NCBI RefSeq assembly: GCF_021869535.1
Contig: NW_026262637.1
Location: 6,324,001 to 6,388,000, forward strand
DNA: 64,000 nt
From: Mytilus californianus
Lineage: Eukaryota
Direction: 5' to 3'
This document shows, piece by piece, positions 1 to 64,000 of this stretch (position 1 is the first letter of the stretch; the number at the start of each line of letters is the position of its first letter). A program made the position numbers and the translations under genes. Below the pieces are notes generated by a model. That model was not told where the DNA came from, searched no databases, and saw nothing but the letters and a program-made list of their open reading frames with translations.

Positions 1-1420
1 TTACGACGATCCCAATATAGCGACGGCAGAAATAGGTAAAATCTTTTCAGTCATTTTTATCAAATGTAGCCCGTTGTTGTCAAGAGTTACTCAGCTGCAA
101 GGTTTTTCAATACCATTACATCATATTTGAATCGTAACGGTGCACTATAATTGTCTACGCGCTTAGAAAATTGACGTCGAAAAATTCGGGATGATAATCG
201 TAACTCGCAAAAATGATAATCGTAATTTCGGTATTAATAAATAAGAAGATACTCGTAACTGGATAGTGTTTGATTGGTATTGACACGAAAAACGTCTATC
301 TAATAGCATATGATGAAAATATGGTGATGAATTAATCACGAAAACGTTCCCACATCTTATGACATTTCTTTTTGTGCATATATGATTAACAGTTCTAATG
401 TAAACAGCTACATACTAGTATATATCATAAAATTGGAAGGGGGACCAGCTTCTATAAATTTGTAAATGGGGAAACACGAACTATGTTAAAATACTGAAAA
501 CTCCAGGAACTAGGACCGTCACAAAATATTGGGGAACATTTAAAAAAATGTCATCATGATCTATTCATGTTTAGTGTTAAAAAGAAATATTGTTTGCTAT
601 TCTATTTAAATACGGACTTGAAAACAAATGCACACCTTTTTGAATGTGTAAAAAGTTGTATAGCCCATAAATACTATAAAAATGCTTAGCTACATCATGA
701 CCGTCACTGACATTTCGATATCTCAGAAAATATAACTATAAATTTTATCAACACCAATTTAGTTTGGCATTCTAATAATATGACATTCTTTTAACGTTTA
801 ATGATAATATAAGAGTAGAGAAAAGTTGGAATGCTTTGTGTGTTATGGAGTTAATCACATGGTGACGTGGAGAATATTGGCAAACATGGATTTGTGTTCT
901 TTAATAGTTTGGCCAAAAGCCCGAAGATCAAGAAATCGAATTGATGTGGCCTTAAATTACTTTGCAAGCTATATTTATTCAAAGAATGACTGCAACTTTA
1001 AGAAATCATAGCGTATATTCCGCCATATCAGAAACAAACTGATTCAAGAAATCATAAATACTTGGTATATGAAAAATATGCTGCATACATATGCATGGAA
1101 GTTATTGTAGAGAAAAAATATTGAAGGTAACATAGAAAATTTTTGTACTTGCATAATTACCATATACTTAGTACTTTTCTATCAAATGAAAACAAAAATG
1201 AGCCTTTCATAATTGTCATGCATTTTTCTAAAGCACAAAATATTTCTTTGATTATCTATTAAAGTCTTTGTAATTAAACCAGTTTCGACCGTGATGATCT
1301 ACATATTATGCCTTCTGAGGACCAATACACATATATATATAATATATATTTGTGTTTTTTTTCAGTCCTTCAAATGCTATACGCGCCATTTAGTTAAGGC
1401 TAATAAAAACAATCAACATC

Positions 1421-1520
1421 AACACAAGTAACAATAAACACAAGTAACAATAAACACAAGGAACAATAAACACAAGGAACAATAAACACAAGGAACAATA
1501 AACACAAGTAACAATAAACA
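1421..1520 (+). repeat. 16-bp tandem repeat (AACAATAAACACAAG[T/G]) x ~6
   Basis: Read directly from the sequence. Confidence 0.9.
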
Positions 1521-2313
1521 ATAGTAGCAATAAACTGGTAACTATTCTAGATCCTTTACCATCCACCCTATTTAAAGAAACGTCCTAAAATACATGGGTA
1601 TTTAATCAAAATATTTGAATTTAATTTTTAAAATCATATAAAATATCAATGTAAAACAGAACAAAAGTGAATTCACTTGAAAAATATGAACGGCTATTTT
1701 AACCGGGATACATTTCACTCCAAAATTAAACTATATGTATTTCTATTGAAATATAAGGAAAAGGGAAAAATGAAAACTCATATCCACCAATCAAAGTATC
1801 AACTGTTAAATCCAATAATGCAGTTAAGTAACTGATGGAAAATTTTGTTCATTTCTCGCAGAAATTTAGTATAAACATTCAGTTTATAGCACCCCCCCCC
1901 CCCATTTCCCGTTTACATAATTTGTGGACCCATCCCCGAATATAAACAACAGGGAACTCAAAACTGACAGCGATCTTATGATAAATGAGATCTGTATAAA
2001 GCACGGGGGTAGGGGTGGTGTCACTTCTGGCGTGCTGCTGAAATTTAAAAAAAATATCCCCTTTCATATATTGCCGATGACCAAAAATCTGATCCATGTT
2101 ATAACTTATATATTTATATAGGAAATAACCCACAGCCACCCCGTGGTATAGGGAATATTGAGATAGGGGAGGTTAACTTGCCCTTTTTATTGATTTAAAA
2201 GTCGATTGGATATATGCAATATTAGAGGCAAAACATATGGCATATTGAAATGTGGTATACGGGACTTTCATTTGAAAGGATTGCACTTTTGGGATATGGG
2301 ATAATGCTAATAA

Positions 2314-2359
2314 CCCCCCCCCCCCCCCCCCCCACCCCCCACCCCTTTTCCCCACTTCC
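2314..2359 (-). repeat. Poly-C/G-run tract (potential G-quadruplex on the minus strand)
   Basis: C20-A-C6-A-C4-T4-C4; a second C12 run lies at 1892-1903. Confidence 0.7.
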
Positions 2360-3279
2360 AAAAAAAAAAACCTAAACGCGAAAACGACATTGAAACTTTG
2401 AAAGAATTTAAATTATCTATTTACCACAATAACTGACTCGACAGCTGCTTCATTTTCCATATCTTTAACAGGTACATGTATATATTAAAAGGTTATGCAT
2501 ATTGTTGTCAGTTATAAATCGAGATATATATACATGTAAGTAAATTTGTCCTAAATATTAACCTATAAGTTGCTTCATTATTTTTTATTTTGCGCGTTAA
2601 TGTCATCGTTTAACTGGACATTGCCGTTTTTAAACACAAAATACCATTGACAAGCTGGAAGACACATTTATTATTTTTCAGTTACTATTATCCCATAAAG
2701 AAATTACGATTATCAAACAAGACAAATGCCATCGAATTACGATTATCATCCCGAATTTTTCGACGGCAATTTTCTAAGCGCGTAGACAATTATAGTGCAC
2801 CGTTACGATTCAAATATGATGTAATGTTATTGAAAAAACTTGCAGCTGAGTAACTCTTGACAACAACAGGCTACATTTGAGAAAAATGACTGAAAAGATT
2901 TTACCTATTTCTGCCGTCGCCATATTGGGATCGTCGTAATTCCAGTTACGATTATCAGTTTAACACCAGTGCAAGTATTGCGATTGGATCGTGAAAGCTC
3001 TTGTATAGGATAGTGAATTCAATCGAGAAGACATATACAAGGTCAATTATTAATCTAATTTAATTAATTACACGGACAAATTTACAACAAAATAAAACTG
3101 TCTGTCAAAATGGTTCAACATTATGATCAGTATGTGGGAAAATCCAGGTTTAAAAGTACATTGTGTTTTATTTTCTTATACAAATTTAATAATTTTCATT
3201 TCTCATTTGTATGCCCATTTTATTTATAAAGCGAAGATCCTCAATAAATTTAAGCATTTCAAAGTATTAATATATTCAG

Positions 3280-3995
3280 ACCTCGACTGTGCCTTATTTC
3301 ATAGATCAAGGATTAGTTTTGTGGTCAAGTCTGTATCGCGGATTCGTTTATCTATAGAGTAACTGTATTTGATGTAAGTTATGATTGTAAGGTGTACATT
3401 TTCGACTAGAAAGGTTCCAACTAACCTTGACCTCATTATCATGCATCACTGGGCAATGTTTATTTTGTGGGCTTTGGTCTTTTTCTTAAATACCTGTATG
3501 CTATAGGGCCACTGTATTTGGTGTATGGTGTACATGTCTGTCTGCACGTTGACCTCATTTTCATGGTTCATTGGTCTTTGTTAAGTTTTCATGGTTTTGT
3601 CAGTTTATCAGCTAGATACTAAAAGCAATAGTTCAATTGTATTTGATATATTGAATGATAGTAAGATGTCTATGTCTGACTGTCGGTCAGGCTTCATATA
3701 CTTTCGACCTTATGTTCCGAATTCATTGGCCAAACATAACTTTTAGATTTGTCAGTTTTTAAGGTACTGTAAGCATCAGAACCACTATATTTGGTGTACG
3801 GGATGTTTGTACCGGTCTGTATGGCATGGTTCATCTCACCGTGGCCTCTTTTTTATGGATCATTGATAATCTTAAGCGTATGTGACACGTCTTCTAGTAA
3901 AACCCTTACTATTACAGACGTTCAACATATATACTATCATAAGTATGATACAAGACGAGACATTTGCGCTCTGGTATTCTTTACTCTGTAATATA
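3280..3995. mobile_element. Bivalve interspersed repeat with degenerate internal TTGACCTCATTTTCATGGTTCA units (Helitron-like non-autonomous element)
   Basis: The GACCTCATT..CATG motif recurs at ~3430, ~3552 and ~3705. The family assignment is from recall and was not searched. Confidence 0.35.
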
Positions 3996-5349
3996 TTGTT
4001 ATCAAATTGGCAATCATTTCACATCTGCTACGTTGTATATAAAGAGACATATATAGAACTTAAGGAAGTACTGTAACACAAAAGGTTGTATGGTTATCGT
4101 TCAATCTCATATTGTTAGTGAAAGATGCTGTTTTCGCTATTAGATATGGTTGATGGTTAACTTTTTGTGTTTAAACGTTGCATACCCATATTATTGTCTA
4201 AATAGTGGCGGTAAGTAGACAGGTCTGCCTGAACTGTACTAGACCGATTCTCAGAGCTGAATTTTTCACACGCGAACTGACAAAGGTATGATATCGCTAG
4301 ACATGCCAGTGCAGAGTCAGTAAAAGTTGTCACGATTGAGAATAGAACTTTATCGGTTAAACTACAGTTCAAGCTGGGCATCCCAGTCGAAGTACGTTGA
4401 ATGAAAATTTACCCACTAAGTTGGGTACAATGATGTATATTAGAAATAACGTTATCTTTGTACCTTTTTAGTTTGTGTCGGCGCAGCCACGAAATAACAA
4501 TATTGTCATACTATGTATGCACGAACGACACTCCACATAACTGAAAGTAACAACCCTTAAAAAAATTGCGTACAAATGCATATATTTCCAAGGCGGATGT
4601 ATTTAAAGATACATATATACCTTTACTTTTCGACAATTTACGCTCGTGGAGGTCCTTCTATTTTGGAAATCAACTTATCTATACACGTTTTTAGTTATTT
4701 TTTTAACTTTCGAAATATTGTTTTCTGATTATTAAGTCTGGTCACGCCTTATCTTTCAAAAAAATGCGTTGTCTAATCTTTCACGATCAAGTTTGATGAA
4801 AAATCAACAAAATTCAAGGTTTTCATAAACAAGTGAACGGTTTCAAGGGAAGAGCATACTTTTATTTTACTGTTCTATCGGACAAACCAAAGATAAAGTT
4901 TCAAATATATCATGGTATATTGGAATGTGACCATTATAGGTACAAAAAGCGTGTTTTTTTTAATGAATCCCATAGACATGTATTGCGCCTTTTGTGTTTC
5001 CTCATAAAGTACTGCATATTTTCTTTATCTTATTACACTGTATTGTTGAGAAAGTTGAATCATTTTGACAGACATATTTGTTTTTTCGGATTTGTTCTGC
5101 GTTTTGAAAATTCAGCGATTTTTTCACAGATTTTCAAGTAGAATTTACATTAAATTACATTCACGGTCCGTTATCAGATCTTTCACGATCCAATCGCAAT
5201 GCTTGACCAACGTTAGGTATTCTTTCACGATCGTTTCTCTCGATAAACCGAATGACACCCGTGGACTAGCATGAGAATAAAAAAACATTTGTAATGCAAA
5301 ACTTCCCCCAACTGTTTCTCCGGTAGAGATGAAAGGGGCATGGAAGGAC

Positions 5350-5625
5350 ATTGATTGATTTATTGATGTTTGTTTAACGTCCAGTGGCGAATATATCATG
5401 GATGTTCTTGACGATAACAAATTAACAATATATACAATAGTTAGATCCCATAATAGAGGATGTCTGGTATGAAAGTCGGGGAAATTTGGACTGACATTGT
5501 AAAATAAAGGTACATTTGATAGGGACAGAATATTGTCTTGCAACAGGCACTCTCTTTACACGAGGCATCGGGTTTAACATTCCCATTCCGACCGAACGTT
5601 GCTGCGTACATCCCACACACCCAAC
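5350..5625 (-). mobile_element. SINE copy (family shared with 56090-56252, 35275-35430 and 63460-63530)
   Basis: 5540-5620 is the reverse complement of the body of the 56100-56190 copy. The tail AACGTCCAGTGGCGAATAT at 5376-5395 matches ATATTTGCCACTGGACGTT at ~56211. Confidence 0.7.
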
Positions 5626-8119
5626 AGAAAGTAAGTAAAATCTTATTCTAAAAACATTATATCACGGAAAATTAATAGTACATACTTTTACATACAGTAG
5701 CACATACTCAAACTTATCTTACAGTAGCTGACCGCTCACAAGACGAGAGAACTCAAAGAAATGGCTAAAGCGAAAAAGTGATATGTCTATACACATAAAT
5801 TCTTAGAAACTGAAAGTCTATTATGAAACGACTATGCAATGTAACCGTCCTTACTTAATTCAGACTTCCAACGTCCATGCCTCTTTATACATCTATAATT
5901 AAAATCTGACAAAGCAGCAGCCGAAGCACCATGCAGAACGAAATGAGTGTAAACCTAAGTTAAGATAATAAGCAATCATTTTCAACCTTTTAAGGATATT
6001 TTGCCTGACTGCTGTATAGTTAAGTTTCTTATTTATATAAATCACGTTGGCATGCAGGAAAAACTTAATTTAAGCAAAAATTCCAAATCATCGTATTCAT
6101 CAAACAGATATCTCTTCGGAACCGACCATTCGTCTTTCATTGATGATACTGGATGGAGATGCAAGTTGTGTTTTTTTAGAAACAACTATATATTTTTTAT
6201 ATATATTTCAATTTAGAATAAACAAAAATTTACTTTCCTTTTAAAACATTTAAAAAAAGGCGGTAGGATCAAATTTCAAGACAGGGGAACTTTTCAAAAG
6301 TCCTTCTATCGTTACTAATACACCCATTTTCCGATTCATATATTTTACTGTAAGGTATTATCAATATCGTAGCGCATTTACAAATATTTCACTTGAATGT
6401 TATCAATGCATATAGATGAATCAAAACTGCATGCATTCTTTCTGGATTTCAGAAAAATTTGACCAATTATCCATTTATTGTCGAGAAGGACAAAACCAAA
6501 ATTCTATTAGAAGTAATTACATAAATTGACTTTCAGATAAACCATCATTTACGAAGCTAAATGTCTTTCCTCTATGTAAAATTTTAAAATATGCAATATT
6601 TTCGGTAACAGCAATATTTCACTGAATATTCAAGAAAATATGAAAAATAATATAATACGGTTTAAGTATCACGATTATGTTATTTAGATTTCGAATTCGA
6701 TGGAGTATGTCTTTAAACCTTTCTGGTTTTGTCCCCGTTAGTGTAAGAAATTCAGGGGTAATTTACCCCATATCTTTCGAATAAAACTATATAATTGAAA
6801 ATGAAACCGATGTCCCTCCTTCCCCCAGAAAACAGGATTTTTTATGACTAAAGATCCTAATCGCTTGCTGCTTCATACTATTTTGTACTGACAATCGATA
6901 CCAGGAGGTGCATTTTAACAATATAACATTCAATGTTAAGTATGTTAGCATGCACGAACAAAGAAATCAAAAGAAAAATAATAGCACCATGCATGTAAAA
7001 ACTGTAAGTACTTAACGGAATACACAACAGCGAGATCGAAACATAAGGATAGAATGCATTTATATAACTACCCTCTGTTAACTCTTGAGTTTTTTTTATT
7101 ATATGTGATTTTATGAAAATTACAATGGTCGTTAATATTTAGCAATAAAAAAAACCGAAATATTTTTGATATAATTGTTGATTAATTAAATGCTAGCTAA
7201 TTTATCTATGTTCTGCAAAAACGCATACTTTCTTCAAAGTTTTGAAAATTAAAGTCGTACATCTTTTGTATTTCGTCGTGTATAAGTCTACAGCCCTTAA
7301 AACTTGAATTTTGAAAATATGCAATGTCGGACAGTTTTTGAATACTTGCATACTGTCCTGGACTGACAGAGAAATTGTCACAGCTTGTTTATATATTTTT
7401 CAATATGTACTTGCTTCTTAATATATTTTGCTTTTATCTTTGTTCGGAATGGTTTTCTTTGTATTATGTTTTTTCATCTTCATCTGCGTTCACCCTGGGA
7501 CATTAAAAAAATTCCGTTGTGTCCCGTCCCTGATTGGGCTGAATACATAGTTTTCCTCAAATATTTTGGACTTGATATCACTTGTTTTTGTTGATGTTTT
7601 ATTGTTTCGTTGAATTATTTGTGTGTCCGTAATTCTTTTTTGAGGTTGTGTTGATATAGTTTTATTTATATAAGAGGCAAAATAAGTTTTTCAGTTGTTT
7701 ATTAAAGAAATGGTGATCCGACAAAATCCCCAAAAGATGACAAAACTAGAAAGTCCGTTGAAACTTGGCTTTAACATTTCTAAGATCAAACATTCAGTTT
7801 AATCCCTAAAATAGTGTTATTTTCTTAAAAGCGGAAGTGAAATAACTGTTTTATTTACCACTTACAGTAAACCGCGGTATTTGACACGGTTGATAGGTGT
7901 AATGAAGAAATTTACCCGAAAGTGCGCGGATGATTGTGACTTTAGTTCATTCTATTCGTTTGGAAATTGTTTATTATAAAAGTGGTCACGAATGATGCAT
8001 AAGTCTACATAAAATAACGATGTTTACAGTTCGCACTGCAATTGGAAATGCAGAACCTTTTCAAAGACCTAAAGAAAACCTCTCCATAACCCACATGTCA
8101 GTCAGTCAGTACTTACATT

Positions 8120-8400
8120 TCATATACCCCAGTGAGCTTGTGATAAAGGATACTACATAAACTAGAATATCTGCTTCATATCTTGACCTTTTCTTTGATA
8201 TTGACACTGATTGACGACTTCAAATAAAAATCTATGACAAACTTTGGAGGACGATTTTAACTTTCCAACTGTCAATTTCCCCATGTCTCAATAGTATTAT
8301 ATCCTCTGCGCCATCGTATGGTGTGTACATATCTCAATTGATACCTTACGCTCGTGCATGTTGAGTCAGTACAGACGTCATGAACAGGGGTGTACTCCTG
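8120..8400 (+). mobile_element. Penelope-like (Naiad-type) RT C-terminal fragment, decayed
   Basis: Translates to YPSELVIKDTT..SASYLDL..IYDK..DDFNFP with stops and frameshifts; homologous to 12300-12530. Confidence 0.75.
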
Positions 8401-9061
8401 ACTACTTAAAACAGGCCGCAGATTACAAAAGGATATTCAAACTTATTAGTCGACGACAATATCACAACGTCATGGCAAAAGTCGAAGAACGACGTAATGA
8501 CAAACAAAATTCTACAAATCTATATAGAAAACTATATATCAACACGAACCTTACTGAAAACAAGAGGTTATATCGTGTGCCACCGGAAGGTTTAGCAGAT
8601 TCTGTTCCACATGTGACACCTGAGGGTCGAACGTGGAAATTCAGATTTGGTGACATGTACTGAATTATGAGGAAGAACCGGCGACTGAAATAGACACAAA
8701 ATAAGTTTTTAGATCACCATCACGAATAATGTTACATTTAAGCTCTGCGGTGTCTCAACTCACTAGCAGCATCTTTTCGCGGTTTAAAATCTTTAAATAT
8801 TAAGTATCAGATCAGATCTGAAAATTTGCCCTTTGTGTCCCATTCCTGTTTGTAACATATTGATAATTTTGATTCGCATGGCACGTGATACATGTTGTTG
8901 ACGCAACCGATCTGAACTCTTTTTGAAGTTCTTGGAATTCCCCCAGTTTTTGTTTGCAAACATTAACATCGGTAAACTACTGTTGCCTCTAATGTTTCTT
9001 AGAGACATACAGATAAAATATCAGCCGGCTCGAGTCAAGAAATCGAAGTCACGGTTATCAA

Positions 9062-9181
9062 AGGTTGTGTTTTGTGTACTATTGTTTGTCTGTGGGTGTT
9101 TTTCTTTTTTGGCCATGTCGTTGTCAGTTTTTTTTCGACTTATGAGTTTGAATGTCCATCTGGTATCTTTCGTCTCTCTTT
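9062..9181 (+). mobile_element. 3' UTR/tail fragment of the Naiad-type element
   Basis: Continues the tail starting at 12885 (TTGTGTTTTGTGTACTATTG...GGTATCTTTCG..CTCTTT) and is the reverse complement of the tails at 42378, 43400 and 51870. Confidence 0.7.
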
Positions 9182-10859
9182 AATATGCTTGCATATATTG
9201 TAATAAAAAAAATACAACCAAGACAAGGGATTACACTCTCTAAAACAATATATTCAAGTAAAGGCTGTTGAAGGCTAACTTGTCATACAGCCACTGTAAA
9301 CCTTTACTGGGATTCAAACTTTATTCATGAAATACAAAGACATTCACAGAAGCAAGTTTTTAATCATCAGCAGTGCGATATAAATGCTAACCCTAGTTCA
9401 GATATCAAATCAATTATACAGACCAGACCGTGGGGCAGAACGATCACGACAATTGGAAACATTCCACAGACTACAGTCATGTGATCATGGCAAGTGTATA
9501 ATGTCGATCAGAGATGGCTTTTTTCTTGACTTTTGTTTAGAGATATTTAGAGTTGCAAGCAGCAGGACAAGCCGTTCCTTTCTGAACAGGGTTCATTTGA
9601 CATTTGTCCTAGAGGCGCCCCGATGTTACAGTTGTTTTATGTCCCCCATTTATAGATTGATATGGCCAAAGTGTATTTTGCAATGACGAAATGTTTTAAA
9701 ATTAATGTCCAATGATGCTGGATAAAAGCACACTACATGTGGTACACAAACATTTGACCACCACTCTATTCCAATGCACAACAGGTTAAATGTCCGAAGC
9801 TTAACATTCATATTCGCAATATTATTATAGGATTCGTGGCTTAAGAATTTTGTCGTGTTCTTTTACCTCTTTGGACCAATATTGATATTCGAGATTTGCT
9901 AAACCTTCCATGTACGAACATATGTATTCCAGCCAAGGGTCAGAACCTTGTTATACGTTCCCACAAGACAAAAGTCATTTGAGGTCTGAATTACTGATTA
10001 AAGTTACGTATGTTTAGTGCTATGTTAAACTATCCTGCATAGAAAAAAAATTCTTTTCTTGTGTCACTTAGTTTGGGATTGAATAACCGAAACTTTCTCC
10101 ATTTTTAAACGAATAAAAGGAGGTTCTATCATTAAATATGTCTTCTTACAGTTGTTAGTCAATTTTACAATGATTTATATTCCTATTAATACATTTTATT
10201 TCATAGAAATCGTCATGACATTGTTAAAACTCAATTATAAGTCTATTTTGAAATAATTTTTGTTGCCAGTTTTGCATGTACCGAATTCAACGTATATGGC
10301 CAAAACTCAAGTTTCCACTTTCATTGAGGTGTAATAGATGGTTATATTAACAAATACATATTTGTTCATAATTTTCTATAAATTTTGTAAAGTTTCGACG
10401 GCCGTTGTTCTTATTACTTGAAAAAAAAACTTTTTTAACTAAAAACTAGCCCCCCCCCTTTGTGTAAAGTCGCATACATGTACTCGGAAAACTTATTTAA
10501 TGATGGGTTTCCACTTTTTTGGTGAAAAATTGAATAAGGAAGAATAAAGATTCAAGTTTTCGATCATTCTACTGTATTTGAATTGGAATTAGATATTCAA
10601 TTTTGTTTTTCCTTGAAAACGACATGTGACCTTTGATCTTGATTTCTGAAAAACTGCACCATATTTTCTTTTGACGACCAAAATAATCTCAAAGTACACA
10701 TATTTTCGAATCGAATAATATATGATATAGCCGTGTAGTATTTTTGACGATTAAAATTTCATAATTCCGACTTTGGTCACCGGCTTATTTTTAAACCAGT
10801 TCGTATTGGAAAAAATGAAAAGGAGAAAAGATCCTTTATTAAACATTCCTTTGCCAACA

Positions 10860-12940
10860 AAAGTCTCGATGCTATCAATTTGGGCAATATTCTTCATCAT
10901 AAATTAGTTAAATCAAAAATACTTCCCTATTTTAAAGATCGGTATGTACCTATCATTTCTTATACCTATACCAAACCTATTGCAACTAAAATTATTTTGA
11001 ATTACAAACACGTGTTGCAGGATCTCAATATTGACGACTTCAAGTCTAAACCTCCTGATTGCACCTCTGCTTGTTCCCCATTCATATAAAATCCGGCTGG
11101 CCACCTTACTACCGGTGACCGCAACATTGTCAATAACATTTCTCTGCGAAATGTGTTATCCAAAGGCCCGAAATATTGTGAGCCTAAATCCATCAATTGG
11201 AAACACTACTTTAAAAGACTGATGGATTCAGTCGAGGATTATGCCAGGCAATGGGTTAAAAGAAGACGTAGATACTCTTTCCAAATGGATTAAGGCTGTA
11301 AAGTCGAATCAAGAAACTGAATGGGTCTATTAATACCCATGCTACATCAATCTTCAAAGACCCAAACGTTGCAAAACACTTTTCCTACTTCCATGATAAA
11401 TATGTTGCAGATAACGCCCCAAACAACGTAATTTGTATGTGTAAATCACATTACATAAACTGCTTGATAAATGAATTAGGTATTGGCAATTCACTTAGAA
11501 ACTCAACATATACCCTACGACACTTACTAAAGAGGAAATCCTGGATAATCATAGGTCTGTTATATGTTCCTTTGGAATTTCAACTTAAGATGAAGAACTG
11601 GATCTTCCGTCACTGTATTGGATACCTAAACTACATAAGTGTCCTTTCAAACAGCGGTATATTGTTGGGTCTTCAAAGTGCTCAACGAAACCTCTTTCTA
11701 AATTATTAACATCAATTTTATCTGCAATCAAAGCCGGGCTACCTATTCTAGAGGTGGCGTGAATCAGAATTGGATACTAAAAAATTCCAAAGATCTTTTA
11801 GAGTGCATACAATCTAAGACTCTTTCATCCAGCAATAGTATCAAAACAGTTGACTACTCTACATTTTACACAAGTATTCCCCATTCAAAACTAAAAGACA
11901 AATTGAAAGAGTTGGTCCTGCTTTACTTCAAAAACAAATGGCCAAACGGAGATACAAGTATCTTGTCTTAGGGAGGGATAAATCCTATTTTGTAAAAAAA
12001 TCGCTCTGATTCCAACAAAAAATTCTCTGAAACTGACATTATCAAGACGCTTGATTTCTTGATTGACAACATATTTGTTACGTTTGGAGAACAAACAATC
12101 GGCATTCCAATTAAAACACACTGTGCCCCTCTTCTTGACGACTTGTTCCTTTATTTATATGAGGCTGACTTCATACAGGAACTTCTTAAGAAGAAAGAAA
12201 AGAAGTTAGCAGTATCCTTTTTAACTGTACTTTCCGCTATAAAGATGATGTTCTCTTACTAAATAATTCAAAATTTGGTGACTTTGTTGAACGCATCTAT
12301 TCCATCGAACTTGAGATAAGGATACAACAGATACAGTTAAGTCTGACTCATATCTTGACTTACATATAGAAACTGACAATGAGGGTCGGTTGAAAACAAA
12401 ACTTTACGACAAAAGGGATGATTTCAGCTTCCCAATTGTGAACTTTCCATTTATATGTAGCAACATTCCAGCAGCGCCTGCATACGGAGTATATATCACC
12501 CAGTTGATTCGATATTCAAGGGCTTGTATTTCCTATCATGATTTCATTGATAGAAGGTTGCTGCTCACAAGGAAGCTATTAAACCAAGAGTTCCAATTGG
12601 TGAAGGTTAAATCATCCCTTGGTAGGTTTTACGGAAGCCATCACGAGTTGGTTGACCGTTATGGAATATCCGTTTTACAGATAATAGTGGATATGTTCCT
12701 AATGTCGTAATTACAATCCCGTCCCCTTTTCCCGAATGAGACCTACCGAATTAGACTTATAAACTGATTTGTACTAACATGAGAACGACGGGTGCCACAT
12801 GTGGAGCAGGATTCTTACCCTTCTGGAGCACCTGAGATCACCCCTAGTTTTTGGTGGGGTTCGTGTTGCTCAATCTATAGTTTTCTATGTTGTGTTTTGT
12901 GTACTATTGCACTATTGCCTCTGATATCTTTCCTCTCTCT
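10860..12940 (+). mobile_element. 5'-truncated, decayed Penelope-like retroelement of the Naiad type (C-terminal RT, no downstream endonuclease)
   Basis: Broken ORF pieces: LYWIPKLHK, TVDYSTFYTSIPHSKLK, GIPIKTHCAPLLDDLFLY, decayed RYxDD region and KLYDKRDDFSFPIVNFP...YGVYITQLIRYSRAC. The ORF ends at 12710, followed by a 3' UTR. A decayed CxC-like linker (PPDCTSACS) lies at ~11050. Confidence 0.8.
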
Positions 12941-14639
12941 TTTAAAGGATTGACAGTGACAGTAAATATAGCTATAAACACCTACCATTCTTTACTTTAT
13001 GCTCAGTTATTCAAACAGTTTGTCATCTTTGTTTTTGTTTGTTTTTTATTTCTTCCTGCTAAGTAATTGTCACGTGATATATATAGATATGTCTCAAGCA
13101 GTGACACCTGGTCGGGCCTTAGTGTTCAAATATGTCACACTTTTTGCCCTAAGAAATTAAACATTTTCCTAAGGAAAAAAATATTTGAAACACGTTTTAA
13201 CATGTTTGAAATCTAAGCACAATTAGAGTGTAGGACGAGCAAAAACACATAATTTTATGCTGGATCTTTTAGCACACTGCATACATTGAGAATCAAATTA
13301 TCGTATTATATTTGGAGAACTTGTAAAAATTGGTGAGTTTTTGATTAGGTTCCTTTCTTTCTTCTCCCGTTTTCTATTTATTTCCTTTTGAAAGATAATG
13401 TATCGTGTAGGTCATCAGTAAAAGTACAAATCCTTTTCATTTTATATTTTATTCAGAAGTCACTTACCAACATGAATTGAGTTAATTATTTATATTAATA
13501 GACTTATCTCTCTCTTGAGACACAAAATTGAAAAAAAAACTCTTGACGTGTTCATTTATATTCATGTGATATCTGTCATTAAAAGTAGAACTATAAATGT
13601 AAAAATGATCATATACAGAAACAATATATTGTGTACATTCAATAAAAAAGAGGGCATCCCCACATTTTATTCAGAGTACTCAATGGAATATCTCAAATGT
13701 TAGAAACTTCACCTTAAATTTGTGGATTGAATCCTTTATCATATTTATTATATTAAGGTACTTGTATGTTTGATTATTTGACCTATCCAATTTAACGACA
13801 TTCATTCTCGCCAATTTTGATCCATTGAAGTCAGAATATATGTACTGTTTCGGGTTCTGGACGTTGGCTTTCGCTTTTCAAACATGCCAATAGGGCATTG
13901 TTGTATCAAGGATTAAGATTTTCTCTTTTTCAGTTCAGATCACAGCTGTTGAGACAAGTGGATTCTACAGAATAACGCTTTCTAAATAACTGGTTGGTTG
14001 ATTGATTATCTTTTTTTTTTGAAAGTAAATATCTTTTATTACATATCTGCTGTTTTAACAATTTACTCGGATTACAGCGTTGATTGATTATCGCTGAAAG
14101 TCTTTTCAGTACAAAATGCTTATTGGAGATAAATACACAAGCGACAAATAAGTTAACACACGTTATATTGTACCTATAAATTGGCGAAAAATCAATATTC
14201 ATTTTTGGTGCAAATGAAATACAACCTTGAGACGAAAAATTAAATACTGCATTTTTTAAATATTGGTACAAGTGCAATGACCCCTTTAACAGGATGTTTT
14301 TGCACTTTCCAAGCAATGTTGACCGCATGTCACAATGAAAAGCAATTAAGGAACACTTAATTCAATAACAATTAATTGTCTAGGGTCGCTAAACTTTATT
14401 AGAAAGATAATTAGTAATATGTATATTACAAGGAAAGCTTTGTTCAGTAATGAATAAGTTTGTGGTACCACCTCTTCAGACCAGACTATGTAATGAAAAT
14501 AGCACTTTATAGATTTATAGTCATTTTTTTGGTATTCTTGTCTTTCATTTTTGTGTATTTGCTTTGTCTATATGACATTTTGGTTTTCTTTGTTCACCTA
14601 CTTGTTTGTTTTTATATGGATTGATATTATAACACAATA

Positions 14640-14910
14640 TTTAAAAGAAGATGTGGTATGAGTGCCAATAAGACAACTCTCCATCCAAGTCACAATTTGT
14701 AAAAAGTAAACCATTATTGGTCAAAGTACGTCCTTCAACACGACTCACACGCAACAGCAAGCTGTAAAGGGCTCCAAAATGACTAGTGTAAAACAATTCA
14801 AACAGGAAAACCAACGGTCTAATATATATAAAAAACGAGAAACACTTATGAACCACATCAACAAACGACAACCACTGAACAACAGGTTTCTGACTTAGGA
14901 CAGGTGCAAA
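14640..14910 (+). mobile_element. Abundant Helitron-like non-autonomous repeat (AAGAAGATGTGGTATG..GACAACT family)
   Basis: The same family occurs at 18440-18690 (-), 22380-22620, 24575-24950, 45830-46060 (-), 58380-58570 and 59330-59560 (-). Confidence 0.6.
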
Positions 14911-15359
14911 CAAATGCAGCAGGTTTAAACAGCGGTATACTACTGTTGCCTTTATTTAACAGTCGCCAACCTTCACCCTAACATGAAATAGTAGTATAAC
15001 ATTACAATATAGAAAGACACACTATAAAATATAAAATGGCTTAACTCGATCAAAAAGAAATATAAACAAAACATGTAAACATACACTGAAACAAAAAAAT
15101 TTGATCTATGACACAATATAAATACAATATGTAAAACAATGTCAAAAAGACAACTATAACCTGGGACAAAATGGCGTTAAATACAATAACGTACACAGGT
15201 AACTTTAAATATAATCACAACGTTTACTGCTGTACCCCAATTATTGACATTTGTACCTATTATGTCTGTTTGTTTTGCTCACACATTGTTGTCAGTACGT
15301 TCTATTCATGACGACACAAAAACACTCATTTTGATTTTCCGAGAAAAATCGATATAAAC

Positions 15360-16035
15360 GGGTAAATCTACATTGATTTTTTGGACAAAACATAGAGCGC
15401 ATGCGTCGACAAAAATATCTTTTAACACAATGTTTGTCGTGACCTTTTACATATATGTCTTGAATATTTAGTTTCTCTTAATGTTTCCTATGCATTAATT
15501 TGGTTGAAATTCTGACGATTTTGTCCATTTTCGCGAAATTCATATGAGATGTAAAAATAAAAGCTTTAAAATAAATATTTTGACAAAAAAAAGTTCTATT
15601 TAACTTTCTCACATGTCTTTTTATCAACTTGAAACATTTTTTTATCCTGAAACATTGAACTTAATAATCGGGGCCAAATATGGCCCTTACTAATCTTACT
15701 CCTTTACTGCAACAGATGCGCATTTCGACAATCAATGTCTCATCGTAATTAGTCATTATTTAGGCAAAAAAAATTGAAAATCGAAAACATAGTATAAATA
15801 AAGGCAACAGTAGTATACCGCTGTTCAATAGTCATAAACGTTGAAGAGCTGTGTAAAATCGATTTGTTATTTCAAACGAACATTTTGAACATAACAATGG
15901 GACGAATGATGGTGCTCCGGAAAAGTACAACCTCATCGTAGGTACAAGGTCACAACAAACATTATGTTAACAGATTTTGTTTTGTCGACGCATATGCTCT
16001 ATCTTTTTTGTCCAAAATATCAATGTAAATGTCAA
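15360..16035. mobile_element. MITE-like element with ~85-bp inverted repeats and nested insertions
   Basis: 15361-15445 is an imperfect reverse complement of 15947-16035 (core GCGTCGACAAAA / TTTTGTCGACGC). Confidence 0.55.
15709..15750 (-). ncRNA. Degenerate minimal type I hammerhead ribozyme
   Basis: The minus strand reads CGAUGA-GAC AUUGAUU GUC-GAA-AUGCGCAU-C-UGUUGC. The core lacks the U of CUGAUGA and stem I is poorly paired. Confidence 0.6.
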
Positions 16036-16197
16036 TCCGTCAAATAGCTGCGCTTGCAAAAACATGTCAGTCATTGTATTGCATATGATTATCTTTTTAG
16101 TTAAAAGTGCTTGTTAACATTTAAACTGACATTTGCTTGACTTCTATTTCGGCATATCGAAATGTATTTAAGATATATTTTCCCAAATCCCTTAAAA

Positions 16198-16566
16198 TGA
16201 TGATTAGAACGATTACTTGTTGCTGTATTAGTTTCTTATTTCATGCATGGTATCTATTGTTTGATTATAGCCGACCAATAAAACTGCTATTACGGTTCTG
16301 TTGATCATGCCTGCCTTATACGACACCCCTATAATTGTCATGTTTTCATATTTATTTGGTTGCCGAGTTCCATTCTCGTCTTCTTTACTTCATTCTATCT
16401 AAATGTCCAAATATGGCTGAAGATCGATAATGATATTATGTTCTGTATTATGTCTTTGTCTTTAAGTTATCTCGTCGTTCAGGCAAAAACCCCACTTGCC
16501 ATCAAGGAGAATCATGAATCTCAAATGACTACTTACGAAGATGACAAAGTTTACAAGCATAAGTAA
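16198..16566 (+). pseudogene. Internally deleted paralog of the peptide-receptor-like GPCR
   Basis: Aligns to 40506-40645, 41165-41318 and 41415-41505. It lacks ~520 bp (TM2-TM6) and ~100 bp (TM7), and the upstream AG acceptor is mutated to GG (TTTCGGCATATCG). Confidence 0.85.
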
Positions 16567-17571
16567 AATGGTAGTGGATAAAAAATGCTAAATGAATGAC
16601 CACGAAGGATTTCATCCAGAAAGCTACAATATTTTAAATTATGTTATAACGATGTATTTTAGAAATTTTTATTGGTTAGGCTTTGCTTATAGTTGATATC
16701 ATAGTTTGACAATATCTTTTTAAAAATCAGATTCCAAAATAAACAGAATCAAAATTGTGTAAATATTTTTTGAAATAAGTGTTTCAAACTTTAGATTCCT
16801 AAACACTAATTAAATTCAGTATTTCTGTACTTGCAATGCAATAGCAGATTTTCCTTGAAATATATCGATTGATGGAATTCAAACCCCGAAAAATCATATT
16901 AATTCGGTCCAAACGATACATTAAATTACACGACACAGTGAACTTAGTTTGTCCCTGGAGAATGTAATATGGCATAAGTTTTTACTTAATTAAACAATTA
17001 AACAGATACAACAAAGGGTCTTATATCAACGACATATTCATTTGAAAAAAAAATGCTATTCTTAAAAACAATGACGTAATTGGATACTCTCAACCTAGTG
17101 TTTAATACACTAACCCTTCTCTTATTATCACCACTTAGTAAATAACAAAAGTTAAATAGTGGAACGTATACAGTAGTCTATTGAAGGCCATACGAGAACC
17201 TGTAAATGTTTAAATCTTTGTCATTTGGTCTTTGGCGATAGTTGTGCCATTGAAAATTATATACCGCATCTAATTAATATCCAAAATATCGATTCTACAA
17301 CAGAGGCTACAAAATAAACACGTAAAAGTGAAAAAAGGTATTTGAAAGGGATAATGAATGCTTAAGCTTGTAGTAACTGAAATCAAGCTCAGAGTACTGA
17401 ATCTGTTGATATGGAATTTATGCTGTCTTACACTCTAGTATACCAACAGGAAATATGTGTATAGAATATCACAACTGTGAAAAAATTAGCAGAAATATTC
17501 CCGTCGTGTTTTATACTGCGTGTTATATATTTACATTATAGCTGCAAAAGGAAGACTTCTAAATATTTCAT

Positions 17572-17582
17572 TTTATTTTATT
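17572..17582 (-). promoter_or_regulatory. Putative polyadenylation signal(s) of lectin A
   Basis: AATAAA ~65 nt after the stop; the equivalent position is conserved in lectin B (44947-44963). Confidence 0.4.
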
Positions 17583-17646
17583 CAACATTTATAGCAAAGC
17601 CTTTTATGTTGTCTTTTCTGTCAGTGTTTCCTCTTCTATGCTTTAT

Positions 17647-20600
17647 TCAAAAACCTGAAAAAAAGAAACAACATAAATATATTCACTGAACATTTTGTTT
17701 ACTCATTTTAAATTTATTAAATCAATTTAAGTTAATACAATATAATTAGCAATTTAAATGTGATGTGAATATTTCAAAAGTGAAATACACATACAGTTAT
17801 TATGAAAACAAGATTTGTCGTAGTAAGAACTGATCTAACTAACACAAAAACGAAAAGAGGATAATTGGATGTTTACATATCTAAATAACATAGCTTTCAA
17901 CAATAATTAGATATCAATATTGTAGGCAAGGCTATAAATTTTTCATAAAATTTAAATTTATATAACTTAAAATTTAAAACAGAAAATAAGGGGGACCAGT
18001 CACCATTCAAAGAAAGAAATAGTTCATTGTCAAAGACCTTTTACATTTACCAAATTTACGTCTGTTCTAGAGTTTTTGACCTATTTTTACTTTATGTGAA
18101 TCAAATGCAATTAGTATTGAGATGTTTCATGTTATTAGCAAGACGAATTTTAGTCTGGGAAAAATGATTTATTTATCAATTGTAATTGACTTTGAACTAC
18201 CTTTCAGTAATTGCATGTACACTTAGCTCGGGTGTGTCTCTTTGTTAATAATATTTTTGTGTGCGTTGTGTCGATCTGATGTGTCATTCTCAGTTGCTTG
18301 TGCATGCGTGTTTCATCATGTTGTGCTGTTGCAAACACCACTTGACAAGGTATGGGGAGGGTTAAGCAATAGAAAAACATGTTTAACCTATTCACACTCT
18401 GTACGTGCCTGTCCAAGGTCATGAGCGTGAATTTCAGTGGTTGTCGTTGGTTGTACATGTCTGTCATATTTGTTTTTCGTTTTATTGTTAAAGAATAAAT
18501 CAGGCCATTGGTTTTCTCGTTTGAATTGTTTTACATTTTGTCACGGAGGGGCCTTTTATAGCTTACTATACGGTATGGGTTTTGCTCATTGATAAAGGCT
18601 CTATTCTGACTTATAGTTACTTACAGATGCGTCATGTCTCATTTTGATAGTTGTCTCATTTGTAATTATACCGCATCTTCTTATTTTACATTTCAAGACA
18701 AGCTGATTACATTAATTACAAAAGATGTTGATAGATGTGCGATTTCCTGAAAAAGTAAATATAAAGTGACACAATAAAAGGTGAATTGATTTGTTTAAGA
18801 TGTATTCAACGTCCTTCCCCTTATCTAACACTATTAGATATAAACATCATGAATGATTAGTACACAAATTGTACAGGAATCGAACAAAATATTTACAGAA
18901 ATTGCTTTCGCAGATGAATAGTGCCTTGTAATGACAATTGTAATCAAACCAATCTGTTCTACTACCATGTAACATCACACAATTATTGTTAGTGCCCTTG
19001 TCACCGTGACTAGGATACCACGTTTTAAACACAGCTTTCGATTGGTCATACGTCCATCGCCATTCTCCTTCTTTAAGATCTATCAGGCCAATCCAATGAT
19101 GAACAGCTGCAAGAAAAGATAAGGCATATTTAATCTATTTTAATTCTCAATGTTATGACTCAGTTCTGGTTGTACTATGATAATAAATACAACGGACTAA
19201 ACTGTTGCTAAGGATATATAGTACTGTCAACAACAAATTATCACTCTCTGTCCAGGTTGCATGAAATTATTGTGTATGCTAAATTCATAAGTAACATCAT
19301 AACCTTGGATTTTAACATTATCCTTTGGTGTTATAATATGAAGCGAAATGCACTGCATTATCCCAATCAATTTGTATTGCAAAGATGCATACTATAAAGG
19401 TTTGTAAATATTATATTAAAATATACATAGATAAAATCTAAAACGGAAAAAATGTATATGCATAAATCGGAATAAAATTATAGTTCACCAAGACACATTT
19501 AATTAATGTACTGCCTTTTAAAGTGTTTCTGATCATCCTGAGTGTAGCAAAGTTTCCCAAATCACTGACAAAACATGAGTGAGAAGGACAATTGTATCGT
19601 CGTTTTGTTCATAAAAGCTTAAAATTCCGGTGATAAGTCGCGTTCCATAGTAAGTCCCAATCAAGGCACGGAGGACGGAATTATTACTAAGACAAATGGA
19701 ACATTAATCTTTACATACTTGCACTTCTAACGAACCGAAGAAAAAGCCTAAATTTTCTTTCCGCTCCTAAACCTCTAGAAATAAATATGGTATTTTCCGA
19801 CAATATGCATATATATCTACCATTGTCCTTGATATCAATGATAAGACTGGCTACTGGTATGCAAGTTTTAAGTTACATTAACTGAACACAAAAGGTTTCC
19901 AATTATGACATCTGAAGAAAAACCCTCACCTTTATTTGGTCTATTTGCTGCAATGTTGTTGTTTTCCTCTTTGTTGTCAATTTTGACAATATATCCTCCT
20001 ATTTCTCTACATTTCCTCTGTTCAAGAATAAATTTCGGTAGTTTAATAAATATTGATTAAGGCATTGGACAAATTATATGCATTGAAATGTATAGTTTAT
20101 TCAAACTATTGTAAACTGCTTTGTGTTTTTTATCATTCTATTAATATATATTGACCTTTGTAGAAAAATGGAAAAGACTTCAACTTGGAATTGAAATTCC
20201 TTTATATAATGAAGCATTTAACTGCTGGATGCTTAATGGAAATAAAATGACGAATTATTTAAAGTATTATTATTTACTCACTTCAGCCATAAACCAGTCT
20301 ACAGATTCGGAACTGTAATAGTAACAGTGTCCATTATATTTGTTCCATTTAGTTTCTGAAATAAATACAAACAAGTATCGGTTTCTTTTAAAGTCACTAT
20401 CTAAAATATGGTTAATCGTAATTCGATTATAGACCCATAACATTGCTTTAAGATTGCAACTAAATGTGTTAAAATCAAAGGTAACAATAGAAGAGGGGAC
20501 AAAAAATACAAACGACAAACAACACCAAGACAACGGGTTGTCAAACATTTATGTGACGTTTCACTAGTAAATCATTTTGATATGAAACATTTTCATCTGA

Positions 20601-21054
20601 ACAGCTTTTAAAAGACTTAAAAATTATTTATCATGTCATTTTCATTTTCTCAGTAAAGTGTTCGACTTCTCCACTGCGGTAAATTCAGTACTGTGCATAC
20701 AATTAGCTTTGCATTAATAAAATACCTACTGTTGCAACTTCCAACTTTGAGACAACAGTGTCTAAGCTTTTCTTGTATGTACTTACTACGAAAATCTTTT
20801 CCAAGGACTTTAAAATCAGTGTCGAGTTTCTTTATCTTTTGACCCATGGTATTAAGAGATTTTTTAAACATGTCTAGTGTTTTTTTGTTGTCGTTTTCAA
20901 GTTTGATGAGAACTTTTCCAATATTTTCCTGCACATCTGTCAATGCTTTCCTTGATTTGTCAAAGTCTTCCTTAGACTCATTAGAAAGACAGGTTTGACA
21001 AACGATATGCTTGACGACCACAACCAGCAAAGTAATCTGGACTACGAACAGCAT
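17647..21054 (-). CDS. Secreted coiled-coil C-type lectin (perlucin-like), copy A, 215 aa
   Basis: complement(join(17647..17654,18897..19106,19930..20017,20282..20355,20787..21054)). All introns are GT-AG, phases are consistent and the total is 648 nt. Signal peptide MLFVVQITLLVVVV, heptad-rich neck, and a CTLD with GHCYY, RKCREIGGYIVKI, WIGL, NCV, WFD and CHY..FICE. Confidence 0.9.
18270..18690 (-). mobile_element. Helitron-like non-autonomous repeat in lectin A intron 4
   Basis: Reverse-complement match to the 14640/22380 family; the homologous insertion is also present in lectin B intron 4 (45830-46060). Confidence 0.55.
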
Positions 21055-22019
21055 ACTGTAGAACAAACTACAAAAACAACATAATCATTTATGTATCATT
21101 TTCTATTCAAACAAGTATATAAATTCACGTTTATTCGTGTAAACTGCTGTTACGATGCTAGGCTATGAAAGTTTATGGAGTACAATTATGATTTTAAGCT
21201 AAGTCTCTGATAAAACATAATTTATCCGATAAATACATGAATGTGTTCAGTAAGTTGTACTGCTTAACTCTTACCGTTTGGTTTCTTGAGCTTAAATCTG
21301 CCGATTTCATAATGTTTTTGAAACTTAAACGTTTATATATAATCATAATAAACTGCGTATTCCATAAATATGATCGACAGCTTAGGCACGCTATTGTTGA
21401 CCTTTACAGAGGAGGAAGATATTTGTTTTCGTTTTAGTATCACATTATAAAGTTTGGTACTTACCTTGTATATTGTTATGAATAAAAGGAACATGACATC
21501 AATTGGTTATACAGACTTTAATCAAAGACATGGGTACATACAATATATTGAGAGTTAACTCGTCCCAAGTCTAATAAAGTTATGAACACATTTAATAGAG
21601 ACAAAAAATATTACTATTACCACCAAATTATCAAATAGAAAAAGACAATAGACGGCAATAGTTTTATTGAGGAATGAAATGTTAATACATTATTCTTTTT
21701 TTTTTACATTAAATGACTCTTTGTTCTATGTACCCTTCAAGGTACAATACTGTACAGAGAGTTTTCGAATTATTTCTAACGAAATATCGAAACTATGTTG
21801 GCACTTCATTTATATTTTTCCATCAGTGGGGTTCGAACTCCAGCTAAAAGGCAAGCGCCACAGAACAGTTCCTCGTCGTCTCAAACTTGGTTTGTAACAC
21901 AGTATATAATTTTAGTTTCATGGAATTCTTATTGATACATACTTAATAGCGCTAAGTAATATTTTTCTTCCTTTGGTGGTCAAACCAACGGGAATACACA
22001 GCTTTTGCATTATATGTAC

Positions 22020-22280
22020 TTTTTATTGGATTAATCTCAACAAAATGGTGTGAGCTCTTGTGTTATGTATGGGAATGTAAAAAGTAAAATAACAAAAATA
22101 CCGAACTCCAAGAAAAATTAAAAACGGAAAGTCCTTTATCAAATGGCAAATCAAAAGGTCAAACACATCAAACGAATGGAAAACAACTGTCATATTCCTG
22201 ACTTTGTAAAGGCATTTCCTCATGTAGAAAATGATGGATAAAACATGGTTTTATACTAGCTTAACCTCTCACTTGTATGA
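22020..22280 (-). mobile_element. Abundant Mytilus-type non-autonomous repeat (CCTGTACCAAGTCAGGAATATGACAGTTG family)
   Basis: Near-identical copies at 35050-35190 (-), 38630-38830 (+), 48455-48656 (+) and 63125-63320 (-). Confidence 0.75.
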
Positions 22281-22959
22281 GCTGCTTCTTCTCCACCATT
22301 GGCACCCGTCGTGATGCTCAGAACGACAATTGAATAACTACAAAAAATGAGATTTATCAACAATCGCCTTCAGTTAGGACCATAACCATACCGTATAGTA
22401 AGTTATAAAGATCCTCGACATGACAATATATAAAAAATAAAACGAGAAAAACAAACGGCCTGATTATTGCTAAAACAATAAACGAAAAACAAATATGATA
22501 TACAGCAACCAACCACAACCACTGATTACAGGTCCTGAAGTAGAACAGACTTAATTAGAATGCGAAGATGTTAATCATGTTTGTGAGCATATAACCCTTC
22601 CCAAACATCACAATACAAGAATAGTTAAAAAAAAAAACTTGTTTCATCAGAAATAACTTTATATATTTTAAACAAAAAAAAAGGTATTTTCGTGCTACGA
22701 TAAATATGGTCATTTATGATATAGATATTACTTAACGTTCAACCAAGTCATGGTGGTGTTCGTAAATATTTCGACTAGATTACTCAAGCGTCATCTTTTA
22801 GAACCCTTCTTCTTTATATACAGAAAAACATCAACTGGTTGATGATTACTTTCTGGCGCATGCCTTGTTTAACAATATTGTTAATGAATAAAAATATATT
22901 TTTGATTTCATAATAATTTTTCAATTTTTATATATACAAATGTATATGTAAGTAATATT

Positions 22960-24140
22960 TTTCAATTTCTATTTTTAATTTTTGGTATAAGATAAAAACA
23001 AGATACATATTAAACATGTAGGTGTTTGTAAGTGTCAAGGAGCATCTCTCTAGTGAGTTTCTCCTTGAAGCACTCAGTAGTGGTGCTGCAGGCTATTGGT
23101 TCAGGTAATTTGTTCCAGTCTTTTATAGTTTGGCAGAAAAATGAAAATTTGTAACTGTCTTTGCTGCATCGAATTTGTCGGTATGTTTGTTCGTGGTTAG
23201 ACCTGGTGTTTGATTTGCTTTTAATTAGTATGTCAGTATGTGGTATGGCAATTTTGTTGTTTGTTATTCTATGGAACATATTTAATCTGCTTTTGAGTCT
23301 CCTTTCTTGTAATGTTGGCCAGTGAAGTGTGTTTATCATGTTTGTTACACTTTCGGTATATGTGTAGTTGGAGCATACATATCTCGCTGCACGTCTTTGC
23401 ACTTTTTCTATGGAGTTAATGTTCTCTGTTGTGTAAGGGTCCCAGACAGTGCAGCAGTATTCAAGTTTTGGTCTAATAAGGGCTTGGTATGCTCGGTCTT
23501 TGATGGTTACTGAGTTTATTTTTAAATTTCTTCTGATGAATCCAAGGGTCTTATTTGCTTTTGATGTCATGTTCTGAATGTGTTTGTTCCATTTTAAATT
23601 TGATGATATAGTTATACCTAAATATTTTGCATTTTCAACTGTCTCAAGAATGTGACCGTGCATGTTATAATAAAAATGGATAGGTTTTTTCTTTGTGGTC
23701 ACTCGAAGTATGTTGCATTTGTCAGGGTGGAACTGCATTAGCCAGTCTTGTTCCCATTTGAGTGCCCCTTCTAGGTCTTCCTGGAGTTTAAGGCAATCTG
23801 ATGTTGATTTTATCTGTCGGTAAATGATGCTATCGTCAGCAAAGAGCCTGATTTGACTGTGATGTAAATAGTCAGGTAAGTCATTAATGTATATTAAAAA
23901 TAGTATCGGACCTAATACAGTGCCCTGAGGAACACCTGATGTAACTGGTATGTTGTCAGAGGAATGGTTTTCTAGCATAACTGTTTGTGAACGATTTGAA
24001 AGGATAGATTTTATCCAGTTTGTAGCTTGATTTGATACACCGAAAAATTTAAGTTTATATAGTAAACTGTTGTGTGGAACTTTGTCAAAGGCTTTTGCGA
24101 AATCCATGATCAATATATAACATCAGGTTGGCATGAGTCT
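22960..24140 (-). mobile_element. 5'-truncated CR1/L2-group LINE with an uninterrupted RT C-terminal ORF (23010-24113, 367 aa)
   Basis: Motifs DFAKAFDKVPH, SGVPQGTVLGPILFLIYINDL, RLFADD, AKYLGITI and RPKLEYCCTVWDPY..EKVQRRAARYV. Confidence 0.92.
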
Positions 24141-24157
24141 ATTATAACAATGATCAA

Positions 24158-24343
24158 TAAACTTCCAGCATTGACCACTTCCAAAACCGTGAAATTTGGA
24201 TAGAGTGCTTTGATAGTTGTAGGTATGAAATCTTTCACACTGTGAATTATAAAGCGTTCAATCTCCTTTACTTCATGTTTAGGTATTTGAAATATGAACT
24301 GCTGGTCATGAATATTTTGGATGTATATATCCAAAGACGACAT
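24158..24343 (-). pseudogene. 5' fragment of a cGAS-like receptor (cGLR/Mab-21), copy A
   Basis: MSSLDIYIQNIHDQQ...TVLEVVNAGS is clearly paralogous to 61338-61523. It is preceded by an identical TTTCAG|ATATG acceptor and stops at the GS motif where the LINE begins. Confidence 0.8.
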
Positions 24344-24574
24344 ATCTGAAAGAAAGAAAAAACCAATACAGTTCTAAATAATGTAAAATAACTGGTATCT
24401 TGTTACGATATAAATGCAAATACAATGAAACTGTATCTTGACCTCTAAGCGTCTTTTTTTTGTTATCCTATATTATAATAATATTATATAATAATTCAGT
24501 CAAATTTGCCTGATTAGATTACCTTCTGTTCAAAGGTGATACCTATAAACTTTGCCTACAGTATTGTACAAAGA

Positions 24575-24950
24575 AAAAGAAAATGTGTTATGAATGCCAA
24601 TGAGACAACTATCCACCAGACCAAATGCCGTAGATGTAAGCAACTAATAAATATCTAAAGGACACCATAAGACCTTCGACAATGAGAAAAACCAATACCG
24701 TAAAGTAATCGTTATATGGTCACATCATGACAAAATGTAAAAGAATTCAAAAGAGAAAAACGGCCTGACTTATGAACAAACAAATATGAAAGACAGCAAT
24801 CAACGACAACCACTGAATTACAGGTTCCCGACTTGCTAAACAATCACCACCCCCTAACCTGGGTCAGTGTAACAGCAAACCATAAACAAAAACTAAAAAA
24901 AAAAATCAGTTGAAATAGTCTTAACTCATCAGATCGTCACAAGGCACAAA
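24575..24950 (+). mobile_element. Helitron-like non-autonomous repeat
   Basis: Same family as 14640-14910. Confidence 0.6.
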
Positions 24951-25589
24951 ACATTACTTATCAGAAAGACATGGGACTCAAAGTACCGATCTTAGTGTAC
25001 TCGCAGGTTGTTCAAAGCAAATTACAACAAATAAATAAATCATGGTTCCCAGACTAAAATATGAATCAGTACACAATCAATGGATTTAATGTAAAGACGT
25101 CACAAACAATCTGAGATAAACATGACACTGTGCAATGCATGCTTAAATATAAGAATCGATGGGATGCATGAACGTAAGTGCTCATTACTGTATAGGAATA
25201 CGTATTTTGTGATGTTTTAAATTTTTCAATAAAAATTAAAGTGGGTACTGATGAAAACAATAATCAAAGATCGTATTATAATGTTAAATTGATAACCATT
25301 TAGAATGAATTTATTCAATTGATCGACAAGTTTACATGGATCGTATCTAAATTTACAGACTCTATAAACAACATCATCGAAAATGAGGATATAATATCCC
25401 GTTTGCAGTAGTTTTCTACAGCCAAACTTGAAAACCTAATATGTGTACCTATGAAAGAGTTCAGTTAAGGTGTTAAGGAATTTGTGATAACGAAATCCCT
25501 GACTAAATAATTTTCTATTGATACAAAGATTAAGGTCATTGGCAGTCACTACAGACACGGGAATAGCGAACGACTAGGGATATATATAT

Positions 25590-25790
25590 AAATAGCGTTA
25601 GATAGGGCCAAAGGGGACACCAACTTCTAAAATTGGAAATTAATAAGAAAAAAGAAAGTTAGTTCCTCTTGTCGTGAATTTTTGTATAGAGTTTCCAGTT
25701 TGAACCCGAAATATCTAAATCAAGAAAAGTACAATTATTTGTGTTTATTAGATTTACAAATGTATTTAAAGTAAGTTCTATTGAGTAATT
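25590..25790 (-). mobile_element. Penelope-like RT C-terminal remnant (third subfamily)
   Basis: CTFLDLDIS..KLYTKIHDKRN followed by a decayed FSF..NF..PLA.S..IY. Confidence 0.6.
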
Positions 25791-26129
25791 TTTTGGCAGT
25801 ATATTAAGAGTTTTTTTATTCTGCAAGATAAATGTAGGTCGACTGTTTCTTTCTTCCTGGACTGGGATGAAAGGGGGAAATTTGGACTGTAACTGGGAAA
25901 TTAAGGCATGTTGGAGAGTACCCCTCCGAGAGTTGTTGCAAGGGTTCTTTTTCATATGACACTAATCGAGTTTAACGTTCCACTTCCGACAGGACCTGGC
26001 TGCGTATTTATACATACTGCAAAACCAACACCCAACTTTATCTATAGTTTAAGTGACTGCCGGGTGGGATAGGTTCAAGGATGACCATATTTATAAACCT
26101 TATGTATATAAATGATTAAGATAAGGTTT

Positions 26130-26360
26130 GATAGATCGGACGATCCTACGTTAATGCATATATATAAATGGCGATTGCCAAATAAACGGATCCATTTATT
26201 ACATCGGTGATCTATTTATTACATCGGTGATCCGTTTATTTGGCAATCGCCAATGGCAGTCAGCAGGGTTTAAGAACATTTTTTGTTCGACCTGTTAGTC
26301 AAATGTGTTTTGTTAAAATATACTTTAACACTTTTTTGGTCTTTTGGTAAATGTTGTTTA
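26130..26360. mobile_element. Interspersed repeat copy with a terminal hairpin (26169-26252)
   Basis: 26225-26350 is the reverse complement of 31420-31530. A 24-bp inverted repeat TGGCGATTGCCAAATAAACGGATC encloses a duplicated ATTTATTACATCGGTGATC. Confidence 0.7.
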
Positions 26361-27639
26361 TATATTTATATATATATCTGTATAGCGGAATCTATTAATT
26401 TAAATTTTTGAAAATTTTATAGAGAACTTAACAAAGAAATTTGTATGGATAGACAGGCAGGCTACTTCCTTTAGATTGATCTAAACATTATCTGTAAAGA
26501 AATAACAATTTCGAAGCTACACGTTTCATAGCATCGTGTCATAGTAGAACAATAACTTTTTCTTTAACATATGTTATGACATTGTTGGTTAACTGCATGT
26601 GCGTTATTCAATGTAGTTCGTGGACACGATACCATTTTCATAGTTGTGGAATATAGAAACGTTCAAAGTAGTAATGATCTTCGTTTGCTTGAAAATATTT
26701 GTATTCAGACGCAATCACTAGCTACTTCTTAAATTACCTCATAAAACAAGCTTTGAGTAAACAAGTAGTTTCTGGCGCAAATCCTAGAAAACTGTGTCTG
26801 AGCACGTCGCACCTGGTATAACTTATTTCCAGTATTTCGTTTACTTATGACTTTTGAATTTACCTTGAACTGTTGAAGTTATGCGTGTTTCGAATAATGG
26901 CAGTATACTATCTGTCTTTTACATTACGCTATAAATAGACACATATTTATATGTAAATCAATATATTATATTGTATGCGAAATTTTCTAGGTGTAACGAA
27001 CTTACATACATACTTACTTACCGTTACACTAATGGATATTTGAAACCAAAAATAACTTGCAACATATCTTCTACAACACATACATAGTCAACGTTCGTCT
27101 AAATTCGTGGTTATTTTCTCTGAAATTTATGAAAGAAATTTAAGGTATAACTAAAAAAAAACCAATTTGGTAGTTTTTTTACCAAACACGAATATGGGTC
27201 ATTTTCAACAAATGTAGAATTTTCAATACACCTTTGCTTTAATTTCGTTTTTAATGGACAATGTAACTGTAAATTGTAGGATTTATGAGTCGAAACATCG
27301 ATAATAAACCCGATTTAGATCTATTTTGATATCATCAAAGTATTTAAGTCCAATTTTTGCGTATTTTATGTACGTACGGTGTCATAGTAACACATTTCAA
27401 TGATTTTTTTTCCTATTTTCTGATTGCATTGAAATTGCAAAAGGAATTATTTTCGAATTTAATCATGACTCTTACGAAAAATCACAGTTTCTTTATTATT
27501 CTATGTATTTTTTTTCTTACAAAATTAATTTAATCGGCATACATGAAATTTATATGCGCCACTCCTTACCGACCTCTTTTTATTTTCATATGAGTCGGAG
27601 TTCCTTCTGACAGCTGTCAAAAACAAGAAGATAAAAGAA

Positions 27640-28140
27640 ATCAGATCATTTAATTTCACATTCAGATATATTGATGATGTTCTTTCCATTAACAATTCAA
27701 ACTTTTCTGATTGGGTTCCATCAATATATCCTCCAGAACTAGAAATTCAAGAAACAGCAGACACGGCTTCCTCTGCCTCATTTTTAGACTTATACCTGGA
27801 ATTTGACATAAACGGTCATCTCAGTACCAGAATCTATGACAAAAAAGACGATTTTAATTTTGAAATTATCATTTCCCCCCCACCTTAGTAGCAATATAAA
27901 AACTTCACCTGCATATGGGATATACATTCCCCAACTAATTCGGTATTCAAGAGCTTGCAGCTGCTACTCAGACTTTGTAAAACGTCACCAGTGTCTGAGC
28001 ATAAAGTTGATGAAACAGGGGTATGTCAAAGAACGTCTAGTCCCTTTTCTAAAAAAGTTCATCGGAAGATACCAAGACCTTGTTGATAAATATTCCGTAT
28101 CAACTTCACAAATAATACACGATGGTCTTGAAGTATAGAT
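27640..28140 (+). mobile_element. Naiad-type Penelope-like RT 3' fragment (second subfamily)
   Basis: FRYIDDVLSIN..YPPELEI..SASFLDL..IYDK..AYGIYIPQLIRYSRAC..HDGLEV*; highly similar to 59830-60150. Confidence 0.85.
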
Positions 28141-29570
28141 ATTGTTATTATACTTTTTAATTTCAACAATATTTTACTTGTAAAAGTGCTATTACGTGTT
28201 GGAAACCAAAATTAAAACAGTAAAATATTATTATTGCATCAAAAGGAGTGTTTTTTTTCACAACAGCAGTCATAAATGAAGAAATTTGTCTATCCTGTTA
28301 TGTTAATCTTGTTACTATGGTCACATTAAAAGGATAGACACTATTTGAGATAATTGACAATAATTTTACACATAATGAAATGGTCGGTTGTTTGAACTCA
28401 TTTAAATGTTGCAACGTCTTTATCTTCCCAGTTTAGCATATATACAAATTGCAATACTGCTTTCGGTAACAGGATAGACAAAAAGGGTACAGGATATAAC
28501 TTAATATTGTAACATATCGTAATCGTACGTTCTTGTAACCAAAAACAAAAGTGACAAATGCGACAGCATGCGAGGGAATTACTTGATATTGGGTTTATTA
28601 GAAAAAAGAAAAAATGATGAACATAATGAATTGCTATCTTAGACCTACGTTGTTGGTGGTTATTTTTATAACCTTTGAAAACCAACGTTTAGAGGTTTTT
28701 TTTCAGTACAACATGGAAAATTGACAAATAACTATCATAACACAGATTGAAAATTGATACAAGTTATTACTATTGAAAACAATCTTATTGGCCATGAAAA
28801 ACAAGCTTAAAGCTTTTCTAAATAACTCGAAATTATTTTGAACATGGTAACAGCAGAGACAAAATATTGCACCACCTATCAAAAATGTTTCAATATATTC
28901 TTGTATATCATTATCAAGATTGCATCTTTAATATGTTGTTAATCATAGAACCGCTATAATGTCTGCTGAACAGATCGAAGACCAGTTTATACTGTCAGTC
29001 ACCAGTTACCATCACCTTGCATTTTATGCAACAACAGACGCGTTGCGTATACACAAATACTTTAAATTTATTTCATTTCAAAAAATTTGGTTTTGTTTTA
29101 TCCTGATTTTTGGGGTTTTGTAATCTACGCGTGCGGGAACATGACGTTGATTTTAGAAATTTATCCGTTTCCAGATTAATAATTAGAAAAGTTTACTTTT
29201 GACAACATTTCTTTTAAAAGAAAATTTTTTTTTTTTTTTTATTTTAGAATGAATTTCTTCAATGCAGAGCAATTTGTTGTTTCCAGGTGACATAAATTCG
29301 AATTCAGTTCAGATGTACCGAAATTGTTTGTTCATTTCACAAACCTCCTCCTTTTTGCCACAGAATAGCCAATATTTAGGAATAATAGGAATTTCTATAA
29401 TTTAAGAACTGGATCCATAAATGACCGCAACTGGTCTTCGTACCAACAAAATGTCATGCAAAAATTGACACACTATAGTAACATTAACCCGCTCCAAATC
29501 TATGGTCCTAATTGTAACTTTTGTTAACACTTTTTATGATAAAAGAATATATCCAAGAGCAGTTCCGGTT

Positions 29571-29961
29571 AATTGTTTGAGAAAAACCGCGAATTTCTTA
29601 CGGTAATAACTGGTACTGGAACTGGGAACGTTCGAACGATCGATTTTTATTTCGTCTTTTTTTGTTTTATTTCGTTTTTTGTGCATTATTGTTTTCTTAA
29701 TACACAATTTTATTTGTATTTAATGTCCTGTACCAAGTCAGGAATATGGCAATTGTTACTTGGTTACAATGGTGAATTGTTTGAGAAAAACCGCGAATTT
29801 CTTACGGTAATAACTGGTACTGGAACTGGGAACGTTCGAACGATCGATTTTTATTTCATCATTTTTTGTTTTATTTCGTTTTTTGTGCATTATTGTTTTC
29901 TCAGTACACAATTGTATTTGTATTTAATGTCCTGTACCAAGTCAGGAATATGGCAATTGTT
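29571..29961 (+). repeat. Tandem direct duplication with a 204-bp period
   Basis: Unit 1 starts at 29571 (AATTGTTTGAGAAAAACCGCG) and unit 2 at 29775; there are only a few mismatches. Confidence 0.95.
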
Positions 29962-30135
29962 ATCACATAGTCCGTTTTTATGTAAGTTGACGTTTGTTTT
30001 TGTAGCAGTTCAGTGTTTCTGTTGTTTCCTCTTATAGTTGATGTGTTTCTCTCAGTTTTGGTTTGTGACCCGGATTTGTTTCAGTTAAATCGAGTTATGA
30101 CTATTGAACATCGGTATTCTACTATTGCCTTTTTA
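29900..30135 (+). mobile_element. Non-autonomous repeat ending in (C)GGTATACTACTGTTGCCTTT
   Basis: The same end motif occurs at 14930-14958, 15796-15823 (inverted) and 32110-32255. Confidence 0.6.
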
Positions 30136-31269
30136 AATATGTTATTTTTCCATTGTCATTGAAAATATCATATTGCAGCTTCATAATTTTCATACTTGTT
30201 CTATGTTGAATAATTATTTAAATGCAAATCAAAGTGTGTATATTCAATGATATAATAGATATAATACATCTTTTATATAAAAGTTAAACAGTCACAAAAC
30301 AACACAGTACAAATAATTATGAATCTTGAAATCCATTCGCATAAATATCATCCATCTTTAATAAAAACCCTTAAGTCTGACAGTTCTGAAAATTAAACAC
30401 ACGCACTTGTATCTAAAAATATACATATATTCTAGTTAATGAAATTGTACCTATAGGTTCAGTATTTTCTCAGGTAATCAAATTTGCTATATTTATCTTA
30501 TACACTGTTTAATTCAAGTTTTATATTTTGCCCGTTAATATTCAAACATCTAATCTTAATTATTTCTATACATTGCGTCGAAAAAAAAATAAATATTACG
30601 GAAACGGGAAAAATTTTTAATTGCATCACTTCACCAAATGATGATCATAACAAAATTCTGACAATAGGCCATAACCTAATTAATATAAAGGGATTAGTTG
30701 GGTACACTTTTTTTGCATTTCGGAGTATTTCGAAAATATGCAATGTCGGACGGTTTTTGGATTTTCTAACATACTGACCTGGACTGACAGCGAAATTGTC
30801 ACAGCTTGTTTAACTATTTTTAATGTGAGAGTGCTTCTCAATATATTTTTCTTTTATCTTTGTTTTTAATGGTTTTTCTTTATATCATGTTTTGCCATCT
30901 TCCTTAGTATTCATTCGTGTGTCAATTAGGTCGGTTACTCTACAGAGCTTATGTTTACTATGCAAATGTGTACATATTATGTCTGACTAAAATTTACTTA
31001 CTACTTAATTACTTACTTATTTACATACTTATTTACTTCAGTTATTGGTTTTGTTTGTGTCGCTATATTGTTTCCTTTGATTTTTGTATGTTTGTTTGTT
31101 TTGTTTTTCATTTTTTTAGTGTGTTTTTGCTTTTCTTGTGTTTGCTTTTTAGTTGCCCTTGGAAAGGAAATTATTAAAGGTTGATGTAAAACAAATCCTA
31201 GTACACCAAATATACATATCCGAAGTCCATTACTAGAGAAAAATACTAGAGTAATGGACATCTGATGAT

Positions 31270-31960
31270 ATATATATATATATTTATAAACAAGTCTAAA
31301 TTGAAAACAACGTTCAAACATATGATTGCGTTGGATAAAAAAACGCAATTTTTATACGTGTGCATGCAAAACAAATTTCTTGGTAGAGGGGTCTAAATAC
31401 AGCACAAACAACATTTTCCAAAAGACCAAAAAAGTGAAAAAGTATATTTTAACAAAACGCATTTGACTAGCAGGTCGAACAAAAGATGTTCTTAAACCCT
31501 GCTGACTGCCATTGGCGATTGCCAAATAAACGGATCACCAGATGTAACAAAATGGATCTTTACTATTAATCTTATACCAAACGGAATACAATAAACTTGC
31601 GGAAAAGATGATATACCGCAAACAAAAGGTGCAAAAATTAGTACACCATATCCGGATTTCGACAATTAATGTCTCTTCAGTGATGTTAGGAATCGAAACG
31701 GTATTTGGAAGGCCATATAATATACCTCAATTTAGGATAGACTCTTGAATTTTGAAGAGTAGAAATAGGATGAACGGATTATATTAACCCGAAGGCAAAT
31801 ATAATACAAGCCCAAACGAAAAAATATAAACAAGTCTTAATTTAAAACAACGTTCAAAACTATGATTGCGTTTGATAAAAACCGCAATTTTTATACGTGT
31901 GCATGTAAAACAATTTTCTTGGTAAAGGGGTCTAAATACAGCACAAACAACATTTTCCAA
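31270..31960. mobile_element. Two direct copies (31286-31420 and 31826-31960) of the repeat family also found at 26130-26360
   Basis: The block ATAAACAAGTCT...CAACATTTTCCAA is repeated 540 bp apart. Confidence 0.75.
31643..31686 (-). ncRNA. Minimal type I hammerhead ribozyme (retrozyme/Penelope-associated type)
   Basis: Minus-strand RNA: ACAUCA-CUGAAGA-GACA UUAAU UGUC-GAA-AUCCGGAU-A-UGGUGU. Intact CUGANGA/GAAA core, 4-bp stem II, palindromic stem III, AUA cleavage triplet and 6-bp stem I (one G-U). Confidence 0.85.
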
Positions 31961-32944
31961 CTTGGCTTGAAAATCATGTGCAATCTGTCAAGACTTTGTT
32001 ATCAGTCACATCATTTGTGTATATTCATTTTACATATCTAGAAAGCTGTGGGCAGCCTTTATTGTTACTTTGTTGTTTTTTTTGTTTGTTTTGATTTTAA
32101 AACTTACTTAGTTTGTTTTTGTAGCAGGTCAGTGTGTCTGTTGTTCCGTTGTTTTCTTCTTATAGTTGATGTGTTTCCCTCGGTTTTGGTTTGTGACCCG
32201 AGTTTGTTTCAGTTAAATCGATTTATAACTATTGCAGTATACTACTATTGCCTCATTAGTCATATATATTTTACGAAGTTATATTTGACATTTTACATTG
32301 TAGGTCATTGCACCAAATTTTTCGCGGGAAATGAGTTTAGAGTTGTTTACCGTTTATTTACATCAATCGGGTTTTTTTTATTATTATTATTTCACTTTAC
32401 CTTCGCATTGAGATAAAGTCCGAAAGCACTATGCTAATGCAGCTGTGGGAATGGCGATAACATTCCTCAATCATATTTTGTATGAAAACTAGAGTCCAGC
32501 ATTAGTTTCTGATTGGATCAAAGGTATAGAAAACATCTCATGTCTTTGAAGTAGGATTGCGTTTATAGTTGACAGTTACATAAGACCACTGTGCATATTC
32601 TGAACGACGTGGAATCATACACCTGGTTTTCCCTGCACTCTCAGAATTAATTAATTGATAGGCAAAATAAAACGTTCTACTTTGTTGTGATCAATCATGA
32701 TACATTTTTGTTACAAAATTCCTTGTCATTGAAATGAGGTTATTTATCCCCAAACTGCTGTCATGTGTGATTTTATTGATATATGGTTACTCAATGCCCG
32801 GCAGCAAATATGTCCTATGTTAGATTGATGACTGGATCGCTGTTTAAATTCATGTGGCAAATTAAATGCAAATCCGGACGAGAACATAATAATGTACGTG
32901 ATATGAATATAAACCCTGACACGCTGAGAAGGATTTGTAACGAG

Positions 32945-33163
32945 CTAGTTCACAAGGTAACAGTCAACAGGAAGACGCAGCAAACGACTCAGACACATTA
33001 TTACGACTGCAAGCTGACCAGTCTTTGCTCTTATTCCTGAATGACGCGCGCTTAACGAGGGAGCAGCAAATACCAATTTTGAAGTCTGGTTTGATCCGGC
33101 CAAAGTTCGAATCAACGACCGTCCACTTTCTAAGTGGACACACTGCCACAAGACTACCAAGGC
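32945..33163 (-). mobile_element. tRNA-derived SINE
   Basis: A-box-like TGGTAGTCTTGTGG and B-box-like GTTGATTCGAAC, followed by a core (AATTGGTATTTGCTGC...AGAGCAAAGACTGG..ATGTGTCTGAG) shared with 57100-57300. Confidence 0.75.
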
Positions 33164-33669
33164 ATGTGATTTGATTGATAAATGGCTTTTCAATGCTTAG
33201 CAGCTAAAATTTATAGGTTGGGGATCACTCGCCAAATGGGACATAGATGTATTGATATGAATAAAATTGCAGAAATGTTTTTTTGAACTTTTATATCGTA
33301 AAAGCCTACATATTTCTTATAGAATCATGGTAAACAGGGAATTTAGAAAAAAATATGGTTATCCCTTTTTCTTTAGAAATGAGAGCATTACATCGATTGT
33401 TTCAAATAGCATCACATTCAGCTTACAATCATGACAGTATACATTTACAAGAATGTAGCATCATACTACCTTGATGCTTACCCCTTTTGTCCCCAAAAAT
33501 GCTTGAGACTGGCACGTGCCCAGAGGCTAAATACATCACCTTCTGTATGCCCAACAATGCCACAAGACATCTTTTTTCTGTACCAAATGCAAAGAAGAAA
33601 ATTATCCAATTTTTTCAAGGAAGAAAGGTAAAGCTAGACTGATGCAGATTAAATTGATTGATATTATGT

Positions 33670-34965
33670 AAAGGAAACACCTCTTATATATTATTTTGTT
33701 TTTGTTTTTTGACAAATCGATAACAACAAATAGAAATATACATGTACTTCATTTGTCAAATGGAAAACCAGCTGTAACATAAATCAATGTTATCTAACAC
33801 TGTAAAATACATGTATTAAATGATAAACATCTGTTGTTGACTTTTACAAATTTATCATCATCATCACAGTTATATTCTTGAATTTACTTTTCTTATTTTT
33901 TGAAAAACCAAAATTAAAATTCATGGTTGTATGAACTTTTTACAAAAATTAAGCAATATTCAATGAATGTGATATTTATTAATAATTGTCAAAGGTTCCT
34001 GATCATACAACCACGAAATTTCAGATTTATATTTTTTCAAGACCTTTCATGAAAACAATGTTCATAGGAGTTCTTTATATGGTACTTTGACATGTCAGCT
34101 ATTCATCAAAATCTTATTGGGATCTCATTTTGTAAACTTTGATTAATTTAATGATTAAATAATCACGAGATTCTTTAGAGAATCGTTAAAATGCATGAAA
34201 AACTCAGGACAGTTCATCCAATTATAAAATCAAAATGTTTCTTATGTATAACTATATGGTTCATGGGCGTGTCCTAGAAAGTTCAACAGTCCAAATCAAC
34301 AGTTGATGAACTATGTTTTAGAACTGATCATGAGCAGATCATGAACGTTCATAAAATCTTCAAACAAATCAATGCAAGGGGGATACAATTTTCGCCTTAA
34401 AATGAAGTAACAGATTTTAACATTTTGAAAAACTGATCCGAACTACATGTTTTTAAATTTGTCCTAACTAGACAATGGTACATGGTATTCAGAAAATAAA
34501 AACAAATTTTACATTTAACGAGTTACCATGGCAACAAACCATGACGAAATTTTTATATGTTGTATAATTTCTTGATTTTCCTAGTTTTAAGTCAATTTTA
34601 AAGTATATTTTAGATTGGCAAAGTATGTGCGCACACAAGAAACAACTTTATTTTTGGTTAGATTATGTCAATAGTTATATTAAAGCTTCTCTTAAATTAT
34701 TTTGTTGTTTCTTGGCAGCGCACGGTGTTTCCACAATGGAATTAACGATGGAAACTGCATAAATTCTGTATTTTACATTGTTTTCATGAAAACGGTACAG
34801 ATAATGACGTAATTGTGACGTCATCAGATAAAAAATCTAAAGTTTTTCATTTATATTTCTCGACTCTGTGCATTTCCTTACATTATGTGCAAATTTGGAA
34901 TAATTGTCAAACATTTCCTTTTCTTGGACCAAAACCGGGCTTTAACGCCCCTACTCCTTTTTAAT
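33670..34965. mobile_element. Probable non-autonomous DNA transposon (family unassigned)
   Basis: Non-coding, with reiterated TTCATG/CATGAA motifs. The end GCCCCTACTCCTTTTTAA resembles the 15680-15705 end motif. TIRs were not resolved. Confidence 0.3.
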
Positions 34966-35049
34966 AGGCAGTCACTGATAATTATATCTGCTTGAAATTC
35001 TAAACTCGTTACCGTATATTAGGGAGTTCTTCCAAGCTGTCTAATTCAA

Positions 35050-35190
35050 AACATGGATAGTCATAAAAAGTAAAATAACAAAAAAACCGAACTCCGAGGA
35101 AAATTCTAAACGGAAAGTCCCTAAGCAAATGCCAAAATCAAAAGCTCAAACACATCAAATGAATTGAAAACAACTGTCATATTCATAATA
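35050..35190 (-). mobile_element. CCTGTACCAAGTCAGG-family repeat
   Basis: Matches 22080-22200. Confidence 0.75.
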
Positions 35191-35274
35191 GACAGTTTTT
35201 TCAATAGTTTCTGGGTGAAAAAATAAGGTCATATCCGGATTTTTTAAGTCCGCCAATATAACCCTTGCTTCACA

Positions 35275-35430
35275 GGGGCATTCGTTTGGCCGAGCAGGAT
35301 GTATGAATACACAGTCACGTATGGTATGAATGTGGCATTTAACTCCAATGCCTCGACTAGGTAGAGTGCCAAATCAAAGAACCCTTACAAACCAGCACTC
35401 TGGGATGCAAAGTTGACCTGTAGATAGGCA
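35275..35430 (+). mobile_element. Diverged SINE body
   Basis: GGATGTATGAATACACAGTC..AACTCCAATGCCTCG..AGAGTGCC resembles 56108-56185. Confidence 0.5.
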
Positions 35431-36514
35431 AAATTTCAGTCCGTATGCATAAAAGGTACTCTCCTTTCTAGTGCCAGTCTAACGTTTCCGCCTCTCATCC
35501 CGGTCTACATTCCTTTCGTAGTAGTTGTTAATTTGTTCTCGCTCTACAAAACTAGCCTTAGATACTAGTATACATATTTTGTAGTCATATATTGAGGGTA
35601 TAATATTCTTTTTTTTACTTAAAACCAATTTTATTTATTCAGATAGCATGCATATGAAGGAAGTTGTTGTTTTAACTGGGAATCGTACTGATTCTCGACA
35701 TGATTTATTTGCTCATTACATATGTCGGTGTATTATAATTATAACTAGCTAATTGTTTCCAAACGTACAATGTACTTGTTATTGAACTAGTTAGTTTTAA
35801 AACTAAATAGTTATTCATTGAATTATTTCCGTTAACTCTTTCTATTGCTATGTATTTCCGATATAATAATCCATTTCTCAACCAGGGATATAACATGCCT
35901 CAAAATACAATTTACGGATAAGATTAATCATTCAAAAACGAATATCAGATTAGAGCATTTACATATACATTGCAAGCCAGCGTTTTTTTTATTTGTGGCT
36001 TTTCCATCTTTGATTCTTGAGCATACATTATGAAGCACATGCCACATACACGGAAAAATCATGTCTTGACCCACTTCTGCTAAATAGTTTTTAAATTTCC
36101 AGTTTATTAAAGTTATTCGATAAAACTAAATTACACCAGCCACATTCTGTTTTTTTTTCAAATTTCAAGTTTTTAGAAAATGCATTTCCTGGAGTTCTTT
36201 AATACGTTGTATATACCGTTTTATCTACGCAACATAATTGAACTGCTGGTGATATATTCGATTCAAGTTACCCAGTCCAATGCATGCCTTGAAAGTATAA
36301 CTGAGTTTAAAATAATACATAAATTTTATAATTTAGTGGTGTGTTCACTAATTTTATTGCTACCTATTTATGTGTTACTTAGGGTACATTAGTCATATCG
36401 ATGGTATCAGCATGTCAGTAGAAATATAACAAATTCAAGTATTTATGATAAACCTTGACAATCGGAAGGCATAGACTCCCAACAGAAACAGTGTAAGAAC
36501 GTATTTACTCGAAA

Positions 36515-36724
36515 CAGAGTGAGAACTACTGCGACGACAGGATCAGAACGCATGAACATCCAGCAGAGTGAAAACGGCTGCGACGACAGGGTAAAAACCC
36601 ATGAACTTTCAACAAAATAAGAACGGCTGCGATGATAGCATAAAAACGTATGAACTCCCACCAAAATGAGAACGGCTGCGACGATATTATAAGAATGCAT
36701 AAACTCCAAGCAGAGTAAGAATCA
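36515..36724 (+). repeat. 49-bp minisatellite, ~4.3 diverged units
   Basis: Units start at 36515, 36564, 36613, 36662 and 36711; consensus CAGAGTGAGAACGGCTGCGACGACAGGATAAGAACGCATGAACTCC(AG). Confidence 0.85.
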
Positions 36725-37691
36725 TCGAAAAAGCTAGAATGTATCAAATACCTATCATTTAGAAGTAATTTTCAAAGCCAGGGAACAAATATTTAATGTG
36801 CTTCATCGGTTACAAATACTTACCTTGGTTTACACGTAGATACTGCATGCTTCCGAAGCTTCTATAGTAATTTATGTTAACCCTATGAGATTTAATTGTG
36901 ATACGTTTAGTTCATGCACGAAACTCGTTATATTGAATCGTGGTGTTCCTCCAAGAAAGTTATATTTAAAAGAAAAACGATGTTTGGATTGAGAATTTAA
37001 AGTTTTCACCACATGTTTTCTAGAGGTTATTAATGTTTTAACTTGGCCGTTGACTTATTAAATTTACATGAAAGTCGCAAAGAACTTCCAAGTTCCAATT
37101 CCTATGGTCTGTCAATTATTGGCCTCTCGTTTATACTGCCGCCGAATTTGAAGATAAGACTTTACAAAAGACTGTTAGGACTGATACTTTTAATAATTAT
37201 TCTTGAGCGGCTGTATCCAACAAAAACAATGACATTGCTACCTTAGATAGTTTCCTGTAGATGGTAGCAAATTTATACCCTGTTAACAATATCATGTTTA
37301 TCTTTTCTATTTCCTTGTTCAAGTTAGGGGTCATCCTCTTAGCAGCTGCAGTGTGCATGTGTTTATTGATAGTATGTCTTAATTTTACGAAATATATATT
37401 TCTCTAACTCTTACTAGATTTATACTTTTCCTGACCTGTTGATTATTTTTATTTAATCAACGTGTGGTTCTTTTGATCTCAGTTTGCCATTGGTCAAAAT
37501 TCGATTATGACGTATAATTTTCTTGCTTTTCTCTGAAATTCCCATTGTGACTTCATGAAAAAAGGCGACCATGTCTGATGATGTCACATAGAAAAAACAC
37601 ATCTTTTTGTAGATCATTTGAAAAGAAGAATTATGATTATCTGCATATCGTCTAAAAATCATTAGAGAAACAGATTCCACCACCAAATCTC

Positions 37692-37812
37692 GTGCAACAC
37701 GATATTTATTCACTGTCGACAGTTAAATTTTAAATATTAAAAACGCTCGGCGAGCCTCGCGTTTTAAATTTGAAAATTTAATTGTCTCGAGTGAATAAAT
37801 ATCGTATCACAC
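37692..37812. repeat. Long imperfect palindrome (hairpin element)
   Basis: ACGATATTTATTCACT (37699-37714) pairs with AGTGAATAAATATCGT (37790-37805); the stem continues to a GC-rich apex CGCTCGGCGAGCCTCGCG. Confidence 0.85.
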
Positions 37813-38509
37813 TTGATGCATATATATATATATATAAATATATAGGTAGAGGTTTTAGCGCATGTAAAACTGATTTGACTCCACCATAGTTTGTGTCTGC
37901 ACCAATTCAGGCTATCTTGACCATGATCCGTTGACAAGTTTTCTTTTCATCTCAAACTGATGGTTTTTTTTTAAAGGAAATAATGGCACAGTTGAATAGG
38001 ACGAGCGATAACATACTTAATTAATGTTCGATTATTTTTGTGCAATGCATGCATCGTGAATCAAGTTGTCTTATTATGTTTGGAGATTGTTTAGAGATTG
38101 GCGAATTGATCTTAATGTCTGGATTTCTTGTAGAATTTTTTCCTTCTTCTCCCCTTTTTAATTTATTTCCTTTTGAAGTATTGAGTATCCTGTAAGTAAT
38201 CGGTAAAAGTAAAAATTCCTTTTCATTTTATGATTTGTTCAGAAGTTACTTATTGACATGAACTCAAACACTAAATTAGAACTGTTAAAACATTTTCCCA
38301 AGAGAAAAGATGTTAAAACAAACACTTGAAGTCCTTATTCTTATTCATGTGATCTCAATCTTAAATAATATTGATCAATTCAAAAATATACGTATACAAG
38401 AACTTATGTTCATGCAGTATAAACGAAATTCTGTAGAGTATCATTCTTATTACTTATAAGTGCTCGTATATTTGTTTTCTGTAAATGTTTTTTTTTTGTT
38501 TTTTTTTTA

Positions 38510-38830
38510 TAGTGATTAAGATTTTTACACATTGTTGACTGCTGTACCCCTATTTTTGACATTTTTTACCTATTATGTCCACACATTGTTATCAATATAA
38601 TGGAATTTTATGTGACTGTCATACAAGACAAGTGAGAGGTTAAGCTAGCTATAAAACCAGGTTAAACCCACCATTTTCAACATAAGAAAATGCCTGTACC
38701 AAGTCAGGATAACGACAGTTGTTGTCCATTCGTTTGATGTGTTTGAGCTTTTGATTTTGCCATTTAATTAGGGACTTTACGTTTTGAATTTTCTTTGGAG
38801 TTCGGTATCTTTGTTATTTTACTTGTCCCA
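38510..38830 (+). mobile_element. CCTGTACCAAGTCAGG-family repeat
   Basis: Matches 48460-48656. Confidence 0.75.
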
Positions 38831-39179
38831 TCTAATGTTTATGATGATCTGGACATTGGTCATCAGTTTTTAAAGATGTCAACAGTGAATTAGTTTATCA
38901 CGCATTTATTTTTTTTGCTTTTTCACTTTACACACCAGATCTCGAGACCGAGATAATTGTATAGAATAACACGTTCTAAATGATTGATTGAATCATTGGT
39001 TATTGCTGACAGTGTTTCAGTGCAAAATGCCTAGTGGTAAAAAACACACAAGCGACACTATAATAAAAGTTATACGTGGAAAGAAAAGTAATGACAGGAT
39101 AATTGTTCGATAACGCTCCTGGTGGTGTACTGCTAGTCAGTTCTCCAATATTGACTTGATTTTAAACATACCTTTCATT

Positions 39180-39535
39180 ACTCATAAGTCGAAAATAAAC
39201 TGACAATGCCAGGGCAATAAACGAAAACGACAAAAGACAAACAGTATACAAAACAAACATAGAAATGTGAAGACTGAGCAACACGAAGTCCACCAAAGCC
39301 CAGGGGTGATCTCAGGTGCTTCTGAGGGGTAGACAGATCCAGCTCCATATGTGGCACCTGACGTGTTGCTCATGTAAGTACAATCTCGGTAATAAGTTTA
39401 ATTCGGTAGGTCACATTTCAGGAAAAGAGGACCGGATTGTGCACGTGGTTACAACAATTGGAACACATCTGTCATCTATGAATCAGATATTCCATAACGT
39501 TCAATCAAATTGAACGGCGTCTGTAGAATTTACCA
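39180..39535 (-). mobile_element. Naiad-type 3' UTR fragment
   Basis: Reverse complement of 12730-12910 (GGTGCCACATGTGGAGCAGGATC..GCACCTGAGATCACCCC). Confidence 0.75.
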
Positions 39536-40505
39536 GGGATTTTTTTTATAATGTTTTCTTTGAAAGATTTAGAAATGATCATTAACTAAGGTTCAAACTG
39601 CATAAGGCAAGAACAAAATTGTTTCGGAGATCATCATTATACATGAACATGTAGCGTCTAAAGTATCTATGTGTAATTATATACCCTGGCTTTCAAATAA
39701 CTGTTTGTTTGAGTGTTTCTACTGAAGGTTCATGTAGACAAGCGCTTCTACAAATAGAGAGTCATTTTTATTTTAACGGAGGCGAATATGTTAAAAAGTG
39801 AACAGAAATATATATTTGAAACTTTTTAATACTAACCCCTGAAACTTTCGCTTCATTTGAGAACTATTTTTTAATTTATTTAATTTTACTAAGCCCTTTA
39901 TAATTATGTTAGACTGTTTTTTTCATTGTAATGTTGGACCATGCTAATTATAAGCATGTTTCTACCTGAATAACAACTAAAACATTCAGACCAAAGTGTA
40001 TCACTAGAATAATTATTTCGAGCCATCCTGCTCTTTACTTGTTTAGCTGGAACGACTTATATGAATGAGAAATTTGAAGTTATCTAGATTAACCGAAAGC
40101 TAACTAAGGAAATTGCAAAATAATAAACTGAATTACCAATTTTCTAAATAAGATACAGTACAGCAGTAAATCAAAATAAATTTTGAAAGACTTAAATGTT
40201 TTCTCCAGTTTACGCCAAATTGATTTTGTTTTAAAAAAATGCTCTGTCAAATTTATATAGCATATAAGTATATTTGTGTTAATTAATCAAATCATTATAT
40301 CTTAACTCCTGACAATTTCCAATGGCGAACATTGTCATACCATGCTGCTTAAAAGTGGGCTGTTGGTTTTACATGTCTTGATGGTGAGGTTAAACTAATG
40401 TTTTAAGGGTTAACCTAACATCAGCTTGGATCGTTCTATAGATATGTTCAAAATTACTTATATTTCAGCATATCGACATGTTTTATTCTTACCGAATCCC
40501 TTGAG

Positions 40506-41507
40506 ATGATGATTACAAAGATCGTTTTACTTGTTGCTGTATTAGTTTCTAATGGTATTATAGCTATCACGTGGTTATCACCGACCAATAGAAGTGCTAT
40601 AACGGTTCTGCTGTCCATGATTGCTTTATACGACACGTTGACAATGCTTTTCAGTACGTTATTGTCCATTGTTGGATATTTGTTTGTGGTTTTGTCCTAC
40701 AGCGACGATTGCTATTTAGCGTTTGTGACTTTTAACTTAGCGAGGGTATTTCACGTTATATTGTCATACTCCACGACGTTCATTGCGGTGCAGCGCTGGG
40801 TTATCTGTATCTCTCCGTTTGCTGGACCATGTTATTGCAGACTGAAGTCGACACTTTTATGCGGATTAGTGTCCATTATAGCAGTAGTCCTTGTATTTTT
40901 TCCACGCATTTTTATTTCGGGATTGGGTGAATTGAAAGCTTTGAAAAATAAAACATCATATTTGTGTGACACAGATTCTATTTTAAGTGATGATGCCTTT
41001 CTTGAATATCTGAACGTGGATAACATCCTTCGCTTTCTCACAATCTTCGCACAAAAAACAATAATCATAATTTGTATGATAATATGTGATGTTACTGTGA
41101 GTCGTAAGAAGATAGAAGCTGGTCGGTCCTCAGACCAAAAAAATAAAGTGAGAACCACCACAATGCTAATCCTTATCATGCTATCATATGTCATTGGAGA
41201 GTTTCCAGGTTCAATACTCTTCTTCTTTATTTCATTTTATCCAGATGTCCAAATATGACTGAAGACGGATATTGGCATTAAGTTCTGTAATATGTCTTTG
41301 ACTTTGAGTTATCTCCTCAATATTTGGGTGTACATCATAATGTCTAAGCTGTTCAGAGAAAGTCTCACAGAAATGATTTGTAGGGAAAAGAAACAACATA
41401 GGAAAGCACACGTTTACCGGGTAAAAACTCCGCCAGCTAAAAAGGAGAATTTGGAAGCTCGAAAGACTACTGATGAAGATGACAAAGATTACAAGCATAA
41501 GCAATAA
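40506..41507 (+). pseudogene. Rhodopsin-class peptide-receptor-like GPCR (sex-peptide/FMRFamide-receptor-like) with one in-frame TGA at 41256-41258; a nonsense allele or recent pseudogene
   Basis: Seven hydrophobic segments: TM1 N (VSNGII), TM2 IALYD, TM3 FH...AVQRW (DRY equivalent), TM6 RTTTML..GEFP, and after the stop an in-frame TM7 LSYLLNIWVYIIMSKLFR. The paralog has TGG at the stop position. Confidence 0.82.
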
Positions 41508-42377
41508 GGTATTGGAAAAAAATGCTGAACGAAGGAACCTTGAAGGATTTCAGCAATATAACTACACTATCTTAAATCCTGATATTTCGATCAATATGTT
41601 TATCAGAACCTTTTGTTTATGTTGTTTCGCTTATCGCTGTTTGAATATTTGGTAATATATATTTTTATTAAATTTCAATTAAGAAAAGTTCGCCAGACGC
41701 ATAACATTTATAAAGTTTTATTTTTGTTTTTCAATATTTTACTATATAGAACACCAAATACGAACTACATTTGTTTCTTTCCAATGTACTTTCCAAACAG
41801 TTTCAGACACTTCACTTTAGTTTAAATCTAAGAGGTAAAATTGATTGAAGCAATAATTATACATTAAGCAAAGAAACAAAGACATATACACCTACAATGC
41901 TTTGTTTTGAAAGAAAAAAAGAGAAAGCATTATCTGCAAAGGGAAATAGAGACAAAATATTGTTTCGGTAACACGAAAAAAAAGGGACATCAATACGCAA
42001 ATAAAAGAGAAAAAATATTCAGATGGTACCGTTTGTGTTAACAATAACCGTCTCTTGCAAGACAACCACCGAGTCGAGATAAATTTTGGTGAACGAGGAG
42101 GGAAAAAGGGGGCCTGCTGTCATACGGGAAAATTGTGAATATATATTTTTTTCATGTATAGTAGGACTGTCCAATATTTTACAGAATGGACTGTTATCGG
42201 CTTATATCCTTTACAGAATGTAACATGGAAATTCGGATTGGCCCTATCTACATGTAGCTTGGGATTTAATATGAATTGTGCCATTCGAAGAAAGTTGTAA
42301 TTCATTAATAATCGTTAATCTTCATTCTTTAAAGCTATCAAAAATCAATAAAACCTGATGTTTATAAAATATTTTCT

Positions 42378-42560
42378 TAGAAAAAGGAGAAGCGAAAGAT
42401 ACCAAGAGGACATTCAACGTATAAATCGAAAATAAACTGACAACGCCATGGCCAAAAAAGTCCAACAGACAAACAACAGTAAAGAGAACACAATATAAAA
42501 AAACTAAGGACTGAACAACACAAACTCCACAAAAACCCAGGGAAAGTCTTAGCTGTTTCT
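42378..42560 (-). mobile_element. Naiad-type 3' tail fragment
   Basis: AAAGATACCAAGAGGACATTCAA..ACTGACAACGCCATGGC, the reverse complement of the 9062-9181 type. Confidence 0.7.
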
Positions 42561-43399
42561 GAAGGATAATAAAATCCTAAAAGTGAAAATATGTCTATTT
42601 TTGAAAAATTTAAATATGCAAAACAATTACTAGACAGGTCAAAACGTATGCAAATACGATAACTTTGCCACATGGCTACATAAATACAGTTTACGGGATA
42701 TCAAATTTAACGAAGGAAAACGTTTCCATATTTATATTGATTATATAATGCACTTTAACGCATCCCATCATCCTTCCAAATGAGTTTTCAATTGTCATAC
42801 GATCGGCGACACTATTGAAAATAGTTAATAGGTCAAACTTCCAAATTGTAACATAATGCAGAGTTATAAAGTTTCCATGTACCTATGGGTAATTAATTGG
42901 AAGGAGAGCATCCAGTTGATAAACACCCAACATCCTTTGTAGTCGAAAATTGCGTGCTTTCTGTTCAGTATTGATACGGTGGTTGCACAAGTGCACCAGA
43001 ATTTTCTAACCTTGCAAAGCACATAATTTTTCCCGATGTTTTGTAATTTCATGTTGTTCAGGAATTAGTTTATAAATAGATTGTTTTGTGGAAAGTAATT
43101 TGTCCCTTTGTCTATTTTATTTTACATTGACCATGGTATATATTGTTTGTCTTTCATCAACTGCTGATTTTGTTGCCCTCTATAATTTTAAACTTTTTTG
43201 TGAAGATTCGGTCACCAGGATAAGTGACAATTTAATCTCGCAATCCTGTTGTCCTTGCTACATTTGCAGATACATGTCCTTTTATAAAATTTAGTGTTCG
43301 TCTCCAATCATTCTATCGTAATTGCAATTCTGAAACTTGTTATTCTTCTTCGTTTTATAATGTTGCCTTATAAATTGCTTGTTTTCATTTAAGCTGAAC

Positions 43400-43630
43400 A
43401 AAAGCAAAATGCGGAAGATATCAAAGGGACATTCAAAACTCACAATTTGCGAAGAAAAAACTAAAAACGCCATGGTGAAATACGAAAGATAACGAAAAGA
43501 CAAGCAAATACACAAAACACTTCATAAAATCTAAAGACTGAGTAACATGGACCCAACCAAAAATTCGAAGTGACCTGAGGTTTTCCTGAAGGGTTAGCAG
43601 TTCATAATCCACTAGTGTCGCCCGTAATAA
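43400..43630 (-). mobile_element. Naiad-type 3' tail fragment
   Basis: Same motifs as 42378-42560. Confidence 0.65.
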
Positions 43631-45027
43631 TGCTCATGGTAAGTAAACATTCGGTTATGTAATAATCGAATAAATGGAACCACATTTATTGCAAACAAAG
43701 TGTCTTTATGTAAATATCCGTCAACCTGCACGTTAATGAATAACAAAAAATACATAAACAAATAAATTAACGAAAACATTGGTACCATAACGAAACTGAA
43801 AGAGCCGAGAATATGAGACAGCAACCCAACGACAGAAATGACGAAAAGACATCAGGAAGGCAAAATGAATTGAGGACCTCAATGCTCTTCAATTTAGTAT
43901 TTTAATTGGCCGATTTTTTTTTTATTTGTATACGGAACGCGTGTCTGGCGTACCAAATTATAGGCCCAATATATTTGATGTTTTTGTGTTATTTACAGTG
44001 AACAACAGAAATTATTCATACAATATGTCGTGGTCTTTATCGTTCCGAGGTGAATTTTAAATATTTACTCTGTATAAGTATAGAATGACGATGTATATTG
44101 ATATATACGACTACGAATGCGTTGTATATTTTGTTTAAATAGCACAAGATTGGGCGCCTGCAAACATAGTTAACCTTGCGACATTCTCTATGTTCCTGTC
44201 CCTATCAGTATTGGTAACACATCTTCCTGTTTTGATATGTACAGCAACCCTTAAATTTGAATAACAACTACACACATAACAAAACAAAAACAAACAAACA
44301 CAAAAGACAAAGAAGTCAAAGAATTCCCCATATTGTTTTTATCAATAGACATGACAAAGTTTTTATACGAGAAGTCATGTTCTAAGTCATCCCGAGTCTA
44401 GACAAGTTTTTACTTCATTAAAACAGACACACTTTGAAGGATATTTTATCAGCAACAACTTCCTTTATAAAAAGCTATGCTATATTCAAGACAACAACGA
44501 ACTAGGAAACTCTCAAACTAAGGTTTCATACACCAATCCTCCTCCAGTTTATTCCCAATCAGTAAATTACAAAAGGTAGATATTAGAACTACATAGACCT
44601 CTAATGAAGGTGTTTACATCTTTGTCATTTGGTGTTTGGCGATAGTTGATTCATCGACAATTATACCACATCTACGTATTAATATCTCTAATATCGAATT
44701 TACAAAGAAAACATGTAAAAGTAAAAAGATACTAAAGAGGGGTAAAGAATGATTTCAATCACTGAAATCAAGCTCAAAGTGCTGCATCTGCTGATATGCA
44801 GTCTTAAGATCTAGTAGATAGACCAACACGTAACATGTGTCAAAAATAATATCTTCAAAACTGTCAAATAATTAACTAAACATTCCCGATGTGTTTGATT
44901 TTGCAATGTATATATTTGGATAAGAGCTGCAAATAGAAGACTATATTTTATTCTCATTTTATTCAACATGTATAGCAGTGTCCTTTCATGTTGTCTTCGT
45001 TCTTGTGTTTTCTCTTTAGTGGATCAT

Positions 45028-48000
45028 TTAAAAACCTGAAAAGGAAACAATTTAAAAATATCAAGCGAAAAGTTTTATTCATTTCAAATGTATTTCACGA
45101 AATAACGTTTAAAAAGAACATAATTAGCAAGTCAAAAGAAATGTGAATATGCAAAAAGTTAAAATACATACAGGAATTATGAAAAATAAATTTGACATAA
45201 TAAGAAGTGATTTCACTAGTAATCAAAAACATGGCTTGGCTTTCAACATGGTCTAATATGGGTAAATATCAATATTGTAGGCAAAGCTATAAGAGGTTTA
45301 TAAAGTAAGTATGGATTTTTTATATTTTACATAGAAAACTAGTGGTACTAAGTCACTATTCAATAGTTCTTTGTCAAAGGTTTTATCATTTACAAATTTA
45401 CGTCTGATGTAGAATTTTCGACCTTTTTTACTTTATGTGAATCAAGTATGCAATTAGTATTTGGATGGTTCGTGTTTAAAGCAAGACAACAAATGAAATA
45501 AATTATATAGGTTGAACATAAACAGCTTTTTATTCTTATGTTTCTTTTCTTTTGACCATAGTGTTGTTGAAGAATAAGTCATAGAAAAAAAGGATACACA
45601 ATTACCTTAGAAAAAATACAACCAGTATTTATCCATAGAAATACATTTAAAAGCAACGGCTTTCGTGGCCATACTTTTGGCATTGCACAAGGTCATGATT
45701 TCTCAAACTGTTTATGACGTTTTAACATGAACGTATTGATATTTTAGTCTTAGAAGCATATACTTATTAATTTTAATTAGTTTTTAATTAATTTCGAGTA
45801 CTTTGTGTCTTTAGTCATTTTGTTAGTTGTTTTTTTGGTTGATGTCTGTGATATTTGTTGATCGTTTATTGCTTTATAATAAATCAGATCGTTGGTTTTC
45901 TCATTTGAATTGTATATTTTGTCATGAATGGACCTTTTATAGTTTACTATATGGTATAGGTTTTGCTCATTGATGAAGGCACTAGTGTGACTTGTAGTGT
46001 CATATTACTCTGTCATTGGTCTCAAGTTGTTAGATGTCTCGTTGTTATTATTGCTATATCTTTTTATTTTAGATTTAAAGACAATACAATAAGTAGCTGA
46101 ATGAATTAAATGCAAGGAACTTTGTTAAATTAACGATTTTCTGAAATATAACGTTACACAATAAAAGGTGAATTAAATTCTTAAATTTGTATTTAACGTC
46201 CTTCCCCTAAGCTAACACCATTATGTATAAATATCATGAATGAGAAGTCTATACAAGAAATTGCGTCAAATTGATTGTTGAATACATTTAAAAGAAAGAA
46301 AAAGAAAACTTACAGAAATTGCTTTCACAGATGTAGTATGTCTTGTAATGACAATCGTTATCAAACCAATTTGTGTTATTGCCAGCAAACAACACGCAAT
46401 TTGTGTTAGTGCCTTTGGCACCGTAACCAGAATACCACGTTGTAAACGCAGCTTTCGATTGATCATACGTCCAGCGCCATGTACCTTCTTTAAGATCTAT
46501 CAGTCCAATCCAATAATGAGAGCCTGCAAGGTGAATTGAAGCATATTGTTTAATTTCTAAATGTTATGACTTAGTTCCAGTTGTATTATGAGAATTAAGA
46601 CGGTGGACAAAGTTGTTGCTAAGGACATATAGTACTCTCTACAAAAAGAATCGGTTATTTGTAATAGAAAAAGTTTTAAAACATTATAGGAAAATATACA
46701 CAATACTAGAGAAACCTGACATGTCAGCAAAGGCCCCACTTGCACATTTTTATGAGAGGCAAAGAGACTAAAGCAAACAAAGCAAAGGTTGTCAATTTTC
46801 ATTTTGACACCAGAAAATTCTGGACGACAATTAATGTGTTCTCAATGAATATATGCTTGGCTTTGAAATGTATTTTGGTGGGCATTTTTGTAAATGGTTT
46901 TAAACCAATAATTTTGACAAAGAAAATCATCTTGTAAAAGCAAATGATACATTTTACATTTAAATCCTAGCAAGAAATACGATTATCAGAATAAGAAAAC
47001 TAAATTTTGGTTTGTAAAGCATTTTATGCCTTTGTTATATATCAATTTTTTGTGACATTCTACTACATGAAAATGCCTCTTAAATTTTGTGAATTTTAAC
47101 GAAAAATAGGAGCAAAATTTCATCAAAATATAATATGCACATCTACACATTATGCACATCAACTGTGCAAAATTTCACTGGCCTCTTATGTAAGCTTTTG
47201 GAGCTTTTGCGCTTACAAAAGACATTTCTCCAAATTTGTGATTTCCGAAATCAACAAGCCAAATTTCACCAAAAAGTAAGTTGAGTTTCTATATAGTATG
47301 TACAACAACTGTACACATTTTCATTGGCCTCCTACCTAAACTGTTGGAACATTTGCGCTTACAAAAGACATTTGTGATTTTGTAACAAAAACTAACATTA
47401 TTCCAAAATCAATTAGCCGAATTTCACAAAATAAAAAAACAACATGCACATCTATATATTATGAACAACAACTGTACAAAATTTCAATGGCCTCCTACCT
47501 ATACTTTTGAAGTGTTTGCGCTCACATCAACTGTTGATCGGACAAAGTGAAAATATAGAGCTCCCACATCCTAGATGCGGGCTCTACAAATACAAAAACG
47601 GGAATAAATAATAATAATTTATATTTCTTTTTCTATAAATCGAGGGGGGAATTATTGCACCAAGAAACAATTTTTTTATACATTGCTTATTAAAGAGTTT
47701 TCATAGCATAACATTCAGGTACTAAACGCGGAATGTCTGCTCTAAATGTAAACATATAAAGTTATCTTTACAGTTTTCAAATTTAAATTACAATTATAGG
47801 TACATAATAAGTGAAAATTGGATATCGCTTGATATCAACTAGTGTTATTTTATTTCAGTATAGTAATAAACAAGCCTTATATTGTTTTTGGTTGAAAATT
47901 AATGATGTGTAATATTGTCTTATTTTTTATATTTGAACTCCATTAAAGAATTTGGACTTTGTCAATTCGATTATTTTTATTGTATATTGGAATACCGAAC

Positions 48001-51000
48001 TTTGAGATAGATTCCCATCAATTAAATCAAATCAAATATCTTATATATTGGTACCATAATGTCTAAACGGATGTTACAAATTCGTGCTACAATAACAGCC
48101 TACCACAAATACAAAAGCTAGTTTCCCTAGCTTTAATATCATCCCCAAAGACGGGATCCCACTCAAAGCCATTTTGGCAATGTCTATCAAATTCTTTATT
48201 GATAAATGTATAGCATGGGGAAATTTTGAATTAATTATTTCCGTGTCCCTGCAATATGAATTAAGATGTCTTTAACTAATGTTTAGTTAAAACATAATTC
48301 ATTATTTAAAAAGATCATACATTTCACAATTGATAAAATTGCTTCTGTGACTTATTTGAAAACATGGATCCTCTAATCTGCAATTTATATCGTATCGTTT
48401 TGGAGTGAAGATGTGACAATAAACGTCAAAGGTAAATTGCAGGACATTAACAGTTGGTAGATTAGGTTTAGCTAGCTATAAAACCAGGTTTAATCCACCA
48501 TTTTATACATAAGAAAATGCCTGTACCAAGTCAGGAATATGATAGTTGTTGTTCATTCGTTTGATGTGTTTGAGCTTTTGATTTTCCCATTTGATATTGG
48601 ACTTTCCGTTTTGAATTTTCTTCGGAGTTCAGTATTTTTGTGATTTTACTTTTTAATATTGTAGGCAAATTTTGGAGCGTCTTTTTACCACAGAACACCA
48701 CAGAATATCACAGAACACCACAGAACACTCAAAATATACAACAGAACTACACACATTACAATAAAACTACTGAAATATACCACAGAACATTAAAATTACT
48801 TTATAAAATGCAAATCTAATAATTCAGAATTACATTATTTCTTAAATTCGGGTTACACCAATGACATGACGATTGACTGGATGAGATAAAAATGATCATA
48901 TAACTTTTTTGTTATTTGGCAATTTTTTTTACATTTGGAGACCTTTGAAACACTAAACAAATGCATTGTAATAATGAAATTCTAAAATAAACATTTAAAA
49001 AAATGGTTTTGAGCAAAAAAATTTTACCGCACGATCAATATGATCCAATAAACGCTTTGAATATATTGAACTGATCGATAAAAAGTGTTAAAATCTCTTT
49101 TGTTTTACAATATTCTTTCGTGAAATTAAGAAATCTGCGAGTTTATTAAATATGTTGTTTAACAATAAAAACTTTGTATAAATAAAACATGTTTTTTTTA
49201 CAAAAAAAGTTGATCTGACGGATTTGACCAGCGAGTATTACGATACGAAAAATATTGATCTGATCGATAGAAAGTGCTAATATTCTAATATCGCTTTTTC
49301 TTTTAACATTTTTTCATTAGATTAAGAAATCTGCGAGATTAATGAATATTTTATATGAAGATATAACCTTTGTAGTAAAAAAAATGTTGTTCTGTGGTAT
49401 TCTGTGGTGTTCTGTGGTAAAAAGACGCTCCCGGCAAATTTCGACATACTTGTACTCGTTACGTTCTGAAGAATAAAGCCTTACAACCCAAATTTCTTCT
49501 AGTTTCTAAAGATCGTACTAACAAATTTGTTATTTTCCGACGATGTGAATGTATTTACCAGATTTAACTTTGTCATACACGTTTTACATTATTTTAACTT
49601 AACCCATTTCTCTGACGTCAGTCTATTGTTCTTACAATAGATTATTTTTCAAGAATCCACTGACCACTTCGTTAACTTAAGATAACTTATTTTGTAACTT
49701 TAAACTTTTAACTTACGATTTTTTATCCTCTCAAAAACGAGTGGCATATGAAGGGTTCGAACTCGCGCGTATTTTCTTCATAATCAGTAGAGTCTTCAGT
49801 CTATGCATGATACCACTATACTACGATTGCTGACATAAATCAATATTTAAATAACACTCATAAAGAGCACAACTGTCAATACATGTCAATAAACTGTATG
49901 TCTGTCTCAGAGATAATTCGCTTTTGTTATCTAATAAAATATATATACTATGTCTGGATTTGTTCATGTTCTTTTCAAATTTATTTCAATTGTTTTATTT
50001 TGGGCGTTATTTTTTAAGGAAGATTATGTTCTACATTTGAACGTTCTTGATTATAGTTATATAGCAGTATGGAAATATCTTAAAACAGAGTTTATTCACG
50101 ATGTCAGGTTTGAACATTGGTCGATTTTCAACATCGTTATAATGAACCGATGGGTCTTTGTACGATTGTGGCTATTACACACTAGTTCTAAACACTAGAG
50201 AATCAAGGAATTGTATATATAAGTGCAATTCTTTGATAAAATAAACATTCATATGCCCATTACACTTGTCACTTTTAACGTACAAGGACTTTTCCTTTTT
50301 ATCATAGCAAATACTTACTTATGGTTTTAGTCTTATAATGATATCGTACTATCAATATTTTGTTCTTTGTTTGATTATAAATGGTCCAAATATACATCAC
50401 GTCAACATTGAACGGACTCTAATTTGAATAAAGTGTGATATATAAGCTACGACCGTAAAACTACTTCTTTGATTGTAAAACCAGAAACAAAATCATCGCC
50501 TTTAAATGAAAATGAAGTATATAATACCTCTAAGATTAAAACAATATTTTTGTTGAGAAAAAAATTACAATGAAAAAATTTCAATTCGGGTACAAGGTTT
50601 GAACTTGGCACTGTTAATGTCACAGTTATGTTTTTCAGTACCAACGACTAGACGATCACGGCTATGAACAGCTTGAATGTAAAAGTAAAAAAATTACATA
50701 ATTATACATTGAACATCTGTAGCAAGAGCAATTCTGCTTGAGATTCAGAATGCGTACCACAGATAATACTAGTTTATTGACTGGTTTACGATGGATGCCA
50801 AATGTAATAACGTTAAAAATAATCTAAACTTAATGAAAGGGAAACAGTTTAAACAAAATTCATGTATAATTGTTCAAAAAAAGACCTTAAGCAATTATTT
50901 TATTTATTTCGGAAAACATCATTAACTGGAGCATCATGACATTGTAGTATTATGGCAACTACGCTAAATATATGTATTTGACTTAATTTAGTACGGTTAA

Positions 51001-52773
51001 ATTGTAGACAATCCTTAATCAGCTGTCAACAATAGCAGATTGCTAAATACTATATATGTAAAGTTCAAAGTTTCCAAATTTTGGTAATTACAATTTTTCA
51101 ACTATTCAAAAAGAGATAAATAAATTCTGTATATTTATATATGTCTTTTTGAATAAATCATAAATACCAAAATCTATATAATTTAGATACTTTGTAATGA
51201 TAAAGCATTAAATGAAATATAAATATACAAGTATGAAATCTGGTAATAAAAAGGGGAGCTAACAACCCATTTAAGTTATATTAAACGTATGTTAACTTAA
51301 ATATAGACGTGAACCGTGTGGATATAATCATTTCCAGCTATTATAAAATAAAAAAGACAAAATACGAAATTATTTTTATGAAATTCCGTTGATTCATTGT
51401 CAAAACATAAAACAGACAGTCGTTTTACTAGAAATGGGTTAAGCTAGAGAATTGATAAGAAGTAGTGGATTCGGAAACGATAATCAACTTGCGACTAAAG
51501 TCGCTCGTTGATTATCGTTTACGAATCCACTACTTCTTATCAATTCTCTACTACTGAACATAAGTGGTTTCCAATTATGACGTCAGAAGTAATACTCACT
51601 ACTGCGTGCTCTGTTTGCTGCAATGTTGCTGTTTTCTTCTTTGTCATCGATTTTGACAATATATCCTCCTATTTCTCTACATTTCCTCTGTTCAAGAATA
51701 AATTTTGGTAGTTTAAGTAAATATTGATTAAGGCATTAAACAAACTATATGCGTTGAAATGTGTATTAATCGTTATTTAAACCTAGTGTAAACTGCTGTG
51801 TTTTTATCATTCAGTTGATATCGATTGTCCTTTGTAGAGGAATGCACGAAACATCAACCTATGAGATGGAATTCCCAAATAGTATAAAAGAGAGGCGAAA
51901 GATACCAAAGGGAATTCATAAGTCGAAAATAAACTGACAACGCCATGGCTAAAAAAGAAAAAGACGAACAGACAAAATGTAGTACACAAAACACAACATA
52001 GAAAACTAAAGACTGAGCATTTAACTGCTGGCTGTTTTATGACAAATAACGAATATTTGTAGTTACATGTATGATATCAACTCACTTCAGCCGTAAACCA
52101 GTCTGCTGGGTCGGAACTGTAATAGTAACAGTGGCCGTTATATTTATGCCATTTTGTTTCTGAAACGAATACAAACATGTATCGGGTTCATTTAAAGTTA
52201 TTGTTTAAAATATGAGCAGTTGTAATTTGGTTCAAGATCCATATCATTGCTTTAAGATTCCAACTCAATGTGTGAAAATCACAGATATCAATAGGAGAGG
52301 GAACAAACAGCATCATGAGTTATTAAAAGACTGAAACATTTATTATTACGTCATTTTAGGTCTCTCAGTAAATTTTTGGAATTATCCACTGCCGTACAGT
52401 CTGCAGTAATGTTCAGACAATTAGCTTTGCATGAATAAAATACCTCTTCCTGCAAGGACTTAAACTTTCAACTTTGAGACAACAGCTTTTCTTGTATGTA
52501 CTTACTACGAAAATCTTTTCCAAGGACCTTAAAATCAGTGTCAAGTTTCTTTATCTTTTGTCCCATAGTGTTAATAGTTTCTTTAAACATGTCTAGTGTC
52601 TTTTTATTGTCGTTTTCAAGTTTGTTGAGAACTTTTCCAATATTTTCCTGTACATCTGTCAAGGCTTGTCTTGATTTATCAAAGTCATCCTTAGACTCAT
52701 TAGAAAGACAAGTTTGACCAAATGTATGGTTGACGACGACTACCAGCAAAGTAAACTGAACTACGAACAGCAT
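45028..52773 (-). CDS. Secreted coiled-coil C-type lectin (perlucin-like), copy B, 215 aa
   Basis: complement(join(45028..45035,46314..46523,51600..51687,52086..52159,52506..52773)). Exon sizes (268/74/88/210/8) and phases are identical to copy A, all introns are GT-AG and there are no stops. Confidence 0.9.
46690..47600 (+). mobile_element. Helitron-like non-autonomous element carrying a short satellite array, in lectin B intron 3
   Basis: Three diverged units (AACTGT.CA.AATTTCA.TGGCCTC at 47161, 47307 and 47471) and a 3' hairpin AGAGCTCCCACATCCTAGATGCGGGCTCT at ~47557-47585. Confidence 0.6.
48455..48656 (+). mobile_element. CCTGTACCAAGTCAGG-family repeat
   Basis: Matches 38630-38830. Confidence 0.75.
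48673..49432. mobile_element. 760-bp MITE with a 9-bp TSD (Mutator-like)
   Basis: TIR GGAGCGTCTTTTTACCACAGAACACCACAGAATA at both ends, 10-bp subterminal repeats, and GGCAAATTT directly repeated at 48664-48672 and 49433-49441. Confidence 0.85.
49741..49827 (-). other. Decayed tRNA-like head (SINE remnant or tRNA pseudogene); a similar remnant lies at 50589-50670
   Basis: A-box-like TAGTATAGTGG and B-box-like GAGTTCGAACCC; no intact cloverleaf. Confidence 0.4.
51445..51550. mobile_element. 106-bp near-perfect palindromic mini-element with a TA duplication, in lectin B intron 3
   Basis: 29-bp perfect arms TAGAGAATTGATAAGAAGTAGTGGATTCG / CGAATCCACTACTTCTTATCAATTCTCTA; absent from the orthologous intron position in copy A (~19870). 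Confidence 0.85.
51870..52020 (-). mobile_element. Naiad-type 3' tail fragment in lectin B intron 2
   Basis: AAAGAGAGGCGAAAGATACCAAAGGG..ACTGACAACGCCATGGCTAAAAAAG. Confidence 0.75.
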
Positions 52774-55700
52774 ATTGTGGAACAAACTACAAAAAGAACA
52801 TAATCATTTATGTATTCATTTTTATCTAAACAAGTATATGCATTGATAATTATTTATTTATTCGTGTATTCTGGTGTTATGATAGGCTATAAAAGTTTAT
52901 AGGATACATAATAATTGTAAGTTACTAACCTGCTAGGACCAGTTTAATGTTCCATCGTTATATGTCAGATTGTACATTTGCATTATATGTTAGAAGGCAT
53001 GTCGCGTAGCTTGCTTTGTTTTCCTGATCTACTATCAACTTTTGTAAGAAGAATTATCCATTTATATAACACGTATAGTTTAAACATATTATTTTTACGC
53101 ATAGTAAAATGCATTGTACATAAGTAAATTATACTGGTAAAGTCCGCTCAGAAATACAGTATATAACAATACAATGTGAATAAAAAATATTATGAGCACG
53201 CACTATTTCGAAATATATAATATTTTACGAGTCTAGATATTGAAAAAGGATGACACGAATAAAAAAGATATATGAGGAAAGATAAAAATATAATAAATAA
53301 CAAACAAATCATCAAACATCACTGTATCGTTTATTTTAGTGTCGTTGGAACACAAACACGAATATAAGGAGATGTGGGATATGCGTCAGTTAGACAGCTA
53401 CTCGACGACAAAAAATAATCAAAAGGCATTTAGATGGCAGCATACAGTCAGGTGTGAATACAATATGTCAAGATCTTAGTCGTCCCAAATCTATAACGTT
53501 ATGAATACATTCAACAATACAATCATTTGTCATCAACACCAATTTCTCTCATTCACAAAAACATTAGAAAAACCAATGACGAGCTTCCAGTCCAGAATAT
53601 GCATATGTCGCTGGGTTTAACATCGCTTTTGTACCCTTCCCATCAGTTGAATTACAAAGGGTCCATACAAACACCCACTATAAAAGCAGTAACAGGAAAG
53701 CCGTTACTCTCAAATAACAGCATCACAGATAACAAAAACACCGCCAAAAACAATAGTTAACAATATAAAACTGTACCAAAGAATGTTGCATTTCCTAAAA
53801 AAACAGCTCAAATGAAAATGTACTATTCTATAGTCTATAGTCGCACCTTTAGGGAAAAATATTTTCAACGTTCTTTCAATCAGCTTTAAACTTTTCATTC
53901 GTTTCTCGAAAAACAAAGATATGGAAATTTTTCCAACGGTAATAACTAGTAAGATTTATTAATGGCCGGAGATTATTTAACATCAAAATGTTTCATGTCT
54001 ACAATTGAAGTAAAATATAACCAAGGTATTTTGTATGATATATTCGATTTAATTTTAGTACACAGAAGTTTCCCTTTGGATAAAGAAAGAATAATTAGGT
54101 ATTGCACCAAAAAAAATAAAGTTTTATATCCAGCTTATAATATATTTCTGATAAAAATTTTATTTATCCGATAAATATATAAATGTTTTTAGAGAATTGT
54201 ATTGCAAAACTCTTACCGTTTGGTTTTTTTGTGCTAAAATCCTCTGATACAGAATATTTTTGAAACGTAAACCATATATTTATGTATAATAATAAACTGC
54301 GCATTTCAAAATAAGTACGACAGCTGAGACACGCTCTTGCTGACCTTTACAATATAGGAAGATTTTTTTTCGTTTTAAGTATCATTTTATAAAATTTGAA
54401 GTCGAATAGATTTATGAACAAATTTAACAGAGACTAAAAACATCTGCTATCAACATCAAGTTCTCTAAATAGAAAAAAAGAAATAGTTTTATTGAGGAAT
54501 GAAATATTAATACATTTTCCAACTTTATTTACATTAAATGACTGTTTGTTTTTTGTACTCTATAAAGTACAATATTGTACAGAGAGTTTTTGTATTATTT
54601 CTAACGAAATATCAAAACTCTGTAAACTTCATTTATATATCTTTCCATCCGCAAGATTCGAACTCTATGTAGGGATAAGCTTAACAGGACAGTTCTTTGC
54701 CGGCTTAAACCTTGGCTGGTAAAAAATGAAAACAACACGTTATAAATTGCAAACGTCCGAAGCGCTTTTCTCGATTTACCTTCATCATAAACGCTCATAA
54801 ATGATTTCAGGTAATTGAATAAAAAGGACATAAATAGCCAAATCCATCTATACCACAGTATATAATTTAAGAAGCATGGAACTCTTATTAGAGATTTCTA
54901 ATTTAATTGACATTACTCGACATAACCAACCTATCTGACCGTATCTCGGCCTATTGCATTAAAGGATGACGGAGGGGAGCATACACTGCATACATTTTTG
55001 GCTTGTTGAATACACATACCTTGTTGGAATAGATGCTATTTAAAAATTAGCACAAACTACTATTTTAATTCTTTACATATTTTGTTATTAAATTTGGGAT
55101 GATTTCATTGACAACAACCTTTAGAGGAATAATTAATTCAGTTACCGGTGATCAAATACACCGATCATTACTTCGTCATTTCACTTGACCCATATATTTA
55201 TCTCTCAAACGATGAATTCTTAAAGCTACTGAATCAAAATTAAGTTTGAAAAAATAAAAATAATGGAATCTGAAGCGAGATCATATTCTCATTTTTGATT
55301 TAAAAGTTATAAGATTAAAACAAGAGTTTCAAACACACCGGAATGTAAAAGGTGTACACGACTTGGTTCTTCTTCTTCTTCTTTTGTTTTAGCATACTTC
55401 TTTAATTTATTTTAAGATACTTTTGTCAGAGGTAAAAATTCAGATCACTGATGCATCTTTCTGATGGTACTTTGTCACCTTTCCGTAGAATTTTATCAAA
55501 TGGAGGACGCATCTTCAAGAACAAATATGATTAAACTTTACTGGATCAGTTATTTTTTTATATCTTTTCTTTAATTATAATGATGCATGGATTATAGGAA
55601 GAGCCCGTACAAACGTATGCGTTATTTAACGTCATTGCTCTTAAATTGTTGTTCTAAAATGTTTGACGTTTAACTTATACAAATACGTATGAAAGACGGA

Positions 55701-56089
55701 CATGTAAGGAATATTTTTTTGCAGTTTTGTTAAGTAGGATTATGATTTTATTTTTGTGACCAACTTATGATAGCAAGGGGATATTATATTTACTGGTCTG
55801 TGCATCCGTCCTAAAACGTTTAAAATTATATACCAAATTAGAGTTTGACCGTATTAAGCGGTGCACTGAACATGGAAATATGATCATGTGAAGAGGCACG
55901 GTGTCTTAAGTCCACACATTCTTGTTGCAAATGTTTTGATTAATACACGTACATGTATATGTATCTTCCATATGCATAACTGTCTCTTTGTCGCCTCAAC
56001 AGTAACCCCTCAAAGTCGATCAGGGGAATAGAAATATGGTCACTATTTTTCTTGTTCCGATCGGCAGTTAAACCAATGCCAAAGTGGGG

Positions 56090-56252
56090 AGTCCGTTTGG
56101 TAGTGCGGGATGTACAAGTACGCAGTCCCGTTCGGTCAGAGCGGGGACGTTAAATCCGATGCCTCTTGTAAAGAGAATGCCACGCTCTCTACACGTTAAT
56201 TTTGCATGAAATATTTGCCACTGGACGTTAAGCAATCAACTATCAATCAATC
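56090..56252 (+). mobile_element. SINE body and tail
   Basis: GGGATGTACAAGTACGCAGTC..GGACGTTAAATCCGATGCC..GCCACTGGACGTTAAGCAATCAAC(AATC)n. Confidence 0.75.
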
Positions 56253-57099
56253 GACAGTAGCGTAACGAATTTTATTTCTGGTGAGGCAAATGATTTGAAT
56301 CTTGGCAGTCAAAGCCTCACCTTGGTTAAAAGACGTCAATGCCAATAGGGAGTGGACGGTTAATCAAAAATATGAATCGCAAAATAGGTGTTGGTGATCA
56401 TACTCTTGATAGGTCACACACTGGCAAACAGACCCTGTCTAGGAAAAATTCAGATTTGTGGAATTTTATCATGAAATAATATTTCTAGTGCGCATTAAAT
56501 CAATATATTTCAATAAAACTGCTGGTTAAAGGTTTATTTCTCAGTATTCAGTTACAGACAGGTCCTGATCAAAACAAAAATAATTGACAGAATCATATGT
56601 ATGACATCCTCTAAAATTGTTTTGTACAGATTTTGGGGTATTAATAGTTTAAGATCCACTATGTCTTTTAACTTTATACGTTTCGCTTTTGTCAAAATGT
56701 ATGGATGATAATAACTGGGTGAACTATGCAGTCTTGCTTAAATTAACCAAGGAAGAAGAGTACTACCTAAAATGTAGGAATGCCAAGTGTCTGTTGAAAA
56801 CTTTGTCCACCAAAAGTAACAAGTTCGTTGTCAAAAAAAAATCAAGCATCATATCAGTTTCGCAGTCATGGCCTCTTGTTTGAATCAGTTTTTTGCGAGG
56901 TATACCTTGTCTGTTACTCAAAAAGAAATTTTCATCTACCTTGTTCATTTTATGAAAGAAAGTGTTCAAGACGCAAATAATGAGGAATGAGTGAGTAAAG
57001 CTGTCAATGTTTTGAACCGTCGTCACTCAGTTTACTTTATACTATGACGGACATGGTATATAATTCTCTTTATATCTCTTTTTTAATGGTAAAAAATTT

Positions 57100-57300
57100 A
57101 GTGAGGCAGTTGCCTCATTGCGTCAATGAAAGCTACACCACAGCTCGAGTGCGGGAAGTCTTGGGCTCGATCCTCGCCCGTTTCAAATCGAAGATTGACT
57201 ACCTCTCTGCGAAGCACGCAATATTTAGGAGTTAGAGCAAGGATTGGTCGGTCCGGGGTCAAAATCATGTGTCCGGGTAGGATGACATGTCTTCCTCCGT
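57100..57300 (+). mobile_element. tRNA-derived SINE (same family as 32945-33163)
   Basis: B-box-like GGCTCGATCC and a shared core. Confidence 0.7.
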
Positions 57301-59829
57301 ATAATACAAAGTCTGGTTCATATTCATCTTCTCGTCCTAAATATGCGTATATGTAAAATACATATGCAACGAACACTTATATATATGACCCTACTTCCTA
57401 TTAATACTCCTATTTGTTTGTTCCACTTCTAACGTTGCCTATATCCCCCCTTTTTCAAAATCCTGGATCCGCATCTGGCAACGAAATCTTATTATATTAT
57501 GTTGTTCAATGTTACTTACCTTACTCATTTCCGTTAATGATTTATTCAGTAAAATGAATTCGGTGACCCCCTTTTTAATTAAAATACTATAAGTTAATTT
57601 ACTTCAAGGTATATAAAAAGAATTGCCTGGAAATGTCTTTTGTATTCAGACTCCGATAGCATTCCTGTTAAACAAATTAATACAGAACAAATCTAATCGA
57701 ACACATCTTAATTCTAAAAAACAACATATATAGGGAATTTTTTTATCAATACATTTTATAAATAAATAATTGATAAATACTTTTGTTTAGAAATTAAATA
57801 GAACCGATAGTAAAATAATTGTCATAATCAAACCCATGAAAGATAACTCAAATCGTACGTATGATAGGTATGGGATACGTGTGTTTATACGTGATCTTAT
57901 GTCAGTGAAAATAAAGGCGGGAATCTGGAAAACCACGTGATAAATAAAAATGCAAGATTTCTATAATTTTTCGTCATGATAAAATTATTTTATAAATTCC
58001 AGTGTGTGATTGAAAAAGTCTTGGAATAGATTGTTTAAACTTGAGCGACGTATTTAATCAAATGCAATGGTTGGCAATAACCAGTCCCATTAGGTCTGTA
58101 CGTCGAGTTACGCACGTATGTCATTTTATTGGAAATCTCTATTGGTACATACTTAACTACTCTAAGTAATATTTCCTTCATTATCCAGTCGAAGCAACGG
58201 GTATACAAGGCTTTTGCATCATGTATACTTCTAATTAAATTAAACCCAACAAAGTCAACTATCATTTTTGTACTGGTCCTATGTTTCGGGATGTAAGCTG
58301 CTTGTACTCCACCATTGGCACACGTCCTGATGATCATAACGACAATTAGTACAACAATAAAGATTAAGTACGTATAGCCTTCAGAAAGGACCATAACCAT
58401 AGCGTATATAAGTTATAAAGATCCTCGACATGACAAAATGTAAAAATTTGAAACGATAAAACATATATACAGTAATAAATGACAACCACTGAATACAAGT
58501 TCTGATGTAGGACAGGCATACATAGAATGTGAAGAGGTTAATCATGTTTGTGAGCTCACAGCCCTCTTCTAACATGGTAAAAGTTATGTAACAGCACGTA
58601 ATAAGAATATACTGTAAAAACCAGTTACAAAATATTTGACTCACCAGCCATAAGTTAATATATAAAAAAACAAAAAAAAAACAGAATCGTTTCGTAGCTT
58701 CGATAAATATGGTCATCGATGATATAGATATTACTTTACGTTCAACCATGTCATGGTGGTGTTCATAAATATTTCGGTGAGATTACTCTAGCTTCATCTT
58801 TTTGAATCCTTGGTTTAATAGTTCCCGTCTAATCGGCAATCCTCTATTTAGCACATCGTTCCTGAAAAAACTGCGAGATAAATACTCAGATGTTGCTGGA
58901 AAGTTTAAACATAGAAATAGAAAGTTTTATTTGGTGTTCATGCATTAGCAAAACATTATCGCAAACAGCATCTGCATGGCATTACTTTGATAAACGAACA
59001 ATTTTTATTTTCTATATATACGTATAGATTATTGGGTTTTCTGCACATTGATATCACAAAATGTCTGCCGCGAGCCACAATGTGAACCATTTCGGAGAGC
59101 GAACGAGCAAAAATCTCCCGAATGTGTCGAGCGGCTGATATTTTACTGTATCTGTACGCAGAAAACCCGATAGCATTGTGGCGTCGATGATAACTTCTCC
59201 ACAGACATTGTGACGTTGTTGATATTTCCTGCCAGGTTTGAAAAGGCGTGATACGAAAATTACGGAGCAAACAGAGCAGGGTAATAAGGGCGAAGGGAAT
59301 GACGATAATCAAGAACACAAAAAAAGACTTAGGAGCTTATTGTTCAGTGGTTGTCGTTTTTTGGTGTGGTTCATAAGTGTTTCTCGTTTCTCGTTTTTTA
59401 TATAGATTAGACCGTTGGTTTTCCTGTTTGAACTGTTTTACACCAGTCTTTTTGGGACCCTTTATATCTTGCTGTTCGTTGTGAGCCATTGCTCCGTGTT
59501 GAAGGCCATACTTTAACCTATAATTGTTTACTTTTTACACATTGGCACTCATACGATATCTTCTCGTTTTTGTGCAGTCTAAAATCCAATGATCAGACGC
59601 TTAAACGAAGAAAAACAATGCAGACATATTGCTTTAATGTTGGAAAAATACAAATCATAAAAAAGGTAAAGTAAAACATCAATAAGGACTATACGACATG
59701 TTAATCTCATTGACAAGAAGAAAGTTGATGAGATACCGAAGAACAGACAACGCCATGGGAAAAATCATAACGACCAATAATAGTGCATAAAAAGCTACAC
59801 AGAGAAATAAAACTCGATTTGACATAATC

Positions 59830-60345
59830 GGTCATCTCATTACCAGAATCTATGACAAATGAGACGATTTTAATTTTGAAATTATAAATTTCCTCCACCT
59901 TAGCAGGAATATACCAACTTCACTTGCATATGGGATATACATTTCCCAACTCATTCGGTATCCAAGAGCTTGCAGCTGCTACTCAGACTTTATTAAACGC
60001 CACAAGTGTCTGAGCAGAAAGTTGATGAACAAGGGTTATGTCAAAGAACGTCTCGTTATTTTTCTATAAAAGTTCATCGGGAGATACCAAGACCTTGTTG
60101 ATAAATATTCCGTATCAACTTTACAAATAATACATGATGGTCTTGAAGTATAATTTCATGGTACTGACGTTGTTTATCATCTTAATACATGTTATAGTGT
60201 TCCTTTTATTTGTCTTTGTATATTTTTAACCTTTACTGTTTAGTCCGTTTTTGGTAATATCTGTTTGACGTGGCTCAGTATTTATACATCCCGCCATTGT
60301 GTTATTGTACTTTGTTCAGTTTTTGTATTCTTGTCTTTCATTTTT
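59830..60345 (+). mobile_element. Naiad-type RT 3' fragment plus tail (second subfamily), preceded by an inverted tail fragment at ~59720-59800
   Basis: Near-identical to 27830-28140. Confidence 0.8.
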
Positions 60346-60349
60346 GCTT

Positions 60350-61523
60350 ATGTACTTGATGTGCTTTAGAAATATATTTCCTTGTACATTTAATGTAGCA
60401 AGACTGTGCTCATCAAAGATGATACTACGAATGTGGTACACTTCGATAGAGTGCCTACAAATACAGCCTGTCCATTGAACAATAATTTTTGAAAACAACA
60501 AATTTTGGCTTTCTAAAGCTGGCATCTTTTCAAAAATCCGGAAGATCATAAACAAAAGTATTCTTTACCATTTTGTGAACTATGTGTAAGATAGAGAGAA
60601 CCATTGATTTTAGTTAGTATGAATCTATCTCAGAATATTCAACGTACGAGAAGAGTAACTTTGTGCATTTATATATAATTTTCAAGTTCTCGTCTTTTGC
60701 AATTTTCTTAACTTCTGACTTCTTGTAAGAAGTAAGCCTGCAAAGATTTTTTTCTGTTACAAATTGAAGTACTACACGGTTTAAGAACAATGTGACGACC
60801 ATTTTTTTTTTATCAATAAAGGATTGGATAATGAGATGGTGGAGAGTATTTCAGAAAATATATATAAAGGGAAATGGCAACATGTCATCATATCTACACA
60901 AATGTTCACATTTTCATTGTCTATAGTCTTGGTGATATCGGAACGTTGAAACACTATTTCTTCTCAAGTTGAGCATTGTTTTCGTTTTCAGATAAAGTTA
61001 GGTTTCTGACGGTGTGAAAAAACTAAGTTAAGTTTCCCTTTTACTACGGCGTCCTGGTATGTCAAAGTTCCATACTCAACTTTATATACAGGAACTAATG
61101 AAACCGCCTGTATCAGATACGCATTAAAGCTCAGAATCGATATCGATATCGATATCTCAAATCCCTTCTCCGATGTTTATTCCATCCCAGAGCTATGCCA
61201 TCTTCTTTTTTGTTGTAGCTCGACGTTTGCATATCCCGGTATACATCCTTTTTGTATTTGCACTGATACAGGCGTTGACAACTCTCTCACGAATACCATT
61301 CGAATTTATCCGGGTTCTTGACCTTAGTGTGCTCAAAATAACTTCCAGCATTGACAGTTTCAAAAACCGTAAAACTTGGATTGAGTGCTTTGATAGTTGT
61401 AGGTATAAAATCTTTTACAATCTGAATTATAAAGCTTTCACTCTTCTGTACTTCATTTTTAAGTAATTGAAATGTGCACTGCTGGTCATGAAGATTGTGG
61501 ATGTATATATCTAAAGATGACAT
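60350..61523 (-). pseudogene. cGAS-like receptor (cGLR; Mab-21 nucleotidyltransferase) pseudogene, copy B
   Basis: GSYFEHTKVKNPDKFE (cGAS-type GSxxExxKxxxPxEFD), then across frameshifts PGYANVEL, ICVDMM (third catalytic Asp position), HIVLKPC, CRLTSYKKSE (WRLSFSxxE-like), YKCTKLL and IDSY*LKSMVL (SYxLK). It has at least 3 frameshifts and several stops. Confidence 0.82.
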
Positions 61524-61591
61524 ATCTGAAAGAAAACAATTCAGTTTTAAATGGTGTAGAATAACTAGTTTCTGTTTACTGTTTAATTTAT

Positions 61592-62640
61592 AGATAATGC
61601 ATATTTTAAGGTTTTTATTGTCGTATAACACACAGAAGGGTGTCAGGATTGATCAAATGAAAGGCCGACCGTAGGGAGGTCTTTCTTTCGGCAATCCTGA
61701 GAACCCGAGGTGTGTTATACGACAAGAAAAACCATAACATATGCATTATCTGACTTATATGACGTAAAAAATATTATTTTCTGCAAAGATTTGCAGGATT
61801 TTCATCCTTTTTACCGACAACACTAAAGTGGAATATTCCTTTCTGATGCGTTCAGGTTTTAATACGCCCTACGGCTTATGTGTAATGTAAAATAAAACTC
61901 ACTAATTAATCTAGATAAAAACGTTAGCAATCATTATCCAGCTACAATAGAAATATCACAGAAGCTGCATGAAGCAAGACGCAAATGAAATGTTACGGTG
62001 TATGAAAAATACAAGTCACTTTGTAAGTAATTTATTGTATCACTTAGTTTCTGGAAGGGGGAACCTATATCTTTTTTCTTTTTCATGACATTTTCATCGC
62101 GGAAAAACAGATGATTTTTTCAACAATTTTTAACGAACTCTTCAGAGTAATTGTTTTTTTTTCACTTTTGAATGGCAATATATTTTTTTTAAACAGATAC
62201 CTTAGTCAGAATTAAATCGTATACCCTCCCCCTCTCCGCCCCATCATAAAGTAAGTGGCTGTTATTATATAGAAATTAGCAATATTTGGTCAATTGATCA
62301 TTTCATAGAGTAAAAGCTTGTTTTTAAAGAGTTATGGAAAGTTTTGAATTATTAAATTCATCTCAAATAATGTCCCTTTATTGTAGCGATAAATTAACAA
62401 AACTTCACAATATTTGTTTCGAAAGTTAAAATATGCGATTTTTTGTATAACAAACAGAGGACAGGATTATTTGTGCCTTAATCAACAACACACGATAACT
62501 ATCAAACGAATTAAATGTTTAAGTAAATAATAGATTGCATTTTAATCAAGAAAAATAATGACCTTACACCTTGCCTTGAAGCAAATTGATTCTTCAACAG
62601 AGAGACCTGTCGTTCTGAAAGAAAATAACTTCACATAGGT
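61592..62640. mobile_element. ~1.05-kb insertion beginning with a 160-bp palindrome (61592-61751); possibly tyrosine-recombinase (Crypton)-type non-autonomous
   Basis: Arms GGTTTTTATTGTCGTATAACACAC / GTGTGTTATACGACAAGAAAAACC (23/24 match). The insertion is absent from copy A, where ...TGTTACG joins directly to ATATAAATGCAAATAC at ~24408. Confidence 0.55.
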
Positions 62641-63124
62641 ATATAAATGCAAATACAGTCTTCAGATAGTATGTTGACCTCTAGGTGTCTTTATGCTATT
62701 TGTTATCTTACAAACCTTTTCGTGCATTTTTCATTGTTATTCAACGCAAAATAAGTATATATGATACCTGGGACAATCTAATTATATAAAGGATTTCTTT
62801 TGTTTACTTATGTTACTTAGAACTTATCAACCCGGTGTAGGTTTTTAAGTTGAGGTTCTTTTTACTAAAAGTTATTCGGGCATGACTCATTAGACTAACA
62901 ACCTTAGAATCAGAGGGTTCAAAATAGGATCGGGAAAAAAACGGCCAGCGAAATACCATAATTCACAATTTCAAAGAACTAGACTGCCTTTGGTTGATTA
63001 AACCGGGTTAATAATCAGACGGTATTAGAGTGGAAATCCAACCTGTCCTAAACCGGCTGCAATAGGAATTTATTTACAAATAAGTACATATCTTATTTAC
63101 TTAAAAAGTGGCCGTTATTGCCTG

Positions 63125-63320
63125 TAAAAAGTGAACTAACAAAAATACCGAACTCCAAGTAAAATTCAAAACGGAAAGTCCGTTATCAAATGGCAAAATC
63201 AAAAACTCAAACACATCAAACGAATGGAAACAACTGTCATATTCCTGACTTGGTACAGGCATTTCCTTATGTAGAAAATGGTGGTTTAAACATGTTTTTA
63301 TAGCTAGCTAAACCTCTTAC
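63125..63320 (-). mobile_element. CCTGTACCAAGTCAGG-family repeat
   Basis: Matches 22080-22270. Confidence 0.75.
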
Positions 63321-64000
63321 TTTTAAATTCATTTCGTTTTTTTCTGCATTTGTCTAACGGGGGTGTATAGCTTCCCTGACGATTTTGATCATGGTTCAAC
63401 TTTATTCTAGTAAGGCATACTCTAAAATTGTTAACATTTGTTTAAGGTCGACCCATTTTGCATCTCGTCATGAATATGAATGGCATATTTGCCACTGGAC
63501 ATTAAGGGAGCAATACATTAATCAGCTTCATTTAGAGACGTATAATCACATTAACCCTGATATTCCAAAAGACACATAAAAATTCATTATCTGTTCAACT
63601 GCAATGATATTTCGATTTTCTTCCTAGAAATAAACAGGAAATGAATTAAACCATATATGACAATACATTAAATTAATAAGAACCAGTGAACCAAGTTTGT
63701 CCCTGCAGAATGTAACCTGAAAATTCGGATTGGCACTAGCTACAGTACAACCTCCGACATACTCTGATAAATGTCAACTCTCTAGTATGGTCACCATCAA
63801 ATGGCGACCATTTATTGGGGTCAAAAAGTACGGGCTAGTGGTAAATCTAATAAGTCTACCTGGTGAGATGCAATACTATTTATCTGTTGAGCAATCCGGT
63901 GTGAAAATGACATGCTGCATGTACATCATAACTTTACCTGTACAGGTATATAGTGCTTATCCCTTTCCAATTACCTCCATGTTAATTAGTTTGCCTCATT

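What the first reader, a model, noticed from the sequence alone, without database searches (positions are those of the whole stretch)
13215..62720. Duplicated GPCR + C-type lectin + cGAS-like receptor cassette
Two collinear copies each contain, in the same order and orientation, a peptide-receptor-like GPCR (+), a secreted lectin (-) and a cGLR (-). An extracellular pattern-recognition protein, a membrane receptor and a cytosolic nucleic-acid sensor thus travel as one duplication unit. Introns and intergenic DNA are heavily diverged and filled with different TEs, yet both lectins stay intact while the GPCR and cGLR decay independently in each copy. This looks like birth-and-death evolution of an innate-immune cluster. 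Functional linkage among the three genes is only inferred and could be hitchhiking.
Basis: partly seen in the sequence, partly recalled or inferred. Interest (0 to 1): 0.8.

Follow-up and report, generated by a model that had tools for sequence, protein, structure and literature searches.

The report
Duplicated cGLR–lectin–GPCR unit in mussel
Two neighbouring copies of a three-gene block (a cGAS-like enzyme gene, a secreted C-type lectin gene and a G-protein-coupled receptor gene) really exist in this California mussel window, but they are two units of a longer tandem array in which only the lectins stay alive, which is ordinary turnover of immune genes in bivalves.

Summary
The window is Mytilus californianus scaffold JAKFGE010000015.1, about 6.324-6.388 Mb. 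Copy A (13231-24426) and copy B (37997-61586) are collinear in 16 blocks, about 76% identical.

Each copy holds three genes in the same order:
- **GPCR (+):** an intronless rhodopsin-class receptor.
- **Lectin (-):** a 215-aa signal-peptide, helical-neck, C-type lectin.
- **cGLR (-):** an intronless Mab-21/cGAS-like gene.

Both lectins have intact reading frames and canonical splice sites. Lectin A is transcribed and spliced exactly as modelled. All four other genes are dead, each by different lesions.

The pair belongs to an array of at least five units spanning more than 130 kb. An intact cGLR (P0030) lies about 39 kb beyond the window.

The cGLR-then-lectin pair recurs in M. trossulus, M. 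edulis and M. galloprovincialis. M. coruscus gene models fuse the two. The GPCR joins the unit only in A, B and B's M. edulis orthologue. It is intact only in M. galloprovincialis, where no lectin lies within 10 kb.

The lectin has its own TATA box and 5' exon. More distant cGLR loci have no lectin nearby. The evidence therefore favours hitch-hiking during tandem duplication followed by birth-and-death turnover, not a functional module.

The scan has noted other cGLR clusters in this genome, but not this unit.

The parts
37997..61586 (.). Duplication unit B (23.6 kb)
   Evidence: Collinear chain with unit A. Collinear with M. edulis locus L007 from about 54398 down to 37267. The right end is set by homology with unit Z in L010.
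13231..24426 (.). Duplication unit A (11.2 kb)
   Evidence: Collinear chain with unit B, 16 blocks, about 76% identity.
60364..61523 (-). cGLR-B, an intronless Mab-21/cGAS-like pseudogene
   Evidence: TBLASTN with Mab-21 relatives. Against the intact paralogue gene: frameshifts of -4 at codon 75 (inside the catalytic motif), +4 at 235, -2 at 253 and -134 at 306. In-frame stops at codons 117, 176 and 184. Truncated after codon 429.
44945..54245 (-). Lectin B gene. 5' exon ends near 54218. Coding exons: 52773-52506, 52159-52086, 51687-51600, 46523-46314 and 45035-45028, followed by the 3'UTR and AATAAA.
   Evidence: The spliced model gives a 215-aa open frame with all introns GT-AG. The terminal exon and poly(A) signal are conserved. 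Pfam Lectin_C. Expression was not tested.
40506..41507 (+). GPCR-B, single exon, one nonsense codon (TGA at 41256-41258)
   Evidence: There are no indels against M. galloprovincialis P0001 and nucleotide identity is 88.9%. Codon 251 is TGA here but TGG in copy A, M. edulis and M. galloprovincialis. Pfam 7tm_1.
24161..24343 (-). cGLR-A stub (first 61 codons only)
   Evidence: TBLASTN gives 81-84% identity to relatives and ends at the GS motif.
23013..24122 (-). 5'-truncated LINE-type reverse transcriptase that replaces the rest of cGLR-A
   Evidence: Pfam RVT_1, 8.8e-26. It begins 39 bases past the stub and has no counterpart in unit B.
17562..21300 (-). Lectin A gene. TATA box near 21339 and 5' exon ending at 21276. 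Exons: 21068-20787 (ATG at 21054), 20355-20282, 20017-19930, 19106-18897 and 17654-17562.
   Evidence: Transcript contigs of three runs carry the joints 20355|20787, 20017|20282, 19106|19930 and 17652|18895. The upstream 5' exon was located. The translation is identical to P0016.
16140..16713 (+). GPCR-A remnant
   Evidence: It matches B at 40456-40636, 41173-41318 and 41420-41591 at 75-79% identity. About 540-560 bp covering TM2-TM6 are deleted and stops are present. No RNA depth.
21206..21456 (-). Conserved lectin promoter and 5'UTR block (counterpart in B: 54147-54398)
   Evidence: Conserved between A and B and in every related locus: L002, L004-L008 and L010. It contains the TATA box and the 5' exon used in transcripts.

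Best explanation
The window holds two adjacent units (B, then A, reading along the minus strand) of a tandem array on a Mytilus californianus chromosome.

The ancestral unit had three genes. An intronless cGAS-like (Mab-21) gene came first. A few kb downstream on the same strand lay a secreted C-type lectin gene with five coding exons and its own TATA promoter. In the A/B lineage, a convergent intronless rhodopsin-class GPCR followed.

Whole units were copied by tandem segmental duplication. Unequal crossing-over is the presumed mechanism (inferred).

The A/B event predates the split of M. californianus from the M. edulis group. Lectin dS between A and B is about 0.37, against about 0.2 for orthologues, and B groups with an M. 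edulis lectin.

After duplication, selection kept the lectins. The neck exon is strongly constrained and the ligand-side exon evolves faster. The redundant cGLR and GPCR copies decayed independently, and transposable elements inflated the spacers.

**Shown here:** the duplication, the gene identities, the lesions, lectin A transcription and the recurrence of the pair in other species.

**Inferred:** the duplication mechanism, the selective interpretation, and that the linkage reflects hitch-hiking.
For: - **Collinear chain:**
- **Window identity and array extent:** L009 maps to the window at 100% and shows units C and D to the left. L010 shows unit Z with the intact 484-aa cGLR P0030, and a lectin 4 kb downstream.
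- **Pair recurrence:** M. trossulus L005 has an intact 483-aa cGLR 3.8 kb upstream of a lectin. L006, M. edulis L002 and L004, and M. galloprovincialis L008 also carry the pair. M. coruscus has fused gene models.
- **GPCR distribution:** a GPCR lies next to a lectin only in A, B and M. edulis L007.
- **Lectin tree:** (calB, eduL007) has 98% support and calA lies outside that pair.
- **Selection:** lectin A-B dN/dS is 0.14 for exon 1, 0.39 for the lectin domain and 0.62 for exon 4, with dS about 0.37. The intact cGLR Z against M. trossulus gives dN/dS 0.31 and dS 0.20.
- **Independent lesions:**
- **Lectin A mRNA:** all introns are removed and it uses its own terminal exon. The GPCR-A remnant has zero RNA depth.
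- **Own promoter:** a TATA box and 5' exon.
Against: - Lectin B's expression was not tested.
- The A/B timing rests on short coding alignments. Exon 4 of A and B are each other's closest match, which suggests gene conversion and blurs the dating.
- A 13.6-kb stretch between the units has no counterpart in B, and cGLR-A's upstream flank resembles unit Z rather than B. The history is therefore more complex than one simple tandem event.
- Whether B's M. edulis orthologue also keeps a cGLR could not be seen within the 10-kb flank.
- The single TGA in GPCR-B could be an allele of the sequenced animal or a sequencing error.
Confidence: 0.85

Rival explanations
1. The three genes form a functional immune module. 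An extracellular lectin, a membrane receptor and a cytosolic nucleotide-signalling sensor are kept together by selection for co-regulation or co-inheritance.
For: The cGLR-then-lectin adjacency has the same order, strand and few-kb spacing in at least ten units of four Mytilus species, and M. coruscus models fuse the two. Intact cGLRs sit at two of those units. M. coruscus gene models read from the cGLR into the lectin.
Against: - All units descend from one ancestor, so recurrence is inheritance and not independent evidence.
- The cGLR is broken in most units while the neighbouring lectin persists.
- The GPCR is absent from most units, dead in A, B and M. edulis, and its only intact copy has no lectin within 10 kb.
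- The lectin has its own TATA box and 5' exon, and is transcribed beside a dead cGLR.
- Two more distant cGLR loci have no lectin or GPCR within 10 kb.
Confidence: 0.1
2. It is an assembly artefact. A and B are two haplotypes, or a falsely duplicated segment, placed side by side.
For: Mussel genomes are highly heterozygous and rich in presence/absence variation (general knowledge, not tested here).
Against: A and B differ by about 24% in non-coding DNA and by dS 0.37 in the lectin. They carry different transposable elements and lesions. B has its own M. edulis orthologue that excludes A. The NCBI assembly contains both at 100% identity to the window.
Confidence: 0.02
3. The resemblance between A and B is only shared dispersed repeats, and the gene fragments are unrelated.
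For: Several repeat families occur in both units, for example 22076-22274 with four further copies, and 27801-28137 with 59817-60152.
Against: Sixteen ordered, same-strand blocks include all lectin exons, the GPCR and the cGLR start. These are unique sequences with orthologues in other species.
Confidence: 0.01

Closest known systems
Tandemly duplicated immune gene families of bivalves evolving by birth and death (for example C1q-domain genes, PMC6835236, and C-type lectins, PMC10140915)
   Same: Lineage-specific tandem copies. Some paralogues are kept and diversify on the binding surface, others become pseudogenes, and the spacers are rich in transposable elements.
   Different: The repeated unit here is heterotypic: a cGLR plus a lectin, sometimes plus a GPCR. 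No cGLR-lectin pairing is mentioned in the C-type lectin survey or in the cGLR census that I searched.
cGAS-like receptors (cGLRs) of animals, strongly radiated in bivalves (PMC9980059)
   Same: The intact paralogue P0030 has the cGAS fold, with a GS motif and the E..D...D catalytic residues. Its best solved relative by sequence is 'cGAS-like receptor 1' (8gjy, 1.9e-16).
   Different: The two copies inside the window are dead. In copy B the catalytic E and D read K and E, beside a 4-base deletion. No activity, ligand or product is known for this subfamily.
Collectin/tetranectin-type secreted C-type lectins with a helical neck; NCBI name 'perlucin-like'
   Same: An N-terminal hydrophobic leader, a long helix (residues about 25-81 in the model), then one C-type lectin domain with the WIGL motif and conserved cysteines.
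   Different: No EPN/QPD motif and no WND motif (PSH or SGY, and WFD, stand in their place), so calcium-dependent sugar binding is doubtful. Oligomer state is unknown and the fold model was of low confidence.
Srw / FMRFamide-peptide-receptor-like rhodopsin-class GPCRs
   Same: A single exon of about 332 aa with seven hydrophobic segments. Pfam Srw 6e-8 and 7tm_1 2e-7. The nearest solved structure is the neuromedin-K receptor.
   Different: The similarity is weak. 'VQR' and 'NIWVY' stand where the DRY and NPxxY motifs are expected. Only one intact homologue was found in the protein search.

Membership tests
cGAS-like receptor (Mab-21 nucleotidyltransferase) | cGAS/Mab-21 bilobed nucleotidyltransferase fold | tested here: met
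   Tested on the intact paralogue P0030, 84-86% identical in DNA to copy B. AlphaFold2 mean pLDDT 83. Foldseek best hits are cGAS and beetle cGLR, E 1e-10, TM by target 0.62-0.71. Profile against PDB: cGLR1 8gjy 1.9e-16 and cGAS 6e-11. Pfam Mab-21 27.6 bits against a cut-off of 24.1.
cGAS-like receptor (Mab-21 nucleotidyltransferase) | Catalytic G-S motif, [E/D]-h-[E/D] and a third acidic residue | tested here: not met
   For the window's own copies it is not met. Copy B reads D-K-F-E where relatives read D-E-F-D, next to a 4-base deletion. Copy A ends at the GS motif. In P0030 and 11 relatives, G60, S61, E73, D75 and D208 are invariant.
cGAS-like receptor (Mab-21 nucleotidyltransferase) | Ligand-activated synthesis of a cyclic (di)nucleotide signal | not testable with these tools
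   This needs recombinant P0030 or the M. trossulus orthologue assayed with nucleic acids and NTPs.
C-type lectin domain protein | C-type lectin domain with WIGL and conserved cysteines | tested here: met
   Pfam Lectin_C 6.5e-17 for lectin A. Exon 4 of A and B score 1e-10 and 3.4e-9. Invariant C100, C117, C186 and W148-I-G-L, and near-invariant C201, C209 and C214, in 11 homologues.
C-type lectin domain protein | Calcium/carbohydrate motifs EPN or QPD, plus WND | tested here: not met
   Read directly from the sequence. A has P-S-H and B has S-G-Y at the EPN position, and both have W-F-D instead of WND.
Rhodopsin-class GPCR | Seven-transmembrane rhodopsin-family profile | tested here: met
   The intact orthologue P0001 scores 7tm_1 31.0 bits (cut-off 30.5) and Srw 32.7 bits (cut-off 22.2). 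Copy B scores 7tm_1 30.6 bits. Both are barely above threshold.
Rhodopsin-class GPCR | Intact reading frame in this genome | tested here: not met
   Copy B has TGA at codon 251. Copy A lacks TM2-TM6. No other intact M. californianus homologue appeared in the word-based protein search.
Tandem segmental duplication with birth-and-death turnover | Collinear same-strand paralogous segments with some members kept and others independently disabled | tested here: met
   Collinear chain of 16 blocks. Lectins intact. Lesions not shared between copies. Further units Z, C and D.
Co-regulated functional gene cluster | Shared regulation, or functional dependence among members | not tested
   The only indirect evidence is negative. 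The lectin has its own promoter and is expressed beside a dead cGLR.

The most novel reading that the evidence does not exclude
The conserved head-to-tail cGLR-lectin pair is a true two-part immune module. An intact cGLR at the head of the array (P0030) would be co-regulated with, or would signal to induce, the downstream battery of diversified secreted lectins, and the array would grow by copying the whole module. A related possibility rests on NCBI isoforms that join exons of lectin A to exons of lectin C, 41 kb away. If those are real, the array could generate combinatorial lectin variants by splicing between copies.
Probability: 0.08. Interest if true: 0.7.

Novelty: new member of a known kind. 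Interest (0 to 1): 0.35.

Why it matters
The finding gives a clean, dated example of how bivalve immune repertoires grow. A multi-gene segment is copied repeatedly, selection keeps one gene type (the secreted lectin), and the passengers decay.

It also marks a cGLR subfamily whose intact members (P0030 in M. californianus and the 483-aa M. trossulus gene) always sit just upstream of a lectin. That is a concrete, testable pairing for anyone asking whether extracellular and cytosolic sensing are coordinated in molluscs.

In practical terms, it shows that the current NCBI 'perlucin-like' gene model merges more than 130 kb of separate lectin genes. That will distort gene counts and expression estimates.

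Tried and rejected
1. I first took the 144-aa ORF at 20653-21084 for the cGLR. Pfam and PDB searches gave only chance coiled-coil hits. It is lectin exon 1, holding the leader and the helical neck.
2. Pfam on single ORF pieces of cGLR-B and the cGLR-A stub gave no Mab-21 hit. Against PDB, the 121-aa piece reached only E 0.1, although all 12 hits were cGAS. Identification needed the exhaustive representative search and Pfam on its hits.
3. The AlphaFold2 model of lectin A was poor (mean pLDDT 44.5), so no fold search was made. The lectin call rests on Pfam and conserved motifs.
4. Pfam on ten ORFs from B-specific insertions and the A-B spacer found nothing. Apart from one reverse-transcriptase ORF, the transposable-element content is inferred from repetition alone.
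5. A MAFFT alignment of GPCR-A to the intact gene was unreliable because of the large deletion. BLAST blocks were used instead.
6. The chain algorithm preferred a repeat pair (27801-28137 with 59817-60152) over the true last anchor (24151-24355 with 61330-61535). I corrected this by hand.
7. The cGLR-lectin pairing was not found beside two more distant cGLR relatives.
8. Literature searches found no description of a cGLR-lectin unit.
Full report
**What the window is.** Locus L009, fetched through the NCBI protein P0016 ('perlucin-like protein isoform X14', Mytilus californianus), matches window 1-31054 at 100% identity. The window is therefore GCA_021869535.1 scaffold JAKFGE010000015.1, about 6,324,001-6,388,000. 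It has no N runs and is about 32% G+C throughout.

**The duplication.** Self-BLASTN gives an ordered, same-strand chain of 16 blocks.
- It runs from A 13231-13476 / B 37997-38262 to A 24151-24355 / B 61330-61535.
- About 5.7 kb aligns at about 76% identity.
- Comparison with a third unit (L010) puts the right ends near 24426 and 61586.
- Unit A is 11.2 kb and unit B is 23.6 kb.
- The extra length of B lies in lectin intron 3 (5.1 kb against 0.8 kb) and in the lectin-cGLR spacer (7.6 kb against 3.1 kb).
- A repeat family of about 200 bp has five copies in the window, including one in each of these places.

**GPCR.** Copy B (40506-41507, + strand) is one exon.
- It has no indels against the intact 332-aa M. 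galloprovincialis protein P0001 and is 88.9% identical in DNA.
- Its only lesion is TGA at codon 251 (41256-41258). Copy A, M. edulis and M. galloprovincialis all have TGG there.
- dN/dS against the M. galloprovincialis gene is 0.5-0.6.
- Copy A (16140-16713) keeps the start, TM7 and the tail at 75-79% identity to B. It lacks about 540-560 bp covering TM2-TM6 and contains stops.
- P0001 passes Pfam Srw (32.7 bits) and 7tm_1 (31.0 bits) narrowly. Its nearest solved structure is the neuromedin-K receptor at 8.7e-5.
- 'Peptide-receptor-like' is therefore a weak label.

**Lectin.** The ORF I first suspected of being the cGLR (20653-21084) is lectin exon 1, which holds a hydrophobic leader and a long helix. 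The gene has a short 5' exon and five coding exons.
- For copy A, contigs of three runs labelled as guessed RNA show all four coding introns removed. The joints are 20355|20787, 20017|20282, 19106|19930 and 17652|18895, all GT-AG on the minus strand.
- Beyond 21068, the contigs continue with letters that match 21276-21297 exactly.
- That 5' exon lies about 60 bases below a TATATAAA box, inside the block 21206-21456.
- This block is conserved in unit B (54147-54398) and in every related locus.
- The last exon carries only the end of a Cys codon, a Phe codon and the stop, then about 90 bases of 3'UTR with AATAAA. Both A and B have their own copy of it.
- Both spliced models translate to 215 aa. 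A is identical to P0016, and A and B share 173 of 215 residues.
- Pfam Lectin_C scores 6.5e-17.
- The EPN/QPD and WND motifs are absent (read directly from the sequence).
- Between A and B, dS is about 0.37. dN/dS is 0.14 in exon 1, 0.39 in the lectin domain and 0.62 in exon 4.
- Lectin B's expression was not tested.

**cGLR.** The 121-aa ORF at 61290-61652 (minus strand) found 13 relatives in the exhaustive search. All ten that I scanned against Pfam carry Mab-21 domains.
- TBLASTN maps an intronless pseudogene at 61523-60364 in B, and only codons 1-61 (24343-24161) in A.
- Against the intact paralogue gene, B has frameshifts at codons 75, 235, 253 and 306 (the last a 134-bp deletion).
- B also has stops at codons 117, 176 and 184, and is cut off after codon 429.
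- The first frameshift lies in the catalytic motif, which reads D-K-F-E instead of D-E-F-D.
- In A, a 5'-truncated reverse-transcriptase ORF (24122-23013, Pfam RVT_1 8.8e-26) follows the stub. The sequence matching B 61330-58811 is missing.
- No disabling lesion is shared by A and B, so both genes were probably intact when the segment was copied.

**Is it really a cGAS-like receptor?** I tested the intact paralogue P0030 (484 aa).
- A 12-sequence profile hits 'cGAS-like receptor 1' (8gjy) at 1.9e-16 and cGAS at 6e-11.
- The AlphaFold2 model has mean pLDDT 83.
- Foldseek puts cGAS and a beetle cGLR on top (E 1e-10, TM by target 0.62-0.71).
- G60, S61, E73, D75 and D208 are invariant in the family.
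- P0030 against the M. trossulus orthologue gives dN/dS 0.31, as expected for a working gene.

**The wider array.**
- *To the right of the window:* unit Z (L010) lies about 35-40 kb beyond the end. It has intact P0030 and a lectin exon 1 about 4 kb downstream, with the same intergenic blocks.
- *To the left (L009):* unit C has a broken cGLR and a lectin. Unit D is a lectin with a stop in exon 1 and a mutated splice donor. Neither has a GPCR.
- *M. trossulus:* L005 has an intact 483-aa cGLR 3.8 kb upstream of lectin P0018. L006, 412 kb away, has a deleted cGLR upstream of lectin P0022. The two lectins are sister copies with 100% support, so that duplication is separate and younger.
- *M. edulis:* L002 and L004 carry the pair, as does M. 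galloprovincialis L008, with one or more lesions in the cGLR.
- *M. galloprovincialis L003:* it holds a further cGLR copy interrupted by a 1.5-kb insertion, with no lectin seen in the locus.
- *M. coruscus:* the models P0031 and P0038 fuse the cGLR and lectin sequences.
- Of about ten lectin-linked cGLR copies, two are clearly intact.

**Where the GPCR belongs.** M. edulis L007 is collinear with unit B from about 54398 to 37267.
- It includes the lectin (P0023) and a convergent GPCR whose lesions differ from B's: stops at codons 5, 18 and 44, and two frameshifts.
- In the lectin tree, B pairs with L007 at 98% support and A lies outside the pair. The A/B duplication is therefore older than the split from the M. 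edulis group.
- The 10-kb flank of L007 ends before the place where a cGLR would be expected.
- No GPCR lies within about 9-10 kb downstream of the lectins in L004, L005, L006, L008 or unit C.
- The only intact GPCR (L001) has no lectin or cGLR within 10 kb.
- The GPCR was therefore swept into the unit in one sub-lineage only.

**Function or hitch-hiking?** Five points argue for hitch-hiking.
- All the pairs descend from one ancestor, so their recurrence is not independent evidence.
- The cGLR decays in most units while the lectin survives.
- The lectin has its own core promoter and is expressed next to a dead cGLR.
- Two more distant cGLR loci (57% and 35% identical, L011 and L012) have neither a lectin nor a GPCR within 10 kb.
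- Bivalves carry very many cGLRs and C-type lectins (PMC9980059, PMC10140915), so a chance first adjacency is unremarkable.

I rate a true functional module at about 0.1.

**Novelty.** The papers I could search do not mention a cGLR-lectin unit. Earlier notes of this scan list other cGLR clusters in this genome, but not this one. The kind of event, tandem copying of immune genes followed by birth-and-death turnover, is well known in bivalves (PMC6835236). I file this as a new member of a known kind, of modest interest.

**Limits.**
- Neighbouring loci were visible only to 10 kb on each side.
- Lectin B's expression, GPCR-B's allele status and any co-expression are untested.
- The lectin fold model failed.
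- The dating rests on short alignments, with signs of gene conversion in exon 4.

Noticed in passing
L009:10001-56678 and L010:15424-21455 (same scaffold as the window): NCBI merges more than 130 kb of separate lectin copies into one 'perlucin-like' gene with at least 15 isoforms. Isoform X13 (P0015) joins exons 1-2 of lectin A to exons 3-4 of lectin C, 41 kb away. X14 uses A's four exons but a terminal exon behind unit C. Transcript contigs instead show lectin A using its own terminal exon at 17654-17562.
   Followed up: partly
P0031 and P0038 (M. coruscus gene models): Two annotated M. coruscus proteins are fusions of the cGLR and the lectin. This is either a prediction artefact across a short spacer or a hint of read-through transcription.
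   Followed up: no
P0030 residues 238-258 and 447-483 (L010:10001-11455): The cGLR family has a C-H-x5-C-x4-C-x6-C pattern, with H240, C246, C251 and C258 invariant and C239 nearly so. It recalls (from memory) the zinc-thumb spacing of vertebrate cGAS. The family also has a long C-terminal, partly hydrophobic helix that could anchor it to a membrane.
   Followed up: no
window 19930-20017 (lectin A exon 3): Transcript contigs of two runs differ from the genome at 7 of 88 bases in exon 3 but at only 1-2 bases in the flanking exons. A third run matches exactly. This could be a very divergent allele or gene conversion from another array copy.
   Followed up: no
window 22076-22274, 35064-35184, 38630-38824, 48464-48655, 63123-63322: A dispersed repeat family of about 200 bp, 87-91% identical, in both orientations, also present in the related loci of other Mytilus species. 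It is probably a SINE or MITE.
   Followed up: no
window 10748-12909, 27547-28137, 59817-60152: A run of same-strand ORFs without Pfam hits, whose tail recurs at two other places (up to 90% identical) and in L010 and L008. This is a degenerate retroelement-like repeat that sits just left of unit A and inside unit B.
   Followed up: partly
L006:1490-2367 and 7415-8292 (M. trossulus): The lectin-upstream blocks occur twice in inverted orientation, flanking the deleted cGLR remnant. An inverted duplication therefore accompanied cGLR loss in that unit.
   Followed up: no
L010:15678-15819: Lectin Z exon 1 carries an internal repeat of the neck region. This fits the 251-252-aa isoforms (36 residues longer than lectins A and B).
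   Followed up: partly
window 29567-29962 and 31268-31960: Local tandem duplicates (192 bp twice at 97% identity, and about 137-bp units at 93%) lie in the spacer between units A and B, near the hammerhead-ribozyme note of another first-stage finding.
   Followed up: no
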